Positions 1-64,000 of a stretch of DNA of 64,000 nucleotides are shown one piece after another. The notes under the pieces were generated by a model. That model did not search any database. It was not told the DNA's origin and worked only from the letters and a program-made list of their open reading frames with translations. The stretch is from an uncultured bacterium. GTDB lineage: Bacteria; Patescibacteriota; Patescibacteriia; Magasanikbacterales; GWA2-37-8. The DNA lies in contig CALCZC010000007.1 in NCBI GenBank assembly GCA_937903605.1, forward strand, positions 37,982 through 101,981. The letters are read 5' to 3'. Made by a program: the position numbers and the translations under genes. How positions within the stretch are numbered: position 1 is the first letter of the stretch; each line of letters begins with the position of its first letter.

Positions 1-53
1 TTCTCCCAGCTTCCAATATTCCTCCATAATAAACAATAATCAATAAACAATAA

Positions 54-1382
54 TTATCTAACTGTTGTACTAACTTTATTTGTAGTATTAGTCACTGCTG
101 ACATTGTTGTTGTTACGATTATCTCCGTCGTACTCGCCGGTGTGCTTGTAACTATTACTTTTACATCGGTTGTTGTTGTGACACTTTGTCCGGATTCAGT
201 TTTTTCTTTGACAATAGTGACTACCGGTGGCAAAGCCAATTGAACACTACCGACCGCTGTATCAATAATTTTTTCCACTACTTTATTTACCTCATTTACT
301 TCCTTTATTATATTGAGAACTCCAGTCAGATCGTCACTGTCTAACATTGATTGTAATTCATCGGTTTTTTTATCAGAATCTTTTATCACTTCTTGGGTTT
401 GCAGTGCCGCTTGTTTGGTAGTACTAGCGATATTTTCAATTTGTTGTGCCAAATCGGCAGAGCTAGATGCAGAAAATGCTGTAGAAGTGACGCTGTCAAG
501 AACTTTGATTTCTGTTTTAACAGCCTCTACAATATTATTCACACCAATCAAGTTTTCGGTTTTTTGCAAAGTTTCATTAACTGTATTTTTTACAGTGTCA
601 TCTAACATCTTTTTTACTTCTTCTTTAGTGATGGTATTATCACCTTCTAAGTGTTTAATAACTACGACTTCTACAGTTTTCATAGCCACATCTTTGGCTA
701 TATCTTTGGCTTGAGAAATCTCTTCAACTACACTTTTATCAATCGTATTGGTAGCTGTCATAGACAAATCTTCTTTGATTTCACTCAAAACGGTTTTGAT
801 AGATTCGGTATTCTTTTGTACTTCTTTGAGAGTGTTGGCGGCAATACTTACTTGATTTTCATTTTCCAATTTATTGGTTAGATTGTTCATTTCGTTTTTC
901 AAATCTTGTACAGTCTCGGTAACTTTTTCCGCTTTTTTCGGATCTTGACTTGCAGCCACTTTTTTTATTTCATTGGCGCGACGTTTGGCAAACTCAGAAT
1001 GAAGTTTGGTTTCGGTAGTTTTATTTCCCATTACAGAAGCAGTAGTAATCTGGGTTTTTTCTATCACTCTTTTGGCACTATATAATATATCTCCGGGCAA
1101 ACTTTCATAAGCAGCGTCTACTGTCGCAATCCAACCGGAAGTTCCGACCATCGCCACAATCAAAAGAATAGATAATGGTTTAACTACATTTAACATCACT
1201 TTTTCTCCAAAAAACACAGACATTCCAATCCAAAAATTTTCATAAGGGCTATTACTTGAAGTTTTGGCGTTATTTTTAATTTGGGATAACAAAACCTCGC
1301 GGTTTTGCTTTAACCACGCATCATTTGGAGTAACGTCTTTGTGTTTGAGATTTTTGAGTTGTGAAATTAAATTCTTTGACAT
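54..1382 (-). CDS. Membrane-anchored coiled-coil protein with a single TM after a ~60-aa N-terminus and a Ser/Thr-rich C-terminus; putative anti-sigma factor partner of the upstream ECF sigma
   Basis: ORF lies immediately downstream of the ECF sigma gene on the same strand. Hydrophobic TM segment LSILLIVAMVGTSGWIA followed by long heptad-like charged repeats. No recognisable catalytic motifs. Confidence 0.4.
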   Translation of the reverse strand: MSKNLISQLKNLKHKDVTPNDAWLKQNREVLLSQIKNNAKTSSNSPYENFWIGMSVFFGEKVMLNVVKPLSILLIVAMVGTSGWIATVDAAYESLPGDILYSAKRVIEKTQITTASVMGNKTTETKLHSEFAKRRANEIKKVAASQDPKKAEKVTETVQDLKNEMNNLTNKLENENQVSIAANTLKEVQKNTESIKTVLSEIKEDLSMTATNTIDKSVVEEISQAKDIAKDVAMKTVEVVVIKHLEGDNTITKEEVKKMLDDTVKNTVNETLQKTENLIGVNNIVEAVKTEIKVLDSVTSTAFSASSSADLAQQIENIASTTKQAALQTQEVIKDSDKKTDELQSMLDSDDLTGVLNIIKEVNEVNKVVEKIIDTAVGSVQLALPPVVTIVKEKTESGQSVTTTTDVKVIVTSTPASTTEIIVTTTMSAVTNTTNKVSTTVR

Positions 1383-1429
1383 AAACGTTTTTTTGTCATT
1401 CCTGCTTTCGCAGAGATGACATCCACAAT

Positions 1430-1987
1430 TTATTCCGATCCTGATAATTTTTTTAATTTTTTCAAAGCGCGATGAAGAGTGACACGAACTGAGATATTTC
1501 CTTTACCGGTAATTTCCGCGATTTCTTCTATCTGTAATTCATCCACATAACGTAAAGTCAAAACTTCTTGGTATTCTAATTTCAGTTTTTTGATAACCTT
1601 GATCAAATCTTCCGCTTCTAGTTGTGTGTGTAAACCGCCAACAGTTTTTCCACTGTCACCTATTTCCAACCCTTCAGGTAAAGAAGAAATGAGAATTGTC
1701 TCGGCCTTACCAGCCTTATGGCGGTAAAGATCTATCACACAATTTCTAGCTATTTTGTAAAGAAGTCCACTAAAGCTTTCTACTTCTTTGTCGTCGTTGA
1801 TATAGTTCCAAGCTTTTAAAAACACTTCGGAAGTAATATCCTCGGCCTCTTCGTGCGAGCTGACTTTAAAGTACACGAAACGATAAATTCGTTTCACATA
1901 AATATCATAAAGAGCCGCAAAGGCCTCAGGATCTTTGTAAGCTTTGAGTTTATATAACAGTATATTTTCAGAAATACTACTCAACAT
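1430..1987 (-). CDS. RNA polymerase sigma-70 family ECF sigma factor
   Basis: Sigma-70 region 2 (FAALYDIYVKRIYRFVYFKV...EDITSEVFLKAW) and region 4 HTH (LTLRYVDELQIEEIAEITGKGNISVRVTLHRALKKLKK). Size 185 aa, typical of ECF sigma factors. Confidence 0.85.
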   Translation of the reverse strand: MLSSISENILLYKLKAYKDPEAFAALYDIYVKRIYRFVYFKVSSHEEAEDITSEVFLKAWNYINDDKEVESFSGLLYKIARNCVIDLYRHKAGKAETILISSLPEGLEIGDSGKTVGGLHTQLEAEDLIKVIKKLKLEYQEVLTLRYVDELQIEEIAEITGKGNISVRVTLHRALKKLKKLSGSE

Positions 1988-2337
1988 CTTAGTAGACGTA
2001 AATAATGAAGAAATGTTACACTAGATTCTCCCTCTCCCTCCTAACCTCCCTCTCTGGCAGAGGGAGGAACTTCCCCCTCCTTTTATTTAAGAGGAGGGGC
2101 GGGGTGGAGTCTTGAATACAAATTGTATTCAATTTTATTTAATTATAGCAAAAAATTATAGCCGAAACAATCGTCTTTATCAGCCTTTCTAATGCTTAAA
2201 ATAATACCATAAAAACCATTTGTACGTCAATGCGAAAAGGTGTATAATAACCGAGTCTAAAAGTCAAAGGCCCTTAAAGTCCGTTAAGTCGTGACTTTAT
2301 AAACTTTATAGACTTTATAGACTTTATAGACCTTTTT

Positions 2338-4047
2338 ATGAAAATAACTAAATTTTTTAAAAAATACTTTGAAAACAAATATTCTAGTATCTACAAACAT
2401 GCCAAAAAACTATTTGTTTTTGACATAATTTTGCTAATTTTAGCTATTTTTTTATTTGGAAGCGCAATTTTTTGGTTTTTTTGGCAACCAAGCATCTCCA
2501 GTCAAGTTGAGATAAATTTTGCTTATTCTAGCGAAAAAATCATTAGTGGAGAAGATTTGGATATTTTTATCACTTATAAAAATAATAGTAAATTTGATCT
2601 TGAAGAAACTACACTTTCTCTGCATCTTCCAGCTGGTTTTGTGCTAAATAAAGCTAAAAATGATCAACTTTCAGACTCCAATTCTATCAATTTAGGACAA
2701 ATTAAACCTGGTGGAAACGATAAAATAACCATTTCCGGTCAATTGGTCGGCGATGCTACCCAATCTGATAAAATTTTGGCTATATTAAGCTACAAAATAG
2801 GAAAAACTAACAAAATTGACCAGAAAAAGGAACTTGAATTGATAAATTATGATAAAACAGAAATAATGTCTGAAATAAATTTTGAAAAAACCACTTTTCC
2901 AGATAAAGAAGTGCCTTTTTCAATAAAAATATCTAATATTAGCCAAAAAACTATAGAAGGTGTGGATTTAGAGCTTCCGAACTTTTTAAATTTGGAGCAA
3001 CAATCTCCCAATGTTTTATTGCCAAAGCAAGAAATTATTTTGCAAGGTTTAGCCAAAATACCAAAAACTTTGGGTCAACTCCCTTTTTCTTATTCTCTAG
3101 TTCGCAAATTTAACAACCATAATTTCATTCAACAAAAAGAAAATTTGTTTTTTGAAGTGCGCTCTCCGGATATCGGTTTAACCCTTGAACCGCAAACCGT
3201 CTATGCTTATCTAAATTCCGGTGACACTTTGAAGATCCGGGTGGAATTTGATAATTTATCAGGCAATTTGCTACAAGATCAAAAATTGGTTTTGTTTGAT
3301 AAAAATAATGTTCTGGATTTGGAAAACACCGCCAAAATTAATAATCTTAAAATTGATGGCCAAAATCTGATTATTGATCGCTTTACCCGAAATATTTTTC
3401 AGTCCGGCTCTGCGATAAAATCTGACGAGTTTATTTTGACTTTAAAAATAAAAGATGATGCTGGGTCTTTTGCTTCAGCTTTATTTTTGGAGCCGATTTT
3501 TAGCGCCAATCTTTTTGACAGTGAAATTGGTTTTGTTACCAAAGAAAAAGCAATAGAAATTCCACTAGCCAGTCTTTTGCAAACAAAAATTCAGGCTCGC
3601 TATTATACTATAAGTCAAGATCAGATAGGACGCGGTCCCCTACCACCACAAGTAGGACAACCTACTAAATATTGGATTTATTTAGATATTCAAAATGGTG
3701 CCAACGAATTGAAAAATTTCAAATTTATCGCTAACCCCGGTAAAAATGTCATTTTTACCGGCAAACAAAGTGTAAACTACGGTTATGAAATGACCTTTGA
3801 AAACCAAGAAGCAATCTGGAAAAAAGATTCTGTTTTTGCTTCAACTTCTTTTGGTTTATATTTTGAAGTAGAAGTTACTCCGGATCAAAATGATTTGGGT
3901 GATAATTTACAACTACTTAAAAATGCAAAGATTATAGCTGTCGATGCTATGACCGGAAAAAATTATGAAATCAATTTGGGAGAGGTAAATAATAAATTAC
4001 AAGAGAATGATGAGGGAAGTAAGTTTGGGAGCGAAGTAATAAAATAA
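2338..4047 (+). CDS. Hypothetical N-terminally membrane-anchored extracytoplasmic protein
   Basis: N-terminal TM (FVFDIILLILAIFLFGSAIFWFFW), remainder hydrophilic with beta-rich repeats. Preceded by a 4x direct repeat ACTTTATAG. No family recognised. Confidence 0.45.
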   Translation: MKITKFFKKYFENKYSSIYKHAKKLFVFDIILLILAIFLFGSAIFWFFWQPSISSQVEINFAYSSEKIISGEDLDIFITYKNNSKFDLEETTLSLHLPAGFVLNKAKNDQLSDSNSINLGQIKPGGNDKITISGQLVGDATQSDKILAILSYKIGKTNKIDQKKELELINYDKTEIMSEINFEKTTFPDKEVPFSIKISNISQKTIEGVDLELPNFLNLEQQSPNVLLPKQEIILQGLAKIPKTLGQLPFSYSLVRKFNNHNFIQQKENLFFEVRSPDIGLTLEPQTVYAYLNSGDTLKIRVEFDNLSGNLLQDQKLVLFDKNNVLDLENTAKINNLKIDGQNLIIDRFTRNIFQSGSAIKSDEFILTLKIKDDAGSFASALFLEPIFSANLFDSEIGFVTKEKAIEIPLASLLQTKIQARYYTISQDQIGRGPLPPQVGQPTKYWIYLDIQNGANELKNFKFIANPGKNVIFTGKQSVNYGYEMTFENQEAIWKKDSVFASTSFGLYFEVEVTPDQNDLGDNLQLLKNAKIIAVDAMTGKNYEINLGEVNNKLQENDEGSKFGSEVIK

Positions 4048-4110
4048 AAAATAATATTAAAATATTTTAATATTATAATATTAAAAAAAACGGACTTTCG
4101 TCCGTTTTTT

Positions 4111-5286
4111 TTAAAACATTTTGACTACACTATAAATCGCCGTGATACTAAACACTATAAACACCGGAACAATAAATATCCAATAATTTTTCATTCCATA
4201 TCTATCTGCCGGTAAATCCCCTTTTCTCTTGGCAGCGGTATAAATCAAAACCAATAAAATAGATTCTACACTAACAAACAACCCACCGACAATTTCCAAA
4301 ACCCCGATAAATGAACGAGCTCCGAGCGCAAAAATAAGAATCGGCACCAAAATAACGGCAATATCCGCCAAATATTTGTTTATTTTATGATCCCAGATAA
4401 GAGTTTGCTTAAGTGCAGTACCAAAACCCATAAAACAAGTTCCCATAGCAATAGCGGCAAAAATATTCACTAAAAAGGCAAAAAACGGTCCAAATTGAAG
4501 ACTTAGACCAACAGTAGCCACTTCAGTCACGCTTTGCCCATTCATCCCAACTACAGCCAAAACAAACAAAGCATAGACAATCATTGGGATAAGAGAGCCG
4601 ATAATAATGGCTTTTTTGAAATGCTTTTGACTACCCGGTAATAAGGCATGGGCCTCAACTATCGCCGGAGTGGCGTGAAGCGCAAAAAGGACTACACCAA
4701 ACGGCAAGAAAATATTGGCCGGATTAACATAAGACAAGGTTTCAACATTAAATTTTTTAAACAAGAAAAAAGATAAACCGATAATAATAGAGATTACTAT
4801 AAAACTGAGGTATTTTTGAACTTTTTTGAGTACCCCCAAACCAAGCCAAATTACCAAACTGCCAAAAAACCAAAATAAAACACTCCAAAATTCTGGTAAT
4901 CCGCCAAATAAAGCCGATAATACTTCTCCCTCACCAATAACATAGGCTAGGAGCACCCCATAACCGCTAAAGATAATAATAAATGACATGAGGGCCTTGG
5001 CCCAACCGCCTAAATATTTTCCAGCAAACCCCGGCAATTGCAATTCTTGGTTGGTACGAATAGCTATTTCACCGACCATCAAATTCAAAAACATCATTAC
5101 CGTGCCCAAAACCGCAATATAAAATAACCCCGGAATAAGTCCGGACTGAGACACAACATAAGGAATACCTAAAACCCCAGCACCTATTATCATCCCGGTA
5201 ATCATAAAAATAGCTTCTCCTACAGTAGCTTCATATTTATAAATGCCTTTATGTAAAACTATTTTTTGATCGGGATTTTGGTACAT
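4111..5286 (-). CDS. Aromatic/hydroxy amino acid permease family (TyrP/Mtr-like HAAAP) transporter
   Basis: About 11 predicted TM helices. N-terminal motif ITGMIIGAGVLGIPY resembles the TyrP VAGTTIGAGMLAMP box. LLAYVIGEGEVLSAL is similar to the TyrP LTAAYISGAGELL region. Confidence 0.55.
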   Translation of the reverse strand: MYQNPDQKIVLHKGIYKYEATVGEAIFMITGMIIGAGVLGIPYVVSQSGLIPGLFYIAVLGTVMMFLNLMVGEIAIRTNQELQLPGFAGKYLGGWAKALMSFIIIFSGYGVLLAYVIGEGEVLSALFGGLPEFWSVLFWFFGSLVIWLGLGVLKKVQKYLSFIVISIIIGLSFFLFKKFNVETLSYVNPANIFLPFGVVLFALHATPAIVEAHALLPGSQKHFKKAIIIGSLIPMIVYALFVLAVVGMNGQSVTEVATVGLSLQFGPFFAFLVNIFAAIAMGTCFMGFGTALKQTLIWDHKINKYLADIAVILVPILIFALGARSFIGVLEIVGGLFVSVESILLVLIYTAAKRKGDLPADRYGMKNYWIFIVPVFIVFSITAIYSVVKMF

Positions 5287-5430
5287 ACGATAGTTGAGAG
5301 TTTGTAAAGTTATAATTTTAAAAAAATTATGGGCTTAATTTTTTATATTATACCTTATTTTTTGTTTTTTGACAAAGAGAAACAGACCTTGACTTATCTA
5401 AAAAAATATTTTATAATATCAACCAATAAT

Positions 5431-5504
5431 GCACGCCTAGCTCAGTTGGTTAGAGCATCTCGTTTACACCGAGAGGGTCAGGGGTTCGAATCCCTTGGCG
5501 TGCA
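5431..5504 (+). tRNA. tRNA-Val (anticodon TAC)
   Basis: Cloverleaf readable by eye. Acceptor GCACGCC/GGCGTGC, D-arm GCTC..GAGC, anticodon stem TCTCG/CGAGA with loop TTTACAC, T-arm GGGG TTCGAAT CCCT, discriminator A, no encoded CCA. Confidence 0.85.
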
Positions 5505-5510
5505 CAAACA

Positions 5511-5546
5511 TCCCGCCTTTATAATTCAAGGGCGGGATTTTATTTT
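5511..5546 (+). terminator. Rho-independent terminator after tRNA-Val
   Basis: Hairpin CCCGCC...GGCGGG followed by ATTTTATTTT. Confidence 0.6.
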
Positions 5547-5659
5547 ATAATACAAATACAAAACCTCGCCATTTCTGACGAGGTTTTCGTGTTATTTTTT
5601 AGTCTATCTGCTTACAGGCTTACTTGCTTACAAGCTTACCTGCTTACTTGCTTACCAGC

Positions 5660-6061
5660 TTATTTCAATTCAACTTTACCACCTGCTTCTTCAATTTTCT
5701 TTTTCATTTCTTGAGCTTCTTCTTTTTTCACACCTTCTTTAATAGCTTTTGGAGCTCCGTCAACCAAAGCTTTGGCTTCGGCAAGACCCAAACCAGTAAT
5801 TTCTTTTACCACTTTGATAACATTGATTTTGTTATCTCCTGCAGAAGTCAATTCAACATTGAATTCTGTTTTTTCTTCAGCAGCGGCAGCGCCGGCAGCT
5901 GGAGCGGCAGCCATCATCATAGCTGGAGCAGCGGCAGAAACACCAAATTTTTCTTCCAAAACTTTAACCAATTCGGCTAAGTCCAAAACGGACAATTTTT
6001 CAATTTGTTCCACCAAAGATTTAAACTTTTCCGGAACAACTACGTTTTTTTCTTCTGACAT
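5660..6061 (-). CDS. rplL: 50S ribosomal protein L7/L12
   Basis: Ala/Pro-rich hinge [25 protein letters not shown] and C-terminal domain [53 protein letters not shown]. Confidence 0.9.
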
Positions 6062-6103
6062 AATTTTATTATTAGACTTCAGTTTATAAACTGAAAATTT
6101 TAA

Positions 6104-6628
6104 TTAAGCTTTAGACTCTTTAATATTATTTAAAACATTTACTAAAGAGCGTAAATTTCCGGCCAAGACATTAACGAATCCGGAAACCGGAGCGTTGATA
6201 GAGCCGACCAATTTACCCAAAAGTTCTTGCTTACTTGGTAATGAAGCCAAGTTTTTAACATAATCACTGGCAATAAATTTATTTTCCAAAATTCCGCCAT
6301 AAATAAGAACTTTATCGTTTTGTTTGGCAAAATCTGCAACAACTTTGGCTGGGGCTATTTCATCTTTTTCACTTGTGAAAGTAGCAACACCACCTTCAAA
6401 AGTTTTTGGATTAATATCTCCAAAACCTAGCTCTTCGCAAACTTTACGCAATAAGGTTTTTTTGGCCACCATCACATTTACTCCGACATTGCGACATTTT
6501 TTACGCAAATCTTCGGAATCTTTGACAGTTAAACCTTGGAAGTTGGCAAAGACCACGGCTTTCGCTTTTTTGACGTCGTCACCTAAGCTTTCCACGATTA
6601 CCTTTTTTTGTTGTTTTGTTTTTGGCAT
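6104..6628 (-). CDS. rplJ: 50S ribosomal protein L10
   Basis: N-terminal KKAKAVVFANFQGLTVKDSEDLRKKCRNVGVNVMVAKKTLLRK is typical of L10. Immediately upstream of rplL in the conserved order. Confidence 0.9.
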   Translation of the reverse strand: MPKTKQQKKVIVESLGDDVKKAKAVVFANFQGLTVKDSEDLRKKCRNVGVNVMVAKKTLLRKVCEELGFGDINPKTFEGGVATFTSEKDEIAPAKVVADFAKQNDKVLIYGGILENKFIASDYVKNLASLPSKQELLGKLVGSINAPVSGFVNVLAGNLRSLVNVLNNIKESKA

Positions 6629-6899
6629 AATTTTTTAGTTTTTTACTAACACTCCAAAATTTTGGACGTTAATAAAAAATCTGTGGTTATACCACAGACA
6701 AAACGGTCATCTTCGACCTGATCCCAAAAAATTGGGTGAGATTACCTCGGTAGCGTATTTAACCCCAAAGGGGAGCTACTGTCTATGGTGAAACCATTAT
6801 ATCAAAATTAATTTATTTGTCAAGGGGGCAACATACTTAGTCATCGTACAATAAGTAAAGCCTATATAGGATTAACAAATAAAAAGAGGGGGTCTGTGA

Positions 6900-7775
6900 T
6901 CAGAGCACCCCTCTATAAAGAGAAGTCGCGGAAATAATACTGTCCGGCTCCATTCCCTTGATTATCGCGGGAAGCGGGGTTAAATCTGAGCCCACGCTAT
7001 CAGAGCCGATACTAACAAGCATGTGATTTTTTCGACAAAGACGGTACATGAAAATAATCGTTTCTTTGGGAACATCGGGATAATAAACTTCAACACCATC
7101 TACCCCGACTTTCAGAAATGCATTGAAAGTAGCCAGAAAATTTTCTTTAAAATTGCTTTGCCCGAAATTTTCATGGATACTCCGCCACGGATGTGCCCAA
7201 ATTATCAATGCTCCGGCCGCACGCATGGTTTTGAGTAATTGGTAGACACTACTTACCTTACGAGCACAATAAGCCGGTTTGCCGGGTTCCAAGTAACGAC
7301 GATAGAAATCATCGTTGCCAAAAATTTCTTCTTTCAACAATCTTTCCTGGTTTTCAGGATGGTTGCGAACATTTTCTACTACCAAGCGTCTGCCCAAAAA
7401 CTGTCGCGGGATGTTGTTCAGAGAATCAAAATTCACACGCCAGCCCAATTTTTGCAATCGTGCAACAACCTTCATCGCACGTCGATATTTGGCCTTGGCT
7501 TCTTTCTTGAAAAAACCCCTCACCTTCTGGATGTTTTTAAAATTATACACCAGAAAATGATAGATATTGTTTGCATACCTGGCATTAACCTCCACACCAC
7601 GTAAGCAGTTCAAATCATGCTTTTTACAAGCACCTTCAATTTCTGTGATTCGGTCAACACTTTCTTTGTCAATAATAGACAGGGTTTTGATTCCCGATTT
7701 TTTAACATTTTTCAGCAAATTTTCCAAACTATCTCCACCAATGTGCAGGTGGAGATCTTGTCTACACCTGTACAT
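6900..7775 (-). CDS. PHP (polymerase/histidinol-phosphatase) domain metal-dependent phosphoesterase
   Basis: N-terminal DLHLH metal-binding motif, later IIWAHPW and DGVEVYYPD His/Asp motifs typical of the PHP fold. Confidence 0.6.
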   Translation of the reverse strand: MYRCRQDLHLHIGGDSLENLLKNVKKSGIKTLSIIDKESVDRITEIEGACKKHDLNCLRGVEVNARYANNIYHFLVYNFKNIQKVRGFFKKEAKAKYRRAMKVVARLQKLGWRVNFDSLNNIPRQFLGRRLVVENVRNHPENQERLLKEEIFGNDDFYRRYLEPGKPAYCARKVSSVYQLLKTMRAAGALIIWAHPWRSIHENFGQSNFKENFLATFNAFLKVGVDGVEVYYPDVPKETIIFMYRLCRKNHMLVSIGSDSVGSDLTPLPAIIKGMEPDSIISATSLYRGVL

Positions 7776-7886
7776 GTTTTACCTCTCTTGTAAAAGAACT
7801 TAATAGCTTAAATTAGCATATTTTAAAGATTTTGTCAATGGTCTGCTAAATAAAAATCCCCCGCTTTAAAGCGAGGGATTTTGCAT

Positions 7887-8567
7887 TTATGATATTACCG
7901 TTCCCTTGATTTTTTTACCTTCGATAGCTTTTTTAACTTCTTTTAAATCACTTCCTCTAACAAATAAGACTTTCATTTTATTTTTCCGCGCCAAAGCAGT
8001 GGCGATGGGGTCAAACGGCACATTGGCTCCGGGCACCCATTTGATACCGACGATTTTTTGAAATTTTTCCCAATCTACATTTTCCAATTTTTTAGCATCT
8101 TTGTTTGTTCGCGGATCTTTGTCATAAACATAATCTATATTAGAAAGATTGATAACCGTATCGGCACCGTATTTTTTTGCCAACAAAACCGCATCATAAT
8201 CTGTAGAAAATCCCGGCTTCCAACCGGCAGCCAACATAACTTGAGTCGTCCATTTCTGTTTTTTATAAGGATCAACAACCAATTCATTGTGAGCACTTTT
8301 ATCAAACAAAGCTTGCATCAAACGACCGTTAAGTCGTGTAGAATAAATGCCAATCCAATCCAATTCCTCGGTTTTTATTTTATTTACTTCTTTGGCTGCA
8401 CCCTGATAAAGACGGGTGGTATTTCCTCCACCACAAACCAAAATAAACTTATATTTATTTTTAAAACCGATTATCATCTTAACGAAATTCCGTAAAAATT
8501 TCGGATCAAAACCGGTTTTGGGAATAATAATAGAACCACCAAGTGAAATAACAATTGTTTTTTTCAT
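7887..8567 (-). CDS. pyrH: UMP kinase, archaeal-type (amino acid kinase family)
   Basis: MKKTIVISLGGS...VCGGGN...AAGWKPGFSTDYDAVLLA...NIDYVYDKDP matches the amino-acid-kinase fold and the archaeal UMP kinase size of about 226 aa. Confidence 0.6.
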   Translation of the reverse strand: MKKTIVISLGGSIIIPKTGFDPKFLRNFVKMIIGFKNKYKFILVCGGGNTTRLYQGAAKEVNKIKTEELDWIGIYSTRLNGRLMQALFDKSAHNELVVDPYKKQKWTTQVMLAAGWKPGFSTDYDAVLLAKKYGADTVINLSNIDYVYDKDPRTNKDAKKLENVDWEKFQKIVGIKWVPGANVPFDPIATALARKNKMKVLFVRGSDLKEVKKAIEGKKIKGTVIS

Positions 8568-8574
8568 ATATTAA

Positions 8575-9576
8575 TTATTTCGTACTTTCGTACTTAATTA
8601 AATCTATCAAACCTTTTATCCAGACCATGTTCACTGCCATCGCTTCTTGCAACGGTGTAGCACCGGTGGTTTCTACTGTGATACAATATGGCGTACCCAA
8701 ACGATAAAAAAGATCTGGCAAGGTTCCATCATGACGAATCACAAAACCGTTTTTATCCGATAACATCGCTTCTTCCAGACAATGACTGCGATCTCCATCT
8801 TTATTCACTTCGCAAAAACCCGCATCAATCATCCTGTTTTTATAAAGCGGAACTATTTTTTTTATATTTTTTATAATATCTTTGTAAACTCCAAGCTTAC
8901 CAAAAGAATAGTGGTAAGAGAAAGGCAAAGAAACACTACTGATATAATCCTGGTGCAAATCAAGCAAAGCCCTGACCTGGGTAAGCGGTTCTTTTTTGAG
9001 AATCTTGTGCATGATTTTTGTTTCCAGAGGTAAATTTTTGGTAATTTCTGAAGACCAATACCAAGCTTTGTAATTATTACTTTTTTTAATATCGTCTTTG
9101 AAAGTTCCATCGGCCATTTCATAGCGCAAATAATCATTATTGCCGGTTTCTCCTTCATCATCATCAATATTATATCTGGTCATCTGTGAAAAACCACTGG
9201 GATTACAAAGAGGATAAATAATCAATTTAACTTTATTTTTTCGCGCATAGGAAAAAATTTCTTTAAGCTTGTTTAAAATCGTCAAAGGACCGGCGGTTTC
9301 TTCACCGTGAATACCGGCGGCAATAAACAAAATTTTGTCTTTGGGTTTAATATCCGCAGAAGCTAGACGTAAAAAATAAAATTGACCGTTTTTATATTTC
9401 AATTTATAAGAAGAAAATTTGATTTTTTTTAATTTTTTGGTTTTTTCTTTTAGAGCTTTGATATATTCGTCAATATCATGACTATAATATAAGCTAACTT
9501 TCCCTTTGTTTTTTTTCATAATAATTAAAAGAAGACAAAATCTTGTTATTTTTTGTTCTAGATTTAAGATCGGCAA
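8575..9576 (-). CDS. M14-like zinc carboxypeptidase / succinylglutamate desuccinylase-aspartoacylase (AstE_AspA) family protein
   Basis: Zn-binding HxxE motif AAGIHGEETAG and later LDLHQD. True start is probably the internal MKKNKGKV near 9519. Confidence 0.55.
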   Translation of the reverse strand: MPILNLEQKITRFCLLLIIMKKNKGKVSLYYSHDIDEYIKALKEKTKKLKKIKFSSYKLKYKNGQFYFLRLASADIKPKDKILFIAAGIHGEETAGPLTILNKLKEIFSYARKNKVKLIIYPLCNPSGFSQMTRYNIDDDEGETGNNDYLRYEMADGTFKDDIKKSNNYKAWYWSSEITKNLPLETKIMHKILKKEPLTQVRALLDLHQDYISSVSLPFSYHYSFGKLGVYKDIIKNIKKIVPLYKNRMIDAGFCEVNKDGDRSHCLEEAMLSDKNGFVIRHDGTLPDLFYRLGTPYCITVETTGATPLQEAMAVNMVWIKGLIDLIKYESTK

Positions 9577-9677
9577 AATGTTCCGCTTTGTTGGCTTTGA
9601 ACAAACTAGGTGTGCGGTAAGCTGTTTTGCCTTTTTGCGCCCGGTTGCTAGAATAATTCTTCATACCAAGTTATACC

Positions 9678-10016
9678 CTATTTATTTAATAAAACATTGA
9701 TTATCCAACCGACAACAGTCATACAAAGTGCACCCCAAAACGCCGCAATAAAATTGGCTACATAAAAACCCTCTATCAACCAACCCGTTAACCAAAACAT
9801 CAACGCGTTTATAATGAAAGTAAATAAACCTAAGGTCAATAAATTTATTGGCAATGTCAAAAGCAATACTATCGGACGAATCAGTGTATTTATCAAACCC
9901 AAAACCAAAACTACCAATAGTGCCCTACCGAAACCACTCACACTAATTCCGGGTAAATAGTAAGTTAGACCTATCAAGGCAGCGGAATTTAATATCCAAC
10001 TTAAAATAGTTTTCAT
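9678..10016 (-). CDS. DUF360 / phage holin 4-1 superfamily small membrane protein (YvlD-like)
   Basis: 112 aa with 4 predicted TM helices. Sequence pattern LPGISVSGFGRALLVVLVLGLINTLIRPIV...TLGLFTFIINALMFWLTGWL is characteristic of the family. Confidence 0.55.
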   Translation of the reverse strand: MKTILSWILNSAALIGLTYYLPGISVSGFGRALLVVLVLGLINTLIRPIVLLLTLPINLLTLGLFTFIINALMFWLTGWLIEGFYVANFIAAFWGALCMTVVGWIINVLLNK

Positions 10017-10094
10017 ACTTATAAAATTTATTAATAAAAACTAATTATAAATAATTTTTTAAATTTTACAAAAGATCTAATAACCGCTTGTTTA

Positions 10095-10541
10095 TATCTC
10101 AAATCTCAAAACTCAAAAGTCAAAACTACAGCCTTAAGTGTCAAAACTATCTTTTGTTTTTCAAAGTTAAGAGACTTGATCCAAGCATGTTGGCTATTTG
10201 GTTTAGTTCTTCTGTTAATTCTTTGATTTTAGTATTATCCGCTTCTGTGGCGTCTCGTAGTAATCCAAACCAATATTTGCTTTCATTGGCTGATTTCAAA
10301 GCTATTTCATAAAACTTGATAAAGTCTTTTCTTGATGATGAAGATTTGGCTTCTACTATATTAGCTCCGATAGAAGTAGCTGACCGCAGTAGTTGATCAG
10401 CAATTATCCAGTATACTTTCTTTTCAGGTAATGTTTGAAGGAACTTAATAACTTTTATAGAGAAATAATAGCACCTTACTTTAATATCAGTTTTAAGGTT
10501 TTGAGTTGTAGATTTGAGATTTGACATTTGAGTTTTGAGAT
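10095..10541. mobile_element. MITE-like inverted-repeat element carrying the four-helix-bundle gene
   Basis: Left arm ATCTCAAATCTCAAAACTCAAAAGTCAAAACTACAG (10096-10131). Right arm 10497-10541 is its imperfect reverse complement (CTGTAGATTTGAGATTTGACATTTGAGTTTTGAGAT). The same IR family occurs without cargo at three other sites. Confidence 0.45.
10147..10527 (-). CDS. Four-helix-bundle protein (23S rRNA intervening-sequence protein family)
   Basis: Motifs YYFSIKVIKF...ADQLLRSATSIGANIVEAKSSSSRKDFIKFYEIALKSANESKYWFGLL are diagnostic of the TIGR02436-type family. The gene is flanked by about 40-bp inverted repeats. Confidence 0.8.
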   Translation of the reverse strand: MSNLKSTTQNLKTDIKVRCYYFSIKVIKFLQTLPEKKVYWIIADQLLRSATSIGANIVEAKSSSSRKDFIKFYEIALKSANESKYWFGLLRDATEADNTKIKELTEELNQIANMLGSSLLTLKNKR

Positions 10542-10591
10542 AAGAAAGTAGGACTTAGATATTAAGAAAAATTTATATTTTGAGGAATTAT

Positions 10592-11209
10592 TTAAAATCC
10601 CACTAAAAATCTAACCAGGAATTGAATAATAGGGAAAATCAAATTAAAGAGAAAAAATACAAATATTAACAAAATAACAAAACTGTTTTTTTCCAAAAAA
10701 TAAATTATTTTTTCACTTCCTGTCGGTAGCAGAGCGTATAATATTTTAGAACCATCAAGTGGTGGAATCGGTACCAGATTAAAAACCAATAAAAGAATAT
10801 TGGCGTAAACTATGACATATAAAAATTGTGTCAAATTGCTAAAAGGTGTAAATCTGATAAACATAGCAAAAGAAAAAGCTAATAAAAAATTAGCCATCGG
10901 TCCGGCTATCGCCACTAAAGCCGGTCCCCATTTTTGATTTTTCAAATTATAAGGATTGTATGGTACTGGTTTGGCATAAGCAAACAAAAAATTACCCGCG
11001 CTCAAAACAGATAAGATGATTGGCATAAAAATAGTACCCCAAATATCTATGTGGGCTTTAGGGTTAAGTGTCAAACGCCCGGCATAACGAGCTGTCGGGT
11101 CACCCAATTTATCCGCCATAAAACCATGGGCATATTCATGGATAATAGCCGAAGGAACTATAATCAAAAAATAGAATAGAATTGATGTCCACGGCATAAA
11201 TATTGACAA
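10592..11209 (-). CDS. M50 family (site-2 protease-like) membrane metalloprotease
   Basis: HEYAHG HExxH zinc motif within a TM helix, multi-TM, LDGSKIL (LDG motif) near the C-terminus. Confidence 0.7.
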   Translation of the reverse strand: MSIFMPWTSILFYFLIIVPSAIIHEYAHGFMADKLGDPTARYAGRLTLNPKAHIDIWGTIFMPIILSVLSAGNFLFAYAKPVPYNPYNLKNQKWGPALVAIAGPMANFLLAFSFAMFIRFTPFSNLTQFLYVIVYANILLLVFNLVPIPPLDGSKILYALLPTGSEKIIYFLEKNSFVILLIFVFFLFNLIFPIIQFLVRFLVGF

Positions 11210-11278
11210 AGTTTAATAATTTAGTTATAATATTTTTACTTAATTATAAAGCATTTAACTTATTTTAGCAACAAAAAT

Positions 11279-11446
11279 ATGAGTAGAACTTGCGCTTTGT
11301 GTGGAAAAATAGCTACGCGCGCCAACCATGTTTCTCATGCCAAAAACAAAGTTCCCCGTAAACAGAAACCTAATTTGCAAAATATCAAACTATCTGGGAA
11401 TACTGTCAAAGCTTGCACTACATGTCGCCGTACTATCAAAAAATGA
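11279..11446 (+). CDS. rpmB: 50S ribosomal protein L28 (55 aa; below the ORF-track size cutoff)
   Basis: Translated by hand: MSRTCALCGKIATRANHVSHAKNKVPRKQKPNLQNIKLSGNTVKACTTCRRTIKK. MSRxCxxCGK...GNxVSHAxNK...PNLQ is the L28 signature. Followed by a terminator. Confidence 0.8.
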   Translation: MSRTCALCGKIATRANHVSHAKNKVPRKQKPNLQNIKLSGNTVKACTTCRRTIKK

Positions 11447-11461
11447 ACAAAATAAAAAAAA

Positions 11462-11489
11462 TTCTTCGCCAAAAGCGAAGAATTTTTTT
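11462..11489 (+). terminator. Rho-independent terminator after rpmB
   Basis: TTCTTCGCCAAAAGCGAAGAA hairpin plus TTTTTTT. Confidence 0.6.
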
Positions 11490-11682
11490 AGTTCAACCAA
11501 GGGGTTAAAACATGTCCCTATATGTATAGGTGGTAAGTCACATGTTTAACCCACGGGTCAAACAGATATTGACGAACCTTCACATGTTTTTTGTAGAACA
11601 GTTTCACCCCGTTGGTGGAACGTAGGTATTATACCATAAAACTACCGAAGTCAAAAGTCAAAACTTTTGAGTTTTGGGTTTT

Positions 11683-11712
11683 TAAAAAGCACTCCCGAAG
11701 GAGTGCTTTTTT
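11683..11712. terminator. Bidirectional hairpin terminator between rpmB and ndk
   Basis: AAAAAGCACTCCCGAAGGAGTGCTTTTTTT is a perfect stem flanked by A-run and T-run. Confidence 0.55.
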
Positions 11713-12305
11713 TATTCCAATATTCCGTCCAAGTTCACATCATAAAGAATCTCTTCCGCCAATAATCTATAATTGATAATTTCTTCTTTTTTAAACCAAA
11801 TATCTATCTCTCTTTGGGATTCCGCCGGATTATCGGTACAGTGCACCAAATTGCGCACAGCTCTATCATCTGTCCCGGCTAAATTATAGGAATCAAGTGT
11901 TAAATCTCCGCGAATAGTACCTACATCGGAAGTTGCAGGTTCGGTAGAGCCAACCAGTTTTTTTACCACCCCAACAGCTTCATTACCTTCCCATATCATC
12001 ATCACCACCGGACCACAGGTCATAAACTTTACCAAGGCTTTGATGATATCTTTTCCATATTCAATAGCTAATTTTTCCACCGGCAAACCGGCCTTTTGGC
12101 GATTTTCCAAAATTTTGGCACCTTTACTTTCAAACCAAACATCATCTTTATTATAATGAACCCAACATTGATCCTCTGTTGGCACGGCCATTTTTAAAGC
12201 TACCAGTTTTAAACCGGTTCGCTCGATCCTCTTGATAATTTCTCCTATAAGAGATCTCTGAACTCCGTCTGGTTTAACGATGACGAATGTGCGTTCTTTT
12301 TTCAT
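11712..12305 (-). CDS. ndk: Nucleoside diphosphate kinase (elongated, 197 aa)
   Basis: TFVIVKPDGVQR, GPVVMMIWEGNEAV, GTIRGD and NLVHCTD (Ndk active-site His region). Has an internal insertion and C-terminal extension compared with the canonical ~140 aa. Confidence 0.8.
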   Translation of the reverse strand: MKKERTFVIVKPDGVQRSLIGEIIKRIERTGLKLVALKMAVPTEDQCWVHYNKDDVWFESKGAKILENRQKAGLPVEKLAIEYGKDIIKALVKFMTCGPVVMMIWEGNEAVGVVKKLVGSTEPATSDVGTIRGDLTLDSYNLAGTDDRAVRNLVHCTDNPAESQREIDIWFKKEEIINYRLLAEEILYDVNLDGILE

Positions 12306-12449
12306 AGAATAAAAATTTATTAATTATTATTTATTGTTTATTATTTATATTTTACAAATTTATTTAATTTTAATAAACAATAATCAATAAACAATAATTG
12401 TCTTTTGTTAAAAACTTAGCGCTATTTTATAACAAAAACATGCTTTTTG

Positions 12450-12809
12450 TCAATAAATAACATTAAACATAAACTTCGCCGTTTTTTTTAACTTATTCAC
12501 GTAAACAACCAGGGCCGCAGGTATAAGTGCCACGTCTTCCAACTTATTTTTATAAGCATAAACCCTGATACTTTTCAAAAGTTTTTGAGTTTTTTGATAA
12601 GTGATAGCCGCATTATTGGCCAAATCTATATCAACACGAGTTTTTACTTCTACAAAATAATAATCGCCGCTTTTTTTAGCGACGATATCTATTTCACCCC
12701 AAACAGTGTGGAATTGTCTATCAACAACTTCAAAACCGTGCCTACGTAAAAATTCTACCGCTCTTTCTTCTCCCCAATCTCCCAAGTCTTTATTGTGCCT
12801 ACCCTCCAT
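12450..12809 (-). CDS. YraN family (UPF0102) endonuclease-like protein
   Basis: 119 aa. GEIDIVA...YYFVEVKTR restriction-endonuclease-like core typical of YraN. Confidence 0.7.
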   Translation of the reverse strand: MEGRHNKDLGDWGEERAVEFLRRHGFEVVDRQFHTVWGEIDIVAKKSGDYYFVEVKTRVDIDLANNAAITYQKTQKLLKSIRVYAYKNKLEDVALIPAALVVYVNKLKKTAKFMFNVIY

Positions 12810-12815
12810 AAAAAT

Positions 12816-13217
12816 TTAACGCTTAGGCAAGTATTTTTCTCTCATTTGTTTTTCTTCTTCAAATTTACGAATTTCCGGAATTCTTTTGAGCACATAACGC
12901 ATGGTTTTCAAAGCCGAAGAAACGGCAAAAAACAAAGCCAGTAACCACCAGAATCTCCAAGCCAAAAAAGGGATGTGTTGTTGACGAAGAAAAAACCAAA
13001 AAACCAAAAAAATAGACATTCCCGTCAAAACATTTCCGAAACGACGATATATTTCCGATTTTATTTTATCCATGGTTTTATTTTCCAAAAATTTAAAAAC
13101 CGCCGCCACCACGATCAAAACTAAAATAAAACCCCACCAAAACCATTTGTCACCATCATACAAAATATAGGGCTGAGAAAACCAATACTCTATTTTCAAT
13201 AAATTTAATAAGCTCAT
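12816..13217 (-). CDS. Hypothetical membrane protein
   Basis: Three to four predicted TM helices. No recognisable motifs. Confidence 0.35.
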   Translation of the reverse strand: MSLLNLLKIEYWFSQPYILYDGDKWFWWGFILVLIVVAAVFKFLENKTMDKIKSEIYRRFGNVLTGMSIFLVFWFFLRQQHIPFLAWRFWWLLALFFAVSSALKTMRYVLKRIPEIRKFEEEKQMREKYLPKR

Positions 13218-13226
13218 AAAAATTAA

Positions 13227-13787
13227 TTATTCCTCCGATTCTTTTTTAAAAATTAAACAGAAATGATATTCGCCGGCTGGAAAATTTTCTTGCAAAACAA
13301 ATCCGTATTTTTTCCCTATCGCAGCCGTTTCTTCGGGTTTAACCATTAATTTTTCTTCCGGACCAAGTTTATTTTCAATTTTTTTTGTCCAATCCACTAT
13401 AACCAAAGTGCCACCATCCTTGAGTAAACGTGCAGCTTCAATAAAAGCATTGTCTTTATTTTTTAATTGAAAAAATACATTTACAAAAAAACCAACATCA
13501 ATACTTCCTTCCGGTACTCCGGCCGCACCGACTTTTTCCAAATCAGTCCAAACAGTTAAAATATTATGATATCCTTCGAATTGACTACGGCTCTTGATAT
13601 TTTCTAGAACGTCTTTCAAAATATCCATGGCATAAACAGCGCCTTTATCTCCTACTATTTTTGAAGCGGAAAAAGTAAAAATACCGGTACGACCACAACC
13701 AAACTCAGCAACTTTCATCCCTTCATTCAAGCCTACTTTTTTATAGATTATTTCCGGATTCAAAAGAGCTGTTCCTTCGTAAGACAT
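13227..13787 (-). CDS. Class I SAM-dependent methyltransferase
   Basis: Motif I VAEFGCGRTGIFTFSA, motif post-I AMDIL, motif II/III region LVIVDW. Confidence 0.7.
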   Translation of the reverse strand: MSYEGTALLNPEIIYKKVGLNEGMKVAEFGCGRTGIFTFSASKIVGDKGAVYAMDILKDVLENIKSRSQFEGYHNILTVWTDLEKVGAAGVPEGSIDVGFFVNVFFQLKNKDNAFIEAARLLKDGGTLVIVDWTKKIENKLGPEEKLMVKPEETAAIGKKYGFVLQENFPAGEYHFCLIFKKESEE

Positions 13788-13798
13788 ATATTTAAAAT

Positions 13799-14041
13799 TT
13801 AACGAATAAATATTTTACCCAAGGTGGCCATGAGAAATCCTTCCCACATGCCGGTAATCAAAAGAAAACCGATAAAAATCAAAGCTATCCCGATAAGTTT
13901 ATAGGCCATTCGACTACCACCTTCTACATCTAATTTTTCTTCCGCCCAAGCGATACGTCCAAAATTTTCCATAAACCACTCTGTTTTCCAAATAAAAAAG
14001 AAACCAGCGGTTACAAATAAAATTCCAATAAAATATTTCAT
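13799..14041 (-). CDS. Small hypothetical membrane protein (start trimmed from the ORF-track call)
   Basis: The ORF-track N-terminus (MIFCEFYDEQNHEAV...) reads through a tRNA-3'-end-like repeat. The internal start MKYFIGILFVTAGFFFIW gives an ~80-aa two-TM protein. Confidence 0.35.
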   Translation of the reverse strand: MKYFIGILFVTAGFFFIWKTEWFMENFGRIAWAEEKLDVEGGSRMAYKLIGIALIFIGFLLITGMWEGFLMATLGKIFIR

Positions 14042-14288
14042 AAAAATTATTTTTGTACTCAGAAGGAGTAGTGCGCCCTGTACAAATGGTGGGCGGAAAG
14101 AGACTCGGCTTCGCCTCTCATCGCCTTCCGGCTTACTCGGGCTAGCCACCGCCTCGTGATTTTGCTCGTCATAAAACTCGCAAAATATCACTCCGGCGTT
14201 CTCGTCTCCACGAAATGCACATTAGTGCATTTCTATTGCAAACAAAGAATGATTTAAAATTTTAACATCTTGCAACCTAATACTCTGT

Positions 14289-14395
14289 ACAAATGGTGGG
14301 CGGAAAGAGACTCGAACTCTTAAGGCCTTGCGACCGCTACCACCTCAAGGTAGTGCGTCTACCAACCTGCCTGCCGGCAGGCAGGTTTCGCCACC
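14289..14395 (-). tRNA. Atypical tRNA-Leu(GAG)-like gene / possible pseudo-tRNA
   Basis: 3' two-thirds is a good tRNA: anticodon arm CTACC TTGAGGT GGTAG, long variable arm, T-arm AAGAG TTCGAGT CTCTT, acceptor 3' TCCGCCC-A-CCA. A 20-nt perfect palindrome CCTGCCTGCCGGCAGGCAGG sits in the D-loop. No 5' acceptor strand complementary to TCCGCCC could be found. Confidence 0.35.
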
Positions 14396-14422
14396 TCTTT
14401 CTTTATTCAATGATTATAACTA

Positions 14423-14508
14423 GGTGTCCAGAAGAGGACTCGAACCTCCATGGCCTTGCGGCCGCTACCACCTCAAGGTAGTGCGTCTACCAATTTCGCC
14501 ATCTGGAC
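14423..14508 (-). tRNA. tRNA-Leu (anticodon GAG)
   Basis: Acceptor GTCCAGA/TCTGGAC, D-arm GCG AAATTGGTAGA CGC, anticodon arm CTACC TTGAGGT GGTAG, long variable arm CGGCCGCAAGGCCATG, T-arm GGAGG TTCGAGT CCTCT, discriminator A + CC. Confidence 0.8.
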
Positions 14509-14745
14509 TTTTATGTATTCTTTTCCACAACCAGATTTAAGATATTTTTCTCTTTTTCTTGCTTTAATTCTTGATTCGAATTCTTCTGTAAAAATTATTT
14601 TAAATGGTCTATATGGTTTTGTGGTTTTATTTTTTCCCAAATTATGCTGCGTAAATCTTTTTTCTATACAACTTGTAATACCGACATACACATAATTTCT
14701 ACTTAAGCTTTTAAGAACATAAATGTAATACATACTATACATCAA
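14473..14745 (-). CDS. GIY-YIG nuclease family protein (YhbQ-like)
   Basis: YIYVLKS...NYVYVGIT...RFTQHN are the GIY-YIG core motifs. About 90 aa. The last ~12 codons overlap the 5' end of tRNA-Leu. Confidence 0.65.
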   Translation of the reverse strand: MMYSMYYIYVLKSLSRNYVYVGITSCIEKRFTQHNLGKNKTTKPYRPFKIIFTEEFESRIKARKREKYLKSGCGKEYIKVQMAKLVDALP

Positions 14746-15509
14746 AACATGCGATTTTTCCCAACTATCATTTCTATTTTGCTTTTTGCCAATTTGAGCT
14801 TTAAGTTTATTTCTTTTGTTTGACGTCCATCTGTTTCCACCAAAAAAGCTGTCTCCCCTATTATTTCCATTTCTTCAAACGGGAAAATACTCGGCTCTTC
14901 ATATTTATACCCAAACCAACCGTTTTTTGTCAATGGTCGAAGGAATGCTTCCAACTTACCGTCTTGAGGATGAACAACTCTGATTTCTTTGTCTTTTTTG
15001 TCCTTTTTCCAATAAAAAGGCTGGAAATTACAAACAACCACTTCCATTTTATCACTAGCTGTAACTTTAAATTTACGGTCATAAACAACTTGAACCTTGG
15101 AAGGCATGACATGTAGTTGAGAAACAAAAAAACGATTATTAACCAAGCCGATATCCAGTTTTTCTTTTCTTCTTTTGGCCAAAACTTCCACACTTTCTTC
15201 ATTAACCGGAATACCCAAAACAGACGCTACTGTATTATTTTCCGCTCCTATCGGTAAAAAACCAAAAACACAATCGCTACCCGCTCCACGAGACAACACC
15301 AAGCCAAAAGTTTTATCATTTCCAACAATCACAATATTTTTGGCTCCACGTTTTATTTCATCTTCAATGATCGGTTTAGCGTCAATAAAATTGTTTAAAC
15401 GCAAAATCTTGCCGGAAATACCATAATCCGTCAATCTATTTTCTATCTCTTTTATGATGCTTTTATATTTTTTTTGCTCCAAAAAACTATCGTAAAGATA
15501 AACGTACAT
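14742..15509 (-). CDS. Diacylglycerol kinase catalytic-domain family lipid kinase (YegS/DagK-like)
   Basis: MYVYLYDSF N-terminus, NIVIVGNDKTFGLVLSRGAGSD...GFLPIGAENN matches the DAGK_cat GGDG-like glycine-rich region. Confidence 0.65.
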   Translation of the reverse strand: MYVYLYDSFLEQKKYKSIIKEIENRLTDYGISGKILRLNNFIDAKPIIEDEIKRGAKNIVIVGNDKTFGLVLSRGAGSDCVFGFLPIGAENNTVASVLGIPVNEESVEVLAKRRKEKLDIGLVNNRFFVSQLHVMPSKVQVVYDRKFKVTASDKMEVVVCNFQPFYWKKDKKDKEIRVVHPQDGKLEAFLRPLTKNGWFGYKYEEPSIFPFEEMEIIGETAFLVETDGRQTKEINLKLKLAKSKIEMIVGKNRMF

Positions 15510-15519
15510 AGCCTTTTTA

Positions 15520-15999
15520 TTAACCCAAATATTCCTCCTCTGTTACTTCGCTAACTTCTTCTGTTTTACGACTTCGGCGACCGGATTTTATCTCTACTCC
15601 TTCTATACCCGGCATCACGATTTTGCCAAAAATAACAGCTCCCGGTTCTACGGATAAAACTTTAACTTCAATATCTCCGAGAATTCTGGCGGTTGAAGCC
15701 AATTCCAAAGAATCTTTGATCTTCATATTACCACGAACCTCACCGGCAATAATAGCGCTCCCCGCACGCACATTGGCAATAATCTTGGCCCCGGCTTCCA
15801 CACTCAAAATTTTACTGGTATGGACACTACCATTAACCGTACCCTTAACAATGATATTGCCTTCGGAGCTAAAATCTCCCTCCACATTAACCGACGGACC
15901 GACTACGGTATCAATATTGTCTTGGGTTTCTTGTTCGGTTTCTTCGACATAATTGTCATCCATAGCCACGTCTTGTTTTTTAGATTTTTGAAAAATCAT
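15520..15999 (-). CDS. Bactofilin family cytoskeletal protein
   Basis: Repetitive beta-helix motifs VNVEGDFSSEGNIIVKGTVNGSVHTSKILSVEAGAKIIANVRAGSAIIAGEVRGNMKIKDSLELASTARILGDIEV (DUF583/bactofilin), acidic N-terminus. Confidence 0.8.
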   Translation of the reverse strand: MIFQKSKKQDVAMDDNYVEETEQETQDNIDTVVGPSVNVEGDFSSEGNIIVKGTVNGSVHTSKILSVEAGAKIIANVRAGSAIIAGEVRGNMKIKDSLELASTARILGDIEVKVLSVEPGAVIFGKIVMPGIEGVEIKSGRRSRKTEEVSEVTEEEYLG

Positions 16000-16006
16000 A
16001 TATTTT

Positions 16007-16128
16007 AAAAGTCAAAATTCAAAAGTCAAAAGTCAAAACTTTGGTGTCCCGATAAATCGGGACAATTTTTATTATAAATATCGCGAAGCGATACAATAGT
16101 TTTGAAATTTGCGTTTTGAGATTTGAAA
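16007..16128. mobile_element. Cargo-less MITE-like element of the AAAGTCAAAA inverted-repeat family
   Basis: Left arm AAAAGTCAAAATTCAAAAGTCAAAAGTCAAAAC and right arm GTTTTGAAATTTGCGTTTTGAGATTTGAAA flank about 60 bp containing palindromes GTCCCGATAAATCGGGAC and ATCGCGAAGCGAT. Confidence 0.4.
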
Positions 16129-16206
16129 TAAATTATTATTTATATATTTTACTCTATTTTAGGAAATAACTCAAACTATAAATTTTCTCTTTATTTTCAA
16201 TCAAAC

Positions 16207-17910
16207 TTACATCTCTTCCACAGTATCTATAGATAATATGTTTAAGGCATTTTGTAAAACTATCTTAGTAGCTAAACACAGAGACAAGCGCGCGCAACGT
16301 ATTTTTTCATCATCGGTTTTCAAGATGCTTATTTTGGTATAAAAATCATTAAAAACTTTGGCTGTATCAAAACAATATTTGGTAATCACAGAAGGATTGT
16401 AATTTTCAAAAGATTTTTTTACTTCCGAACCAAAAAACGAAAGGGCCTGAATAAGTTTCTTTTCTTCGAAATTTTTCAGAAACGCATAGTCGGCTTTTTG
16501 CGCCGGGCATTTTTTTCCTTTATTCAACAAACTGTTAATTCTTGCCACCGTATAAAGAACGTAGGGTCCGGTAAAACCATCAAAAGAAATAGCATTGTTT
16601 GGATCCAAGATTATGTTTTTTTGAGCTTCGTGTTTCAATAAATCAAACTTAACAGCCCCCAAAGTTATCTTTTTGGTTGTTTCTTCCAGTTTTTTCTTAG
16701 ACCAATCAGCGTGTCTTTTGATAGTTTCTTGATAAACTTTATTAAAAACTTCGTTATAAATATCTTCATACAAAATAACATTTCCTTCGCGAGAAGACAT
16801 TCGGCCTGTCGGCAAAGAAACTAAACCGTATCCGATATGTGTCATCTTGTATTTATAACCGGCCAACTCCAAAATTTTAAACAATTGTTTAAAATAAAGA
16901 TTTTGTTCTATACCGGTAAGATGTATGCTTTCGTTTACTTTATATTTTTTATTTTTAGCAACCGCCAAACCTAAATCCGAAGTTAAGTACAAACCAGCTC
17001 CGTTGCTTTTTCGCAAAAGCGCGACATCCAAACCATATTTATTCAAATCCACTATTATCGCTCCGCCTTCTCCGACTTGTGCAATACCTTTTTGCAATAA
17101 TTTATCTACCATTTTTTGACCGACAAATTTGGTTTCTTTTTCATAAAAAGTATCTTTATGTTTTACTCCCAAATCTTTAAAAAATTTTTCAAAACCTTCT
17201 ATACTCCATTGCTTGGTTTGTAAATACAAAGACCAAATACTTTTATCTTTAGCTTCCATTTTTTGTTGCATTTGAACAACTTCTTCTTGAGCTTCGGGGT
17301 GCTCTTTCAAATATCGACTGGCCTGCGTATAAATTTCTCCCAACCATTTCTGACGATTGCGAGGAGGTTTTTCTTTATCATGAAATTTTTTCAAACCCCA
17401 AAGACATTTGGCTACATGAGCTCCAAAATCATTGAGATAATTCACTCTGGTAACTTTGAAACCATTATTTTCAAAAAGATTGGCCAAAGAATTTCCTAAA
17501 CAGATATTACGTAAATGACCGACATGAAGCTCTTTGTGTGTATTATTGCTCGGATACTCTATCAAAACTTTTTTATTTTTACCGTCCGTATTTATCCCAA
17601 ATTTTTTATTTTTTTTCAAAATTTCATCCAAAACTATTTTGGCATAAATACCTACTTCAAAATAAAAATTCACATACGGTCCGAAAGCCGCAACTTTTTC
17701 CACCGCTTTGACTGAACCAAGTTTGGTTGCCAATTTTTCCGCCAATTCTTTGGCGACTTCTGCCGGATTTTTATTTTCTTTTTTTGCCAATTCAAAACAG
17801 GCAAAAGCCAAATCCCCCATCTCCGGTTTGGGCGGAACGGAGAAGTTTGTAGTTCCTTTTATTCCCAGCTTCTTAAGCAGATTCATTAATTGTTGTTCGA
17901 CTGTTACCAT
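16207..17910 (-). CDS. argS: Arginine--tRNA ligase
   Basis: Class I HIGH motif PSNNTHKELHVGHLRN, ArgRS N-terminal add-1 region, C-terminal DALR anticodon-binding region. 567 aa. Confidence 0.9.
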   Translation of the reverse strand: MVTVEQQLMNLLKKLGIKGTTNFSVPPKPEMGDLAFACFELAKKENKNPAEVAKELAEKLATKLGSVKAVEKVAAFGPYVNFYFEVGIYAKIVLDEILKKNKKFGINTDGKNKKVLIEYPSNNTHKELHVGHLRNICLGNSLANLFENNGFKVTRVNYLNDFGAHVAKCLWGLKKFHDKEKPPRNRQKWLGEIYTQASRYLKEHPEAQEEVVQMQQKMEAKDKSIWSLYLQTKQWSIEGFEKFFKDLGVKHKDTFYEKETKFVGQKMVDKLLQKGIAQVGEGGAIIVDLNKYGLDVALLRKSNGAGLYLTSDLGLAVAKNKKYKVNESIHLTGIEQNLYFKQLFKILELAGYKYKMTHIGYGLVSLPTGRMSSREGNVILYEDIYNEVFNKVYQETIKRHADWSKKKLEETTKKITLGAVKFDLLKHEAQKNIILDPNNAISFDGFTGPYVLYTVARINSLLNKGKKCPAQKADYAFLKNFEEKKLIQALSFFGSEVKKSFENYNPSVITKYCFDTAKVFNDFYTKISILKTDDEKIRCARLSLCLATKIVLQNALNILSIDTVEEM

Positions 17911-17956
17911 AAACGTGTATTATGTATTATGTAGAATGTAGTAAGTATTTTACGAA

Positions 17957-18331
17957 TTAATTATTTTTATAATTATATTTTTTCAAACCATTTATCAATT
18001 TACTCACAACTACTGTTTGATTGGCAAATAAACTAAATTTTTCCTGATTAATATATCCAATATCTTTAACTATTAATAATTGATTCTGCAATTCAGTTAA
18101 AGATCCTAAGGCCATGCTAAAAAAATTATTTTTATCCTTAGAGGTTGACCGACTGAAACCTTCAGCTATATTAGATGTAACAGAAACAACACAACGTCTC
18201 ATTTGACTTACTAAACCAAAGATTTCCTTATCCGGAAAATTTCCAGTTTCTTTATAAATTAATAATACTAATTTATGACCTTCTTTCCAAGCATTCAAAC
18301 CTGTAAACGATTTTATTTTCTTCCCCTCCAT
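17957..18331 (-). CDS. Four-helix-bundle protein (23S rRNA intervening-sequence protein family), second copy
   Basis: LVSQMRRCVVSVTSNIAEGFSRSTSKDKNNFFSMALGSLTELQNQLL matches the family core (IAEG...F...A.GS..E). Flanked by AT-rich inverted-repeat-like sequence. Confidence 0.8.
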   Translation of the reverse strand: MEGKKIKSFTGLNAWKEGHKLVLLIYKETGNFPDKEIFGLVSQMRRCVVSVTSNIAEGFSRSTSKDKNNFFSMALGSLTELQNQLLIVKDIGYINQEKFSLFANQTVVVSKLINGLKKYNYKNN

Positions 18332-18369
18332 ATTTAATACATAATACTTAATACATTATACATGCTACA

Positions 18370-19557
18370 TTATTTAATCTTTACAAAAAACCTACTTCCC
18401 TTTTGGACGATATCTCCTTTCTTAATTTCTGTTTTGATATCTTCTACTTTGATATCGTTTATTTTGACTCCACCTTGAGCGATATTTTGTCTGGCTTCAG
18501 AGGTGCTTTTACAAATTTTACTTTCAACAAGCACGGTAATAATATCATTTTTACTTGGGAGAAGTTCGGGAATATCTGTTGGAATTTCTTTTTTGGAAAA
18601 AGTGCTTATAAAATATTCTTGAGCTTTTTGCGCTTCTTCTTCACTATGATACATTTTTACCAAACTTTGTCCGAGCTTCATCTTGTAATCTCGCGGATTA
18701 GCGCCATTTTTCATTTCTTCTTTATATTTTTCTATTTCTTCCATCGAAGTATCAGTTGCCAATTCAAAATATTTCAAAATTAAAGAATCCGGAATTGACA
18801 TTATTTTACCAAACATCTCTTCCGATTTATCGGTCAAACCGATAAAATTTCCGTAAGTCTTACTCATCTTTTTTTCACCATCCAAACCTTCCAAAATCGG
18901 TACAGTTATAATATCCTGTTCCTCTTGATCGTATTTTTTTTGCAATTTTCTACCCATTAACAAATTAAATTTTTGGTCCGTACCGCCCAATTCTACATCG
19001 GCCTCCAGAGCCACGCTGTCATATCCTTGCAATAGAGGATACATTATTTCTTGCATGGCAATATCGTTTCCTTCCGCCAACCTTTTTTGGAAATCATCGC
19101 GTTCCAAAATTCTCGCCACGGTAATTTTTGAAGATAATTCCATAAATAAACGGGCGGAGTCAGGCTTTCCAAACCATTCGCTATTGTGTCTCAATTCAAT
19201 ATTATTAATATCGATAACTTTGGAAGCTTGCTGTACATAGGTTTCCATATTTTTTTTAACCTGCTCCGGAGTCAAAGGCGGACGTGTTTCATTGCGACCG
19301 CTAGGATCGCCGATCATCGCCGTATAATCGCCTATAAGCAAAATTACCTGGTGACCGGCTTTCTGAAACTGACGCAATTTTTGCAAAGGCACGGCATGGC
19401 CGATATGCAATTGCGAGCCGGTCGGATCAATACCAAACTTAATCCTTAATTTTTTCCCGGATTCTAATTTTTTTTTCAAACTTTCTTTTTCAATAGCCTC
19501 ACTCACTCCGCGAGTCAAAAGTTCGTTGATTGTTTGTTCATCAATTTTGATTTTCAT
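18370..19557 (-). CDS. tyrS: Tyrosine--tRNA ligase
   Basis: HIGH (GSQLHIGHAVP), KMSKS (KKMSKTYGN), C-terminal S4 domain. 395 aa. Confidence 0.9.
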   Translation of the reverse strand: MKIKIDEQTINELLTRGVSEAIEKESLKKKLESGKKLRIKFGIDPTGSQLHIGHAVPLQKLRQFQKAGHQVILLIGDYTAMIGDPSGRNETRPPLTPEQVKKNMETYVQQASKVIDINNIELRHNSEWFGKPDSARLFMELSSKITVARILERDDFQKRLAEGNDIAMQEIMYPLLQGYDSVALEADVELGGTDQKFNLLMGRKLQKKYDQEEQDIITVPILEGLDGEKKMSKTYGNFIGLTDKSEEMFGKIMSIPDSLILKYFELATDTSMEEIEKYKEEMKNGANPRDYKMKLGQSLVKMYHSEEEAQKAQEYFISTFSKKEIPTDIPELLPSKNDIITVLVESKICKSTSEARQNIAQGGVKINDIKVEDIKTEIKKGDIVQKGSRFFVKIK

Positions 19558-19672
19558 ACTTTATAATTATTAAATAATAAGCAGGGTATAAAGTATCAAG
19601 TATGGAAACTTAATCTTAAATCAAAAGACCAAACCTTCCATACTTAATACTAAATACTATATACTAAATACC

Positions 19673-22324
19673 TCACAATTTTTTTAATTGTCCTTTAAGT
19701 TTATTTAATTTCTCTTGTGCTTCAACAAGTTTAGACTTCTCTTTCTCCACCACTACCACTGGAGCGTGAGCCATAAAATCCTGGTTGGCAAGTTTTGTCT
19801 GTAAAGAAACAAAATATTTTTCCGTTTCTTCAATTTCTTTTTCCAATCTGACTTTTTCTTTTTCCAAATCAACACTCCCGAGCACATCCAAAAATATTTC
19901 TACTCCTCCTTGCACAAAACCGACATAATTTTTTGGTTTTTTGGCTATCTTTTTAATAATCAATTCTTCCAATCTCCCCAGTCCTTTGATGATTTCCGAG
20001 TTCTTAGATAATAATTTCTTTTGCTGCCCGGCAGAAATAACGGCTTTGATTTTTTTGGCCGGTTCTATTTTATTATCCGCACGGGTTGCTCGAATTCCGG
20101 TGATAATATCCTTGATATTGCTAAAACTTTCAGTATTTTCTTTAATTTTCATTTTTGGCCAAGATGCAACCATCAACATTTCATTTTCTCCATAAACCTC
20201 CTGCCAAATAGTTTCTGTCACATATGGCATAAACGGATGCCATAATTTCAAGATAGTATTTAAGATATAATTCAAAATTTCAGATTTATCACCCTCAATT
20301 TTGGCGATTTCCAAATACCAATCCGCAAGTTCTCCCCAGGTAAAATCTCGCAATATTTCTCCACTAAAAGAAAAGTTATATTTTTCCAAATTATCCGTAA
20401 CTTGTGCAACTATTTTGTTCAATTCACTCAAAATCCATTTGTCCGCTATTGTTTTACCTTTTGGTTGTTTGATATCTTTTTGAGATTGCGGAATATTGAG
20501 CAACATAAATCGCGAAATATTCCAAAGCTTGTTGGTAAAATTACGAAAACCGGCAATTTTTTCCTCGGATAATTTCAAATCATTTCCCGGAGTATTTCCG
20601 AGCAAGGTAGACAAACGCGTAGCATCTGTGCCATATTTTTCAATCATGTCTAGCGGATCAATAGAGTTACCGAGTGATTTACTCATCTTACGCCCTTGTT
20701 CATCTCTGACCATACCGTGCAGATAAACTTTTTCAAATGGAATATCTCCCAAGGCGTAGGTGGTCATGAGAATCATGCGCGCTACCCAAAAGAAAATAAT
20801 GTCATAGCCTGTTTCCAAAACACTGGTCGGATGGAAATTTTTGAAATCAGCGGTTTTTTCCGGATAGCCTAAGGTGGAAAAAGTCCAAAGTCCGGAACTA
20901 AACCAGGTGTCCAGAGTGTCAGGATCTTGTGTCCAGCCTTCTTCTTTTGGTGCTTCAATGCCGACTTTGATTTTCTTTCCTTTATACCAAACAGGGATCT
21001 GGTGTCCATACCAAATCTGACGAGAAATACACCAATCGTTTAAATTTTTGATCCAATTGAAATATACTTTTTCAAAACGGTCAGGAATAATCTCTATCTG
21101 TTTTTTTTCTACAACTTTAAGCATCAATTCTTTGAGAGTTACTTCACTTCCAGGTTCTATGCCTTTTATTTTTTTGCCTTTAAATTTGAATTTTTTGTTT
21201 ACCGCCACAAACCATTGATCCGATGGCAATGGTTCAATAGGTGTTTCACAGCGATAACAAACGGATAAATTATTGGGAATATCTTTTTCTTCAATCATCA
21301 AACCCTCGGCAATCAAATTCTCAACCACTTTTTTTCTGGCTTCTTTTACGGTCAAACCCGCATATTCTTTGCCGGCCTGCGCGGTCATCTTGCCGTCTTC
21401 GTCAATAATTTTGATTATCGGCAAATCATTTTTTATTGCCATGTCGTAATCAACTTTGCTATGCGCCGGGGTAACACCAAGCGCGCCGGTACCAAAAGTC
21501 ATATCAACTGACTCATCGGCGATAATTTTTATTTTTAAATCACTGCCTTTGGCAAAACTTTTTACTTCAAAAGTTTGACCGATATATTGTTTATATCTAA
21601 CATCTCCGGGATTAACTGCGATAGCCGTGTCGCCTAGCTTGGTTTCCGGACGGGTTGTGGAAATGGCAATCGGAAAAACGGAAGAATATTTGAAAGTATA
21701 AAATTTGGCGCTTTGTTCTTTGTATTCCACTTCATCATCAGCCAAAGTACTATGACATCTCGGACACCAGTTCACAATTCTATACCCGCGATAAATCAAA
21801 TCATCGTCATACATTTTTTTAAATATGGTTTTTACCGCCAAGTTTCTTTTACTATCCAGTGTGAACGCTTCTCTGCTCCAATCTAAACTCGCGCCCATTT
21901 TTTTACTTTGGGTATTTATCGTATCATGAGATTTTTGCGCAAAATCATTTACTTCCGCCAAAAATTTTTCTCTGCCCAACTCTATTTTCGGATCTTTGAT
22001 TCCTTTTTCCATCAAGATTTTTTCTACTTTGGTTTGAGTAGCAATAGCCGCATGATCGGTTCCGGGCAACCAAAGAGTTTTTTCACCTTTCATCCGGTGA
22101 TAGCGCGTGATAGTGTCTTCTATCGCCAACATGGAAGCATGGCCCATGTGCAAAATACCGGTTACATTTGGCGGGGGCAACACCATAGAAAACGGTTTGG
22201 CATTTTTCTTACAAACGCCTTTTTGTACGCAAACATCAGGATTGAATAGACCACTATCTTCCCATTTTTTATAAATATTATCTTCAAACTGTTTTGGCTC
22301 GTAGGCCTTGTATAGTTCATGCAT
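19673..22324 (-). CDS. valS: Valine--tRNA ligase (start moved to the internal Met MHELYKAY; ORF-track start is 22411)
   Basis: PPPNVTGILHMGHA (HIGH), KMSKSLGN, editing domain, C-terminal coiled coil. 884 aa from the chosen start. Confidence 0.9.
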   Translation of the reverse strand: MHELYKAYEPKQFEDNIYKKWEDSGLFNPDVCVQKGVCKKNAKPFSMVLPPPNVTGILHMGHASMLAIEDTITRYHRMKGEKTLWLPGTDHAAIATQTKVEKILMEKGIKDPKIELGREKFLAEVNDFAQKSHDTINTQSKKMGASLDWSREAFTLDSKRNLAVKTIFKKMYDDDLIYRGYRIVNWCPRCHSTLADDEVEYKEQSAKFYTFKYSSVFPIAISTTRPETKLGDTAIAVNPGDVRYKQYIGQTFEVKSFAKGSDLKIKIIADESVDMTFGTGALGVTPAHSKVDYDMAIKNDLPIIKIIDEDGKMTAQAGKEYAGLTVKEARKKVVENLIAEGLMIEEKDIPNNLSVCYRCETPIEPLPSDQWFVAVNKKFKFKGKKIKGIEPGSEVTLKELMLKVVEKKQIEIIPDRFEKVYFNWIKNLNDWCISRQIWYGHQIPVWYKGKKIKVGIEAPKEEGWTQDPDTLDTWFSSGLWTFSTLGYPEKTADFKNFHPTSVLETGYDIIFFWVARMILMTTYALGDIPFEKVYLHGMVRDEQGRKMSKSLGNSIDPLDMIEKYGTDATRLSTLLGNTPGNDLKLSEEKIAGFRNFTNKLWNISRFMLLNIPQSQKDIKQPKGKTIADKWILSELNKIVAQVTDNLEKYNFSFSGEILRDFTWGELADWYLEIAKIEGDKSEILNYILNTILKLWHPFMPYVTETIWQEVYGENEMLMVASWPKMKIKENTESFSNIKDIITGIRATRADNKIEPAKKIKAVISAGQQKKLLSKNSEIIKGLGRLEELIIKKIAKKPKNYVGFVQGGVEIFLDVLGSVDLEKEKVRLEKEIEETEKYFVSLQTKLANQDFMAHAPVVVVEKEKSKLVEAQEKLNKLKGQLKKL

Positions 22325-22556
22325 AAAATACGAAAAATACACAAAAGATTTCCGAGTTAATATCGGAATCTCTTTTTTTGTAATTTTACAGGAAAAAAAA
22401 GAAATTTGCAAGGCAAATTTCGACTTCGGACTATAGACTACAGACTGTAATTAGACTTCAGTCAATCAGACTACGGACTACATATAGACTGGAGTCTGAA
22501 GACCGTAAATTATTGACGTTTTTTATTTAATATTAGCCAAAAAACAGCTTAGACAC

Positions 22557-22585
22557 TTGACAAAATAGTCAAAATATGCTATCAT
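22557..22585 (+). promoter_or_regulatory. Near-consensus sigma-70-type promoter (TTGACA-17-TATCAT)
   Basis: TTGACA at 22557-22562, 17-nt spacer, TATCAT at 22580-22585. Sits inside a repeat-dense 620-bp intergenic region, about 440 nt upstream of the next ORF. Confidence 0.5.
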
Positions 22586-23029
22586 ATATTGTTTAGTGCC
22601 TGGATTTTCGCTAAAATATGTTTAGACTTCGGACTACGGTCTACGGACTTCTCGGTAAGCAGAAGACTGAAGACAGTAGACTGAAGACCAATATCGCTCT
22701 TTACAATAAATGTGTGTGTTTAACCGGACTTCAGACTACAGGCTACAGACTACAAAATCTGGAGGCTGAAGACTGAAGACCGAAGACTAGTGTTAATTGG
22801 ATGAAGAGAGAAAAGTATGAAATAAGCTAGTAAGCAATAAGCTTGTAAGTCTACCTATCGGTAGACAGGCTGATAAGCTAAGAAGTTGACGAGATACAAA
22901 GCCCATGAAATAAATTTTAAAGAGGGCTGTAGTCAGAAGACTGTAGACTGAAGACCGAATTTACTTTTTTCTTTCCATCCAATTAACATATATTTTAAGC
23001 ATTACAAACAACAATACAAGGAGCGTGTC

Positions 23030-23656
23030 ATGAAGAACACCAAGAAAAACGCCTTCGCTTCCGTTTTCATCTCGTGTATCATTTTTATTACCTTTATCAC
23101 TATCACTTCATGTGGCGGTGAAGAACCGAATCTGCCTGACGACGATCAGGACAATGACGAAATCGCTGTTACCGACGATGAGCCGGTTGACAACGAACAG
23201 CCTGATGATGTAGTGGACGAAGAACCGGTTGACGATGATCAGCAGATTGATTGGTGTGGCCGTCTGGACCAGAACTATCGTCTCAGTGGTGAACCGATTT
23301 GGGAAGACCCGGAATTTCATTATGAATATCCGGTTACAATGACCAACAAAAAAGAGGGCTGTAATGTTATTTCGATGAACGAAGAACACGGCCCCTACAT
23401 TGAGTTCACTACTCAAGCTGAAAGTCTTCCGCTGGAAGGTCCTGACACCGCATATAATAACGGTTGTATCTGGTTCCTTTTCAAGCACGATCCGACTCCT
23501 TTTGGAAAAGATCAAGGACTCCTTTGGAGAAGGATTTGTCCAAAAGAACTTTTTGACAAATGGGAAGTTGAATGCCGAGAATTATCGGAAGATATTCCGG
23601 TAAAATACAAAGACGGAAATTGGTGCGCTGACTGGTGGATGGATGTCTACCGATAA
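23030..23656 (+). CDS. Acidic lipoprotein, paralog A (signal peptide + lipobox Cys, D/E-rich linker, Cys-containing C-terminal domain)
   Basis: MKNTKKNAFASVFISCIIFITFITITSCGGEEPNLPDDDQDNDEIAVTDDEPVDNEQPDDVVDEEPVDDD. Signal peptide with lipobox-like TSCGG. The N-terminal 70 aa are paralogous to the 25354 and 27619 genes. RBS AAGGAG. Confidence 0.6.
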   Translation: MKNTKKNAFASVFISCIIFITFITITSCGGEEPNLPDDDQDNDEIAVTDDEPVDNEQPDDVVDEEPVDDDQQIDWCGRLDQNYRLSGEPIWEDPEFHYEYPVTMTNKKEGCNVISMNEEHGPYIEFTTQAESLPLEGPDTAYNNGCIWFLFKHDPTPFGKDQGLLWRRICPKELFDKWEVECRELSEDIPVKYKDGNWCADWWMDVYR

Positions 23657-23671
23657 GCGTCCAAAAATTCA

Positions 23672-23708
23672 AAGAGCCAAGGCTTTCTGCCGAGGCTCTT
23701 TTTTTATT
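23672..23708 (+). terminator. Rho-independent terminator after lipoprotein A
   Basis: AGAGCCAAGGC...GAGGCTCT hairpin + TTTTTTT. Confidence 0.55.
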
Positions 23709-23761
23709 TATCCTGTGAAATTCTAAATATTTTAATATTGTAATATTTTAATATTTTATTT

Positions 23762-23931
23762 CTATTCAACTATCACACTCCCATTATATAGCACCCAGGC
23801 TTTATTTTGAGTTTGAACACAATCGTTTTGATTTACGGAAATTTCAGCATAACACCCGTTCCCCGTATAATTAGGATTCATACCTGTATCACACCTTCCA
23901 CTACACCACCCCCAATTATCCAACACCTGAA
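23762..23931 (-). pseudogene. Orphan start-less copy of the Cys-rich C-terminal module (QVLDNWGWCSGRC...NGSVIVE) found at the C-terminus of the giant protein
   Basis: 217 bp (23715-23931) are identical except for one synonymous base to 25980-26196. Reading frame gives QVLDNWGWCSGRCDTGMNPNYTGNGCYAEISVNQNDCVQTQNKAWVLYNGSVIVE* but is preceded by an in-frame TAA directly after the ATPase stop. No start or signal peptide. Confidence 0.5.
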
Positions 23932-23935
23932 AATT

Positions 23936-25141
23936 TTATATCTGCCAAGGATAAAATAAATTATTTTTATCAATCTGTTTTTCTTTATCCAAAACAACAT
24001 AATTTAAAGCGATTTGAGGATAGTTTTCCAAAAATAATTTATATTTTTCATCATTATAATTACTACTTTTTGTTTTAACTTCAAAAGCTTGTTTTTCTTC
24101 AACAATAAAGTCTACTTCTTTTTTGTCGCGTGTCCGCCAAAATTTCAAATCTTCAGTGTCATACTTATTTAACAATTGACGAAAAGCCCCATTTTCAAGT
24201 AGTTGTCCCTTATCATCACGTTCATAAAAATTATCGAAATTATTTTTGAAGAAATTACGCATACCAGAATCACCAAAATAACATTTGGGCATTTTGATTA
24301 GTTCTTTGCGTATATTTTTATAAAACGGTCGCATTAAAAAAATATGAAAACTTTTTTGCATAACCTTCAAGTATTTATCAATCGTTATTTTGGTAACTCC
24401 AAGAGTCGCAGAAAGCTCGGAAATATTTACCAGCTCCCCTACTTGCCCGCTCAATATTTTCATCAATCGGAAAAAAGTTTCCTCTTGATTTATGTCGGCT
24501 TCGTAAATATCTTTTTTGATATACGAATACGCCAAATCTTTCAAAACCTCTTGTTTCTCCGGAATACTTTTGGCCAATACTACCCGCGGATAACCCCCAT
24601 AAGTTAGATATTCCAAATATAGCGGCATTATTTTTTCTTGAAGTTGTAACGGTAATTCTTTTGATATATCTGTTTTAGACAAATCATCCTCACCTTTAAA
24701 TTTCAAAAACTCTTCAAAAGACAGAGTTAATAAATACAAAATTTTCTTTCTGCCGGCCAATGAATCTTTGAATTTTTTATCCAAATAAAAAGCAGAGGAA
24801 CCGGAAGCGATGATTTTTATTTTCCCTTTATATTCATCATAAAAATATTTCAAAAAATTAGAGGGGTCTTTTAAATATTGAATCTCATCAACAAAAAGAT
24901 AGTTCCTTTTTTCTTTATCAAAAGGAATAATATTAAATAAATTTTTCGGAGAATCATTTAAAAGACGCAAAAAATCAGGATCTTCTAAATTTAAAAAATG
25001 GCATGTATTTCCATTTTGTTTTAAATATTCAAGAGCTTGGCGCATACTGGTAGTTTTGCCAACTTGCCTGGGTCCTATGATCAACACAACTTCGTCGTTT
25101 GATAAATTTTCTTTTATATTAGCCAAAATTTTTCTTTCCAT
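23936..25141 (-). CDS. AAA+ ATPase of the AAA_14/DUF4143 family
   Basis: Walker A LIIGPRQVGKTT, Walker B YLFVDEIQ, C-terminal DUF4143-like region (YFGDSGMRN, WRTRDKKEVDFIVE). Confidence 0.75.
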   Translation of the reverse strand: MERKILANIKENLSNDEVVLIIGPRQVGKTTSMRQALEYLKQNGNTCHFLNLEDPDFLRLLNDSPKNLFNIIPFDKEKRNYLFVDEIQYLKDPSNFLKYFYDEYKGKIKIIASGSSAFYLDKKFKDSLAGRKKILYLLTLSFEEFLKFKGEDDLSKTDISKELPLQLQEKIMPLYLEYLTYGGYPRVVLAKSIPEKQEVLKDLAYSYIKKDIYEADINQEETFFRLMKILSGQVGELVNISELSATLGVTKITIDKYLKVMQKSFHIFLMRPFYKNIRKELIKMPKCYFGDSGMRNFFKNNFDNFYERDDKGQLLENGAFRQLLNKYDTEDLKFWRTRDKKEVDFIVEEKQAFEVKTKSSNYNDEKYKLFLENYPQIALNYVVLDKEKQIDKNNLFYPWQI

Positions 25142-25223
25142 ATAGTTATTTTAGATAATTTATATACTACAATATATAATATATCAGACTATTTATATTT
25201 TGTCAATATAAAAAAGATATTTT

Positions 25224-25370
25224 TCTCTTGACAATCCCTCTGTTTTATGTCAATATACGTTGTTTAGTCTCAATATCTGCGCTAAAATAAAAAATATAAA
25301 TAGCTCTTTAATAATTTTTTAATGTGTTATAAACTTTTTGCAAGGAGAGTGTCATGAAAAAGAACGCTTT
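25224..25370 (+). repeat. About 147-bp promoter/leader repeat (copy 1), identical to 27489-27635
   Basis: TCTCTTGACAATCCCTCTGTTTTATGTCAATATACGTTG...TTTTTGCAAGGAGAGTGTCATGAAAAAGAAC is shared verbatim upstream of lipoprotein genes B and C and includes a TTGACA box. Confidence 0.7.
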
Positions 25371-25851
25371 CACGGTCACGGTTGTGGCCATCGCCTTTGC
25401 CTTCATTTTCATCGCCTGTGGCGGTGAGGAACCGGAACATCCGGATGACGATCAGAACAATGACGAGATTGCTGTTACCGACGATGAGCCGGACAACGAA
25501 CAGCCCGATGATGTTATCGATGAAGAAAATCCTGATGAAGATCAAGTAGTTATCGCAAATTGCGAAAAATTACTTGACATTGTCGGAGATTGGACTAGTA
25601 TCAATATTGAAGGGTATGATATTACGGTAACAGTCACACCCAAAGAAAAAAATTGTGAAGTAGCAGTGGAATGGACCAAAGGATATTCCGGAGTACAAAA
25701 ATGGTATGGATTAGAGCTCCCCCTGACTTATTGGGAAGAGGAAGCTTATAGAAACTACACCCTGAAAAAAACCGGAGAAAATCTGGTTCGAGAAGATACT
25801 CTTAAAACTGGAGGATTTGATAATGAGTGGGTCTTCAAAAAAATTCAGTAA
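25354..25851 (+). CDS. Acidic lipoprotein, paralog B
   Basis: MKKNAFTVTVVAIAFAFIFIACGGEEPEHPDDDQNNDEIAVTDDEPDNEQPDDVIDEENPDEDQ. Lipobox FIACGG. C-terminal ~90-aa domain with 2 Cys, similar to paralog C. Confidence 0.6.
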   Translation: MKKNAFTVTVVAIAFAFIFIACGGEEPEHPDDDQNNDEIAVTDDEPDNEQPDDVIDEENPDEDQVVIANCEKLLDIVGDWTSINIEGYDITVTVTPKEKNCEVAVEWTKGYSGVQKWYGLELPLTYWEEEAYRNYTLKKTGENLVREDTLKTGGFDNEWVFKKIQ

Positions 25852-25918
25852 TTCGGATACAGGAGTCCGAATTCTGAATTTAGAGGGTAGGAAAAAAAAC
25901 ACACCCTCAAAACTTCAA

Positions 25919-25946
25919 AGCCCAGGCATTGCCTGGGCTCTTTTTT
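25919..25946 (+). terminator. Rho-independent terminator after lipoprotein B
   Basis: AGCCCAGGC ATT GCCTGGGCT + TTTTTT. Confidence 0.6.
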
Positions 25947-26026
25947 ATCCAATTTTTCTTTTCTTAATATCTTCACCCCGTGAAATTCTAAATATTTTAA
26001 TATTGTAATATTTTAATATTTTATTT

Positions 26027-26263
26027 CTATTCTACTATCACACTCCCATTATATAGCACCCAGGCTTTATTTTGAGTTTGAACACAATCGTTTTGATTTA
26101 CGGAAATTTCAGCATAACACCCGTTCCCCGTATAATTAGGATTCATACCTGTATCACACCTTCCACTACACCACCCCCAATTATCCAACACCTGAACTCG
26201 CGGGAATCTGGCGTTAATAGGACCTGAATAATAAATACTTAAATAAAATATAATATTCTTCAC
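26027..26263 (-). CDS. Orphan Cys-rich C-terminal module ORF (78 aa, no signal peptide), paralogous to the giant-protein C-terminus
   Basis: MKNIIFYLSIYYSGPINARFPRVQVLDNWGWCSGRCDTGMNPNYTGNGCYAEISVNQNDCVQTQNKAWVLYNGSVIVE. The 3' 217 bp is identical to 23715-23931. Lies directly downstream of the ATPase gene. Confidence 0.45.
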   Translation of the reverse strand: MKNIIFYLSIYYSGPINARFPRVQVLDNWGWCSGRCDTGMNPNYTGNGCYAEISVNQNDCVQTQNKAWVLYNGSVIVE

Positions 26264-26271
26264 TACAAACT

Positions 26272-27396
26272 TTAAACCAAAAACTCTAAATAATTTTCTC
26301 TATTGATCACTTTGTATTCACTCTCTGAATATGTTTTTTTCCAGTCTTTTGGTGCGTCTTTTTTAAAATTTTGCGACCATTTTATTTCAAAGGCTCGAAG
26401 CTGTCCGTCTTTATCCTCAATCAAATCTATTTCTTGTCCGGCATATGTTCGCCAAAAATAAAGATTACCATAACTTTCTTTATATTCATCTTTTTTTATT
26501 TTTTCCATTACTACAAAATTTTCAAATAATCTTCCGACATCATCTCTATCATTTAAATCATTAAATTGTGAAATTACTGCATTTCTGATACCGTTGTCTA
26601 AAAAATAATATTTAGCTTTAGTCGTAATTTCTTGGCGTAAATTGCGAGAAAAACCACCCATCCTTTTTATTACAAAACCTTTTTCCAAAATATCCAGATA
26701 TTTAGCCACCGTTTTTACATCCATTTTTATCTGCGTTGCCAATTCACTCAAAGAAACCTCATTACCAACTTGAAAAGCCAATAACTTTAACAAATTTAAA
26801 AGCTGAAAAGAGCCACGAATTTTTTCAATATTCAAAACATCTTTTAATAAATAAGAAGATACCAATTCATTGAGTATCGCAATCTTTTCTTTTTTTGTTT
26901 TTGCTAAAAATACTTCTGGATAAGAGCCAAAAATCAAAAACTCTGTAAGCTTTTCTTGTAACTCTTGTTTATTATAAACATTCAATAACTCAATTTGAGA
27001 AAAAGGATATAAAATCAAAGTTTTCTTTCTTCCGGTAAGTGGTTCCCCTATTTTTTGTTCTAAATCAAAAGAAGACGACCCTGTAACCACCACATAAATC
27101 CCTGGAATTTGGTCAACTAAAATTTTCAACGCCATACCAATGTTTGGAATATTTTGTGCTTCGTCTATGGTAATCAATTCATACCCCTCTGCATAGGCTA
27201 AAATTTTGGAAAAATCTTGAGAAGCCAGTATTTCTTGGGTTTTGATATTATCCCCAGAATCAATTTTATATTTTAATTCAGTTTTAGCCAAAAAATCGTT
27301 TAAAAGAGTTGTTTTCCCTACTCTTCTAGGCCCATAAACAACTAAAACTTTGTTTTTTTGTTTAATATTAGCCAAATTATAATATCTTGGTAACAT
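26272..27396 (-). CDS. AAA+ ATPase of the AAA_14/DUF4143 family (divergent paralog of 23936-25141)
   Basis: Walker A VVYGPRRVGKTT, Walker B LITIDEAQ, C-terminal DUF4143-like region (YFLDNGIRN, WRTYAGQEIDLIE). Confidence 0.75.
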   Translation of the reverse strand: MLPRYYNLANIKQKNKVLVVYGPRRVGKTTLLNDFLAKTELKYKIDSGDNIKTQEILASQDFSKILAYAEGYELITIDEAQNIPNIGMALKILVDQIPGIYVVVTGSSSFDLEQKIGEPLTGRKKTLILYPFSQIELLNVYNKQELQEKLTEFLIFGSYPEVFLAKTKKEKIAILNELVSSYLLKDVLNIEKIRGSFQLLNLLKLLAFQVGNEVSLSELATQIKMDVKTVAKYLDILEKGFVIKRMGGFSRNLRQEITTKAKYYFLDNGIRNAVISQFNDLNDRDDVGRLFENFVVMEKIKKDEYKESYGNLYFWRTYAGQEIDLIEDKDGQLRAFEIKWSQNFKKDAPKDWKKTYSESEYKVINRENYLEFLV

Positions 27397-27488
27397 ATAT
27401 AATCATTACTTTTTAATTAAATATAAGGATTTCTATTCCTTATATTTATTATAAAATAAAGGAATAGAAATGTCAAGAGAGAAAAATG

Positions 27489-27635
27489 TCTCTTGACAAT
27501 CCCTCTGTTTTATGTCAATATACGTTGTTTAGTCTCAATATCTGCGCTAAAATAAAAAATATAAATAGCTCTTTAATAATTTTTTAATGTGTTATAAACT
27601 TTTTGCAAGGAGAGTGTCATGAAAAAGAACATCTT
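27489..27635 (+). repeat. About 147-bp promoter/leader repeat (copy 2)
   Basis: Identical to 25224-25370. Confidence 0.7.
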
Positions 27636-28143
27636 TTCGGTCACGGTTGTAACCATTGCCTTTACCTTCATTTTCATCGCCTGTGGCGGTGAGGAACCGA
27701 ACCTTCCTGATGATGATCAAGACAACGATGAAATCGTTGTTGTCGACGATGAGCCGGACAATGAACAACCCGATGATATCGTGGACGAAGAGCCGGTTGA
27801 CGATGACCAGCTTCCGCTGGAGGAAGTTTGCAAGAATTTCCTTGACTATGCCGGAAATTGGACTATCGTTGATATGAGTTTTACCGGTGATTTCAGTGTG
27901 ACCCTCTCAGTTGAAGGAGAGGAATGCAAGATATCTGTTGTTGGCACAACGGAATTGGCATGGATTTTTGCCTGGAAAGGGAAAGAGATGCCTCTTGCAT
28001 GCGCTGAATTTGCGCCTATGACTTATTTTTTTTACCTTGTGGGGAAAAATGAAGCTGGGAGAATGATCTGGATAAAAGGTTGGGATGAAGAAAGTTGTAA
28101 AGATGCTGAAGCGGCAATGGTTATAACGCTTGAGAAAAAATAG
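27619..28143 (+). CDS. Acidic lipoprotein, paralog C
   Basis: MKKNIFSVTVVTIAFTFIFIACGGEEPNLPDDDQDNDEIVVVDDEPDNEQPDDIVDEEPVDDDQ. C-terminal domain (CKNFLDYAGNWTIVDM...ECKISVVGT) resembles paralog B (CEKLLDIVGDWTSINI...NCEVAVEWT). Confidence 0.6.
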   Translation: MKKNIFSVTVVTIAFTFIFIACGGEEPNLPDDDQDNDEIVVVDDEPDNEQPDDIVDEEPVDDDQLPLEEVCKNFLDYAGNWTIVDMSFTGDFSVTLSVEGEECKISVVGTTELAWIFAWKGKEMPLACAEFAPMTYFFYLVGKNEAGRMIWIKGWDEESCKDAEAAMVITLEKK

Positions 28144-28177
28144 CAGGAGGTAAAAATGCACACAAATACAAGCTAAA

Positions 28178-28206
28178 AGCCAGGGTAAAACCCTGGCTCT
28201 TTTTTA
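28178..28206 (+). terminator. Rho-independent terminator after lipoprotein C
   Basis: AGCCAGGG TAAAA CCCTGGCT + TTTTTTT. Confidence 0.6.
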
Positions 28207-28256
28207 TTCTTTATATCAACTTTATATACTTAATACTAAATACTTAATACTTTATA

Positions 28257-31200
28257 CTATTCTACTATTACATTTCCATTATATTCTATCCAGGGATACA
28301 TTGGAGAAGCAGGATTACCATTTTCAGGTACACAATCGCTTGCCGCACCATCTGCATAACACCCATAATTCCTTGTTCCATAAGGATTATTCGTAGTGCA
28401 TCTCCCACTACACCACCCCCAATTATCCAAAACCTGGACTCGCGGAGTACTAGTACTTGGAGTACTGGTATAAGTAAAGTGAAATTCGTATGGCGTGTTT
28501 TTGCAACCAGTACCATCTGTACCGCTCTTATTTCCAAAACTTCCCGGATCATTGTCTCCTTCTACAAAAGTAACACAGCGAGATGTTTGAACTGTCATCT
28601 TACCTCCAGCTTTCTTTTTTGCATCATAAAATACACAGTCTTCAGCTTTGTTACAAGGAATTTGATATTGATAGTTTGCTGGTTCATATTCACACCATCC
28701 AACGTGAGTACAAAGCGGTTTGCGGTTAGCAATACTGCGAGCTTCCAAAACTATTGCGGGGTCTTCGGTTTTTGTTTGATACATTATCCGACGTACCGGC
28801 ATTTGTGCCGGGTCAGCCCAAGCATAAAATTCCAGAGCCACATCGGAATTAGGACTTACGGTACAATTACCACCACTTAACAATTCATCACTACAATTTG
28901 ACTTATTAACCACTACTGTATTTAAAGCAAATGTTTTACAATCAGGTTTTCCACCTGCGGCTTTATAAGCCTCGCAATCCGCAGATCCGGGAGATAGTTG
29001 TATAGGCGCAGCAATCACTGGTGGTTTGATATTAACGTCACAACTCGAAGCCCTTTCAGGACTGGCACAATCTATTGGGGATTTAAAAGTTAATTTGGTT
29101 GGCTCCTTGAATTCATTTACCGAGCTGGTTGGGAAGACCCTGACAAACATATTTTTTAACATTTCCCCATATTTAAGGTCTTCTAAACTATAAATTCCAA
29201 ATCTAGGAAAACTAATTTCTGTTTCTATGTCATTTCTATTTTCATAAGAAATCAAGGGACTACGTACACGTTCACGTTCATCCAAATAAAAACCAAATTC
29301 ATTTGTTTTTCCCCCATAATATGTAGTCAAGAAAGGATTTGTCAAATCGGGAAAGGTAAAGTAGCCTGTCATATCCAACTTCGGTTCCTTGATGCCCTGA
29401 AAATAAGATCTATTTAAAGTATACGAATTGGTAGCAAAACGAGTGCTAGCCGTTTCATCTTTTGGAATATTGTAAACCGTATATGTTTGATCAGGATATA
29501 GCGTATCACCCATATTGGTTTTTCCTTTGATTAATCTCCAAGTAACTGGTTTGGCGTCAATGGCAATTTCAGCTGCTTGGGCACTTGCCCCTGGAGGACG
29601 ACTATTTTTTGAAACTTTGGCAAACTCTGTACAAGAACCATCAGAAAAATGTATGACAAAGAAAAAATTAATACCTGCTGTATGACCAGCATTATCATGT
29701 AAATCCAGTTGCGCACCGAGTAATTGATCATCGCTCCCCCAAATAATCCTTGCACCAAAACCATCAAAATCGGTTTCATATGAATTAGCTTCAAATTTTG
29801 TAGGACTTGTCGGCAAACCAAAAGTATCTTCTGTTTCGCTATAAAAAAACATTTTTTTCTTGTCCTTTGATTCAAAATAATCATACTCCTCACCTTCTCC
29901 TTTATTAGCCATAACCTTAACTTCCCAAATAGTTTTTCCATCCTTCTTGTAAGTACTTTTTCTTATTAATTGTTCTCTGTTATTACCATCTTTTAGCGGT
30001 ACTCCGAGTTTAGATTGCTTAATACAAACATCTTCCAAATCGTTTTCGCAATCATAACTTTTTTTATCGGTCGAATTTTTTTCTTTGGGCGAACAATCTA
30101 CTCCCTCTGTCAAATAACAACCGGTAATCTCTTTATTTTCAAAAGTAATAATGTTGTTGTTGAAAAATTGTTCTGTTGCTATTGGATTATCTGTACCATT
30201 CGCGACTATCCAGCCGGGAGACTCTCCTATACCAAAAAAATTAACCACGCCCTTTTTCTTCAATTCTTGGTAAGTTTTCCCCAAAACTAAATCTATTTTG
30301 ACCACATCTGTTTTCTTGATTTTTCCATTATTGTAAAAAGACGGTTCTGTAGCAGGAGTAAAAACACCAGTGAGTCTATCTTGAAATTCGCTGACTTTAT
30401 TATTATCAAGACTTAATGGACAATATACTCGAGTGTTATCTTTTTTTAGACTTTCAATAACTCCTTGTCTTAGAACAGGAAAAACCTTATTATCCATATC
30501 ATTGAAACATTTCAGTATATGAGCATTCGGTGGTAAATTATAAACCATGGCCGAAGAAACGTAGTTATGGTATGTAATCGTCTGAGAAGCTTGAACCATC
30601 CAATCAACTACCACACCTAGAGCTGCCACCCAACCGAATATAGAACTTACCGAAGCTGCAACAGCTGCCGCAATAGAGGCTGCAACCGCTCCGCCTATGG
30701 CTCCCGCTATACCTGTAATAAGGGCTGTCGTTCCAGCTACCATGCCAAAAGTTAAGGGGAACGAGCCACCATCAACCCAAGCAACACCTACGGCCGCATA
30801 TTTTTCCTCGTTGTTTATTGCTAATGCAGCATCTGTCATTTCTTGTGTTGAAGTAGAAAAACAAACATATTCTTCATCAATCTCATCTACGAGATATACT
30901 TCGCCAATCTTTCCTCCTGGTGTAGTTGTACAATACCCAGCATCACTCATTTGTTGAGTACATTTCAATGTATCCACTTGCATGTATGGCTTTGTACATC
31001 CTCCCCTAGTTAAATAAGCTGTTTCACACACACATCCTTTTTCCCATACCACCTGTTTGCTTGTAAAAAACTTATCACTTTTTACCATATTTATAGAAAA
31101 AGCATTGGCACCAGCTCCACCCAGATCAACGCAATTATCATTATCACCACCTAGATCACAATATTTGAAAACATCCACAGTGGTTGTCCTGCTTTCAACT

Positions 31201-34200
31201 TCTACATTTTTGGCATTATCGATCTCTCCTGCGCTAACAGGGTTACCTGCGTTAAAATAAAATTCTAAATTTGGCAAGGGTTTCAATTTTAACGGCTGAT
31301 TGGCAATACACATATATCTATCCTTGGTATCATTTCCTTCATAAGCGGCTTTTTTATCAATTATCCAAATATCCGGCGCACCAGGAGGAACCTCCACCGG
31401 CCACCAAGTCAAACAAGGATTTTGTTCTGGTTCCCCATAAAGCTTATACTTGGGATTTTTTTCTACACAATAACCTTGCCAACCTCTAACCTCGTTTACA
31501 CTTTTTTTATTAGCGCAAATTCCTCCTCCACATTGTTCGCTATTAACACACGGTGTTCCTTCGGTTTCAAGCGAACCGCCAATACAAATACTTTGGGATT
31601 CCCTTTCTGTCCCTAAAGGAAAATAAACAAACTGGTTATTATATTCTACTTTTTTATAACTACAATCACAGGAATCCTCTTTATTTACAGTGGTACAAAT
31701 TTCTAAAGCCTTATTTTTAACAAGATATGCGTAAGCACTCCTAGAAACAGGTGTCACTCCTTCGATTGTTTCAATAATACCCCATGGATCAAATGGACTG
31801 TTTTCTTCCGGATAACCACGACAAGAAAGTTCACCGGAAGTCCTGAGTTTGCCACGATTTCTTATCATATTATTTTCTATTCCACCGGTAATAGGATATA
31901 TACACTCTCCACCTAAACACAAACCTTCTTTATTTAAACCACAAGACTTTGTCATGGTATTATCAAACTTGTTACATTCCTGAACATTTCCTTGACCAGG
32001 GACAAAAATATTTCCACTATTTTCCCAATGGACCAAGCGCGGTTCAAAATAAACACCTTCTTCTCCACTACTTTGCACCAAATTACCCACATTATATGGT
32101 TCAACATCGTTCATACGAATATACCTTACTCCCAAAGACGGAATCTGATAAGAATTGTGTAAAGTATAACCACTTAATTCCGGATCTGCCCAATTAACAC
32201 CTCTGCTTCTATAATTACTGGTGGTTATTTTTGAATTTCTCCAAGCCCAGCTATCCAAAGTAACATTTTGATCGCAATTTCCTTCTGAAAACATACCTGG
32301 GAGAGATTTACTACACAAACCAAAGCTATAGCATCTGGCTTTATCATCTTCTACTTGATAATTGTTACAATACATCCAAAGATTGCATTCGCGATCACGG
32401 GCAACTTTTACCAAAATATTGGCGTCTCTAGTCTCTGTTTCTACCGGTGGCACCGGAGCTCCTTTGACCGCGTTGGAAGCCTCATAAGTAGCTTCTGTGT
32501 TATATTTTTTATTTGGATTATTTACTTGATCAAGTAATACACAACCATAATTCACACTCGCGCCATTGGGACATTCTTCGTTTATTTTTTCACTCAATTT
32601 CCCATTATCAATGAGATAGTAAGAATTGGCAGCCGGAATACAAGTATCCCCTTGTTGAGAGCTGCAATCTTTATCGTATTCACATTTCATCCCTGATATG
32701 CTGCATTTTTTAACCGAAACATCGTTATGATCGTCAAATCTAGAACAACCATCTTGAGAAGAAGGGCACTCGCCTACATAGCCTCTGTAGCTTGTCGTAT
32801 TACCAAACGGTGGCAAAGAAATGCCAAGACCGGTAGCACAAACCTGTGTTTCATCATCTTTTAACACCCATTTACCGATTTTGGAATTACCAACGGTTTC
32901 CTCTTTATAAACACAAACTTTTTTACCAATGTTTTCCGGATCTTTAAAATAATAATTTCCTGAACCGGAACGCCAAACATCACACCCTTCAGCTTCTTTG
33001 GTACAGAGAATTCCACGATTATTACTACCTGACGATTCATAGCGAGTAGGATCGTTGATAATATAGGCATCTTCAAAAACGTATGTATTGGTGACATTTT
33101 TATATCCTTTACCCATCAAAGTACAGCCAACATTGTCTTTGTTACAAAAATTATTTACATTATCATTTTTTCTAATTGTCAAATAAATAGGCGAACTTGT
33201 TGGAGAAGTCTGTTTATAAACCAAAACCGTTGAAGTGGTAAACGCAGCACCGGTTAAAGAGCTTTGTCCGATACCGGAAGCATTTACATAACAACCGCCT
33301 TCGCCATCGGGCACAATACAATCATAATTTATACCGTTGATTTGAATAGTTGGTTTATTGCCAACCTCCGGTTTTTGTAAACCTAGATTAAATATCTGCC
33401 AAGTGGTGCTGGCGATATTACTACCTTTATTGTAAGTATCAACCAAACGAGTACAACCAATAGCCCCATCTCTGCAAAGATAACTGAAATTGTGTAAATA
33501 AATATTATCTTTACTAAGCGGAGATTTGTAAGCACGACAACCCAAGGCAGAACCTGGGAGGTTATCTTTTTGATCAAGATCGCATGATGCAGGAACCGAA
33601 AGTTTATCTTTTACCAGATAAACTGTGTCGTCTATACTTTTTAACGAAACATTATCCAAGAAGATAACTCCTCCAGCTCTATTATAATCTAAAAATATTA
33701 TATGAGCCCCTTCACCAGATGGCACACTCCCGCTAATAGCGGGATTACTTATTACGAATTCATAACGACGCCAATTGTCTGTCAAATTAACAGTTCCAAC
33801 ATTGTAGGTAAAGCCATTACCCAAAGTGATATCCCATCTTTTTGTACCTTTGGCTAAGAAAGAAAGTGAATAAACTCCGGTATTTTTTATATCCGTATTA
33901 TAATGTCTAAAACCTCGAGTAGCAGTACCGCTATTTGCCGCCACTGTAACTTTCAAAGATTTACCAAAATTGGATAACGTTTCTTCTGACAAAGAGATGG
34001 TAGTACCATTGTCAGCACTTTCGCTTGTCTTCCACCAGCCCCTTTTTGTATTGGAAACCATATTAGTCAAACCGATACCAGAGTCAAAACTATATGTAGG
34101 GAAAATATCTCTTATATTATTACCAGTGTTACCTTGATATTTGCGACATGATACTTTGTCTTGAGAACAAATTTTACTTTCAGCCCCACCAGCAACCACA

Positions 34201-37187
34201 ATATTTTGAGGTAAACCGTTGTAAATACAAAAACCTGTTGCCGTATCATAAAAAACAACATTGTCATTGCTGGCTGCGTTTTTCAAACCATCAAAACCAC
34301 CTAGACAATTTGTTTTGTTGCCGGAAATATCATAAAATTCAGATTTTACCGCTCTATACGGCGTACATTTATCCGATACTACCACTGTCTTGCTAAAATA
34401 AGCGTGATAAACTATACCTTGATCATCACGAAAAGCCCGACAATCTCCGGAAATGTCTGTTGCAGCAGTAGTAGAATTACAAGGAGCCATACCTGATTTT
34501 TCCGCTGGATCACGAAAATATTGAGCCGGCTGTTCACCGTTTTTGAGCAAAGTATAACTCTTGAGTTTATAACCTCCCCCTTCTCTTCCTTCGTAAGTAT
34601 AAAAATTCTTTTGTCTATTTTGATCCGGAGTCATGCACAGCCGCAAATCGCTGTAATATTCTGTCTGCACATTGCCGCCGGCAGTCACATTGAGATTTAC
34701 AAAAGCACTACAACCCTCTTCCTCCGAATCACATGTTGCTTCAACTTTGGGAATAATATAAACCAAGTCGTTGCCGTTACTATATTTGGTTTTCATTTCT
34801 TTATAAGAATTGTACCCTTCGCAAACAGATGGACATTCATCGTTCATAACAATTCCCCCGCTAACGTTTGCACGTCTAATAAACTTACCAACTATAGTTT
34901 CTTCTTTTGAACCTTCAAAAACAGCTAGAGGTAACTTGGTATACTGATTACAGCCTTCTTCTTCCGGTAAACAAATTCCGGCGTAATTAGCACATTCTGC
35001 CGGATTAACCGGTTTGATTTGATTAAGTTCTGATAAAGTTCTCGGCCATTGGATACCATTGTCCGGATTACTGTCTTTATCATAACAGCGTAAATAGTCC
35101 GGGGCTTTTTTGATAAATAATTCCTGACCAATTTCTTTGGTATTGGAAGCGTTGGTAATAACTGAAAATACTCGACTACAGCCGGCATTCTCGGCTTTGC
35201 ATGTCAAAACTTGATTATTAAAAAAATAAGAATAATTATTGCGAAAAGCACCGATTCCATCGGGAGTAGTGCTTGACAAAGCAGTAATATTTATTGTTGG
35301 AGAATATTTTTCTTGCCATTGTCCTACATTATTTTTATAAGCGGTGAAAAAGGTACAGCCAGCATTTTGTTCACTACACCAAGTATTGTCCAAGGTCTTC
35401 TGTAAATAAGTGACATTTTTACCTTTGGAAGAAGTAAATGATTTGCATGTATCATATTGACTGTCGCAATAATCAGCATTAAAGCGCCAAATATTTTTTT
35501 CTTCTAAACAATAACCATAAGCATTACAATTTCCTTTACTGTCATAGCCTACGCAACTCTGTAAATCCGCGCATTCTTCTTGTCTTATGGATATATCATC
35601 GTCAATTGTTCGTCCAGTATAAACAATCGCTTTACATCTAGTTTTTGGCATTTTCAATATCCAGTTGGGATTTACCATTTTATAATACTTAGAAGATGGA
35701 TTGTGAAAACCAGCCAAAACCTCAGAAAGTTTTGGTGGTGTTCCGGTTGCAGTTGCGGCTAAAATTTCCATACCTAACGGCCAGACTCTGGCTTTGCGCA
35801 ATACTTTGATATTGTCATAACAATAGGCTGATTCATAACATCTATCCCCTTTTGAAGCTATGCTTTCATCGGTTTGAAGACCTATTATTTGATGATCATC
35901 TATTTTTTCATATTGCAACGCTTCAGCAATTGTTAGAGGTCGCCCGTTCATATCAACCTCGCGTAAATAATCAGCAAATTTTTCATCCAAAATACAATTT
36001 TCCGCTGTATCACTACTATCATGATTACAAGTTCTAAAAAGAGCGAGTAAATCGTAATTATCATCGGATTTATTTTTAGCAATCAAAAGATCAGCAAAAA
36101 TCATTGCTGCTTCTTGTCGGAAAGTAGAAGCTCTAGCATCTTCATAATATCCTTCGGCAGTATATTTACTCTCTACACAAGTATCTATAGCTAGACCACC
36201 TATTTTCAAATAACTCGGGACACATTTGATTTTTCCTAAACCAAACGGGAACATCCCTTTATTAACAAAATTATCCACCATGGTACCGGCAAAAGTATTG
36301 ATGAAAGTGGCTGCAGCATTTTTCAGAACCTGGATACTTCCTTTTGTCAAAGCCGCTCCCATATAGACAGCGGTAGTTTGTTTTTCCGATTCGGCTTTTG
36401 CCGCCGGACCCGAACCGCGCAGTGTATCTCTATTAACTTCTGCCGGAGTCAAAACATCTTTGGAAATCAAAGAACTGAGAGCCTTGGTTCCTCCGTCTGA
36501 AGTACGCTCAGCTTTGGCTGCTTCCTCGGCTTTGAGAGTATAATCATCAATTTTACCTTTAGCTGCCAATCCTATACCCATATCAGTATCTGTAATATCC
36601 AAAGAAGCATTAAAAGTTTTGGAAAAATTTTCTCCATTGGCTCCCCAATATTTACTCTTGATGCCTTCAGCACTATAATTATCACGTAATTGTTGCCAGG
36701 TACAAGACGGTTTTTCTAAATCTGAATAACCCAAGTGCAAACCCATTTTCAAAGCCAAATCTAACTTCACATCCGGTAAGGCGCAAAGATTGAAGCCTAT
36801 ACCCTGTCCAAAACTATCTAATGCCGTTCCCAAAGCATCGCTGGCCACACCGGCAAAATAATTTCCTACGCTTTTCCTGTGAAACAACGGTGATTGCCCC
36901 CAATTTCCCGAAGCCAAAGAAACCGCCAAATCATAAGAAACTTTATTCAACATATAATCAACTCCTTTTACCACACCCAGCATTACCGCATCTAGAAGAT
37001 TATTCTTTATTTTGGTTAAGTTTTTTTCCAATTGTTCTCTGATAGTTTGTCCGGCTTGTTGGCTTTCAACCCCAGGAGCCGCGACCGTAAGCTGAGCTTT
37101 GGCTGAAGAAAAAGGTATAAGAGAAAAACAAAAAATAAGCAGAAGAAAAATTGCTATCAGCTTATTTATATTATTAAAAAATTTCAT
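28257..37187 (-). CDS. Giant secreted Cys-rich surface protein (2976 aa) with an internal Gly/Ala-rich two-TM hairpin and the conserved C-terminal NWGWC module
   Basis: Signal peptide MKFFNNINKLIAIFLLLIFCFSLIPFSSAKA. Many Cys throughout. Hydrophobic GSFPLTFGMVAGTTALITGIAGAIGGAVAASIAAAVAASVSSIFGWVAALGVVVDW (about nt 30600-30770). C-terminus PRVQVLDNWGWCSGRCTTNNPYGTRNYGCYADGAASDCVPENGNPASPMYPWIEYNGNVIVE. Confidence 0.7.
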   Translation of the reverse strand: MKFFNNINKLIAIFLLLIFCFSLIPFSSAKAQLTVAAPGVESQQAGQTIREQLEKNLTKIKNNLLDAVMLGVVKGVDYMLNKVSYDLAVSLASGNWGQSPLFHRKSVGNYFAGVASDALGTALDSFGQGIGFNLCALPDVKLDLALKMGLHLGYSDLEKPSCTWQQLRDNYSAEGIKSKYWGANGENFSKTFNASLDITDTDMGIGLAAKGKIDDYTLKAEEAAKAERTSDGGTKALSSLISKDVLTPAEVNRDTLRGSGPAAKAESEKQTTAVYMGAALTKGSIQVLKNAAATFINTFAGTMVDNFVNKGMFPFGLGKIKCVPSYLKIGGLAIDTCVESKYTAEGYYEDARASTFRQEAAMIFADLLIAKNKSDDNYDLLALFRTCNHDSSDTAENCILDEKFADYLREVDMNGRPLTIAEALQYEKIDDHQIIGLQTDESIASKGDRCYESAYCYDNIKVLRKARVWPLGMEILAATATGTPPKLSEVLAGFHNPSSKYYKMVNPNWILKMPKTRCKAIVYTGRTIDDDISIRQEECADLQSCVGYDSKGNCNAYGYCLEEKNIWRFNADYCDSQYDTCKSFTSSKGKNVTYLQKTLDNTWCSEQNAGCTFFTAYKNNVGQWQEKYSPTINITALSSTTPDGIGAFRNNYSYFFNNQVLTCKAENAGCSRVFSVITNASNTKEIGQELFIKKAPDYLRCYDKDSNPDNGIQWPRTLSELNQIKPVNPAECANYAGICLPEEEGCNQYTKLPLAVFEGSKEETIVGKFIRRANVSGGIVMNDECPSVCEGYNSYKEMKTKYSNGNDLVYIIPKVEATCDSEEEGCSAFVNLNVTAGGNVQTEYYSDLRLCMTPDQNRQKNFYTYEGREGGGYKLKSYTLLKNGEQPAQYFRDPAEKSGMAPCNSTTAATDISGDCRAFRDDQGIVYHAYFSKTVVVSDKCTPYRAVKSEFYDISGNKTNCLGGFDGLKNAASNDNVVFYDTATGFCIYNGLPQNIVVAGGAESKICSQDKVSCRKYQGNTGNNIRDIFPTYSFDSGIGLTNMVSNTKRGWWKTSESADNGTTISLSEETLSNFGKSLKVTVAANSGTATRGFRHYNTDIKNTGVYSLSFLAKGTKRWDITLGNGFTYNVGTVNLTDNWRRYEFVISNPAISGSVPSGEGAHIIFLDYNRAGGVIFLDNVSLKSIDDTVYLVKDKLSVPASCDLDQKDNLPGSALGCRAYKSPLSKDNIYLHNFSYLCRDGAIGCTRLVDTYNKGSNIASTTWQIFNLGLQKPEVGNKPTIQINGINYDCIVPDGEGGCYVNASGIGQSSLTGAAFTTSTVLVYKQTSPTSSPIYLTIRKNDNVNNFCNKDNVGCTLMGKGYKNVTNTYVFEDAYIINDPTRYESSGSNNRGILCTKEAEGCDVWRSGSGNYYFKDPENIGKKVCVYKEETVGNSKIGKWVLKDDETQVCATGLGISLPPFGNTTSYRGYVGECPSSQDGCSRFDDHNDVSVKKCSISGMKCEYDKDCSSQQGDTCIPAANSYYLIDNGKLSEKINEECPNGASVNYGCVLLDQVNNPNKKYNTEATYEASNAVKGAPVPPVETETRDANILVKVARDRECNLWMYCNNYQVEDDKARCYSFGLCSKSLPGMFSEGNCDQNVTLDSWAWRNSKITTSNYRSRGVNWADPELSGYTLHNSYQIPSLGVRYIRMNDVEPYNVGNLVQSSGEEGVYFEPRLVHWENSGNIFVPGQGNVQECNKFDNTMTKSCGLNKEGLCLGGECIYPITGGIENNMIRNRGKLRTSGELSCRGYPEENSPFDPWGIIETIEGVTPVSRSAYAYLVKNKALEICTTVNKEDSCDCSYKKVEYNNQFVYFPLGTERESQSICIGGSLETEGTPCVNSEQCGGGICANKKSVNEVRGWQGYCVEKNPKYKLYGEPEQNPCLTWWPVEVPPGAPDIWIIDKKAAYEGNDTKDRYMCIANQPLKLKPLPNLEFYFNAGNPVSAGEIDNAKNVEVESRTTTVDVFKYCDLGGDNDNCVDLGGAGANAFSINMVKSDKFFTSKQVVWEKGCVCETAYLTRGGCTKPYMQVDTLKCTQQMSDAGYCTTTPGGKIGEVYLVDEIDEEYVCFSTSTQEMTDAALAINNEEKYAAVGVAWVDGGSFPLTFGMVAGTTALITGIAGAIGGAVAASIAAAVAASVSSIFGWVAALGVVVDWMVQASQTITYHNYVSSAMVYNLPPNAHILKCFNDMDNKVFPVLRQGVIESLKKDNTRVYCPLSLDNNKVSEFQDRLTGVFTPATEPSFYNNGKIKKTDVVKIDLVLGKTYQELKKKGVVNFFGIGESPGWIVANGTDNPIATEQFFNNNIITFENKEITGCYLTEGVDCSPKEKNSTDKKSYDCENDLEDVCIKQSKLGVPLKDGNNREQLIRKSTYKKDGKTIWEVKVMANKGEGEEYDYFESKDKKKMFFYSETEDTFGLPTSPTKFEANSYETDFDGFGARIIWGSDDQLLGAQLDLHDNAGHTAGINFFFVIHFSDGSCTEFAKVSKNSRPPGASAQAAEIAIDAKPVTWRLIKGKTNMGDTLYPDQTYTVYNIPKDETASTRFATNSYTLNRSYFQGIKEPKLDMTGYFTFPDLTNPFLTTYYGGKTNEFGFYLDERERVRSPLISYENRNDIETEISFPRFGIYSLEDLKYGEMLKNMFVRVFPTSSVNEFKEPTKLTFKSPIDCASPERASSCDVNIKPPVIAAPIQLSPGSADCEAYKAAGGKPDCKTFALNTVVVNKSNCSDELLSGGNCTVSPNSDVALEFYAWADPAQMPVRRIMYQTKTEDPAIVLEARSIANRKPLCTHVGWCEYEPANYQYQIPCNKAEDCVFYDAKKKAGGKMTVQTSRCVTFVEGDNDPGSFGNKSGTDGTGCKNTPYEFHFTYTSTPSTSTPRVQVLDNWGWCSGRCTTNNPYGTRNYGCYADGAASDCVPENGNPASPMYPWIEYNGNVIVE

Positions 37188-37284
37188 ACTTTAAAGCAGA
37201 ACGAATTATTAATTATTGTTTATTGTTTATTAAAAAACTTTTATGTTTTTAAAAAATAAACAATAATCAATACGCAATAATTTT

Positions 37285-38268
37285 TTATATTCCCCATTCA
37301 AACTTCTCCGTCGCTTCATTGTAATAATACAGTTCTTTGATTTTGGAATCTCCATATTTATCCGCGGTTTTTTCTAATACTTCAAAGACGCCTTCTGTGT
37401 CTATAATCTCACCTGTTTCATCTTTGGGAAAAAATTGAAGTATTTTGGATTTGATTTCAGAGTAAGATGGTGGGTTTTGAGTCATAGGTTTTGTCTCAGT
37501 TTTCGGAAGGTTGTTTTCCGACTTTTTTTCAATTTTTGGTTTTATTTTTTTTATCAACGGATCGATTTTTTCTTGAAGTAAAATATGATATTCTTCTACG
37601 GTTTTTAAACTATCGGCAACTTCCGGGTGAAACGCTTTGTCCAACTCTTTGAGCACCATCTCTTTTTCCACGGTCAAAATATTTTTGATAAATATTATAT
37701 AATTTTGTAAAATTTTATCTCTATCAAAAACATAATATTTATCCAAAAGTTCAATGTCGGGACAGAAAATAACAGGCTTGAGTAAAATTTTCAACCCCTC
37801 TACATCGCTTTCATTTTTGATTTTATCTTTACAAATATCCAAAATATCGGAAAAAAAATAGTTTTTACTTCCCATCTTGGCAATTATGGCTTTGGAGTCT
37901 CGTAGCGCTTGTTTGGTTTTTTCATATACTTCTACTTTTTCTATCAAATCATAAACCGGAGAAGATAAAAACATCAATAAATCAAACCATGTATCATTAC
38001 CGAGAAGCAAAGCGATATGGAAATGGTTAGAAAAAATCTTTATAAACTCCTCTGTTTTATAACCACCGAGTTTTTGCCAAACCAAAAAAGTATACCAACG
38101 TTGATAACTGGCCAAATCTTCAAATTGCGTTTGCGCGTCAACTTGCACCTTCCCCAACATTGTTTCCAAGAAAATTTCCTTATCTTCAGGGTTATTCAAA
38201 AATTCGTCGAATTTTTTCTCAATCTCCGCAATACCTTCTTCAGTTAATTTGTTTGGATCGTCAATCAT
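37285..38268 (-). CDS. Hypothetical soluble protein (327 aa), co-oriented between the multi-TM protein and the giant protein
   Basis: Uninterrupted ORF with no TM and no recognisable motifs. The 17-nt gap to the upstream gene suggests an operon. Confidence 0.45.
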   Translation of the reverse strand: MIDDPNKLTEEGIAEIEKKFDEFLNNPEDKEIFLETMLGKVQVDAQTQFEDLASYQRWYTFLVWQKLGGYKTEEFIKIFSNHFHIALLLGNDTWFDLLMFLSSPVYDLIEKVEVYEKTKQALRDSKAIIAKMGSKNYFFSDILDICKDKIKNESDVEGLKILLKPVIFCPDIELLDKYYVFDRDKILQNYIIFIKNILTVEKEMVLKELDKAFHPEVADSLKTVEEYHILLQEKIDPLIKKIKPKIEKKSENNLPKTETKPMTQNPPSYSEIKSKILQFFPKDETGEIIDTEGVFEVLEKTADKYGDSKIKELYYYNEATEKFEWGI

Positions 38269-38285
38269 AAAAATAGTTAGAAAAA

Positions 38286-41200
38286 TTATGATCTTTTAGC
38301 TTTATCTATTTTGTCTGTCAAGATTTTAATTCTTTGTTCTAGGACCTTTTTACCATCGCCTTCTTTTACTGATTTTAAGAGAGTATTAACGAGTTTTTCA
38401 AATTGATTAACATTACTTTTATTGACAGCGGCTTCGTTTATAGAGGCAAAGATAGTGGTAAAATCTTTATTACCCAGAGCCTGACCACTTTTTCCTTTAA
38501 ATATAGAATCTACATATTTTAAAACTTCATCCCCTATACCACACATTATACCGTCTGCATTTACACTCCCCAACGTAGTTAATTTATCGGCTTTTCCTCT
38601 TTCTATAGCGTAAGAAAAATCATTACTCGGTTTTTCTCGCCAAGCATATATAAGTTTACCGGTGGCTCTATCAATTTCCTCTGATATTAAACCAACACCG
38701 GTAAAATCACCGCTCATAGAGGCCTTTTTAAAATTATTAGCAAGTGTACCCAAAAAAGATTGGTATTCTCCTTCGCTAGAAAATCTATCTCTCAGCTTAT
38801 CTTTTCCTTCTTCTTCCTTACCTTTCTCAACATAGCTTCCTAACAGTTGTGTGAGTACTGCCCTATCCCTGTTTTCCATATTTATTTCTCCTTCTTTCGC
38901 AAAAAACCCGGTTTCATTTAAACAGGCCACTCTAGTATCACGAGAATTTTCTCCACCAACACTGGCATTATATGAAGCCAAAGCTGCCTTTCCTCTGTAT
39001 AATTTAGCAAGCTCCTTTTTTAAATCTTTATAGCCTTGAGTGTTAATATCTGTCGCTTTACTTATCGCCATTTCAACTTTTGCTATCGCTTTAACTTGTC
39101 CTTTTTCTGCTGCTTCTAGTTGTTTAGGGGTCAGGTTACTTAAAATTTCAGCATCTTTTTTAATAGCAAGATTATTAGCTGACGCTTCCATGGCATCCCC
39201 ACGAACTGGGTCTCCTGAACGTCTATAAGCGTCTCCTGTGTCCTTAAGAGCAATTTGTTGCTTCTTTATTTCTTCGTCGCTTAATTCTATACCTTTACCC
39301 GCTATATCTCTTATCCTGGCAAATTCTTTATCTCCTGCAGCAATATCTTTATCCACTTTTTCCTTCCCTTCAATTCTAACATTTCCGGCTTGGGCTTTAA
39401 GACTTTCTATTTCGACTTCCAATTTTTCAGCTCCTTCTATTTTATCTATAGATAATTTTTCTAACCCTTTTAATTCGTCTTTATAATCTCTTAAAAAACC
39501 TTCACTCATTGCTCTACCTTCGTCGGTTATGGTAGGATCTTTTAAAAAATCTTCTAACTCTTTAATTTGCTCTTTCTTTTTTCCTATCTGATTGTCAATA
39601 TTATTATATTCTTCTTGGACACCGGACAATTCTCCTTCTTTTTTTCCTGCTTCCTCCTCGAGTCTTTTGGCTTCTTTTTCTATTGGAACCATTCCTTCGG
39701 TTCTTTGTTTTTCTATTCCTTCTCTCCACTTTTTTTCTGACTCGTCTTGTTCGCCTTTGACTAACTGTTCTCGCTGTTTGTTGATTTGATTCGCCTCACG
39801 TTGTTTGGTGTTTAATTCATCAATAATTATTTTATGAGCATCATTTTGTCTAAATTTACCTTCAACTTCTTGAAGGATAGCCGGCATACCGGCTTCTTTT
39901 AATTTTTCTCTTTGCTGTAAATTATATTTTAGCAATTCTGTTTCTTTTTTAGCTTCAAAAGTAGCTAGAGTACCGACTTGACTATCAAAAATTCCTTTTC
40001 TTGTGTCTAATTGTTTTTTTCTAGCCGCTCTCAATTTTTCACGTTCCATATATTTATCCGCTCTATTGGCCCAGAAACCTTTCTCGCCTGTTAATTTTTC
40101 TTTATCGTAACTTCTTTCCAAAAAAGCCAGTCCCCTTAGTTGAGCCATATCTTTTAGATCACCCCCTATATTAACGGCTTCGTTTTTGATTCCGCCCCAA
40201 GTTTTTTTAACTCCCCAACCAAGAGCAGCAACGCCGGACGCTGTCATCGCTACTTTCTTGGCAGTGCTCATCGCCGAGCTCAAAGCTCCGGCACCACGTA
40301 CGCCAAGTTGTTGAGTTTTTTCAACACCAACCATGAGTAAAGCTATGGCAATAGCAAAGGAAGCCATAGTCGGCCATTCTAACATTTCATTGATGCCAGA
40401 GCTAGCTCCCTCAACAGAAAAAACTTGTGTTACAGCACCTTCGTCTCTGGTAAAATTTTTATTTTCAAATTCTTCATTATATATTTCTCCGCTACCGGCG
40501 ACAGCAAACGATAACCAAAAGAAAAAAGCTAAAATCGGCCCGGCTAAAACGTGGTTGTTAAATTCTTTCCACCACTCAGTAGCATATTTTTGGGTTGCTG
40601 GTAAAACACTACTGATAAAAGCTACAGGAGATAATATGATAAGCACCCACAATACCACCACCCTGTACAACATGATAACCATATAGGCTCCCAAAACAAA
40701 AAAACTGATAACACTAAAAAATACAGTTGCTACTGCAGCTATCAAATAACTGATATCATTTATTTTTTCAGCTTCAGCTTGTGTTGATAACAACCAACCT
40801 TTTTGCAATTTCAAGGCATTTATAACATTACCTCCAGCAGTAGCCGCAAAACCATTGACAAAAGTCATGGTAAAAACCTGAGCCGCATCTATAATTACCC
40901 CGCAAATCAAGCGGCTAAAATTTACCAATACGGCAGCAAAAACTAATTTAACTAAAAGTTTTTTCCATTCATATTGTTCCAAACCAAGTACTGTGCCAAA
41001 AGCAATAACCAATAAAATCAAAACAAAAAACATATTTACCACATCACGCACTAATACCCATCCTAAAATAACTGTTTTTGAATTTATAAAATCATTATAA
41101 CTGGCAATAGTAATAAAAAAATTGGTAGCAAATATAGTCAAGCCGATAAACAGCTTGGCCATAGCCCAACAAATCAAAGTGATAAGCGAACCAATTCCCG

Positions 41201-41363
41201 CCGCAACCGTATCTGTTACCCAACCAAAAGCAGCGCTAGCTTCATTAGTGTTGATTACAAAAAATAATAAAAAGAATAACAAAAACAATGAGAGAAACTT
41301 TCTTCTATCCCCTCTTGTTTTAAAATTCAAAATATTCTTAATTTTTCCCAAAAAAGACGACAT
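38286..41363 (-). CDS. Multi-pass membrane protein (signal peptide + about 6-7 TM) with an about 700-aa charged coiled-coil C-terminal region. VirB6/TrbL-like architecture (hypothesis only)
   Basis: N-terminal hydrophobic helices (GIGSLITLICWAMAKLFIGLTIFATNFFITIA, FVLILLVIAFGTVLGL, LVFAAVLVNFSRLICGVIIDAAQVF, YLIAAVATVFFSVISFFVLGAYMVIMLYRVVVLWVLIILSPVAFI, GPILAFFFWLSFAVAG). Then E/K/R-rich heptad repeats to the C-terminus. Confidence 0.55.
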   Translation of the reverse strand: MSSFLGKIKNILNFKTRGDRRKFLSLFLLFFLLFFVINTNEASAAFGWVTDTVAAGIGSLITLICWAMAKLFIGLTIFATNFFITIASYNDFINSKTVILGWVLVRDVVNMFFVLILLVIAFGTVLGLEQYEWKKLLVKLVFAAVLVNFSRLICGVIIDAAQVFTMTFVNGFAATAGGNVINALKLQKGWLLSTQAEAEKINDISYLIAAVATVFFSVISFFVLGAYMVIMLYRVVVLWVLIILSPVAFISSVLPATQKYATEWWKEFNNHVLAGPILAFFFWLSFAVAGSGEIYNEEFENKNFTRDEGAVTQVFSVEGASSGINEMLEWPTMASFAIAIALLMVGVEKTQQLGVRGAGALSSAMSTAKKVAMTASGVAALGWGVKKTWGGIKNEAVNIGGDLKDMAQLRGLAFLERSYDKEKLTGEKGFWANRADKYMEREKLRAARKKQLDTRKGIFDSQVGTLATFEAKKETELLKYNLQQREKLKEAGMPAILQEVEGKFRQNDAHKIIIDELNTKQREANQINKQREQLVKGEQDESEKKWREGIEKQRTEGMVPIEKEAKRLEEEAGKKEGELSGVQEEYNNIDNQIGKKKEQIKELEDFLKDPTITDEGRAMSEGFLRDYKDELKGLEKLSIDKIEGAEKLEVEIESLKAQAGNVRIEGKEKVDKDIAAGDKEFARIRDIAGKGIELSDEEIKKQQIALKDTGDAYRRSGDPVRGDAMEASANNLAIKKDAEILSNLTPKQLEAAEKGQVKAIAKVEMAISKATDINTQGYKDLKKELAKLYRGKAALASYNASVGGENSRDTRVACLNETGFFAKEGEINMENRDRAVLTQLLGSYVEKGKEEEGKDKLRDRFSSEGEYQSFLGTLANNFKKASMSGDFTGVGLISEEIDRATGKLIYAWREKPSNDFSYAIERGKADKLTTLGSVNADGIMCGIGDEVLKYVDSIFKGKSGQALGNKDFTTIFASINEAAVNKSNVNQFEKLVNTLLKSVKEGDGKKVLEQRIKILTDKIDKAKRS

Positions 41364-41645
41364 GGTATATGAAAATTAGTCGCCTAAACCACTTCCAAAA
41401 ACAAAATTTTGAAAGTCATTTTGGACAAATATATTATAACACCTTTTGGCTAAAATTACAAAATAAAAACTATCCACAGGGCACTAGAAGCTTCGCTTGC
41501 GTACCCTGCAGGCAGGCCATAAATTATTATAATAGTTAGAAAATAAAAAAATTACAGAGATTTAAATTTATTTAAAAATCAAAATAGCAAAATTAATACT
41601 ACTTAATACAAGATATTTTTGGCTAATATCAGCAAAAATAGACTA

Positions 41646-41674
41646 TTGACAAAAATGACGAAATATGATATAAT
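41646..41674 (+). promoter_or_regulatory. Consensus sigma-70-type promoter TTGACA-17-TATAAT
   Basis: TTGACA 41646-41651, 17-nt spacer, TATAAT 41669-41674, then AAGGAG RBS and ATG at 41708. Confidence 0.6.
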
Positions 41675-41707
41675 ACTTTGTTCTTTAACAATTTAAAGGA
41701 GTTTAAC

Positions 41708-42154
41708 ATGGTAGCCGAGTTTATTAATAAAACCAGGATAGTGATTCTCAGACACAAAGAAGTATTTGAAACAAATCAAACCTATTTGGATATAACCAAA
41801 AGATTTGATGAGTTGGTTGATTTGTATTATACAAAGGACCAGAAAAAAGCCGTGTCAGACGCAAAACTGGAAGAAATGGCTAGAGAATTGCTTATGGAAT
41901 ATTATGCCTTTGAGTCTAACCACAGAAAGAATCGCTTTTTGTTGAGACAAAAAATGAAAAAGGAAGAAATAAAGAAAAAAGCCAGTTATATAGAAAATGT
42001 TGGCAATGCAAAAGCCAAGAGTAACCAAATTACCCTCTTCGTTGCAATTTTTGTCATTCTGGGTTTAATTTCAATATTTTCAGTTTCTTCTCCGTGGTTT
42101 TTTGGTATACTTTTTATAGTTGGTATTTATATCTTTTATAATGAAACACTTTGA
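41708..42154 (+). CDS. Small membrane protein with an ~85-aa soluble N-domain and C-terminal TM, paralog 1 (start trimmed to the MVAEF after the RBS)
   Basis: VAEFINKTRIVILRHKEVFETNQTYLDITKRFDELVDLYYTKDQKKAVSDAKLEEMARELLMEYYAFES is paralogous to the N-terminus of the next gene. C-terminal TM LFVAIFVILGLISIF. Confidence 0.5.
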   Translation: MVAEFINKTRIVILRHKEVFETNQTYLDITKRFDELVDLYYTKDQKKAVSDAKLEEMARELLMEYYAFESNHRKNRFLLRQKMKKEEIKKKASYIENVGNAKAKSNQITLFVAIFVILGLISIFSVSSPWFFGILFIVGIYIFYNETL

Positions 42155-42172
42155 ACTTAAGAGGAGGCTGAC

Positions 42173-42799
42173 ATGGTAGCACAATTACTCTCTGAAGCCA
42201 GAGAAATAATCACCAAGCACCAGAAGGTGTTTGAAAACAATGAGGAATATTACGAAATAGTGGAAGAATTTGACAGGCTGGTTGATTTATATTATCACGA
42301 CAACCCGATGAAAGAGGTTTCCGAAGAAGAACTAAAAAAAATGACCTCAGCGCTAATAAACAAATATTTTAGCTTTGAGTCAAAATATGCTTATGCAAAA
42401 TTTTCTTCGGACAAGAAAGACTTTGCTTTATTGGCCAGAACACTTTCCTATATCGCTGTTATTGTGAGTATTATCCTGGCTTTTCTCGCTGACTTCTTTA
42501 TCATTTTTGCACTAAGCACAGTGACCGTTTTCTTGATCTTGCGCGAATGCAGGTTTGACGAAAGATTCTTTTTCGTTCCACGCAACATAAATTCCTATCC
42601 TTTCGGTTATATAGAATATTCTATAGTCGCCGGAGCGATTACTATCTTCTGTTTCATTTACCTGCTTTTGCAAAACCATGTCGCTGTTGGCTGGATATTT
42701 TTGGCGATGATGGCGGTAGAGATTTCAATCCTATTAGCCTATCAAAGAGAGATCAATGAATTAAAGCTTAGACAAAAATATCCTAAACCGAAGAAATAA
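42173..42799 (+). CDS. Small membrane protein, paralog 2 (shared N-domain plus 3-4 TM)
   Basis: VAQLLSEAREIITKHQKVFENNEEYYEIVEEFDRLVDLYYHDNPMKEVSEEELKKMTSALINKYFSFES. RBS GAGGAGG. 19-nt gap from the previous gene. Confidence 0.5.
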   Translation: MVAQLLSEAREIITKHQKVFENNEEYYEIVEEFDRLVDLYYHDNPMKEVSEEELKKMTSALINKYFSFESKYAYAKFSSDKKDFALLARTLSYIAVIVSIILAFLADFFIIFALSTVTVFLILRECRFDERFFFVPRNINSYPFGYIEYSIVAGAITIFCFIYLLLQNHVAVGWIFLAMMAVEISILLAYQREINELKLRQKYPKPKK

Positions 42800-42812
42800 C
42801 AAAAGGGGGTGA

Positions 42813-43067
42813 TTGATGAAAATAGAAAAGATATCCCAGCCTCCCCAAAAAGGAGATAATGATAAAGAAGAGATTAAAAATCGAGAATCTTTGATCGCGG
42901 AACAAAAGACAAAGAAACAAGCTGTCATTCTCTTGATCATTTTGGTAATAGCCTGGATTTTGATGGCTGTAATTATTCTTACCGTTCCCGCTTTGACTGA
43001 TATTATCAAATTTTTCAGTATCGTCGTGGCAATTTTTTTTGTGGACACGATAAAAAAACTCCTTTAG
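42813..43067 (+). CDS. Small single-TM protein (84 aa)
   Basis: RBS GGGGGTG, charged N-terminus, TM AVILLIILVIAWILMAVIILTV. Followed by a terminator. Confidence 0.4.
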   Translation: MMKIEKISQPPQKGDNDKEEIKNRESLIAEQKTKKQAVILLIILVIAWILMAVIILTVPALTDIIKFFSIVVAIFFVDTIKKLL

Positions 43068-43075
43068 ACAGTATT

Positions 43076-43102
43076 ACAAGGCTCTACGGAGCCTTGTTTT
43101 TT
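43076..43102 (+). terminator. Rho-independent terminator
   Basis: CAAGGCTC TACG GAGCCTTG + TTTTTT. Confidence 0.6.
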
Positions 43103-43216
43103 ATTATTTTTTAACTTAATTTCAAACAGACTTCTTACACTTGACCAAATCTAAAAATTGGGATAATCTAACATGATTGGTTCATTGACAATAAACACAA
43201 CATAAAGGAGATTATC

Positions 43217-44434
43217 ATGGAAGATTGGCAAAAAAACGGAATGATCAAATGGGATGCTTGGCAGTACATGTTTGTAGGCGACGCTTTGAAGCTACAGACT
43301 AGTACTATGAACGAATCATTGAACAAACATCGTGAACTGGTTTGTCGGGAATATTTACGCAACACCGACCGACTCATTGCCAGCCAGGAAACTATTTACG
43401 AAATCATTGACGGGATCGTAGAAAAAATTTCAAAAAAACAGAACCCCTCAACTGTCGTTGTAGCCGACAATAGTAATTTATTGTCGGAATCATTTATCCG
43501 AGGCACCAGTCAAGTTTTATCAAGTCTGTCCTATCTGCAAGCAGATATCAACGCTGGATTTAACGATATCAATGAAAAGCTCGAGGATATCACTGAAGCA
43601 ATTGATAATTTGGGAGCTTCGTTCAATTGGGGCGTAGATAGGCTGGTCTGGCACTTAAATGACATCAAAAATGTTATTCAAATGCCGATTGACAACAAAG
43701 CACTGAACTATCGCATGCGCGGTATCAACGCTTATCAAAATGGTTGGTTTGAAGAAGCTCTTAAAGAATTTACCCATGCCAACTCTTTTTATGAGTACGA
43801 TTTTATTACTCATCAGTACTTGGGAGATCTTTATCTTTATTACAAAAAGGATTTGAGCAAAGCTCTTGAACATTTTAGTCGCGCCGCGAAGTATTCAATG
43901 GTGCGAAACGCTTCAAAAGAACACAAAAAAATAAGCAGTTGGGCGGAATTACATGTCGGTCTTGTGTTCTACAAAAGAAATAGTTTTGAAGAAGCGGCCC
44001 AAGCCGCTTATCGTGCCTCAACCAAAAATCCGAGTCCTGAAGCCATGTATCAGCTAGGGCATTATCTTTCCTTAACCAAAAAGAGAGATGAGAGATTGAA
44101 GCAAATTATCAGTGCCTTTGAACAGGCTATTCGTGAAGATCCGGTTTATTTTCTAAAAATAGATATGGACCATAATCTTTTTGAAAGGGATCTTCATGTA
44201 GTAAAAAATGAGATGCGGGCACTGAAAGAATCTCTTTTTGCAGAAGAGAAAGAAAAAGCTCGTCGGAAAATATCCGCACTAAAAAAACTTTTTGAATCAA
44301 ACAACTGGCACTACAACTACAACACCAAAAGTAAAATAGAAAAGTTCCGAGAAGACTTGAATTTGGTAGAAAAAATGTATAAAGAACGTCAAAGTTATTT
44401 GGATTTTCGAATCATCCAAGAGATATGCGGTTGA
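43217..44434 (+). CDS. Hypothetical protein with a TPR-like helical repeat C-terminal half
   Basis: NAYQNGWFEEALKEFTHANSFYEYDFITHQYLGDLYLYYKKDLSKALEHFSRAAKY and AYRASTKNPSPEAMYQLGHYL fit TPR consensus positions. Own promoter (TTGACC-17-TAATCT) and terminator. Confidence 0.45.
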   Translation: MEDWQKNGMIKWDAWQYMFVGDALKLQTSTMNESLNKHRELVCREYLRNTDRLIASQETIYEIIDGIVEKISKKQNPSTVVVADNSNLLSESFIRGTSQVLSSLSYLQADINAGFNDINEKLEDITEAIDNLGASFNWGVDRLVWHLNDIKNVIQMPIDNKALNYRMRGINAYQNGWFEEALKEFTHANSFYEYDFITHQYLGDLYLYYKKDLSKALEHFSRAAKYSMVRNASKEHKKISSWAELHVGLVFYKRNSFEEAAQAAYRASTKNPSPEAMYQLGHYLSLTKKRDERLKQIISAFEQAIREDPVYFLKIDMDHNLFERDLHVVKNEMRALKESLFAEEKEKARRKISALKKLFESNNWHYNYNTKSKIEKFREDLNLVEKMYKERQSYLDFRIIQEICG

Positions 44435-44474
44435 TATTATTAAAATCTATTTGAAATGTTGTGTAATCTTATCA

Positions 44475-44500
44475 AGCGGACTAACTAGTCCGCTTTTTTA
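44475..44500 (+). terminator. Rho-independent terminator
   Basis: AGCGGACT AACT AGTCCGCT + TTTTTT. Confidence 0.6.
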
Positions 44501-44598
44501 TTTGATATTTTATTATTCTTTACTCTTGACTAAATTTGAAATTTAAGTTAATCTAATATGATTAGTTATTTAACAATTTAAACAAGAGGAGAAGAAAA

Positions 44599-45219
44599 AT
44601 GAAAAAACCGGAAAGTCTTTCTGATCAACTTGAAAAACTCACAAAATTATCAGACGCTGAACGCGAAGAAGACAAAAAACGAGCTTTAGAGAGAGAAAAA
44701 AAGGCCAAAGAAGAAGAGGCGGCTCGAAAACTAGCCAGGGAAAGAGAGGACCAACGAAAACAAAAAATGATTCGGGACAAACAGGAGGAAGAAAGAAGAG
44801 AAAGAGAGCGTGAACAATGGAAAAAAGAAGAAAAGAAGAGAGAGAAAGAAAGAGAGAGAGAAATAGAGAGAGCGGAAGAAGAAAGGCGGTTAAAAGAAGA
44901 AATAGAAACGACTTTATTATTTAGAAATATTATTGCGATTATTTTAACCATATTGGCAATAATTGTAGCTCTGGTAAACGCAGAAATTAGTAATAATAAA
45001 GAGTTGGAAGAAGCGCTTAGTATGGTAGTCGTAGGAGGTCTTATCTCTTTATTTTTTCCTCCAACTATATTCTTCGTGGGAGTCGGTATAATTATTCTTT
45101 TAGACTCCTTTATTGCGATAGTTATACCGGTCGCTGTTTGTACGGTCGTTATCGTCTTTGTTTTATCGGAAATATTTCTACGATTAGTTTATGGTTTTAA
45201 CTTTCGTGACAAAATTTGA
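44599..45219 (+). CDS. Membrane protein with a highly charged E/R/K-repeat N-terminal half and 2-3 C-terminal TM helices
   Basis: REREREQWKKEEKKREKEREREIERAEEERR low-complexity charged region, then IIAIILTILAIIVALV and GVGIIILLDSFIAIVIPVAVCTVVIVFVL. Confidence 0.45.
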   Translation: MKKPESLSDQLEKLTKLSDAEREEDKKRALEREKKAKEEEAARKLAREREDQRKQKMIRDKQEEERREREREQWKKEEKKREKEREREIERAEEERRLKEEIETTLLFRNIIAIILTILAIIVALVNAEISNNKELEEALSMVVVGGLISLFFPPTIFFVGVGIIILLDSFIAIVIPVAVCTVVIVFVLSEIFLRLVYGFNFRDKI

Positions 45220-45239
45220 TCTTTCCAAAACCCCAACAA

Positions 45240-45265
45240 ACGAGTCTAATGACTCGTTTTTTTTA
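45240..45265 (+). terminator. Rho-independent terminator
   Basis: ACGAGTC TAAT GACTCGT + TTTTTTTT. Confidence 0.6.
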
Positions 45266-45289
45266 TCTAGATAGTAATGTTTTCCTCTC

Positions 45290-45318
45290 TTGACACGATT
45301 TTACAAATATAATATAAT
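45290..45318 (+). promoter_or_regulatory. Consensus promoter TTGACA-17-TATAAT for the DHH-like gene
   Basis: TTGACA 45290-45295, TATAAT 45313-45318. Same architecture as the promoters at 43141 and 44526. Confidence 0.55.
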
Positions 45319-45364
45319 GATTGGTTCCTGGATAAACGGAGAGAGACAGGGCGAAACGAACGAT

Positions 45365-46495
45365 ATGCTCAATACTTACGAACAATTTAAAAAGCTAATA
45401 GATAACAGCAAAAGCGTGCTGGTTATTTTTGCTAACAAAAATAACGAAGATTGCGCCGCCGGAGCGTTGGCTTTGAAAAAATACATCAAAAAAATGAATA
45501 AGTTTGCTGAGGTTGTGGCTGAAGATTTTCAAGCGCCGCGACAATTGGGTTTTTTGAGTGAATTGGAAAAAATAAAACCCGCCATCACCAATTTACAAAA
45601 AATGATCATCAAAGTTGATATTTCTCGCACCAAGTTGGAAACTATTTCCTATGATGTCAAAGACAGCACATTATCTATTTTCCTAACACCCAAAGAAGGT
45701 TTTATCACCAAAAATGATTTGCGTACCGCTCAGTCAACTTATAAATATGATTTGATAATTACTGTCGGGGTGGCTGATTTGGAATCTCTTGGTTCTGTTT
45801 TTTTCAACAACACCGATCTATTTTATCGCACTCCGATAGTTAATTTTGATTATCATGCGGGAAATGAAAATTTCGGCCAATTAAATTTCAACGAAGTTAC
45901 CGCCACTTCCAATTGCGAACTTATTTTTACCACTTTGACAAAAATAAACGAACCTTTGATAGACAAAGATATTGCCACCGCTTTGCTCACAGGGATGATT
46001 TCTCAAACCAAAAGTTTCAAAACTCAAAATGTCACCCCGCATACTCTCAATCTGGCCAGTAAATTGATGAATTTGGGAGCTGATCGCGAGCTCATAGTTC
46101 AAAATCTTTATCGCACCAAAACCATAGCGGTTTTGAAGCTCTGGGGTAAAGCTCTGACTAATTTACAAAATGATATTAATGCCGGTCTTTTTTGGACAAC
46201 CATAACTTCGGAAGATTTTGCCAAAACCGGTGCGCAAGAAGAAGAACTCAAAGATATTATTAATGAGCTTATCGGCAACTCTCCCGAGGCCAAAGCCGTA
46301 CTCTTGCTTTATGAAACAAAAAATAAAAGCATTCAGGGGATTTTAAATGCGGAAAAAGAATTTGACGCCATGCATTTGTTAAATAAATTTTCTCCTGTTG
46401 GCAATCGTAAACAAGCGATTTTCAAAATAACAAACAAAAATTTAAAACAGGCGGAGGAAGAAGTGATAAGCGAGTTGAAAATAAAAATGAGATAA
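45365..46495 (+). CDS. DHH-family phosphoesterase-like protein (NrnA-like fold; catalytic DHH replaced by DYH, possibly inactive). Start trimmed to downstream of the promoter
   Basis: VLVIFANKNNEDCAAGALAL (compare the DHH motif I-II region), LIITVGVADLESLG (motif III), NFDYHAGNENFG (motif IV, DHH changed to DYH). No clear GGGH DHHA1 motif. Confidence 0.45.
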   Translation: MLNTYEQFKKLIDNSKSVLVIFANKNNEDCAAGALALKKYIKKMNKFAEVVAEDFQAPRQLGFLSELEKIKPAITNLQKMIIKVDISRTKLETISYDVKDSTLSIFLTPKEGFITKNDLRTAQSTYKYDLIITVGVADLESLGSVFFNNTDLFYRTPIVNFDYHAGNENFGQLNFNEVTATSNCELIFTTLTKINEPLIDKDIATALLTGMISQTKSFKTQNVTPHTLNLASKLMNLGADRELIVQNLYRTKTIAVLKLWGKALTNLQNDINAGLFWTTITSEDFAKTGAQEEELKDIINELIGNSPEAKAVLLLYETKNKSIQGILNAEKEFDAMHLLNKFSPVGNRKQAIFKITNKNLKQAEEEVISELKIKMR

Positions 46496-46622
46496 ACAGT
46501 AAAAAGTTGAAAGTTAAAAGTTGTAAAGTTATAAGTCAAAAAATTCACCCGAGAGTGAATTTTTTTTATTATTAATATTTTAATCCGATACTTTCTACTT
46601 TTAACTTTTCACTTTTAACTTA
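46496..46622. mobile_element. Cargo-less MITE-like element of the AAAGTYAAAA inverted-repeat family (contains the terminator of the upstream gene)
   Basis: Left arm AAAAGTTGAAAGTTAAAAGTTGTAAAGTTATAAGTCAAAA. Right arm CTTTCTACTTTTAACTTTTCACTTTTAACTT is its imperfect reverse complement. Internal hairpin AATTCACCCGAGAGTGAATTTTTTTT. Confidence 0.4.
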
Positions 46623-48215
46623 TATCAGACTTCTCCCATTCATCTCTTCCGGTTGCGACAATCCCAACAAAGCCAGCACTGTCGGCGCTACATCAGCCAG
46701 CATGCCAACCGGTGAAAGCAGACTTAAATCCCCTTCCGGCGGATCTCCGGCCGGACCGGCTTGACCCAAGAAATCATTACTGACTATGTAAAGCGGCACC
46801 GGATTGGTAGAATGTTCTTTGTCCATCCCGCCGGTTTGCAAATTAAAAACTTCCTCGGCGTTACCATGATCGGCAGTCATCACCAAAACTCCGTTTTTCA
46901 ATAAAATTTTATCTACGATACTACCTAGACATTTATCAATGGTTTCCACGGCTTTTATGGTGGCTTCCAAATTACCGGTATGTCCAACCATATCGCCATT
47001 GGCAAAATTTACCGCAATAAAATCATGTTTTCCTTCATCTATCACTTCTAAAATCTTTTTAGTAATTTCATAAGCCGCCATTTCCGGTACATCCTCAAAC
47101 GAAGAAACTTTGGGAGACGGAGCGATAAACCTATCTTCCCCAGGATAGGGTTCTTCCACCATTCCGTTTAGAAAAAAGGTGATGTGAGCATATTTTGTTG
47201 TTTCTGCAATATGATATTGTTTTAGACCAGCTCGACTGACCACTTCCGCCAAGACATTACGCAATACTATCGGTTTATAAGCTATTTCTACTGGTAGTTC
47301 TTTTTCATATTCGGTCATGGTCGCAAAAAACAAATTATTTATTTTTTTTCTGGGAAATTTATCAAAACTCGGCAGAACAAAAGCTTTGGTCAATTGTCTG
47401 GCTCGGTCAGGACGAAAATTATAAAAAATGACTGCATCGTTATCTTCTATCAACGCTACTGGTTTTTCTTTTTCTGTAATCAAAGTAGGAATAAATTCTT
47501 CATCGTAATTTTTTTCAACATAAGAAGATTCAATTGCTTCAAGCGGATCTTTGTTTTTCCTTTGGGCCACACCCTCAACCAGCATCTTATAAGTTTTTTC
47601 AGTTCTATCCCATTGATTATCTCTATCCATAGCATAATAGCGACCGCTCAAACTGGCGATTTTACCTATTTTAAATTCTTTTATTTTTTCTTGCAATTGT
47701 TGTGTAAAAACCTTGCCGGAATTATAGATAGAATCTCGCCCGTCCAAAAAAGTTTGAATAAAGACATTATTTTTCAAGCCGTTTTCTTTTGCCATTTTCA
47801 AAAGAGCATATAAATGATCCGGACTACTATGGGTTTTACCGCCAATGAGCCCCATCAAATGCAGTTTTGAATTATGTTTTTTCACATGTTCTATCGCTTG
47901 TAAAAAAACCGGATTTTGAAAAAACCTGCCGCTCTCTATCTCATTATCAATACGCGGCAAAGTTTGATAATAAACTCGACCAGCTCCAATATTTAAATGT
48001 CCAACCTCGGAATTTCCCATTTCACCAAAACTCAAACCAACATCCGTGCCGGAGGCTTGTAAAGTAGAAACGGGATATGATTTGCAAAGTTGATCTAGAG
48101 TTGGAGTTTTGGCCAAAGCAATAGCATTACCCGGACCCTTCGGCGCCACTCCCCAGCCGTCTAATATCACTAATACTACTGGTCGATATTTATACATAGA
48201 AAATTTAAAATTCAA
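46620..48215 (-). CDS. gpmI: 2,3-bisphosphoglycerate-independent phosphoglycerate mutase (copy 1)
   Basis: VVLVILDGWG, catalytic-Ser region MGNSEVGHLNIGAGRV, ADHGN metal site, size about 525 aa. Start probably the internal MYKYRPVV. Confidence 0.85.
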   Translation of the reverse strand: MNFKFSMYKYRPVVLVILDGWGVAPKGPGNAIALAKTPTLDQLCKSYPVSTLQASGTDVGLSFGEMGNSEVGHLNIGAGRVYYQTLPRIDNEIESGRFFQNPVFLQAIEHVKKHNSKLHLMGLIGGKTHSSPDHLYALLKMAKENGLKNNVFIQTFLDGRDSIYNSGKVFTQQLQEKIKEFKIGKIASLSGRYYAMDRDNQWDRTEKTYKMLVEGVAQRKNKDPLEAIESSYVEKNYDEEFIPTLITEKEKPVALIEDNDAVIFYNFRPDRARQLTKAFVLPSFDKFPRKKINNLFFATMTEYEKELPVEIAYKPIVLRNVLAEVVSRAGLKQYHIAETTKYAHITFFLNGMVEEPYPGEDRFIAPSPKVSSFEDVPEMAAYEITKKILEVIDEGKHDFIAVNFANGDMVGHTGNLEATIKAVETIDKCLGSIVDKILLKNGVLVMTADHGNAEEVFNLQTGGMDKEHSTNPVPLYIVSNDFLGQAGPAGDPPEGDLSLLSPVGMLADVAPTVLALLGLSQPEEMNGRSLI

Positions 48216-48225
48216 AATTCAAAAT

Positions 48226-49788
48226 TTATAACAGACTTTTTCCTGTCATTTCTTTGGGTTTTTTGAGACCCATCAATTTCAAAATTGTTGGAGCAACATC
48301 AGCCAATTTACCTTTTGATAATCTTTTTTTCTTTTTATAATATTCTTTTCCGGCAATGATAAATGGTACGGGATTGTTGGAATGCTCTGTATCAATTTCT
48401 CCGGTTTTGATATTTATCATTTCTTCCACATTACCGTGATCGGCGGTGATCAAAACAGTTATTTTATTTTTTTCCGCCGCTTTTAATAATCTGTTTACTT
48501 CTTCGTCAATATTTTTAACCGCCAAAATTCCAGCCTGTAAATCCCCAGTATGGGCCACCATGTCTGGATTGGGATAATTGACACAAATAAAATTATATTC
48601 TTTTTTTTCTATTTCTTTGATTATAACGTCGGTCATTTCTTTGGAGCTCATTTGAGGACAAGTGGCATAATTATCCACTACCTTACTTTCTATTTTGATC
48701 CAACGTTCATCACAAAAATGTCTGGCATAACCGCCATTAAAAAAATAAGTAACATGAGCATATTTTTCAGTCTCGGAAATATATAGTTGTTTGAGCGGAC
48801 ACAAAACCTGCGGTAAACTATTTATCACATCGCGAGACGGAAAAGCGGTCAAAACTCCTGGTAGATCCGGCCCAAAATCAGACATAGCCACAAAACGAAT
48901 ATTTTTGGGAATTCTGGTACGACGAAAAGCGTTGGGGTTTATTTTTTCAAAATCAGGTTGGACGAAAGCTTTAGTCAGTTGTCGCGCCCTATCACTTCTC
49001 AAATTAAAAAAGAAGATGGCATCATTATCATTAATTTTGGCAATGGGTTTACCTTTTTCTAAAATCACGGTCGGTTTAATAAATTCGTCGGTTTCTCCGG
49101 AATTATAAGCCTGGGTCAGTGCATCTGTAGGTGAATTTGCTGTTCGACAACTTCGACATTCTACCAAAGCATCGTAGGCCTTTTTGATTCTCTCCCAATT
49201 TTTACCTCTATCCATGCCATAAAAACGACCGAGAATAGTGGCAATTTTTTCATTTCCATGAAATCTTTCTTTCAAAAGTTTTAGGTGTTGAGGGGCGTTA
49301 TGTTGTCCAGAATCGCGCCCATCAGTAAAAAGGTGTAAATAAACTTTTTGAATTTTTTCTTGATGAAAATAATCAAGCAATGCATATAAATGTTCGGGAC
49401 AAGAATGAGCGCTGTTATGATTGGAAAGTAAACCGACAAGGTGAACAGCAGTATTATATTTTCTGACATGATGTAGGACTTGGTCAAAAGCCGGATTTTT
49501 GAAAAAGGTACCGTCATCAATAGCGTCACTGATATAGACCGCGTCTTGTTTTACTACTCGACCGGCACCCAAATTCATGTGTCCGGCTTCACTGTTCCCG
49601 TCTTCATTTTTAAAAAGACCCACAGCTTCTCCACTAGCTTCAAGTTTTGTATTTGGATAATCTTTTAACCAACGAAAATAATTCGGGGCATTCTCAGGCG
49701 TCACCGGATTTCCTTTGTTTTTTAATTCGGCAATTCCCCATCCATCCATTATAACCAACATTACCGAATTTTTATTATTCTTTTGCAT
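48226..49788 (-). CDS. gpmI: 2,3-bisphosphoglycerate-independent phosphoglycerate mutase (copy 2, tandem paralog)
   Basis: [32 protein letters not shown]. 520 aa. About 35-40% identical to copy 1 by eye. Confidence 0.85.
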
Positions 49789-51043
49789 ACTTCTTCAAAT
49801 TTTTTAACTCACTCTCTATCTCCATCAATCTGTTATATTTTTCAACCCTTTCCGAACGCGATAATGACCCGGTCTTTATTCCGTTGGCGTTTACCGCTAC
49901 TGCCAAATCCGCTATGAAAGTATCCGCAGTCTCGCCGCTGCGATGGGAAATTATCGTTTTATAACCGGCGTCTTTGGCCATTTGTATTGTTTTCATGGTT
50001 TCGGAAAGAGTTCCAATTTGATTAACTTTTATCAAAATACTGTTGGCCACTCCTTGTCTGATACCTTCGGAGAAAATTTCCGGATTGGTGACAAAAATAT
50101 CATCTCCGACCAAAGCCATTTTTTCGTCAAATTTAACGGTTAAAACTTTCCAACCTTGCCAATCTTTTTCGCTCAAACCGTCTTCTATCAATCTTAAAGC
50201 CGGATATTTTCTAATCCAAGTTTCATAAACTTTTATCATTTGGTCGGAATTTAAGGTTTTGCCTTTTTCAAAATAATATTTATCATTTTCAAAAAATTCC
50301 GAAGCGGCCACATCCATACCCAAATAAACATCCTCCCCCGGTTTGTATCCGGATTTTTTGACAGCTTCCAAAATTATTTTTAAAGCCGCTTCATTATTTG
50401 GCAACTGCGGAGCAAATCCGCCTTCATCTCCTACCGAAGTAACATATTTTTTTTCTTTGAGTATTTTCTTCAATGTATGGAATATTTCCGCACCCATTCT
50501 GACAGTCTCGCTAAATCTTTTATTCTTCGGCCCGATCATAAATTCTTGAATAGACAAACCGCTGTCCGCGTGGGCTCCGCCGTTGATTATATTCATTATC
50601 GGCTGAGGCATAATAAAATTTTGCTCTGTAATTTTGTATATTTTACGCAAATATTTATAAAGCGGCATTTTGGCATTTAAAGCTCCGGCCCTAGCGCAAG
50701 CCAAAGAAACCGACAAAATAGCGTTGGCCCCAAGACGACTTTTGTTTTTGGTTCCATCAAGCTTAATCATCTTGGCATCTATTTCTTGAATTTTATCAAT
50801 TTCCATTCCGACAACCGCTTTGGCAATTTTTTCATTAACGTTTTTTACAGCCTTGAGAACACCCTTACCTGCGTATCGTTTACCACCATCACGCAGTTCC
50901 AAAGCCTCCCGAGTACCTGTAGAAGCACCGGATGGAACCGCTGCCACAGCTTCTAAACCGTTTTGTAAAATAACTTTGGTTTCCACAGTTGGGTTGCCGC
51001 GAGAATCCAAGATTTCTCTAGCTATAATTTTTTTAATTTTCAT
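49775..51043 (-). CDS. eno: Enolase
   Basis: [27 protein letters not shown]-equivalent [26 protein letters not shown]. 422 aa. Confidence 0.9.
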
Positions 51044-51229
51044 AATTTCTAGGTATGAATAAAGAAATAAAATGTATTTTATTTTTTATGAAGTCTGACG
51101 AATTTTCAAGCTTTGCTTACAAAAATATTCAATATTTAATACTCAATATTAACCTATCAATTATACCACATTTTTACCAAAATAAAAGACCTCCGCTTTT
51201 TACGGAGATCTTTTTTATTTTTAATTTTT

Positions 51230-52123
51230 TTATCTCACTATTTCGTAAGTTACATTTACATTCATAACCACATCTTTACTACCACCAGCAGTAACTTCCG
51301 GTGCGTAGCCACCACCGATTCCACCGCCTTCAGCTCCCATGAAACTGCGAGAATAATAGGCATCATTGGTTGCTTCGTATTCGCTATAATACATTACACT
51401 ACCCAATTTTAATCCTAAATTATTGGCTAAAATTTGAGCTTTTTCTTTAGCATCGCTCAAAGCTTTTTCTCTGGCTTCTTTCTTGAGATTTTCAGGATCA
51501 TCAATGGTAAAGTTCAAACCACTTACTTCATTAGCGCCATATTTACCGGCTAAATTTAAAACTTCATTTACTTTGGATAAATCGCGAATTTTAACGGTAA
51601 TATTATGAGTCACTTTATAACCTTTTAGTACAGAGCCTTTATCTTGAGTATAATTATATTCAGGATAAATCATGTAATTACTTTGTAAATCTTTGTCTTC
51701 GATACCCAGCTGATTTAAATCGGCCATTACTTTGTCCATTACTTTTTTATTTTCACTTTGGGCAATACTGACTTCTTTGTCGGTATTACTAAAACCGATA
51801 GTGGTCACGGCGATATCGTTGCGACCGGTAACTTTACCATAACCATTGATAGAAATACTACGTTCATTTTGCGGAGCTTTACCGATAAATTGATAAGATT
51901 TAAAGGTGTTGCGACTAAGCGCTCCAACATAAAAAATACCGTAAAGTAAAAAGACGGCCAAAAAAATCATAATGATTTTTTTACCATATACATACCCGCA
52001 AGATTTGCAGGAATACGAACAATCCGCTCCGCAGCCGGCTTTTTTGATTGCAAGCGCGACCGGTGTCGTAATCTTTGGGTTAATAGGCATAAAACCTCCT
52101 ATTTTCTTTTTATCGGGCGACAA
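51230..52123 (-). CDS. SIMPL domain (DUF541) secreted protein
   Basis: ISINGYGKVTG...GYKVTHNITVKIRDLSKVNEVLN...GLNFTIDDPENLKKEAREKALSDAKEKAQILA is the typical SIMPL/DUF541 pattern. N-terminal TM or signal anchor. Confidence 0.7.
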   Translation of the reverse strand: MSPDKKKIGGFMPINPKITTPVALAIKKAGCGADCSYSCKSCGYVYGKKIIMIFLAVFLLYGIFYVGALSRNTFKSYQFIGKAPQNERSISINGYGKVTGRNDIAVTTIGFSNTDKEVSIAQSENKKVMDKVMADLNQLGIEDKDLQSNYMIYPEYNYTQDKGSVLKGYKVTHNITVKIRDLSKVNEVLNLAGKYGANEVSGLNFTIDDPENLKKEAREKALSDAKEKAQILANNLGLKLGSVMYYSEYEATNDAYYSRSFMGAEGGGIGGGYAPEVTAGGSKDVVMNVNVTYEIVR

Positions 52124-52208
52124 AAAGAAAAATAAATTAAATAAATTATTTATGTTTTAATTATAACACTATTTTATTTTTTTGTCATCAAGGTTCGGGT
52201 AATAATCT

Positions 52209-54320
52209 TTATTTAGACTCTTTCAAAAACTCCACTTCTCCAACTTTTTCCCAATTTTTCTCGTCATATACCGTAATCTTTTCATCGCTGATAATATAAA
52301 GATAATCTTCCAAGTATATAGCTCTTTTCACATTTGTCGCACTAAGAGACTTTTTTAGAACCAAATTATTGTTTTCGTAGCTAAAGACATAACCACCTTT
52401 TGAAGCCGGGATAAAGAATATTTTATGTTTATCATCTTGCAAGAAAGCACGGTGGTTATTTAGAGCTTCCGACCAATATTCGTTTAACGTATATTTGGAA
52501 ACTTCTGTGGGATTTTCAGGACTACTGGCATCAAAAATAGAAATTTTAACTTTACTGTCTTCACGACCTATACCCAAAACTTTGTGATTACCAAGCGGAT
52601 GTAAATAAGATGAATATCCTGGAATCTTCAATTCTCCCTTTAAAGCCGGGTTCCTGGGGTCAGCCAAATTTAACACATAAAAAGGATCAGTTTCGCGAAA
52701 GGTTACTACATATCCCCTGTCTTCTACAAAACGAACTGAATAAATTCTTTCTGTTTCGCCTAAATCTTTTACAGATCCTTGGACTTTCAAATTTTCATCC
52801 AAAACATAAACATCACTGACGGTTTTGGTGCTGTTTCTAAAACCGGCAAACCATTGTTCTCCGATGGTTGTCGCTATCCTCAAACTTCCTTTATATTCGT
52901 CCATGGAAAATTGATTTAACGGATGTCCGGCCACCACACCGGTTTTTGCTACAAAATCTTTTAAACCTATTTTAACTATACCGGTCTTATCAAATTCACG
53001 ACGATTTTTCAAATAATACTTTTCCGCTCTATTACCAACTTCGTTCTCAAAAGTTAAAGCTTCGTCTTTGGATAAAGATTCCATAAATTTTGTAGCCAAA
53101 TAACTAAGCTCGGTTGTTTTGGCAGATTGACTCAGGTCATATCCGCGAACTTTTTCCAATTTTTCAATCAACCAAGTCGGTGCCAAATCTTTATTTTCCA
53201 TGATAAAATCAAAGGCCATTTCAAAATAATCAAGAGGTATTCTATAAGTCAAATACATAGCGTTCTCTGACATATAAAAAACAGAATCACTCGAAGAACC
53301 AACAAAAGAAGTTTTCTTTTCAACTTTACCTGTCGCAGTATCCAAAACTACAAAATTGAACACTGTGTCTGATGAATCAGAAACTGTAGGATAATAAATA
53401 TCGGTACAATTTATTATTACTTCTTCTTGACCGACAGTTAACGGCTTGATTGGACAAGGAGTGTTACGTGAAACATAATTATTGGTAATGAGATATATTT
53501 TACCATTCAACAACCTGGCGTCTTTAAATTGTTCATCCTCTGATAGTTTGGCTTGCCACTTTTCTTTGGGATTTGTCTTATCAGAAACGTCATAGGCGGT
53601 TATCAAACTATAACCACGCCAATCCCAATATTTTTCTTCCGGATAGGAAAAAACTATCAAAGTATTGTTGGTCAAAAGTAGGTCTCCATTCTTATTAATT
53701 TTAGAATCATTTTTTAGATTATTCAAAGGAAAAGCGTTTACTAAAAAAGTGCCGCCAGAAACTCTATACGACATATCACGATAAAAACCGGCATCTGCAT
53801 CCCAAACATTGTTATAGGCATAGGAACCTTCTTTTGAAAAAAATATTTCTTTTCCATCGGTTTTTACAATATCCGGTTCATCAATGCCCGCAACCTGCAC
53901 ATTTGTTTCTGAAAAACGCCCGGCGGACTGACTGCTTTCTGAAGAAGACAATCCTGTTTTTTCACTCAAACCCAAAGCATCTGATGCTCCGCCCATATCC
54001 ATAGCGGCCGTTGGCATAAAACTCTCATTTCTTGAACCAAAACTAATTCCGCCATAATAACTTTGATTTTCTTGTTGTTTGGTCAAATATTGTTTGAATT
54101 CTTCCGCTGAAGCGAATTTTTTAATCTCGGCTTTTTCAGATATTTTAGTATTTTCCGTTTGTTCTATCTGTTTTGTTTTTTTATTTTCTTCGGTTATTTT
54201 TTCATCAACCGGTCTAAATTTTGTTGTGTATAACAAAACGAGACTACCTGCGATACAAACGGTAGTTATAACTCCCAAAATTATAAAGCCGGTCTTGAGA
54301 CTTATATCTTTTTGAAACAT
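52209..54320 (-). CDS. Secreted beta-propeller domain protein (N-terminal TM anchor)
   Basis: N-terminal TM GFIILGVITTVCIAGSLVLLY. Long beta-rich body with recurring aromatic/Gly motifs. Architecture matches the Beta_propel-type family. No catalytic motif recognised. Confidence 0.5.
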   Translation of the reverse strand: MFQKDISLKTGFIILGVITTVCIAGSLVLLYTTKFRPVDEKITEENKKTKQIEQTENTKISEKAEIKKFASAEEFKQYLTKQQENQSYYGGISFGSRNESFMPTAAMDMGGASDALGLSEKTGLSSSESSQSAGRFSETNVQVAGIDEPDIVKTDGKEIFFSKEGSYAYNNVWDADAGFYRDMSYRVSGGTFLVNAFPLNNLKNDSKINKNGDLLLTNNTLIVFSYPEEKYWDWRGYSLITAYDVSDKTNPKEKWQAKLSEDEQFKDARLLNGKIYLITNNYVSRNTPCPIKPLTVGQEEVIINCTDIYYPTVSDSSDTVFNFVVLDTATGKVEKKTSFVGSSSDSVFYMSENAMYLTYRIPLDYFEMAFDFIMENKDLAPTWLIEKLEKVRGYDLSQSAKTTELSYLATKFMESLSKDEALTFENEVGNRAEKYYLKNRREFDKTGIVKIGLKDFVAKTGVVAGHPLNQFSMDEYKGSLRIATTIGEQWFAGFRNSTKTVSDVYVLDENLKVQGSVKDLGETERIYSVRFVEDRGYVVTFRETDPFYVLNLADPRNPALKGELKIPGYSSYLHPLGNHKVLGIGREDSKVKISIFDASSPENPTEVSKYTLNEYWSEALNNHRAFLQDDKHKIFFIPASKGGYVFSYENNNLVLKKSLSATNVKRAIYLEDYLYIISDEKITVYDEKNWEKVGEVEFLKESK

Positions 54321-54334
54321 ATTTTTAAAATTAC

Positions 54335-55540
54335 TTATTTAGTTACGATTTTAACTCCGGGTAATTTTTTACCGCTAAGGTATTCCAACATCGCTCCCCC
54401 GCCGGTGCTGACCAAATCTATATCATCCATTAATTCAAGTTTTTTCAAAACTTCTACAGTTTCTCCCCCGCCACAAACTCCGAAAGCCGGGCCTTTGGAT
54501 TTGGCGGCAAATAAACGAGCCATCGCATAGGTACCATATTCATAAGGATGTTGTTCAAAATATCCCATAGCACCATTCCAGACAAGCGTTTTGGCTTTTT
54601 TGATAATTTGTGCAAAATGACTGACGGTCTTAGGACCAATATCAAAAATGGCTTCTGTTTTTTTAAGTATAATTTTTTTATCAGTATCTACAATACTGCA
54701 TTTTTCTCCCTTATTTGTGCCAACTATAAAATCAAGTGGCATGATAACATTTTTCTTTTTACCATAAAAAAGAGCTTCCTTTTTATGATCTTTGTCAAAA
54801 AGCGAATTGCCAATTTGGGCGCCCTTGGCAAAGTAATACGTATTGGCTATTCCTCCCCCTACCAAGATATAATGCGCAGAACTGCCAAATTGTTTCAAAA
54901 GAGGTATTTTGGTTTCCATCTTTGCCCCACCCAACACAACCACGAAGGGTTTTTTGGGTTTTTTTATAATTCGTTCCAAGCCCGAAACTTCCTCTTCCAT
55001 CAGTAAACCGGCCACAGACGACAAATGTTTGGCAATACCGGTAACAGTCGCTGCGTCACGATGAGCAACGGCAAAACCATCCAAAACAAAAATGTCTCCC
55101 AGAGCGGCAAACTTTTTTGCGACAACTTTATCGTTTTTTTCTTCGCCTTTGACAAAGCGGACATTTTCCAAAACCAGCACTTCGCCGTTTTCCAGCTTAG
55201 CAGTCAAATTTTGCGCTTCCGACCAATAATTTTCCGGGGTTTTTTTGATCTTATTAAAATCGCTAATTTTAACTTCTTTTTTCAAAATTTCTGACAATGC
55301 TTTGGCTACCGGTTTCAAGCTCAGATTTTTATCCACCCCATCCGGACGACCCAAGTGACTTAATAAAATAACTTTAGCACCTTTGTTAATCAAAAAATTT
55401 ATTGTGGGTAAACTTTTTTCTATTTTATACAGTTCTTTGATTTTCCCGTTTTTGATAGGAACGTTAAAATCGGCGCGGACCAAAACGCGCTTGCCTTTGA
55501 AATTTTTGATTGATTTGAGAGTTTTGATTTGCATAGACAA
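54335..55540 (-). CDS. pgk: Phosphoglycerate kinase
   Basis: KRVLVRADFNVP, ILLSHLGRP, C-terminal GGGA...TGGGA nucleotide-binding loops. 401 aa. Confidence 0.9.
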   Translation of the reverse strand: MSMQIKTLKSIKNFKGKRVLVRADFNVPIKNGKIKELYKIEKSLPTINFLINKGAKVILLSHLGRPDGVDKNLSLKPVAKALSEILKKEVKISDFNKIKKTPENYWSEAQNLTAKLENGEVLVLENVRFVKGEEKNDKVVAKKFAALGDIFVLDGFAVAHRDAATVTGIAKHLSSVAGLLMEEEVSGLERIIKKPKKPFVVVLGGAKMETKIPLLKQFGSSAHYILVGGGIANTYYFAKGAQIGNSLFDKDHKKEALFYGKKKNVIMPLDFIVGTNKGEKCSIVDTDKKIILKKTEAIFDIGPKTVSHFAQIIKKAKTLVWNGAMGYFEQHPYEYGTYAMARLFAAKSKGPAFGVCGGGETVEVLKKLELMDDIDLVSTGGGAMLEYLSGKKLPGVKIVTK

Positions 55541-55660
55541 AAATATTGAATATTAAATATTGGATATTACTTTTCTTAAAAAACAATATTCAATATCCAG
55601 TATTCAATATTAAATCAGGCTTTTTAAAAGTATACCACAAATAAACAAACTAGACCAAAG

Positions 55661-56680
55661 TTATCTAATCAATTCAACGTAGCCTTCTTCATCCGGCCAA
55701 AGATAGTTGTCAAAAATCCAATCCGCCAGATCGCGGGCTTCAGAAAACCTAGCCTCACTATTTTGCGCTCCCAAAACTACCACAATAATTTGGTGGTCTT
55801 TTTTATCTGCCAAGCGTACAACAAAATTATAACCGGAATCATAAATAAAACCTGTTTTACCGACAATTTTATCCATTGGAAATTCATTTGGCATCCATTT
55901 GGTCAAAAGCCAATTGGTGCTATATACTTGTCGCGGTTTTTCATTATTGAGCGGCTTGGTGGTGTATTGTCCGATTTGCAGACTTTTCAATATTTTTTCC
56001 GATTTTAGAGCTTCTTTAAGCAACCCCGCCACATCTTTGGCATTACCGACATTACCCGATCCCAAACCAGTCGGTTCAGTAAAAAACAAAGAACTTAGGT
56101 TCAATTCTTTGGCTTTGTTATTCATCATTTCTACAAATTTTTCTGGGGTTACGCCACTGTTTCTAACTAAAGCTTTTATAGCACTGTTGGCAGAACTTAC
56201 CAAAGCCACATTCCAAAGATCGCTTAGTTTTAAATTATCTCCCGGTTTTAACTGGTGAGAAGAAGAATCACAATCTGCATCCAAAATCAGAGTAGAAGAA
56301 TTCCAATCTATCGGCAAATCCAGTAACACCATCATCGTCATCAGTTTGGTAATACTGGCCAAAGACCGAACATTCTGACTGTTTTTTTCAAAAAGTTGTT
56401 TATCACTTTGTACATCAACAATCAAAATTGAAGCTGCCGTACTAGTGCCGGTAAACAAAAGTTCGTTTTTAACCAAAGGCCAAGCCGGCTTACTAAGAGG
56501 AAATTTATCCAGGGATTTTTCTAAAAAATTTGTTTCTTTTCTAATATCAGAAGCGGGAAATAATTTTTTTTCTATATTATTTTCTATTGTAACAGAAAAA
56601 ATAAACAATAAAAAAAGACCGATAAACATCAGACCAAAAGAAAAAAAGAAGTCTATAAATTTTTGTGGTATTTTTATCAC
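55661..56680 (-). CDS. D-alanyl-D-alanine carboxypeptidase (S11 family penicillin-binding protein)
   Basis: SxxK LASITKLMT, SxN SSANSA, KTG GKTGFIYDSG. N-terminal TM anchor. Confidence 0.75.
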   Translation of the reverse strand: MIKIPQKFIDFFFSFGLMFIGLFLLFIFSVTIENNIEKKLFPASDIRKETNFLEKSLDKFPLSKPAWPLVKNELLFTGTSTAASILIVDVQSDKQLFEKNSQNVRSLASITKLMTMMVLLDLPIDWNSSTLILDADCDSSSHQLKPGDNLKLSDLWNVALVSSANSAIKALVRNSGVTPEKFVEMMNNKAKELNLSSLFFTEPTGLGSGNVGNAKDVAGLLKEALKSEKILKSLQIGQYTTKPLNNEKPRQVYSTNWLLTKWMPNEFPMDKIVGKTGFIYDSGYNFVVRLADKKDHQIIVVVLGAQNSEARFSEARDLADWIFDNYLWPDEEGYVELIR

Positions 56681-56719
56681 GATTTTGTATCTTTATTTTT
56701 TACAACGCTACACGTTGTA

Positions 56720-57271
56720 TTAAGCACGTTCGGTTTCTTCGTTGGATAGGGCTTTCAACATATACTCATGATTGTGTAACATTTCAAAATCAGGCAAATC
56801 TCTAATATCGTTTATTCCCAAGTGTCGCAAATATTCTACTGTAACCTCGTATTTTGGTAAAAGTCCGGTGGGGTCTGCGTGTTCTTTGACCAAACCTCGT
56901 ATCAAGAGGTTGCGTAAAATCAAACTGCAATTAACTCCTCTGATTTGTTCGATTTCCGGTTTAGTGAGTGGTCCACGATAAGAAATCACTGTCAGTGTTT
57001 CCAGTTGTGGCCTGGTCAACTCTCCGCCGATTTCCGCTTTAACAAATTTTTCCGCCGCTTCTTTATTTTCTGCATTACTCACCATCTGACAATCGCCGTT
57101 ATTATTGATAATCACCACTCCTGATTCGGGTGTATTATATTTATTAATCAAATTTTCCAAAGCATTTTGCGCTTCTTTTTCATCGCAGTTTAAAACTTTG
57201 GCGATTTTTTTGGCGTTTAATGGTTTACCGGCTACGAATAAAATAGATTCGATTTGAGAAATTATGGACAT
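56720..57271 (-). CDS. scpB: Segregation and condensation protein B
   Basis: ESILFVAGKPLNAKKIAKVL and tandem winged-helix pattern (EIQIRGVN). 183 aa. Directly downstream of scpA. Confidence 0.8.
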   Translation of the reverse strand: MSIISQIESILFVAGKPLNAKKIAKVLNCDEKEAQNALENLINKYNTPESGVVIINNNGDCQMVSNAENKEAAEKFVKAEIGGELTRPQLETLTVISYRGPLTKPEIEQIRGVNCSLILRNLLIRGLVKEHADPTGLLPKYEVTVEYLRHLGINDIRDLPDFEMLHNHEYMLKALSNEETERA

Positions 57272-57272
57272 A

Positions 57273-57962
57273 TTATATTTTGTTTATTTCTATATCTTCA
57301 AAACTGTTATTTTGAGTAATAAAAATTTTTTCCGCTTTTAACAATTCCAAAATAGCTAAAAAATTTACAATAACTTCGGTGCGGGAGCCGGCGGTTTTGA
57401 CTATTTCCGAAAAACTGACTTTTTTGGTGGATTTCAATAAATTATAAATACTATCAATTTGGCGTTTAACCGAAATAGATCTGTCTATTTTGATTTGAGG
57501 CAACGGATCTACCGGTTTCAATCTTTTGAGCAATTGTAAATAAGCTGTTTTCAAATCTTCCAGACCGGCATTTTGAGGTAAAACAAAATCTTTGGGAATT
57601 AATGGTGGTTCAAAGCGACCATAAGCCTGTTTTTCTTCATTCCACATTTTATTTATTTTACCACTGGCTTCCAAAAACATTTTATACAAACGCAATTGAT
57701 CGGCCAAATTCGGACCTTCATCTTCTTCGGGCATCAAATAAGGCAATAGTGTTTTTGATTTGAGATAAACTAAACGTGTAGCCACTACCAAAAAATCCGC
57801 CAATTCTTCCGGACATTTTTCTTCCAATTTATTCAAATAATTAAAAAATTGTTCGGTAACTTGAGAAATGGATATTTCACTAATCTCCATTTTTTCTTCT
57901 TCGATCAAACCCAAGAGTAAATCAAGCGGACCGGTAAATTTTTCAAGAATTACTTCTTTCAT
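57273..57962 (-). CDS. scpA: Segregation and condensation protein A
   Basis: LEKFTGPLDLLLGLIEEEKMEISEISISQVTEQF is the ScpA N-terminal signature. 229 aa. Confidence 0.8.
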   Translation of the reverse strand: MKEVILEKFTGPLDLLLGLIEEEKMEISEISISQVTEQFFNYLNKLEEKCPEELADFLVVATRLVYLKSKTLLPYLMPEEDEGPNLADQLRLYKMFLEASGKINKMWNEEKQAYGRFEPPLIPKDFVLPQNAGLEDLKTAYLQLLKRLKPVDPLPQIKIDRSISVKRQIDSIYNLLKSTKKVSFSEIVKTAGSRTEVIVNFLAILELLKAEKIFITQNNSFEDIEINKI

Positions 57963-59353
57963 TATTTTAATTTTATATTTACCTCTTCCAAAGATTTGGA
58001 AGGCAGTGTTGATGGCGCACCCATCATCAAGTCGCGAGCATCACTAGTTTTTGGAAAAGCCATGACTTCGCGAATATTTTCTTCTCCTTGAAGCAACATT
58101 ACTAATCTATCCAGACCCAAAGCCAAACCACCGTGCGGTGGCGGAGAAAAAGTAAAAGCTTCCAAAATATGTCCGAAACGAGATTCTATCTCTTCTTTGT
58201 TCAAACCTAGTATTTCAAAAATTTTATTTTGCAAGTCACGTTCGTGTATTCTCATGCTACCGCCACCGACTTCAAAGCCGTTGAGGACCAAATCATAAGC
58301 TATAGCTCTGGCCTTTAGGGGGTCTTTTTCCAAAATTTCCAAATCTTCATTTTGCGGACGAGTAAAGGGGTGGTGCACAGCTACCAGCTTTTGTTCTTCT
58401 TCGCTTTTTTCAAACATTGGAAAATCAACAACCCAGGCAAAAGCAAGCTCGTTTTTGTCGTTTTTATCTTTTCTTAAATCTGGTTTATCGTTGCCATATT
58501 TTTCCATCGCCTCTTTATAAGTCAAACGAGGAAAAGGTTTTTGCATTATATTTTTTTCTCCGTATTGTTCTTCCACTAATTTTATCATCGCCTCTTCCAT
58601 TAAATTTAGAATTTCTTCTTGATCAGTAAAAGACATTTCCAAATCAAATTGAGTAAACTCTGGCTGTCTGTCACCACGTTGATCCTCATCACGAAAACAA
58701 CGAACTATCTGAAAATACCTCTCCAATCCGGCAACCATCAAAAGCTGTTTGAATTGTTGCGGAGATTGCGGTAAAACGTAAAATTCACCTTTAAAAAGAC
58801 GAGAGGGAACCAAAAATTCTCGCGCACCCTCGGGTGTGCCTTTGGTCAAATACGGTGTTTCTATTTCTGTAAATCCCTTACCCGAAAAATAATTACGCAA
58901 AAATAAATTTATTTTATGACGATTGATCAAGTTTTTTTTCATTCTTTCGCTACGCAAATCCAAATAGCGATATTTCATGCGAAGCGGTTCAGAAAATTCT
59001 CTGGTATCCCCGCTAACTTCAAAAGGTAGTGCAACTGTTTCGTTGATAACTTTGATTTCTTTGGCTAAAATCTCCACCGTACCGGTTGGCATATCCGGAT
59101 TTATCTGTTTAGCCCCACGAGCTTGGACAACACCACGCAACTCAATCAAATCTTCCAAACGAATTTTTTTGAGTTCTTCGTTGGATTTTTCATCTAATTC
59201 GGAAGGAACACCGACAACTTGCAAAATACCGTCTTTGTCACGCAAATCAAAAAACGCAATCTTACCCATATCACGACGGGCGTTAATCCATCCTTTTAAC
59301 AATACTTCCTCCCCCACTTTATTTACCGTTTCGGTAGAAAAAATTCTATTCAT
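57962..59353 (-). CDS. aspS: Aspartate--tRNA ligase (short form without the GAD insertion domain)
   Basis: N-terminal OB fold. Class II motif 2 FRDED. GGGSMRIHERDLQNKIFEILG and PHGGLALGLDRLVMLLQGEENIREVMAFPKT are near-identical to bacterial AspRS motif 3. Only 463 aa. Confidence 0.85.
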   Translation of the reverse strand: MNRIFSTETVNKVGEEVLLKGWINARRDMGKIAFFDLRDKDGILQVVGVPSELDEKSNEELKKIRLEDLIELRGVVQARGAKQINPDMPTGTVEILAKEIKVINETVALPFEVSGDTREFSEPLRMKYRYLDLRSERMKKNLINRHKINLFLRNYFSGKGFTEIETPYLTKGTPEGAREFLVPSRLFKGEFYVLPQSPQQFKQLLMVAGLERYFQIVRCFRDEDQRGDRQPEFTQFDLEMSFTDQEEILNLMEEAMIKLVEEQYGEKNIMQKPFPRLTYKEAMEKYGNDKPDLRKDKNDKNELAFAWVVDFPMFEKSEEEQKLVAVHHPFTRPQNEDLEILEKDPLKARAIAYDLVLNGFEVGGGSMRIHERDLQNKIFEILGLNKEEIESRFGHILEAFTFSPPPHGGLALGLDRLVMLLQGEENIREVMAFPKTSDARDLMMGAPSTLPSKSLEEVNIKLK

Positions 59354-59357
59354 ATTT

Positions 59358-59636
59358 TTATATTTCTTTTATTGTTATCTCGTATCCATGTCCTTTGTTT
59401 ATTTTTTTAACAACAATCTTTTTATTATTTAATAATATCTGATTTTGTTCACCATCTTGAAGATGTTCAATCCTTTCTTTAATATCTCTTTCTCGACTGG
59501 CTATCATCGCCGGAAGATTTTCTTCCGCCCATGATTTTTTTATTCTTTCCATAATCTCATTTATATCCGAAATAACCTCTGAATCTGCAGAACTATCTTT
59601 TTGAACAAAAGAACCTCCCTTTTCAATAGAATTCAT
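59358..59636 (-). CDS. Hypothetical small protein
   Basis: 92-aa ORF co-oriented with its neighbours. No motifs. Confidence 0.3.
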   Translation of the reverse strand: MNSIEKGGSFVQKDSSADSEVISDINEIMERIKKSWAEENLPAMIASRERDIKERIEHLQDGEQNQILLNNKKIVVKKINKGHGYEITIKEI

Positions 59637-59665
59637 ATGGATTGTTTTAAAAAATTTATTTGATA

Positions 59666-60670
59666 TTATTTACTTGAACCAAACAATTCCGCCATTTCCA
59701 CCAATCGACTAGCATAACCGTATTCATTGTCATACCAAGCTACTATTTTTACCAAATCTCCGCCTACTACATTGGTCAAGTTCAAATCAACAATAGAAGA
59801 ATAAGGATTTCCGATAAAATCAGCGGAGACCAATTCTTCATAAGTGGCGTCAAGAACACCCTCAAATCTATCGGTTTTACTGGCTTTGACAAAAGCCTCA
59901 TTAATTTCTTCTTTGGTGGTTTTCTTTTTTAATACTACGGTAATATCTGATAATGAAACGGTCACCACCGGCACGCGAAGCGCAATACCGTCAAAAATAC
60001 CTTTTACCGCCGGAATAGTTTCTGCCACAGCTTTGGCCGCACCGGTTGTGGTCGGCACAATACTTTCCGCGGCTGCGCGAGCGCGACGAAGATCTTTGTG
60101 CGGTCCGTCTTGAATATTTTGATCTGCAGTATAGGCATGAACTGTACTCATCATCGCTTTTTCAATTCCAAAATTTTCTTCAAGCACCGCCATTACCGGA
60201 GCAATACAATTGGTAGTACAAGAAGCATTACTAATAACCTTTGATTCTTCATCTTTTACTTTGCCGCAATTAACTCCACGTACATAGGTCGGGATATCTC
60301 CACCTTTACCGGGAGCGGAAATAACTACTTTTTTAGCTCCGGCTTTTATATGAAGTTCGGCACCGTCTTTTTTGGTAAAATGTCCGGTGCATTCCAAAAC
60401 AACATCGATTTCCATATCTTTCCAGGGTAGCGCGGAAGGATCTTTTTCCGCAAAAACCGGAATCTTTACTCCGTCAACAATAATATTTTTTTCATCATAA
60501 CCGATTTCTTTATCATAGGTCGGATAAGCAGTGTCATATTTGAGCAGATGTGCCAAAGTCTTGGTATCGGTCAAATCATTGATAGCGACGATATTAAAAT
60601 TTTTCCTCCCAAAACCAGCCTTGAAAGAATGGCGGCCGATACGGCCAAAACCGTTGATTGCAATACGCAT
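59666..60670 (-). CDS. gap: Glyceraldehyde-3-phosphate dehydrogenase
   Basis: MRIAINGFGRIGR (NAD-binding), active site SNASCTTNC, WYDNEYGY C-terminal motif. Confidence 0.9.
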   Translation of the reverse strand: MRIAINGFGRIGRHSFKAGFGRKNFNIVAINDLTDTKTLAHLLKYDTAYPTYDKEIGYDEKNIIVDGVKIPVFAEKDPSALPWKDMEIDVVLECTGHFTKKDGAELHIKAGAKKVVISAPGKGGDIPTYVRGVNCGKVKDEESKVISNASCTTNCIAPVMAVLEENFGIEKAMMSTVHAYTADQNIQDGPHKDLRRARAAAESIVPTTTGAAKAVAETIPAVKGIFDGIALRVPVVTVSLSDITVVLKKKTTKEEINEAFVKASKTDRFEGVLDATYEELVSADFIGNPYSSIVDLNLTNVVGGDLVKIVAWYDNEYGYASRLVEMAELFGSSK

Positions 60671-60678
60671 AAAATAAA

Positions 60679-61008
60679 TTATTTTAAATTAATTATTGAT
60701 AAAATTAGTAAGAAAAAAATAAAAGCCGCAGCAAACCAAAATACAGTATAGCCTAAAAATGCTAGTGCTTCTTTTTTTTGATTATCCAAGTACAATTGTA
60801 TCGGACGACCGAAAAACAAAATAGCCATAATCGCAGCCGATAATACGAGTAACATCAATGCGATGACTGGTGAGAAAAAATTATCCGCTTTGCCCAAGAG
60901 AAACTCGGCGACTTGAAAAAAGGCAGCAACACAAAAAATATATATAGTTGCTAAAAAAACATGTAAAAATGATTGTTTTAATAATTTTTTATCCATATTA
61001 TTGTTCAC
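60679..61008 (-). CDS. Hypothetical membrane protein (3 TM)
   Basis: Hydrophobic helices only. Confidence 0.3.
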   Translation of the reverse strand: MNNNMDKKLLKQSFLHVFLATIYIFCVAAFFQVAEFLLGKADNFFSPVIALMLLVLSAAIMAILFFGRPIQLYLDNQKKEALAFLGYTVFWFAAAFIFFLLILSIINLK

Positions 61009-61315
61009 TTTTATATCCTTGTTTAATAAAATCTGCAGACTCGCCTTTTAGAAAAAATCTGGCCTGACCGACTTTAAAACTAAACATATTTTCTTTTTCA
61101 TCATATTTCAAAGAATGAATGATGACATTTTGTTTTTGATCGGATACTTTTTCAAACTCATCTTTATTTCTGGTAGAAAAAGTAACTGCAGGTAATTCTT
61201 TACCTCCCGCCCAATCTTTCAAAAAATCTTGTATTGAATCCCCGTATTTTTGAAGCAACTCATAAGACTCTTTTTCCATTTCCGCCTCAGGATTAAATTG
61301 GTTGTGTTCTGACAT
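60998..61315 (-). CDS. Hypothetical small protein
   Basis: 105 aa. No motifs. Confidence 0.3.
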   Translation of the reverse strand: MSEHNQFNPEAEMEKESYELLQKYGDSIQDFLKDWAGGKELPAVTFSTRNKDEFEKVSDQKQNVIIHSLKYDEKENMFSFKVGQARFFLKGESADFIKQGYKSEQ

Positions 61316-61374
61316 ATAAATTAAGCTTAAATTTCTTTATTTATTTGCTTTAAGCGTAAATTATCATACCATTT

Positions 61375-62559
61375 TTAAGTCACTTTCGCAAATATTACTT
61401 TGAGATATTCCCCTTCTGTATAAGAAGCCAGTTCCGGATGATCAAGACCATGAGTAAAAGTTTCCAAAATTTGTAAATTTCTACCTACTCGACCGGCAGA
61501 ATTGGCTAACATATGGCGAAAATCGTTCAAACTCAGATGGGCTGAGCAAGAAGCGCTCACCAAAATACCGCCCTGAGGTAAAATTTTCATCGCCGCTTCG
61601 TTTATCCTTTTATAACCAACCAAACCCTCTTTTATTTTGTGACGATTTTTGATAAAAGCCGGGGGGTCTAAAATGATAACATCAAATTTTTCCATCACGA
61701 CTTCACTGCGAACCAAAAACTCCTTGACATCACCGACTTCAAATTCGTTTTTTTTTAAATCCAATTTATTTAATTTGAAATTTTCTTTTGCCAATTCAAT
61801 AGCTCCTTGCGAGGCGTCCACACTGACTGTTTTTTTTGCTCCGGCAACGGCTGCATAAACACTAAATCCTCCGGTGTATGAAAAACAATTCAAAACTTTT
61901 TTATCTTTGACATATTTTTGCAAAGCTAGTCTTTTGTCACGCTGATCCAGGAAAAAACCAGTTTTTTGGCCAGTCATAATATCCACCCAAAACTTCAAGC
62001 CGTTTTCTTTTATTTCCACTTTTTCCGGTACTTTGCCATATAGTAAACCACTCTTACTTTCGGCGCCCTCAATCCCACGGGCTTTCATATCCGAACGTTC
62101 ATAAACACCTTTTGGTTTGATAATTTTCACCAAAGCGGAAATTATCTGCTCTTTCCAAAACTCAATTCCGCGATTATGAAATTGTATAGATAAATAATCG
62201 GCATATTTATCAACTATCAAACCCGGTAAAAAATCGTTTTCACCGTAAACCAAACGACAAGAATCGGTATTTTTACTGAGTACAAATTGTTCGCGAATTT
62301 CCAAAGCATTTTTAATCCTATTGTCAAAAAACTTCTGATCAACTATTTCTGTTTCATCAAAACCCCAAAGACGAACCGCGATTTGCGAATAAGAATTGAA
62401 GTAACCCTGTGCAATAAAACGATTATTTTCATCATAAATAGCTACCGGCATACCACAATCCAAACCCTCCGGGATTTGTTTAAAAGCACCGGAAAAAATC
62501 CAAGGATGGCGTGCCAAAACCGGTCCCAAACGCTTTGTATTGATAGTCAATTTGATCAT
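61375..62559 (-). CDS. rlmI: 23S rRNA (cytosine-C5)-methyltransferase RlmI-like (PUA + class I SAM MTase)
   Basis: N-terminal PUA-like region LARHPWIFSGAF, SAM motif I VLNCFSYTGGFS, DPPAF motif IV. 394 aa. Confidence 0.7.
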   Translation of the reverse strand: MIKLTINTKRLGPVLARHPWIFSGAFKQIPEGLDCGMPVAIYDENNRFIAQGYFNSYSQIAVRLWGFDETEIVDQKFFDNRIKNALEIREQFVLSKNTDSCRLVYGENDFLPGLIVDKYADYLSIQFHNRGIEFWKEQIISALVKIIKPKGVYERSDMKARGIEGAESKSGLLYGKVPEKVEIKENGLKFWVDIMTGQKTGFFLDQRDKRLALQKYVKDKKVLNCFSYTGGFSVYAAVAGAKKTVSVDASQGAIELAKENFKLNKLDLKKNEFEVGDVKEFLVRSEVVMEKFDVIILDPPAFIKNRHKIKEGLVGYKRINEAAMKILPQGGILVSASCSAHLSLNDFRHMLANSAGRVGRNLQILETFTHGLDHPELASYTEGEYLKVIFAKVT

Positions 62560-62646
62560 AAAAAATTATAGTTTAAGTCCCTTTATTTTAAAGCAAAAAC
62601 AAAATAAAAACAACCCCGGATAAAATAGGGGCTGTTTTTAAAAAAC

Positions 62647-63171
62647 TTATTTATTTAAAATTCCCAATATGACCTCATCACACCATTTTCCTTCAAACTT
62701 TATCGCTTCTTTTTTAATACCTTCAATAGTAAAACCCAATTTCTTACATAATTTTATAGATGCAATATTTTTACTATTAATTTCTAATGTTAAACGTCTT
62801 AATTTCATTTTTTTGAAAGCATGTTCTATTATTTTATGCGATGCTTCCAAACCATATCCTTGTCTCCAAAATTTTTTACTAATTATAATTAAAAATTCCG
62901 CACTTTTATATTCACGATTAATACTGTAGAGGTTAACTTCGCCTATTGGCTGTTCTTTATTTTCCAAAACAACCGCAAGATGTACTGATTCTCCATTTTT
63001 CATCTTTTTTTTAAATTTTCTAAAAATTTTTTTATATTGTTCAAAGCTTATTTTTCCGCCAAACCATTTATTTATTTCGGGTTCGCAATATATTTTATAT
63101 AACGCTTTTAAATCCTTATACACAATAGCCTTTAAATATACTTTATTCTTATTGTTTTGATTTTTTAACAT
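62647..63171 (-). CDS. GNAT family N-acetyltransferase
   Basis: Acetyl-CoA binding motif A RQGYGLEASHKIIEHAF and the surrounding GNAT fold pattern. Confidence 0.75.
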   Translation of the reverse strand: MLKNQNNKNKVYLKAIVYKDLKALYKIYCEPEINKWFGGKISFEQYKKIFRKFKKKMKNGESVHLAVVLENKEQPIGEVNLYSINREYKSAEFLIIISKKFWRQGYGLEASHKIIEHAFKKMKLRRLTLEINSKNIASIKLCKKLGFTIEGIKKEAIKFEGKWCDEVILGILNK

Positions 63172-63267
63172 AAGATTAAAAAATATAATAATATAAATAT
63201 TATAACAGAAAAAAATATTTTACAAAAAAATCGCCTTTAAAGGCGATTTTTTATTCTTCATAAAAAC

Positions 63268-64000
63268 TTATTTATTCATTTGCTCCGCTACTTCCGCGGC
63301 AAAATCATTTGATTTTTTAGCCAATCCTTCGCCCAATTCAAAACGAACAAATTTTTCCACTTTTATATCAGCGCCTTTTTCCGCCAAATAAGCAGTAACA
63401 GATTTTTCTTCATCTTTGATAAAAGGTTGTTCCAACAAACAAACTTCACTATAAAATTTATCCATTTTTCCTTTGAGAATGTTTTCAATGATATTTTCCG
63501 GTTTTCCTTGAGCGCGTAATTGTTCGGCATAAATCTCTCTTTCTTTATCAAGTGTCCCGCTATCAACCATTTCACGATTCAAAAATTTTGGATTAGCGGC
63601 CGCCACTTGCATGGAAATATCACGAGCCAAAGATTCGTCGTTAGTATTGTTCAAAAGAGTAAGTACGGAGATTTTTCCACCCATATGCAAATATGGTCCA
63701 AAAACATCGCTATCTTTTTTCTCCAAAATTTCAAAACGACGTAAGGATATTTTTTCTCCGATAGTTGCAGATTTGTTAACAATATAATCGTTCAAAACAA
63801 CATCTCCGATTTTTTCCGCCAAAGCATTTTCCAAAGAAGACGGTTTTTTATCAAGTAAAAAATTGGCAATTTCATCAACCATTTTCTTAAATTCTTCATT
63901 TTTGGCGACAAAGTCAGTTTCGGAATTAACTTCCAAAACTACACCAAAATTTCCAACTGTTTTTACTTCGGTCAAACCCTCAGCTGCAATTTTATTTTCA
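63268..64000 (-). CDS. tsf: Elongation factor Ts (N-terminus lies beyond the window end)
   Basis: VVLEVNSETDFVAKNEEF is the EF-Ts signature. The reading frame remains open to the window edge, so the UBA-like N-terminus is missing from this window. Confidence 0.8.
   Translation of the reverse strand, partial: ENKIAAEGLTEVKTVGNFGVVLEVNSETDFVAKNEEFKKMVDEIANFLLDKKPSSLENALAEKIGDVVLNDYIVNKSATIGEKISLRRFEILEKKDSDVFGPYLHMGGKISVLTLLNNTNDESLARDISMQVAAANPKFLNREMVDSGTLDKEREIYAEQLRAQGKPENIIENILKGKMDKFYSEVCLLEQPFIKDEEKSVTAYLAEKGADIKVEKFVRFELGEGLAKKSNDFAAEVAEQMNK

Follow-up and report, generated by a model that had tools for sequence, protein, structure and literature searches.

A four-helix-bundle gene of the rRNA intervening-sequence family lies between protein-coding genes in an apparently mobile hairpin cassette with heptamer-array arms

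In the 64-kb stretch of Candidatus Magasanikbacteria DNA that was analysed here (all 64,000 nucleotides of which are called the window), a small gene for a four-helix-bundle (4HB) protein is bracketed by inverted repeats, and this raises the question of whether the gene is occasionally carried by a MITE-like family of repeats, as the first-pass annotation proposed, or whether gene and repeats together are the element. The unit, cassette 1, is read on the minus strand and consists of a 5' arm (10489-10542; inverted repeat I1), which is a heptamer array of CAAATCT/CTCAAAA units with a CTACAAC motif, an ORF of 126 codons (10147-10527), and a 3' arm (10095-10148), which is an inverted heptamer array with its first base at the stop codon. 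The gene does lie inside inverted repeats, as had been described: the arms are 54 nt long and 74% complementary, with a core of 25 nt that is 92% complementary, and they form the longest inverted repeat of the whole window. Their units are CTCAAAA (4.3 copies) and AGATTTG (4.6 copies), and TRF reports the 5' arm as a period-7 repeat of 4.6 copies. The ATG of the ORF (10525-10527) is inside this arm, which encodes the first ~11 residues of the protein; these are disordered, with a pLDDT below 50 for residues 1-11. The flanking genes encode a peptidase M50 and a holin-like protein. Triple heptamers of the TCAAA type give 15 matches in the window, against 1.09 expected, and are found there only at cassette 1, 11666-11684, 16005-16126 and 48205-48230.

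A second cassette, also on the minus strand, lies between the genes for TyrRS and ArgRS. Its ORF (17957-18331) encodes a 124-amino-acid four-helix-bundle protein of pI 9.7; the 5' arm (18330-18373), made of (A/T)GTATNN heptamers, occupies the entire spacer between the TyrRS and 4HB genes, and the 3' arm (17916-17949), an inverted array, occupies that between the 4HB and ArgRS genes. The arms, the longest inverted repeat in their vicinity, are 82-84% complementary over 31-33 nt and their units are TGTATTA (4.9 copies) and TAATACA (4.1 copies), which agrees with the earlier impression of a second 4HB gene flanked by repeats of a different word family. GTATNNN triple heptamers number 12 in the window, against 0.24 expected, and occur there only at cassette 2, 19586-19671 and 28226-28257; the last two overlap 19640-19670 and 28215-28250, where the first-pass annotation had placed further copies of the second gene's flanking word.

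Both proteins are clear members of one family, while being only 27% identical to each other. The cassette 1 protein (pI 9.6) matches PF05635 at E 5e-24 (85 bits; cut-off 33.8) and TIGR02436 at E 1e-27 (96.5 bits; cut-off 24); the cassette 2 protein matches the same models at E 1e-33 (115.8 bits) and E 1e-31 (109 bits), as well as PHROG 3206, 'Avd protein of DGR', at 9e-10. Scores against the bAvd model (20.8 bits; cut-off 40) and NF033474 (21; cut-off 80) are below the cut-offs. The family motif GxxRxxxSxxxNxxE (PMC3936711) appears as Q45xxR48xxxS52xxxN56xxE59 in the first protein and Q43xxR46xxxS50xxxN54xxE57 in the second, with Q rather than G at the first position, and the motif positions of both are invariant in A1 and A3. 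The AF2 model of the cassette 1 protein (pLDDT 90) has helices at residues 15-30, 37-62, 66-93 and 98-124; Foldseek matches it to 2RLD (TM 0.78/0.90), 2GSC (TM 0.76-0.78) and also bAvd 4DWL, from DGR ribonucleoprotein structures. Sequence searches likewise match PDB entries 2RLD and 2GSC, which have five chains each. The predicted fold is an up-down four-helix bundle like these two, both of which are in the S23p family. Members of the S23p/intervening-sequence protein family number in the thousands, crystal structures are available for two, and to our knowledge its sole known function is that of the Avd relatives. Values of dN/dS for the 4HB genes are 0.07-0.16 and the pI is 9.5-9.7; for the cassette 1 ORF dN/dS is 0.16 against locus L008, the sole subfamily-1 pair with a usable dS, and for the cassette 2 ORF it is 0.07-0.15. 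It is clear that the 4HB protein is basic and under purifying selection, and its modelled fold is like the pentameric S23p/Avd bundle. Pfam and NCBIfam return only 4HB/Avd families, with no HUH Y1 (TnpA_REP) or other nuclease motif, PADLOC defence-system models give no match, and no relative of subfamily 2 was found in viral contigs.

The association of arms and gene was quantified in 151 homologous loci (77 of subfamily 1 and 74 of subfamily 2), a flanking inverted repeat being counted if its score was at least 14. Such a repeat flanks the 4HB gene in 92% of the subfamily-1 loci, against 4.5% for other genes of the same loci, and in 89% of the subfamily-2 loci, against 1.8%. The best period is 7 in 91-96% of arms and in ~15% of controls. 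The heptamer word follows the protein subfamily, being either NNTCAAA or GTAT/GAAT-NNN, and is conserved from CPR to Chloroflexi; the inner ends of the arrays are conserved too (CCACAAC; ATGGAGGG). Conversely, 63% of 342 strict heptamer arrays are within 160 nt of a 4HB gene. Repeat-array arms are likewise present around the more distant 4HB genes of these loci, where other words are used. Inverted repeats bracketing PF05635 genes are the rule and not a local oddity, and arms and ORF move together across phyla. The median copy number of clean arrays is 4.1-4.7, but whole arms have 6-8 units, some 10-14; no correspondence between a pentamer and some five heptamers per arm is claimed.

The cassettes are also variably present among relatives. 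At the TyrRS-ArgRS site, the window and loci L086 and L084 carry a cassette and L088 has an empty site; a paralogue with the same arms, 81% identical, follows DAGK in L086 and L180, a site that is empty in L084. Between the window and L086 the cassette has a dS of 0.10 (97% nucleotide identity), against 0.85-1.44 (77-86%) for four flanking genes. These comparisons indicate that 4HB cassettes have been gained and lost at syntenic sites and recently exchanged between lineages; the cassettes are apparently mobile. The claim is extended to cassette 1 because its flanking genes are common to none of 80 subfamily-1 loci; an exact look-up of its peptidase M50 neighbour, made for an empty site, returned no record. 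The 73 loci of one set have 69 distinct gene contexts and the 55 of the other have 44, and no neighbouring gene of the 4HB gene is conserved in these 128 loci.

Cargo-less relatives are dispersed through the window. The hairpin at 16005-16126 belongs to the TCAAA family and has two small internal palindromes in its loop, just as had been noted for an inverted repeat at 16007-16128; it is missing in the orthologous spacer of L084, and L086 has a different, GC-rich inverted-repeat element there. The back-to-back pair reported at 11647-11682 is a mini hairpin of the same family, with two heptamers per arm, directly upstream of a canonical terminator, and a solo array of AAAATTC/TCAAAAT heptamers without an inverted partner is found at 48200-48230. 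The GTAT family provides a solo period-7 array (28226-28258) and a hairpin at 19586-19671, which keeps ATGGAAGGTTT, with the region of the start codon, together with remnants of the C-terminal part of a cassette of the L084/L101 type. Judged by these remnants, it is an ORF-deleted derivative of such a cassette, and at least one ORF-less hairpin is in this way a deletion derivative; it is missing in L084 and L088, and the L086 spacer has a different GTAT-type hairpin. The inverted repeat at 46496-46622, assigned by the first-pass annotation to the family of cassette 1, is indeed a hairpin (46498-46621) around a bidirectional terminator between convergent genes; its word, AAAGTTR, is a third one that the TCAAA pattern does not match, which rules out that family, and it resembles the AAGTGAA arms of an additional 4HB gene, of another subfamily, in L076. 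Further hairpins are those of a fourth word family, ATTTATT/AATAAAC, at 12316-12397 (also at 37204-37281 and 28-53), of which the L180 orthologue is one ~7-nt unit shorter in both arms; a fifth, AATATTG, at 55542-55615, an inverted repeat with period-7 arms; and a cluster of three to four GACTACR/GAAGACT heptamer hairpins in a divergent spacer at 22427-22960. A single repeat family for all hairpins, as first supposed, is not what is found; there are several word families, each associated with a 4HB subfamily. When close relatives are compared, the hairpins without cargo prove to be insertions, so that variable presence holds for copies with and without the gene, and they look like derivatives of the full-length 4HB cassette. 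No Rfam family was found for the hairpins or for 11440-11720. For annotation, hairpins of the 4HB-cassette type can pass for terminators and arm-encoded N-termini for real protein sequence.

The explanation that we favour, and regard as probable, is a selfish and self-contained hairpin cassette of the intervening-sequence type that has the 4HB gene as its cargo, lives outside rRNA and has MITE-like derivatives. The layout is a 5' array of ~4-7 heptamers with the start codon inside it, a 4HB ORF of ~125 codons, and an inverted array from the stop codon; the habitat here is short spacers in operons of protein genes, always in the sense orientation. The flanking genes have the orientations ++, -+, +- and -- in 103, 15, 8 and 0 loci, and intact 4HB genes are always co-directional with the host operon (103:0), a bias which could come from the replication strand or from survival of expressed copies only, instead of a mechanism at the transcript level. 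A promoter or terminator of its own was sought in either cassette and nothing beyond the shuffled expectation was found; transcription would depend on read-through out of the host operon. Within the transcript the arms would then pair and, by analogy with rRNA intervening sequences, be cut by RNase III, and insertion would be tolerated because of this cutting. The terminal arms, including both arms of cassette 1, are paired in the MFE and centroid folds, with modest z-scores of -2.8 and -1.7. Compensatory changes are seen in 11 of 23 stem pairs, in arm-only constructs (the arms being ~340 nt apart across the ORF) and in a set that was picked for complementarity and is therefore biased. No RNase III (rnc) gene is among ten window ORFs scanned. 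An oligomer of the 4HB protein would bind its own heptamer arrays and promote their maintenance or spread; the probable route of spread is recombination or template switching among arrays with a common word, as opposed to cut-and-paste transposition.

Alternatively, the 4HB protein could be a resident of the host, a nucleic-acid-binding regulator or RNA chaperone with the arrays, both around its own gene and elsewhere, as its operators; nothing would then be mobile, and the patchy distribution would reflect loss and ordinary gene transfer. Strong purifying selection on a basic protein, word arrays common to cassette and hairpins in the same genome, and the strict sense orientation within operons would all suit such a regulator. 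It is nevertheless unlikely: the context differs at almost every locus, the dS of the cassette is lower by a factor of 8-14 than in the genes on either side, a second site is occupied by a paralogue whose arms are the same, and one hairpin has ORF remnants. Furthermore, an operator role makes little sense because homologous units sit inside rRNA helices.

It is also possible that the arrays act at the level of DNA, as single-stranded hairpins or cruciforms in replication, much as REP/REPIN sequences do with RAYT or the ends of IS200/IS605 elements, and this we rate as distinctly improbable. We give no better chance to its corollary, that orientation tracks the replication strand and not transcription, with RNA processing irrelevant; replication strand and transcription direction are not separable in these data. 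The arm mismatches comprise 158 sense-strand G:U against 206 A:C, in a comparison confounded by arm composition; with no sense G:U excess, these counts do not demonstrate that a stem in the sense RNA is selected, and a constraint acting on the DNA is just as possible. The lack of target-site duplications, the symmetric loss of a heptamer unit from both arms of an orthologous hairpin, and the arrangement of a gene between inverted copies of a dispersed hairpin, which mirrors REPIN-RAYT, would also fit. Against it, the 4HB protein is without HUH or other nuclease motifs and matches S23p/Avd bundles only, and for the homologues in rRNA cleavage by RNase III is proven (PMC4990558).

Small elements with inverted ends, copies without cargo and variable presence among relatives are what would be expected of a classical, non-autonomous MITE or transposon of the DDE type, with terminal inverted repeats, a transposase acting in trans and the 4HB gene as an occasional passenger. 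This part of the first proposal stands, in that repeats and gene are one unit of variable presence, but the relation is reversed: with arms on ~90% of the 151 genes and a word tied to the protein subfamily, the 4HB gene is not an occasional passenger and the cassette is the full-length element. The MITE reading is weakened further because target-site duplications, whose presence at each copy had been left as a check, are absent; in 148 cassettes the longest direct repeat across the outer ends does not stand out from permuted controls (4.15 against 4.03, and 4.07 against 3.81). In place of unique termini the ends have heptamer arrays that vary, none of the 69 and 44 flanking contexts has a transposase, and the sole conserved ORF between the arms is the 4HB gene, all of which makes a classical MITE very improbable. 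That slippage-prone heptamer arrays arise anywhere and are chance neighbours of 4HB genes in AT-rich spacers is hardly credible; in many bacteria no other long simple repeat is as common as the heptamer, for which slippage has been proposed (in passages of PMC4692102 and PMC4679880 citing Mrazek 2007), but coincidence is already contradicted by the gene-flank controls (89-92% against 2-5%), and by subfamily-specific words kept from CPR to Chloroflexi in arrays that are inverted and conserved at their inner ends.

The hairpin-cassette explanation can be widened, tentatively and with more doubt than belief, to a joint reading in which PF05635 oligomers would be sequence-specific binders and propagators of heptamer arrays, the cassette would represent a widespread, nuclease-less class of mobile element with the rRNA intervening sequence as only its best-known habitat, and footprints and ORF-less derivatives would explain the excess of heptanucleotides in cyanobacteria, Bacteroidota, Xanthomonas, Beggiatoaceae and CPR. 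Within this reading, the strict sense orientation and the kinship to Avd would leave room for RNA-mediated spread with a trans-acting reverse transcriptase. If general, the findings would place the intervening sequence, as a single habitat, within a far larger family of elements found in operon spacers too, including those of cas operons, and would give the 4HB protein a concrete candidate partner in its own heptamer array. They would also suggest where the heptanucleotide repeats that are unexplained in many bacteria may come from, and identify what fills a large share of the scarce non-coding DNA in the tiny, dense CPR genomes.

Several known systems share part of this design. Bacterial MITEs are likewise small, non-coding, IR-ended copies in spacers, variably present among relatives, and at least one cargo-less copy here similarly derives from a coding parent by internal deletion; in contrast to MITEs, there is no target-site duplication or transposase parent, the ends are variable repeat arrays, and the copies are few and divergent instead of many and near-identical. 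REPIN-RAYT systems also have a single small gene between inverted copies of a hairpin-forming repeat, which also occurs alone, scattered over intergenic spacers and behind genes, and lack target-site duplications. However, RAYT is an HUH Y1 nuclease (a domesticated transposase), whereas the 4HB protein is without catalytic motifs; REPs are unique GC-rich palindromes and not heptamer arrays.

Intergenic arrays of tandem heptamers, with anything from 2 to over 40 copies and a copy number specific to the strain, have a sporadic distribution that was read as horizontal spread 'with no evident mechanism'; unexplained arrays include the cyanobacterial STRR, TAACTGA of Beggiatoaceae, Cyanobacteria and Bacteroidetes, and GGGAATC of Xanthomonas (PMC4679880, PMC4692102). 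These two papers draw no link from heptamer repeats to 4HB genes. The cyanobacterial 4HB genes examined have just such flanking arrays, but most STRR, TAACTGA and GGGAATC arrays are direct and, unlike the 4HB arms, not inverted. Avd, the DGR accessory protein, is a homologous basic four-helix bundle; within the DGR ribonucleoprotein it forms a pentamer by which RNA and reverse transcriptase are held. Unlike Avd, the window 4HB genes are adjoined by no reverse transcriptase, template repeat or variable repeat, their neighbours being housekeeping genes.

The closest known relative of the window cassettes is the intervening sequence of 23S (and 16S) rRNA, in its Leptospira, Coxiella and Salmonella type and in that of CPR. 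It has long been suspected to be a mobile element, having been called a possible one since the early 1990s, and we know of no life of it outside rRNA. The protein family is the same (the S23p or 23S_rRNA_IVP ORF), terminal inverted repeats form a stem around the ORF, and the orientation is sense with respect to the host transcript. Of ten copies on plasmids of cyanobacteria, Riemerella and Azospirillum, nine have the same design; the Azospirillum copy is inside 23S rRNA, a true intervening sequence with heptamers in its stem, and in the Pseudanabaena and Nostoc 7120 copies the heptamer arrays, instead of being inverted, are direct or unpaired. Operon-borne cassettes lie between cmr2 and cmr3 in Picosynechococcus PCC 7003 and between cas6 and cas4 in Anabaena sp. 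90 and Pseudanabaena, and are also carried by Nostoc punctiforme and Riemerella. The Coxiella intervening sequence has GACAGAT heptamers, variable in copy number, in its RNase III stem (PMC4990558), so that tandem heptamers in the stem beside the start codon are common to it, the Azospirillum copy and the window cassettes. The window 4HB protein is clearly selected, whereas decay is argued for the Coxiella one by its authors (PMC4990558). Unlike rRNA intervening sequences, the window cassettes are in spacers between protein-coding genes rather than in an rRNA helix, Rfam finding no rRNA in the window or in L001-L021, and their ORF-less derivatives are dispersed in the same genome. Here, a small 4HB gene known from rRNA insertions is found between protein genes as an apparently mobile hairpin cassette, in a design that recurs in very distant bacteria.

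The window (35.6% G+C, ~92% coding), from a Candidatus Magasanikbacteria genome (CPR/Patescibacteria), holds two four-helix-bundle (4HB) genes, and a profile search found no others there. Both encode members of PF05635/TIGR02436 and lie far over the TIGR02436 cut-off; the two proteins are only 27% identical. The ORF of cassette 1 (10147-10527, minus strand, 126 aa) matches PF05635 (23S_rRNA_IVP) with E 5e-24 and that of cassette 2 (17957-18331, minus strand, 124 aa) with E 1e-33. The arms bracketing cassette 1 (10095-10148 and 10489-10542) are 54 nt long and 74% complementary, with a 25-nt core at 92%, and form the longest inverted repeat of the window; those of cassette 2 (17916-17949 and 18330-18373) span 31-33 nt at 82-84% complementarity. 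All four arms were resolved by Tandem Repeats Finder as period-7 arrays of 4-5 copies each. The start codon of cassette 1 and the codons for the first ~11 residues lie inside its 5' arm; in the AlphaFold model these arm-encoded residues are disordered and the remainder forms four helices (pLDDT 90). Given the profile matches, the bracketing repeats and the arm analysis, the coordinates and description of both cassettes in the first-pass annotation are therefore correct.

Triple TCAAA-type heptamers occur 15 times in the window against 1.09 expected, solely in cassette 1 and at 11666-11684, 16005-16126 and 48205-48230. Triple GTATNNN heptamers (12 against 0.24 expected) are confined to cassette 2, 19586-19671 and 28226-28257. 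Among the cargo-less copies previously assigned to the first family, 16005-16126 and 11647-11682 belong to it; the hairpin at 46498-46621, which has a terminator inside, is ruled out by its different word, AAAGTTR. Further hairpins carry other words: ATTTATT/AATAAAC (12316-12397, 37204-37281 and 28-53), AATATTG (55542-55615) and three to four of GACTACR/GAAGACT (22427-22960), the last in a 618-nt divergent spacer (22412-23029) packed with arrays for which the window has no matching 4HB gene. Heptamer hairpins thus form one class that comprises several word families; in the window, a 4HB gene goes with two of these.

Other features of the spacers are recorded here. A solo GTAT-family array directly follows the stop codon of a 2976-aa giant ORF (28257-37187, minus strand). 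A nonamer array, (GACTTTATA)x4.3, shares the 350-nt divergent spacer 1988-2337 with strong GC-rich hairpins and a CT-rich tract (CTCCCTCTCCCTCC...). The ~160 nt from a terminator to the mini hairpin (11480-11640) fold strongly (MFE of the 265-nt spacer -89.8 kcal/mol) and match no Rfam family, even at E<=1; they may encode an unannotated small RNA. The plus-strand genes 25354-25851 and 27619-28143 are preceded, in spacers 25142-25353 and 27397-27618, by the same ~150-nt leader (TCTCTTGACAATCCCTCTGTTTTATGTCAATATACG...GCAAGGAGAGTGTC), and GTGAAATTCTAAATATTTTAATATTGTAATATTTTAATATTTTATTT is common to the spacers 23700-23760 and 25965-26026; these shared sequences look like a duplicated regulatory module.

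Relatives of protein 1 number >4,700 and include >120 clusters at 67-99% identity from many CPR phyla. Eighty subfamily-1 loci from species-representative genomes (including CPR, Dehalococcoidia and an Omnitrophota genome) and 80 metagenome loci of subfamily 2 were compared. For the best local inverted repeat joining the two flanks, the median score was 21 in subfamily 1 and 18.5 in subfamily 2, versus 8.5 for a displaced-window control. Scores of at least 14 were seen around the 4HB gene in 92% and 89% of loci, as opposed to 4.5% and 1.8% around the other genes of these loci and 2.8% and 0% around those of up to 200 aa. The best arm period was 7 in 91-96% across both subfamilies, versus ~15% of controls. 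Subfamily-1 arms consist of NNTCAAA units with the inner CCACAAC/GTTGTGG motif kept; those of subfamily 2 consist of NGTATNN or TGAATNN units, often with the ATG within the inner end (..GTATGGAG / CTCCATAC..). More distant 4HB genes in these loci have arms of still other words, two with a period of ~10-11 nt. Of 342 strict heptamer arrays in the 735 kb that the loci cover, 63% have a 4HB gene no more than 160 nt away; of six strict cargo-less hairpins, three carry the resident cassette's word. Arms and 4HB gene are a single unit across a huge phylogenetic range.

Several comparisons suggest a mobile cassette. The conserved gene order ValRS-TyrRS-[4HB]-ArgRS-bactofilin-DAGK is filled in the window and in the related loci L086/L087 (TyrRS 93%) and L084/L085 (TyrRS 90%); in L088/L089 (TyrRS 73%) a 39-nt spacer without 4HB stands between TyrRS and ArgRS. 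The cassette 2 ORFs of the window and L086 are 97% identical (dS 0.10), versus 77-86% (dS 0.85-1.44) for TyrRS, ArgRS, bactofilin and DAGK. The cassette is therefore much younger than the genes around it, a sign of recent exchange at this site. Between the window and L084, cassette divergence equals that of the flanks. The L086 genome has a 4HB paralogue, 81% identical and with the same ATGTATT/TGTAG arms, directly after DAGK (L180, 2501-2890). This post-DAGK site is empty in L084 (~8706-8720) and in the window is taken by a GIY-YIG gene (14473-14745, 90 aa, Pfam E 8.5e-17) immediately behind the DAGK-like gene; the position resembles an insertion hotspot of small selfish genes. The GIY-YIG ORF overlaps 14423-14508, the second of two tandem tRNA-Leu(GAG) genes; ARAGORN finds both this and 14294-14376, Rfam at gathering score the second only. 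The flanking genes of the window recur in none of the 80 subfamily-1 loci. Sorted by flanking-gene pair, 73 loci fell into 69 distinct contexts and 55 into 44, and no partner gene is conserved, be it a reverse transcriptase, a toxin or a nuclease. Target-site duplications, for which the first-pass annotation had proposed a check, were absent from the cassette ends, and classical cut-and-paste transposition is thereby excluded.

Presence and absence among relatives, a comparison also proposed in the first-pass annotation, was seen for the cargo-less hairpins as well as for the TyrRS-ArgRS site. The TCAAA hairpin 16005-16126 is missing from the orthologous spacer of L084; at the same spot L086 (6655-6800) has a GC-rich inverted-repeat element of an unrelated sort (GTCATCCCCGCGAAGGCGGGGAT ... 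ATTCCCGCCTTCGCGGGAATGAC), a second kind of small insertion in this spacer. The GTAT hairpin 19586-19671 is missing in L084 and L088, and the L086 spacer holds another GTAT-type hairpin. Its best arm matches among the 160 cassettes are L101 and L084, with a 36/41 match that includes ATGGA(A/G)GGTTT, the start codon and first codons, and 22/26 over the post-stop segment; a C-terminal codon remnant was recognised by eye in the loop. It follows that the hairpin is a cassette with an internal deletion.

Where both neighbours could be called, their orientations relative to 4HB were ++ in 103 loci, -+ in 15, +- in 8 and -- in none; an intact 4HB gene was never antisense to its own operon. Sites resembling promoters or terminators do not exceed shuffled expectation in either cassette, and cassette 2 takes up both its spacers (38 and 46 nt) entirely; transcription by read-through is the simplest reading. 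A transcript-level step, replication-strand bias or decay of unexpressed copies could each explain the strict sense orientation. In sense RNA folds of both cassettes the terminal arms pair in the MFE and centroid structures (z -2.8 and -1.7). In 17 arm-only constructs, a set picked for complementarity, 11 of 23 consensus pairs have compensatory double changes (for example C-G 13, U-A 4, none broken). Arm mismatches have no excess of sense G:U (158, versus 206 A:C); the constraint may therefore act on RNA or, just as possibly, at the DNA level through a hairpin or protein binding. The arms of the window and L086 cassettes differ by unit gain and shuffling, and hairpin 12316-12397 differs from its L180 orthologue (4930-5060) by one ~7-nt unit in both arms, a symmetric gain or loss of units; the arrays thus turn over fast yet remain complementary.

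The dN/dS ratio (0.07-0.16 in five pairs with estimable dS), a pI of 9.5-9.7 and the family motif, present as QxxRxxxSxxxNxxE, were accompanied by profile matches to 2GSC (Xcc0516) and 2RLD (BT_0352), whose deposited structures have five chains each. The model superposes on both and on bAvd, alone and inside DGR ribonucleoprotein structures; protein 2 matches the PHROG 'Avd protein of DGR'. The protein is thus a functional bundle of basic character, which probably forms oligomers and binds nucleic acid, and we infer binding to its own heptamers.

A tblastn search of plasmids returned 30 records, mostly Nostocales, and in 9 of 10 regions inspected heptamer arrays, mostly inverted, flank 4HB. 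The words are AGGAGTC (Aulosira, N. punctiforme), GTGACAG (Anabaena 90), AGGAGAT (Picosynechococcus), AGCTAAA (Calothrix), CAGAGGG (Stanieria), GGTTCAA (Riemerella) and GGACAGA (Azospirillum); Pseudanabaena has (CTAAAAG)14 and (CCAAAAG)10, and the arrays of the Nostoc 7120 gamma-plasmid copy do not pair. On three cyanobacterial plasmids (L170, L173, L179) cassettes lie between cas6 and cas4 or cmr2 and cmr3, on the strand of the cas genes and with arrays either side; 4HB genes within cas operons had been noticed, with no explanation given (PMC3936711). In Azospirillum the cassette is located within 23S rRNA (Rfam LSU, 2537 bits), as a classical helix-45 intervening sequence (IVS) whose stem is the same kind of heptamer array. 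Published work accords with this: the terminal stem of the Coxiella burnetii IVS is 28 bp long and is cleaved by RNase III, and directly ahead of the S23p start stand two to three GACAGAT heptamers, of strain-dependent number (PMC4990558). In CPR bacteria 23S_rRNA_IVP ORFs are spread across several 16S and 23S insertion sites (PMC11270868); by Rfam, rRNA adjoins the cassette in none of 20 subfamily-1 loci tested, nor in the window.

The mechanism that we infer for the cassette would include RNase III cleavage of operon-borne arms, by extrapolation from the rRNA copies, and spread by recombination or template switching between same-word arrays, a route that would be consistent with replacement at one site, with missing duplications and with the specificity of the words. 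Heptanucleotide repeats in Xanthomonas and Nostoc were called unexplained (PMC4692102), and for TAACTGA repeats in Beggiatoaceae, Cyanobacteria and Bacteroidetes 'no mechanism evident' was reported (PMC4679880), 4HB genes being mentioned in neither. The literature searched, whose coverage was partial so that an earlier description is possible, contained no account of a general link between 4HB genes and heptamer arrays. The finding generalises far outside the window and joins three loose ends: the IVS, the orphan 4HB family and the heptamer repeats. Among known systems, the 4HB gene is not a DGR Avd by its gene context. The MITE-like family first proposed stands as far as the cargo-less derivatives resemble MITEs, and fails in that the cassette has neither duplications nor a transposase. 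REPIN-RAYT elements are alike in layout, but the cassette is without the RAYT nuclease. All tested features of the rRNA IVS are present save its defining location in rRNA, so the cassette would work like an IVS without being one.

Follow-up and report, generated by a model that had tools for sequence, protein, structure and literature searches.

The window analysed here is a 64,000-nt stretch of a Candidatus Magasanikbacteria (Patescibacteria) genome, and all of the features described below lie on its minus strand and are seen again in independent assemblies. Two tRNA-Leu(GAG)-like sequences are present at the locus, as the initial annotation had proposed: a canonical gene at 14508-14423 and a second, atypical copy at 14400-14294, hereafter A*. 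A small GIY-YIG nuclease gene overlaps the canonical tRNA, and a 30-nt direct repeat begins within the 3' part of A*. A 721-nt region is identical across two independently assembled samples (ERZ724087 and ERZ724081), which speaks against an assembly artefact, and the assembly of a third sample extends as far as the palindrome within A*. The ORFs between 12000 and 17000 are of housekeeping type and none encodes an integrase; here, Pfam was run on the GIY-YIG and downstream membrane-protein ORFs, and the other Pfam labels were taken from the L001 gene table. No NCBIfam model matched the GIY-YIG protein or the downstream membrane protein, and a scan for promoters and terminators yielded nothing above chance.

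The canonical gene (14423-14508, minus strand) is a functional tRNA-Leu(GAG) of a type that we refer to as allele B, with the acceptor strands GTCCAGA/TCTGGAC. It is called by ARAGORN and scores 51.9 bits against the Rfam tRNA model, and genes of this type are the sole tRNA in the loci L012 and L013. Among 80 related loci, all 73 with an ARAGORN tRNA call have exactly one tRNA-Leu after the DAGK gene. A remnant of an older, 5'-truncated allele-B tRNA-Leu is found at 14055-14077 (minus strand), where GGCGCACTAC is joined to TCCTTCTGAGTAC via an internal deletion (compared with longer truncated copies in L014 and L011).

The second copy, A*, best placed at 14294-14400 (minus strand), shares 83% identity with the canonical gene across 71 nt. 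Its 3' acceptor strand, TCCGCCC, requires GGGCGGR as a partner, and the intact homologues of A* have GGGCGGG at that position; A* has AAAGAGG instead, which cannot pair, so that no seven-base-pair acceptor stem is formed and the reported absence of an acceptor 5' strand is confirmed. There is no normal D-arm either, with the 20-nt palindrome lying between GCGAAA and TTGGTAGACGC. The two ends of A* have different relatives. Bases 14400-14366 consist of AAAGAGG, TGGCGAAA and the palindrome, an arrangement also found in the partial tRNA-Leu copy of the GIY-YIG cassette in L012, and the 5' part as a whole (AAAGAGGTGGCGAAA, palindrome, TTGGTAGACGC) is common to the second copy of that locus, which also has a GIY-YIG gene and allele B. 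More broadly, the 5' third matches the partial tRNA-Leu copy of the cassette at 10 loci from two phyla, always beside a tRNA-Leu gene. Bases 14365-14294, on the other hand, are identical to an intact allele, allele A, of the sister genomes L011, L014, and L089. Because these 3' two-thirds are identical to an intact allele, the T-stem changes of A* are inherited, and the earlier suggestion that these compensatory changes indicate function was not borne out.

A* is a dead pseudogene, with its acceptor pairing missing, its D-arm disrupted and no covariance-model match. The opposite reading is that A* works as a tRNA, tolerating its D-loop palindrome or having it removed, and that it obtains its acceptor 5' strand from another place in the manner of split or permuted tRNAs. 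Indeed, A* retains its anticodon, variable and T-arms intact, along with an encoded CCA. Neither tRNA caller folds 14400-14294 as a whole into a normal cloverleaf; ARAGORN does report a tRNA-Leu within it, at 14376-14294 only, but the acceptor stem there recruits half of the palindrome and, as the sequence shows, has 2 mismatches among its 7 pairs, and the Rfam tRNA model (RF00005) gives no match to A* at E<=1, nor at E<=10 in a 401-nt search. No GGGCGGR is found upstream of A*, and the minus-strand GGGCGGA matches elsewhere in the window are coding or distant and lack tRNA-like context; the search for an acceptor 5' strand, made in cis and across the window, returned nothing tRNA-like. Moreover, the copy in L012 carries the same lesion, with a second palindrome interrupting its anticodon, and a normal tRNA-Leu(GAG) is encoded 22 nt from A*. 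We thus consider a functional A* to be highly improbable. Since ARAGORN reports this dead copy as a tRNA-Leu, chimeras of this kind will inflate the tRNA counts of Patescibacteria genomes.

The GIY-YIG gene (14473-14742, minus strand) encodes a protein of 89 aa with the GIY-YIG catalytic domain (PF01541 at 7e-17). Its start and the stop of the DAGK-family gene upstream overlap, and its ORF extends 36 nt into the canonical tRNA, the last 11 codons being read from the tRNA and the stop being the TGA of the anticodon loop. Homologues with 57-77% identity occur in Patescibacteria, Bacteroidota, and Omnitrophota. They are 77-90 aa long and consist of the catalytic domain only, with no separate DNA-binding domain, and every context examined places the gene directly upstream of a tRNA-Leu gene. 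Five arbitrarily chosen homologues, including one from Flagellimonas, all precede a tRNA-Leu (anticodons gag, caa, tag, and taa); a palindrome-bearing 5' duplicate is present in four of the five, and L222 has a more degenerate, rearranged version. Breakpoints recur at position 21/22 of the tRNA-Leu D-loop, which is only suggestive with regard to homing cleavage.

The perfect 20-nt palindrome in the D-loop of A* (CCTGCCTGCCGGCAGGCAGG, 14366-14385) occurs only once in the window, the number expected from shuffles being 0. The same palindrome is found in the D-loop of partial tRNA-Leu copies beside GIY-YIG genes in L012, L023, L039, L045, L225, L226/227, L228, and L229. Among the Magasanikbacteria loci, it lies within a tRNA-Leu fragment in 5/5 of those with a GIY-YIG gene and in 0/75 of those without. 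The gene itself occupies the DAGK/tRNA-Leu junction in 5 of the 80 related loci, a presence/absence polymorphism at a conserved site. The initial annotation had treated the palindrome and the GIY-YIG gene as unrelated features; their co-occurrence with a partial tRNA-Leu copy in all 10 GIY-YIG loci examined indicates that the three are linked. The canonical tRNA belongs to a three-part cassette, in which a small GIY-YIG gene and an intact tRNA-Leu are accompanied by a partial tRNA-Leu copy whose D-loop bears the fixed 20-nt palindrome. This cassette recurs beside tRNA-Leu genes in Patescibacteria and Bacteroidota, and no description of it was found in the full-text literature searched.

The 30-nt duplication noted at the outset proved to be real: it is exact, with 0 expected in shuffles. 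The proximal repeat (14285-14314) runs from C56 to A76 of the tRNA and includes 9 nt of flank, TTTGTACAG; the distal repeat lies at 14078-14107 (both on the minus strand). Comparison of filled and empty sites reveals a precise 207-bp insertion that is bounded by the repeat and is missing in two sister genomes (L011 and L014), in agreement with the proposed insertion; the inserted DNA carries a structured element, which we designate E. The insertion begins with a 5' extension (14210-14284) that includes the hairpin AAATGCAC/GTGCATTT and is common to L089, its first 11 nt being also common to L071. Next comes the left arm of E (GGAGACGAGAAC, 14198-14209), an imperfect inverted copy of the T-arm of the adjacent tRNA (nt 53-64), which pairs with GUCUCU of the distal repeat to form helix P0. 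The conserved core (14108-14197), supported by the covariance model and by covariation, contains helices P1 to P4 and a hairpin with a GGAA tetraloop, and the distal repeat constitutes the 3' tail. These parts are likewise encoded on the minus strand.

Overall, E is a structured element of ~120 nt with a core of about 90 nt, and covariance model R1 matches it in the window at 14088-14210 (120.2 bits, E=6e-29). RNAalifold predicted 37 pairs from five loci, 16 of them with compensatory changes. Across the metagenome copies, 92% of cells pair and double changes are found in 24/37 pairs; 0/500 shuffles reach the observed values. The single-stranded motifs and the GNRA loop are conserved, and the U.G wobbles are located on the tRNA strand. 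Together with the strand bias, the GNRA loop and these wobbles suggest that E is RNA-like. An opposite-strand tRNA-like gene was ruled out because the wobble pairs are on the tRNA strand. Searches of Rfam 15 at E<=1 and E<=10, using the window and a young E copy, found no family for E, which excludes tmRNA, SRP RNA, RNase P RNA, group I/II introns, known self-cleaving ribozymes, HEARO, and IS605 RNAs. Hammerhead, hairpin-ribozyme, and SRP-like motifs, sought by eye, did not fit and were not conserved among copies, and no partner sequence covarying with tRNA type was found that could form an acceptor-like helix with the tail.

E is one member of a family, which shows a covarying structure, flanks that match the local tRNA, empty and filled sites in sister genomes, and near-identical cores at different tRNAs. 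The covariance model detects it in 6/80 Magasanikbacteria loci and in 71/80 metagenome loci (57-129 bits), the latter having been picked by an exact sequence pattern and thus probably biased to Magasanikbacteria-like genomes. In viral contigs there were 19 pattern matches, none of them a true E. The family is widespread and apparently undescribed, no description having been found in the full-text literature searched. A same-strand tRNA lies 19-155 nt upstream of E in 54/71 loci, covering 17 amino-acid specificities, and in 45 of these 54 the tail of E corresponds to the 3' end of that tRNA. This direct copy begins at C56 and continues to the tRNA 3' end or past it. All duplications start at 55/56 and most are 18-22 nt long; the longest measures 83 nt. 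They take in locus-specific flank, as much as 65 nt of it beyond the tRNA. At its other end, E begins with an inverted copy of the T-arm of the upstream tRNA, from nt 53 to 63/65 and across 55/56. The left arm complements nt 59-63 of the neighboring tRNA in 36/54 loci, as compared to 12% expected. Cores of up to 96.6% identity occur at different tRNA species, with the arms of each copy matching its own tRNA. About 14 E copies have a tRNA-like tail although the nearest 400 nt contain no tRNA. Some of the long duplications repeat part of the 5' hairpin of E after the tail, which is not predicted by a simple target-site duplication. A CCA present in the tail and not in the gene, considered as a sign of a mature-tRNA template, was seen in about 5/45 loci and was not clearly above chance.

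A search of the 4 kb around each of the 71 copies found no enzyme able to move E, and no reverse transcriptase, integrase, or transposase is linked to the family. Apart from housekeeping genes, this search returned just spurious ORFs that lie over E, and no ORF family recurs within 4 kb.

The initial annotation had interpreted the repeats as the remnant of an integrase-mediated insertion. In its full form, this reading takes the 30-nt repeats as attL and attR of a tyrosine-integrase element in the tRNA 3' end and the 177 bp between them as the residue left after an interior deletion. An exact repeat of the tRNA 3' part does flank foreign DNA here, with empty sites in L011 and L014 and with the tRNA side intact-looking at its 3' end. 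The duplication also begins in the T-loop, the classic crossover site of tRNA-targeting integrases, and in L189 a single tRNA-Lys 3' end is present three times within 2.6 kb, a pattern that successive elements accreting at the same att site would leave. However, no integrase is encoded near the site in the window or within 4 kb of the 71 related copies, and the DNA between the repeats is not decaying: it has a conserved structure with compensatory changes. The repeats range from 18 to 83 nt and include locus-specific flank, with no fixed segment of identity as set by an attP, and an inverted copy of the same T-arm lies on the other side of E. Finally, near-identical cores reside at different tRNA species and chimeric tRNAs are not produced. 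An att remnant is therefore the poorer reading, and we regard it as improbable.

A different account would make E mainly a host RNA, a structured trailer co-transcribed with tRNAs, whose 5' arm is antisense to the T-arm and whose 3' tail is a decoy. Possible roles of such an RNA include tRNA processing, quality control, and regulation, and it would spread by duplication and recombination. The strong covariation, the conserved single-stranded motifs and the GNRA loop would fit this, as would the position of E, which is always on the tRNA strand and, in the window, is not separated from the tRNA by a terminator. In addition, the agreement of the left arm with the upstream tRNA persists in loci with a diverged tail (L185, L149, L135, L156). 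The distribution of E points the other way: it is found at only 6/80 orthologous tRNA-Leu loci, it is polymorphic for presence and absence among close relatives, and in related contigs it sits at different tRNAs of the same tRNA cluster (L158 versus L123, L153, and L165). The duplicated flank of up to 65 nt past the tRNA has no obvious function, and the tails drift from the tRNA sequence. A primarily host function seems unlikely to us, if less so than an att remnant.

We favor instead the view that E is a non-autonomous mobile element that would recognize the T-loop region by base pairing. Its insertion would involve copying, with one break fixed at 55/56 and the other variable, and would leave an intact tRNA upstream. 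The precise 3' junction (always 55/56) and the variable target duplication (18-83 nt) are those expected of a retroelement insertion, and the process would resemble target-primed reverse transcription, the template being an RNA transcribed together with the tRNA. Tentatively, E might represent a new class of RNA-based mobile element, in which a small structured RNA, co-transcribed with a tRNA, would find tRNA genes or tRNAs by pairing over 11-13 nt across T-loop position 55/56. It would be joined at that position and copied into DNA, with both arms re-templated from each new target, and would therefore retarget itself to any tRNA; candidates for the enzyme include a ribozyme activity, a reverse transcriptase of the host, or another activity. 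We hold this possibility to be somewhat stronger than that of a host RNA and still doubtful.

Both kinds of element can be placed in a common history of the locus. E was probably already present directly behind the resident allele A, the 30-nt repeat being its flanking duplication. In a scenario based on five sister loci, homologous recombination inside the tRNA body would later have joined the dead 5' part of the cassette to this former resident, giving rise to A*. The general claim of the initial annotation, that mobile elements have been active at the tRNA-Leu locus, holds. We think it reasonably likely that E, the cassette, and the chimera together explain the locus as a mosaic of two kinds of selfish insertion at a single tRNA-Leu(GAG) gene. 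The locus illustrates how a tRNA gene that is essential and present only once can persist through repeated hits, each insertion seen bringing a duplication or a replacement copy. The cassette offers a testable substrate (the tRNA-Leu D-loop or the palindrome) for the very common, tiny GIY-YIG proteins of unknown function. E is recurrent, covarying, and tied to tRNA 3' ends, with target-derived arms on both sides, a combination that fits no class of mobile element or RNA tested; if self-retargeting, it would represent a novel mode of insertion-site selection and a candidate tool for placing insertions beside tRNA genes.

Several known systems share some of these properties. As with tyrosine-integrase elements, an intact tRNA has foreign DNA on its 3' side, a displaced tRNA 3' part comes after this DNA, and the junction is in the T-loop. 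Unlike them, E has no integrase, and the insert is only about 120-200 nt with a conserved folded structure; its duplication is variable and takes in local flank, there is an extra inverted T-arm, and near-identical cores are found at many tRNA species. Site-specific non-LTR retrotransposons and SINEs insert by target-primed reverse transcription, and E resembles them in its precise 3' junction, variable 5' junction, and target duplication of variable length. Like such elements, it would be non-autonomous and could be transcribed from a tRNA promoter. It differs in being bacterial, with a reverse transcriptase within 4 kb at none of the loci, and in having no poly(A) or tRNA-derived head and an inverted target copy at its 5' end.

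The omega/reRNAs of IS200/IS605 TnpB elements consist of a scaffold plus a guide derived from flanking DNA, and E similarly has a conserved scaffold followed at the 3' end by locus-specific, flank-derived sequence. In E, however, this flank is a duplicated copy of the upstream tRNA and its first bases pair with the 5' arm, and no tnpB/tnpA is adjacent. No tnpA/tnpB, iscB, or IS110 recombinase family is linked to E, and it has no Rfam match to the RNA families of these systems, omega/reRNA included. Patescibacteria are rich in tRNA group I introns (PMC13011429). The 5' arm of E, as the reverse complement of the uninterrupted target (nt 53-55 plus 56-65), is reminiscent of the internal guide sequence of such introns (P1/P10). 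It spans both sides of 55/56 (reverse complement of tRNA 53-63/65), but E does not interrupt the tRNA. Unlike group I introns, E lies behind the tRNA rather than inside it, at T-loop position 55/56 and not in the anticodon loop, and has no G.U pair at the junction; Rfam Intron_gpI gave no match to E at E<=10, and no catalytic core (P3-P9) was found.

For the cassette, the closest parallel is SegB, a freestanding GIY-YIG homing endonuclease in the tRNA gene cluster of phage T4 (PMC2330249). In contrast to SegB, the protein described here amounts to a catalytic domain of about 78 aa with no DNA-binding domain, and its gene is chromosomal, occurs across phyla and always at tRNA-Leu, and is always accompanied by the fixed palindrome in a partial tRNA copy. 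As in the case of SegB (PMC2330249), the GIY-YIG gene is located between or beside tRNA genes, shows presence/absence polymorphism at a conserved site, and has neighboring tRNA alleles that were apparently co-replaced.

The tRNA-Leu locus of the window exposes two recurrent tRNA-associated elements, no description of which was found in the literature searched. All features of the locus lie on the minus strand. ARAGORN calls a tRNA-Leu(GAG) at 14508-14423 (51.9 bits with the Rfam tRNA model) and a second tRNA-Leu at 14376-14294. Together with the repeat search and shuffles, this bears out the initial annotation in its observations: a second tRNA-Leu-like copy (14400-14294), an exact 30-mer at 14078-14107 and 14285-14314 (none expected by chance), and a 20-nt perfect palindrome in the D-loop of that copy, which occurs once in the window and is likewise not expected by chance. 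Read as RNA, the atypical copy runs AAAGAGG-TG-GCG-AAA-[CCTGCCTGCCGGCAGGCAGG]-TTGGTAGA-CGC, after which come anticodon, variable and T-arms of normal form and then TCCGCCC-A-CCA. Pairing of AAAGAGG with TCCGCCC is impossible, and the copy indeed has no acceptor 5' strand, as had been noted. Nor is there an overlooked normal cloverleaf: the ARAGORN call rests on a doubly mismatched acceptor strand taken from one half of the palindrome, and the Rfam tRNA model does not match the copy, either at E<=1 or, with 401 nt searched, at E<=10. The 30-nt duplication is no assembly artefact, a 721-nt region being identical in two independently assembled samples; a third sample extends to the palindrome. 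Contigs of three short-k-mer assemblies of the same organism (L002, L003, L006) stop ~37 nt into the canonical tRNA, within a 41-nt stretch common to both copies; such breaks in the shared tRNA body are the expected behavior of a true repeat. Loci with tRNA repeats of this kind can be expected to be split often in public assemblies.

The DAGK-family protein encoded next to the locus assigns the window to Candidatus Magasanikbacteria. Among 80 related genome loci sampled for synteny, ARAGORN found a tRNA in 73, and tRNA-Leu(GAG) occurs exactly once per locus in all 73, directly 3' of the DAGK gene; the window's genome is alone in having two at this site. In the closest relatives the site carries either allele A (GGGCGGG...TCCGCCCACCA), intact in L011, L014 and L089, or allele B (GCTCAGA... 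or GTCCAGA...), of which L012, L013 and the window have intact copies. Between TTGGTAGACGC and CCA, inclusive, the atypical copy does not differ from allele A; thus, its T-stem differences from the canonical gene, initially read as compensatory changes arguing for function, are allelic and uninformative on function. L012, in which the GIY-YIG gene and an intact allele B are arranged as in the window, carries behind them the same 5' part as the atypical copy (AAAGAGGTGGCGAAA, palindrome, TTGGTAGACGC); the dead copy in L012 joins this 5' part to a different 3' part and has a second palindrome at anticodon position 35/36. Around the anticodon arm, the two alleles are identical over ~32 bases. We infer that the atypical copy is a dead chimera: the GIY-YIG/allele-B module would have entered an L089-like locus via homologous recombination, with one crossover placed in the ~32-base shared stretch. 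A remnant of an older, 5'-truncated allele B lies downstream of the distal repeat (14077-14055), with longer versions in L014 and L011. Separately, a third tRNA-Leu allele has left a 5' fragment (GGACGAGTGGTGAAATTGGTATA; L011:3869-3915, L014:5226-5272, L089:4808-4854) that stops at D-loop position 21, upstream of intact allele A, and the matching 3' acceptor strand, CTCGTCC, persists at the end of the L012 dead copy (L012:5104-5237). These third-allele fragments suggest that the resident tRNA has been replaced serially.

Across the 80 related loci, the DAGK/tRNA-Leu junction is an insertion hotspot, with small GIY-YIG genes in 5 (14742-14473 in the window), LAGLIDADG genes in 6 and a 23S-rRNA-IVP-family gene in one. 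The LAGLIDADG-type genes (L037, L040, L046, L047, L064, L065) are freestanding, encode ~210-227 aa (PF14528/PF00961) and occupy the exact position of the window's GIY-YIG gene; that of L065 is frameshifted, and in L037 a short tRNA-like fragment precedes the start codon. The 23S-rRNA-intervening-sequence-family (PF05635) gene is at L014:4776-5165, and another lies between the tyrosyl- and arginyl-tRNA synthetase genes of the window's own contig (~17957-18331 in the window, minus strand; 7179-7553 in L001).

The palindrome was found within a tRNA-Leu fragment in all five loci with the GIY-YIG gene and in none of the 75 without it. In L023, L039 and L045 the gene is flanked by the intact local tRNA on one side and, on the other, by a duplicate of this tRNA's 5' part that extends to ~position 37 and bears the palindrome at D-loop 21/22. 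The protein has >240 homologs (57-77% identity) in Patescibacteria, Bacteroidota and Omnitrophota. For five of these, picked without prior knowledge of context and including one from Flagellimonas crocea and one from Buchananbacteria, an intact tRNA-Leu (gag, caa, tag, taa, taa) invariably lies 5-30 nt downstream, and four are preceded by a duplicate of the leader and 5' part of that tRNA, with the palindrome either unchanged or mismatched at 1-3 positions; at the fifth (L222) the upstream copy is more degenerate and rearranged. Gene, palindrome and partial tRNA-Leu duplication thus form one conserved composite. The palindrome also stands alone: variants occur at L225:1210 and in the intergenic DNA of three loci (L034, L059, L068), a variant (CCTGCCAGTAGGCAGG) lies inside a tRNA-Phe-derived tail of element E, described below (L142:1000-1045, oriented locus), and at L062:2233-2252 it is in frame in the arginyl-tRNA synthetase gene argS, whose product has ~7 residues more than the window's ArgRS. 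D-loop 21/22 is a recurrent breakpoint, where 5' fragments end, 3' fragments start and the palindrome is inserted, which hints at, and proves nothing about, a putative cleavage site.

Alignment with relatives' tRNA-Leu loci showed that L011 and L014 represent the empty site (...CCGCCCACCATTTGTACAG|GGCGCACTACC), at which the window and L089 carry a 207-bp insertion with the repeat at both ends. Other tRNA-Leu alleles have a similar arrangement downstream (L013, L014, L026, L087), the distal repeat matching the local tRNA in each. The inter-repeat DNA is alignable, and RNAalifold predicted 37 pairs, 16 with compensatory changes, from five sequences only. A covariance model built from these five (R1) scores the window copy of this element, E (14210-14088), at 120 bits and detects E in 6 of the 80 related loci; no Rfam family matches it. 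A two-block sequence pattern gave 112 stretches of metagenome contigs, of which 80 were fetched and 71 contain full-length E (57-129 bits); the viral contigs scanned yielded none. In the metagenome copies 92% of cells pair and 24 of 37 pairs show both-side changes, with shuffle and slid controls nowhere near. A single-stranded form with the polarity of the tRNA, most simply RNA, is indicated by the U.G wobbles together with a conserved C(GGAA)G tetraloop. One copy has a Patescibacteria/Magasanikbacteria-like RecA gene next to it, and the sampled copies may thus derive mostly from this lineage. A second, weak R1 match (L026:7629-7734, minus strand; 25.8 bits, E ~8e-4), enclosed by a long hairpin and with no adjacent tRNA, may be a divergent relative. 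An allele-A-like tRNA is followed at L071:4855-4925 by a 52-nt insert whose start, AGAGTATTAGG, is shared with the window's insertion and whose end is another tRNA-Leu allele's 3' part, from C56 onward. GAGCGAnnCAATAGTTTGG-like sequence, resembling the 5' hairpin of E, lies in the first 30 nt after tRNA-Leu in L017, L070 and L079, where E is absent, and may be a footprint of lost copies.

In 54 of the 71 metagenome loci a same-strand tRNA lies 19-155 nt upstream of E, the adjacent species comprising Leu, Lys, Tyr, Ala, Asn, Pro, Ser, Met, Gly, Arg, Phe, Asp, His, Glu, Gln, Val and Thr. The terminal 16 nt of E equal that tRNA's 3' end (<=2 mismatches) in 45 of the 54. The duplication always starts at T55/C56 and is mostly 18-22 nt long, reaching 27-83 nt in some loci, there with locus-specific flank. 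Across the core from it, the T-arm of the adjacent tRNA is repeated in inverted orientation (G53 to position 63-65); the two bases complementary to T-loop 57-58 are exact TC in 30 loci and GA in 19. Against nt 59-63 this inverted arm matches the neighboring tRNA in 36 of 54 loci (12% for unrelated T-arms); a rare T55C variant is mirrored in it, and it still fits the tRNA at loci with a diverged tail. Between different tRNA species, core identity reaches 96.6%, and the arms differ, each fitting its own tRNA; E has therefore recently moved between tRNA species, taking both arms from the new target. About 14 copies have a tRNA-like tail and no adjacent tRNA, and the 5' hairpin of E is partly repeated after some tails. 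At L189:1875-4578 one tRNA-Lys 3' end occurs three times, in the tRNA, ~0.9 kb downstream and, 2.6 kb downstream, as the E tail, a layout suggesting that further DNA entered the same site once E was in place.

E thus has a conserved folded core, target-derived arms, a fixed 55/56 junction and a variable duplication length, is polymorphic for presence and absence, and has spread across tRNA species. The initial annotation likened the 30-nt repeat to an att remnant of integrase-mediated insertion. Mobile elements did reshape the locus; integration by an integrase would account for the repeat, but not for the lack of an integrase, a repeat length that varies and is locus-specific, the structured core or the inverted arm, and is most likely wrong. 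No protein family recurs within 4 kb of the 71 metagenome copies. We infer instead that E is a mobile, non-autonomous element with the T-loop as its target, and a target-primed copying model fits most of its features: the bottom strand would be nicked at 55/56, the tail of an E transcript would anneal at the nick, the core would be copied, snap-back would generate the inverted arm, and a second nick at variable distance would produce the duplication, leaving an intact tRNA upstream. A host-RNA role for E could coexist with such mobility.

Group I introns are common in Patescibacteria tRNAs (PMC13011429). The left arm of E, as the reverse complement of the uninterrupted site, resembles a group I internal guide; unlike these introns, however, E lacks a group I core and leaves the gene uninterrupted. 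For the GIY-YIG module, the closest described analog is SegB, the freestanding GIY-YIG endonuclease of the T4 tRNA cluster (PMC2330249).

Follow-up and report, generated by a model that had tools for sequence, protein, structure and literature searches.

The locus described here is probably a polymorphic array of "tip plus partner" cassettes, marking the 3' end of a giant surface-protein gene that is itself conserved. It lies in a window of 64,000 nucleotides (the whole stretch of DNA analysed) from an uncultured bacterium of the candidate phyla radiation (CPR), Magasanikbacteria-like, and its wider setting is chromosomal, with housekeeping genes around. The giant gene and its same-strand neighbours are as follows.

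28257-37187, minus strand: gene for the giant secreted protein, 2976 aa (open reading frame)
28257-28802, minus strand: exchangeable C-terminal region of the giant protein, the last ~181 aa from FYAWADP
28257-28436, minus strand: expressed module, with QVLDNWGWC anchor, two variable loops/four-Cys scaffold and terminal YNGNVIVE strand
37285-38268, minus strand: p327, 327 aa, upstream of the giant gene
38286-41363, minus strand: p1025, 1025 aa, multi-TM N-domain and coiled coil, upstream of the giant gene

At its N-terminus the giant protein carries a signal-like hydrophobic segment, aa ~2150-2198 form a hydrophobic hairpin, and Cys residues occur throughout. It belongs to a family of 2600-3300-aa proteins, undescribed so far, from about 50 GTDB species, mostly Magasanikbacteria. 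The giant protein has no sequence match in Pfam, NCBIfam or PDB. The statement of an earlier note on this DNA that nothing in the window is a named system has to be corrected in one point, as the two ATPases listed below match the PADLOC defence candidate PDC-S01 (atpA, E=7.7e-141). The grouping of the giant gene with the multi-TM coiled-coil protein p1025 (12 hydrophobic segments) was confirmed: p1025, p327 and the giant gene share a strand and are separated by 17 and 96 nt. In 24 other loci, p1025 homologues adjoin the giant gene, mostly on its downstream side.

The module flanks, proposed earlier as recombination anchors, were sought in related genomes, and the motifs P[RK]VQVLDNWGWC and W..Y.G.I.V were found conserved at the C-terminus across the giant family, in about 50 species. 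The anchor motif is fixed as protein and synonymous sites vary freely in the family comparison, indicating mainly a protein constraint and not a special recombination signal; nevertheless, strain mosaics do break at the flanks (L005, L066/L001, L072). By an automatic test, at least 24 of 42 family loci have a convergent lipoprotein gene 3' of the giant gene; such a gene was also seen by eye in L009, L018 and L040, and is present in the distant VHVRDNWGWC branch as well. Within the window, the units downstream of the giant gene are arranged as follows.

28175-28201, no strand: bidirectional hairpin terminator between the giant 3' end and lipoA, predicted on both strands
27619-28143, plus strand: lipoA, convergent with the giant gene, lipobox IACGG, ~45-aa acidic linker
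27397-27618, no strand: divergent lipoA/atpA intergenic region
26272-27396, minus strand: atpA, AAA_14 and DUF4143 ATPase, 374 aa (Pfam)
26027-26263, minus strand: orphan module 2, 78 aa, GTG start (open reading frame)
25919-25939, no strand: hairpin terminator between orphan 2 and lipoB
25354-25851, plus strand: lipoB, acidic lipoprotein, 165 aa
23936-25141, minus strand: atpB, AAA_14 and DUF4143 ATPase, 401 aa (Pfam)
23762-23931, minus strand: orphan module 1, without start codon, beginning (F)QVLDNW
23671-23700, no strand: hairpin AAGAGCCTCGGCAGAAAGCCTTGGCTCTT between orphan 1 and lipoC, from sequence reading and alignment with the other two terminators
23030-23656, plus strand: lipoC, acidic lipoprotein, 208 aa, distinct Trp/Cys-rich C-domain
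22412-23029, no strand: lipoC/valS spacer, with patches of 7-nt tandem repeats (GACTAC[AG], GAAGACT)

Three copies of the Cys-rich C-terminal module, one on the giant protein and two orphans, are thus present where the earlier note had placed them. Each is followed by a hairpin terminator and then by a convergent, paralogous acidic lipoprotein gene (three of three, as claimed), and the two orphans abut ATPases that are indeed divergent (32% identity). The three units form a tandem array with a period of exactly 2265 nt, and the 26-nt 5' anchor CCACTACACCACCCCCAATTATCCAA has three exact occurrences, at 23898, 26163 and 28405 (28405-28430 in the expressed module), against an expected count of 0 in 100 shuffles. 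Promoters were recognized for atpA (12/12 consensus, 27448-27476, minus strand, within the lipoA/atpA intergenic region) and for atpB (11/12, 25178-25206), and the intergenic sequence beginning at 27475 matches 25210-25353 with 90% identity. The lipoC/valS spacer, which includes a promoter-like site (11/12, 22557-22585, plus strand), is kept beside the cassette units of L001, L066 and L074.

Orphans 1 and 2 are identical at 216 of 217 nt (23715-23931 versus 25980-26196, 3' tail included), in agreement with the near-identity first reported. Their 5' anchor and final ~35 nt are shared with the giant 3' end, with substitutions and indels between. The description of conserved flanks around a variable middle therefore stands in outline, but a four-Cys scaffold (C-x3-C ... 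GCY ... C) is conserved inside the core, so that the truly variable part is the two loops only (35-85 aa). Loop types reassort, L008 being a mosaic of loop 1 and loop 2 types. Because the AF2 model of the giant C-terminus is poor (pLDDT 46.5), the reading of the tip as strand-loop-strand rests on sequence patterns. Searches detected no toxin, enzyme or sorting domain.

Orphan 1 begins 4 nt past the atpB stop codon. In orphan 2, giant homology begins at ~26208 (FPRVQVL) after an unrelated leader of 64 nt, and neither signal peptide nor obvious ribosome-binding site was found. Related contigs contain one to three orphans, starting at FYAWADP/DPAQMP in L060, L061, L065 and L069 and elsewhere at DPxxFGNT or FPRVQVL; the stretch from FYAWADP to the end is the longest portion of the giant protein seen as an orphan. 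At least 11 orphans, including those of related contigs, are all open in frame to the natural stop, without internal stops or frameshifts at 40-90% divergence, and dN/dS is 0.26-0.47 among orphans and between orphans and expressed tips.

The three lipoproteins share a lipobox, an acidic linker and similar N-terminal halves but have divergent C-domains. The C-domain is confidently predicted to be a small calycin-like β-barrel (AF2 pLDDT 92.6; helix plus eight-stranded barrel for lipoA, 27808-28140), a fold frequent in binding and inhibitor proteins. Every cassette carries an intact lipoprotein gene with promoter, and strong purifying selection acts on the paralogues (dN/dS 0.08-0.17). The lipoB type of C-domain is common to lipoproteins adjoining "NYTGNGCY...KAW" cores (L001, L061, L066), and the lipoC type adjoins "NGY[SD]YGCY" cores (L005, L065, L072). 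In a Mantel comparison, the C-domain identity of the lipoproteins correlated with core identity (r=0.70, p=1e-4; r=0.41, p=0.002 including orphan 1), a correlation that could stem from physical linkage alone, since the two are ~100-300 nt apart. The pairing is not strict, because orphan 1 of the window is an N-type core beside lipoC, whose usual neighbour is a Y-type core. As core type tracks lipoprotein type, the variable unit is taken to be the tail-to-tail segment of tip loops and lipoprotein C-terminal β-barrel.

Comparison with related strains revealed mosaics that break at the anchors. In L005, atpA with the orphan leader is nearly the same as in the window, and so is the stretch from the last codons of the module through lipoC, but the core differs. 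This L005 orphan core with lipoC is the expressed giant C-terminus in L072, so that a cassette known as an orphan from L005 is in expressed position in L072: the L072 tip plus lipoC is 88.8% identical in nucleotides to the orphan cassette of L005 and 84.5% to that of L065, against only ~68-75% for the rest of the giant gene and locus. The ATPases of L066 and L001 are 99.5% identical, and the same ~45 upstream codons occur in both, but each has its own core and lipoprotein, the L001 lipoprotein being a hybrid of a lipoB-type C-domain on a lipoC-type 5' end (92.5% nucleotide identity to the window). Unit number also differs between strains (L005, L074). These comparisons do show that cassettes are exchanged at conserved anchors between strains.

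In the mechanism proposed, the variable unit would be one contiguous DNA segment, including the strand-loop-strand of the tip (two hypervariable loops on the four-Cys scaffold), a shared terminator and the C-terminal β-barrel of the convergent lipoprotein on its acidic tether. The unit would be bounded on the giant side by the conserved islands FYAWADP, FGNT..C and P[RK]VQVLDNWGWC, and on the lipoprotein side by the conserved signal peptide, linker and promoter, and homologous recombination within these islands would swap both variable parts at once. Upon acquisition of a new unit the former tip would be displaced downstream, persisting as a start-less orphan beside its own intact lipoprotein gene. 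In this clade, defence-island-type ATPase genes separate the units. Tip loops and lipoprotein barrel may form a cognate binding pair, in which the role of the lipoprotein at the cell surface could be immunity-like, masking or docking, and the retained orphan units may be a reservoir and/or keepers of protective partners. The small size of the variable part, in which no toxin, enzyme or sorting domain was detected, and the lack of orphans in most species count against this model, and the invariable abutment of orphans to ATPase stop codons is left unexplained by it.

Among known systems, the array is closest to the displaced orphan modules (cdiA-CT/cdiI and rhs-CT/rhsI) of the CDI and Rhs polymorphic toxin loci (Poole et al. 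2011, PMC3150448), and not to pilS/vls-type silent cassettes. In both, an exported protein of very large size has a conserved body but a polymorphic C-terminus, which starts at a sharply conserved motif; the adjoining partner gene is small and co-varies, and downstream there are orphan modules of C-terminus plus partner, which retain some upstream homology, occur in other genomes as part of the full-length gene and vary in number among strains. The likeness to toxin/immunity pairs is countered by the convergent partner gene, since known pairs are co-directional; here the variable parts meet tail to tail. The locus differs further in that its variable part consists of disulfide-stapled loops within a conserved domain, not a separate toxin domain of 100-300 aa, its partner is a surface lipoprotein with acidic tether, its host belongs to the CPR and ATPase genes separate its units. 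No toxin fold, CdiB/two-partner secretion, T6SS, PAAR or Rhs/YD element was found for the locus.

An unlikely alternative is that the array is a functionless by-product of an insertion hotspot for selfish or defence genes, the orphans being debris of segmental duplication and the lipoproteins duplicated neighbours. The defence-candidate ATPases with their own strong promoters, the MNT/HEPN-like pairs at the same position in L017, L026 and L033 (by eye from sequence), the start-less orphans, every one of which abuts an ATPase stop codon, and the very recent duplication of the two window orphans are all consistent with it. The units, however, are mosaics, with flanks 90-100% identical around ATPases of only 32% identity, which argues against simple duplication and decay. 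Debris is also at odds with the open frames and dN/dS values of the diverged orphans, with the still lower values of the lipoproteins, and with the finding of orphan cassettes as expressed tips elsewhere; in L017, an orphan and lipoprotein were duplicated independently without ATPase.

Programmed antigenic or ligand variation, with the orphans as dedicated donors copied often into the expressed 3' end within a clone, had been suggested by the earlier note and is improbable. In the silent-cassette systems of Neisseria (pilE/pilS), Borrelia (vlsE/vls) and Mycoplasma genitalium (MgPa), many mutually different cassettes undergo high-frequency conversion within a clone, no cassette has a partner gene, and dedicated cis elements are present in Neisseria and Borrelia. 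The locus is similar in having one expressed gene, promoter-less or start-less partial copies and a variable core between possible recombination anchors; recombination at the flanks between strains is documented, loop reassortment as in L008 is expected from segmental conversion, and intact orphan frames with dN/dS below 1 are expected under reuse. In place of a library, however, this genome has a single sequence present twice and related contigs have one to three orphans, each cassette includes an intact, promoter-bearing partner gene tracking core type, needless for a silent cassette but a hallmark of orphan CT/partner modules (PMC3150448), and most species with the giant gene have no orphan within 10 kb of it. 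No evidence of within-strain switching was found; in a second sample of the strain (L073, 99.96% identical) the giant C-terminus is unchanged, and the locus revealed neither a recombinase nor special cis elements.

Least probable is a mobile unit of replacement tip, lipoprotein and ATPase, in which the AAA_14/DUF4143 protein, with a putative nuclease-like domain, would promote insertion into the conserved islands of the giant 3' region and the unit would deliver a replacement 3' end, as do islands targeting gene 3' ends: orphans start 0-15 nt past the ATPase stop with at least five truncation points among four ATPase types (three of which share a junction near DPExFGNT), and the exact tandem period and strain-variable unit number are in line with it, but no integrase, transposase or terminal repeats were found, L017 has orphans without ATPase, L037 has a 60% identical ATPase after the giant-lipoprotein pair without any orphan, and a single ATPase type can have any of several junctions, so that the junction is not simply carried along with the gene. 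Orthologues of atpA in L005 (99.7%), L008 (96%) and L070 (88%) are each followed by a different orphan.

For the tip-plus-partner array, two further parallels may be drawn. Fibre tips of phages and tailocins are accompanied by a cognate chaperone, as in Mu S/U and S'/U' (on the invertible G segment) and in the R-pyocin fibre. There, much as at the locus, the receptor-binding C-terminal tip of a long fibre-like protein and a small adjacent partner are exchanged as one cassette on a constant body; their partner, however, is a cytoplasmic assembly chaperone, whereas the partner here is a secreted lipoprotein, the copies are direct, the setting is chromosomal among housekeeping genes, and no invertase or inverted repeats are present. 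In the polymorphic recognition pairs tgrB1/tgrC1 of Dictyostelium and idsD/idsE of Proteus, highly polymorphic neighbouring genes for surface proteins are likewise inherited together, and binding between their variable parts is thought or known to occur; those loci lack orphan arrays, their protein families are unrelated and binding here is putative.

With diversity-generating retroelements, which combine a variable C-terminal region with a template repeat, the locus shares a surface protein whose C-terminus is hypervariable, a near-copy of it close by and a 23S_rRNA_IVP/bAvd-like gene, located 10 kb from the locus. It differs from them in that the window contains no reverse transcriptase, the copies are set apart by indels and by substitutions affecting every base, and the orphans are identical to each other and not to the expressed copy.

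The gene for the giant surface protein (28257-37187, minus strand) was found by open reading frame mapping, inspection of the minus-strand sequence and translation to be as the earlier note had described it, with a length of 2976 aa and an end reading ...PRVQVLDNWGWCSGRC...YNGNVIVE before the stop codon. The two downstream copies of its Cys-rich C-terminal module, referred to here as orphans, were also recovered as a start-less stretch (orphan 1, 23762-23931, minus strand) and a 78-aa ORF starting with GTG (orphan 2, 26027-26263, minus strand), each encoding (F)QVLDNWGWCSGRCDTGMNPNYTGNGCYAEISVNQNDCVQTQNKAWVLYNGSVIVE followed by a stop codon. The giant 3' end represents one expression site; of the two partial copies that accompany it, one lacks a start codon and the other has GTG and no signal peptide. 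Exactly three occurrences of the 26-nt anchor were counted, with none expected by chance, and only three module copies exist in the 64 kb. As had been proposed, the orphans are nearly identical to each other (216 of 217 nt) and share with the giant gene the 5' anchor and the last ~35 nt, the middle (the core) differing by substitutions and indels. On the 3' side of each module copy lie a hairpin terminator and then a convergent lipoprotein gene (lipoA for the giant, lipoB for orphan 2, lipoC for orphan 1), and genes for AAA_14/DUF4143 ATPases (atpA beside orphan 2, atpB beside orphan 1) adjoin both orphans; the lipoprotein and ATPase genes are as in the earlier note.

The three units of module copy, terminator and convergent lipoprotein gene recur at a period of 2265 nt and are mosaics in composition. 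Identity is 90% over the lipoprotein promoter and N-terminus and 97-100% over the module and tail, while within the same units the ATPases share only 32% identity at the protein level and the lipoprotein C-domains are hardly alignable. In view of this mosaic pattern, simple duplication followed by decay was rejected as the origin of the units. The non-homologous stretches at 23932-25209 (atpB and upstream) and 26197-27474 (leader, atpA and upstream) are each exactly 1278 nt long, and the repeat period is exactly 2265 nt for this reason, despite the difference in length (401 and 374 aa) and the low identity of the two ATPases.

Evidence for exchange between strains was obtained from related contigs, mostly short metagenome fragments. 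Contig L005 is nearly identical to the window over atpA and the orphan leader up to ...TGGTGTAGTGG, after which the core differs, and from GGAAGTGTGATAGT on it is identical to the orphan-1 tail and lipoC of the window, indicating that L005 carries one unit against two in the window, with another core between the same anchors. The contigs L066 and L001 share an ATPase gene of the atpC type (99.5% identical) and the same 45 upstream codons, and differ in both core and lipoprotein. The L001 lipoprotein is a hybrid in which the C-domain is of the lipoB type and the 5' end of the lipoC type. This 5' end has 92.5% nt identity with the window, and beyond it lie the same spacer and valS, which places a breakpoint within the lipoprotein gene, at the linker. 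In L072, a related genome, the genes upstream of the giant (p1025, p327) and the giant itself are in the same order as in the window and ~68-75% identical in nucleotide sequence, and the core and lipoC-type lipoprotein at its expressed C-terminus are those that L005 (88.8% nt) and L065 (84.5% over 1190 nt) carry as an orphan cassette. In addition, loop 1 of L008 is of the L006/L070 type and its loop 2 of the window-giant/L060 type, and in L074 a lipoA variant comes directly after the spacer located past lipoC in the window, an arrangement that suggests a strain without the orphan array. The giant tip of the window was found unchanged in L073 (same strain, 99.96%), the only such second sample. 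The architectural and recombinational account of the locus, in which tip and lipoprotein are exchanged and archived together as are the orphan modules of contact-dependent competition systems, is considered more probable than not.

A scan of one genome per GTDB species gave 50 loci with the peptide [RK]VQVLDNW, the majority titled as Candidatus Magasanikbacteria or as other Patescibacteria, and in nearly all of these loci the peptide lies 46-98 residues before the stop of a 2600-3300-aa open frame. Relatives were gathered far better by DNA scans of genomes and metagenomes than by protein searches, which gave four matches for the module and one for the last 476 aa of the giant. The motif P[RK]VQVLDNWGWC is essentially invariant at the protein level across about 50 species, with synonymous sites varying freely, and the following 40-90 residues are hypervariable in both length and sequence up to a protein end of the form W..Y.G.I.V.P. 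Within the core of the window clade, a scaffold of four Cys residues (WGWC, G.C, GCY,.C) is fixed around two variable loops. The conserved flanks of the module are thus primarily structural elements of a C-terminal domain that is itself conserved. Further conserved islands upstream (FYA.AD..MP.RR, FGN...C, F.H.Y.C) delimit a C-terminal region of ~180-250 aa.

Searches of Pfam, NCBIfam and PADLOC gave no domain match for the giant, p1025, p327, the lipoproteins or the module, the ATPases alone being matched, and PDB sequence searches with the C-terminal profile, the N-domain of p1025 and the whole giant gave none. The last domain of the giant gives the impression, from its sequence pattern (DWGDG ... 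H.Y.C ... VQVLDNWG ... I.V.P), of a PKD-like fold, and an impression it stays because, when 19 C-terminal regions were scanned against Pfam at E<=1, no meaningful match and none to PKD appeared. The AF2 model of the last 199 aa (20-row alignment) was too poor for a fold search (pLDDT 46.5). The only export feature found in the giant was a signal-peptide-like N-terminus. A sorting signal was ruled out, since the motif is followed by a variable, Cys-rich and non-hydrophobic tail and known anchor families were unmatched. Three short homologues from a distant branch (P0013, P0020, P0022) were rejected as orphans, being split gene calls of full-length giants. Literature searches on the giant family and on DUF4143 found nothing relevant. 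In the L073 assembly (Logan), a single 1-nt indel relative to the window lies in a G run (L073:1740-1830, corresponding to window ~28810-28900) and splits the giant ORF ~10 codons upstream of FYAWADP, where the long orphans start; either an assembly error or a genuine frameshift variant could account for it. Several GTDB representatives carrying this Patescibacteria-type giant (L008, L011, L012, L021 and others) are titled "uncultured Gammaproteobacteria bacterium", and are probably mislabelled TPA assemblies.

An automatic test detected a convergent ORF with signal peptide and lipobox, often with an acidic or Ser/Asp-rich linker, within 600 nt past the giant stop codon in 24 of 42 loci. Inspection by eye added at least three more, and the same layout is present in the distant VHVRDNWGWC branch. 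The C-domain of lipoA, the only lipoprotein type modelled, was predicted at high confidence to form a helix and an eight-stranded barrel (pLDDT 92.6, pTM 0.84); it was compared with calycin-like small β-barrels (lipocalin/avidin/MliC-type) by the feature of an eight-stranded up-and-down barrel with an N-terminal helix. Just seven relatives of the lipoA type were found among 1.84 billion representative proteins, indicating that the lipoprotein C-domains evolve very fast. Convergence of the giant and lipoprotein genes brings the variable tip of the one next to the variable C-domain of the other, and both together form a single variable block of ~0.6-0.8 kb with conserved DNA on either side.

Among 13-14 module/lipoprotein neighbors, core identity correlated with identity of the lipoprotein C-domain (Mantel r=0.70, p=1e-4 without orphan 1 of the window; r=0.41, p=0.002 with it), a correlation that is not proof of binding because physical linkage alone can yield the same pattern. 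Three combinations were seen repeatedly: cores of the PW/giant type with lipoA-like, NYTGNGCY..KAW with lipoB-like, and NGY[SD]YGCY with lipoC-like lipoproteins. Orphan 1 with lipoC in the window is a mismatch to these pairings, best explained by a recent conversion or duplication that put an N-type core next to lipoC. In all of at least 11 orphans the frame is open to a natural stop codon, and dN/dS was 0.26-0.47 for orphans, 0.08-0.17 for lipoproteins and 0.03-0.06 for ATPases. The open frames and the dN/dS of the orphans exclude old pseudogenes and indicate divergence mostly under purifying selection, implying that the orphans diverged while expressed or were reused.

Among known systems, the anatomy and the strain evidence appear to fit best the orphan-module logic of CDI and Rhs loci, in which a conserved body carries a motif-delimited polymorphic C-terminus with an adjacent co-inherited partner, and displaced C-terminus-plus-partner orphans keep partial upstream homology and are found elsewhere fused to full genes (PMC3150448). 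Here too, a large exported protein has a polymorphic C-terminus beginning at a sharply conserved motif, the downstream orphans and their partners keep upstream homology, and the orphan cassette of one strain (L005, L065) is the expressed tip of another (L072). The locus is, however, not a member of these families: no toxin domain (nuclease, deaminase or pore-former) was found in the giant C-terminus by Pfam, NCBIfam and PDB sequence searches, and neither CdiB/two-partner secretion, T6SS PAAR/VgrG, T7SS nor an Rhs/YD shell was found in the giant, p1025 or p327. Moreover, the partner is a convergent lipoprotein gene instead of a co-directional one, and two short loops on a Cys scaffold make up the variable part in place of a toxin domain. 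The silent-cassette reading of the earlier note was upheld in part. One expression site with partial copies is indeed present, but the varied repertoire is missing: pilE/pilS, vlsE and MgPa draw on mutually different silent cassettes, whereas the window holds one orphan sequence twice, and each cassette here bears a partner gene, unlike those of pilS, vls and MgPa. A diversity-generating retroelement was ruled out, since no reverse transcriptase was detected among the genes scanned and the module copies differ by indels, whereas template and variable repeat of such elements differ at adenines only.

In most species with the giant, no second module copy was found within 10 kb, the two exceptions being L017 and the clade of the window. 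The order in L017 is giant, lipoprotein, 124-aa orphan and second lipoprotein, without an ATPase gene. In the window clade, contigs from protein look-ups and a metagenome anchor scan always show the order ATPase, orphan and convergent lipoprotein, with at least four ATPase types that are mutually 29-43% identical. The orphans keep 0-180 upstream codons and fall into three classes of start: FYAWADP/DPAQMP (~180 aa from the end), DPxxFGNT (~100 aa) and FPRVQVL/QVL (~60 aa). Comparison of junctions in the window (23931-23938, 26264-26274) and in L001, L005, L006, L008, L058, L065, L066, L069 and L070 indicated that every orphan starts 0-15 nt past an ATPase stop codon, with at least five truncation points for four ATPase types, the junction near DPExFGNT being common to three of them. 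The L017 fragments, which have no ATPase, likewise start at FGSTADTGCK.

Full-length matches to the PADLOC profile PDC-S01, a candidate single-gene defense ATPase family, were obtained for atpA (E=7.7e-141) and atpB (E=3.6e-93), in addition to Pfam AAA_14 and DUF4143. The ATPase genes have their own near-consensus promoters; a 60% identical ATPase lies past the giant-lipoprotein pair of L037, where the orphan is absent; and in other species ORF pairs that look MNT/HEPN-like by eye occupy the same intergenic position. We read the ATPases as defense-island-type passengers of the variable region, a reading that leaves the abutment of their stop codons to every orphan unexplained. An MNT/HEPN-like pair (by eye) also lies downstream of the second lipoprotein of L017 (L017:11234-12185), and in the 101-aa ORF after it the first ~20 residues repeat the orphan start SFGSTADTGCK before HEPN-like sequence, so that this ORF would be a third, tiny fragment of the giant C-terminal region fused to a selfish gene.

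The locus defines an unannotated family of giant surface proteins that share a conserved motif and carry a hypervariable tip stapled by disulfides, with a lipoprotein partner inherited alongside. Much of bacterial diversity belongs to the CPR/Patescibacteria, whose cultured members live attached to other cells; to our knowledge, how they recognize partners or competitors is largely unknown. Tip and lipoprotein may form a cognate binding pair, with the lipoprotein immunity-like, masking or docking, a tentative proposal that we hold to be somewhat doubtful. If they do bind, the pair offers a testable handle on CPR cell-surface specificity (competition, kin recognition or host choice) and an example of gene orientation, with tail-to-tail variable ends, holding two co-evolving parts together. 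It is unlikely, though conceivable, that tip and lipoprotein β-barrel act as a lock-and-key pair for self/non-self recognition (kin, partner or host) in CPR, in which case the tail-to-tail layout would have evolved so that one recombination swaps both, and the orphan arrays would be an allele reservoir, possibly mobilized by the ATPases. Such a pair would represent a cell-cell recognition system not described before, from a lineage about whose surface biology very little is known. Even without a function, the anchors and cassette types are usable as strain markers and for tracing recombination in metagenomes.

Several further features were noted in and around the locus. The spacer between lipoC and valS (22412-23029) carries alternating patches of 7-nt tandem repeats and a promoter-like site:
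~22418-22446, 22621-22649 and 22723-22754: GACTAC[AG] repeats
~22659-22702, 22758-22801 and 22926-22969: GAAGACT/CTGAAGA repeats
22557-22585, plus strand: promoter-like site, 11/12
This spacer is kept (81-91%) beside cassette units in L001, L066 and L074, and an Rfam search of 22000-29000, including the spacer, gave no match. The gene order p1025, p327 and giant is that of the window and L072; in at least 20 other species (window 37285-41363 compared with L009-L056), a p1025 homologue lies 0-3 kb downstream of the giant, past the lipoprotein, and is followed by p327-like genes in L014, L017, L021 and L043. A 124-aa gene of the 23S_rRNA_IVP or weakly bAvd-like four-helix-bundle type is located 10 kb from the locus (17957-18331, minus strand), and a gene of this type lies directly between p327 and the giant in L072 (L072:2065-2451). 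Tandem paralogous genes for cofactor-independent phosphoglycerate mutase (iPGM_N and Metalloenzyme domains; 46620-48215 and 48226-49788, minus strand) are situated beside the enolase gene.
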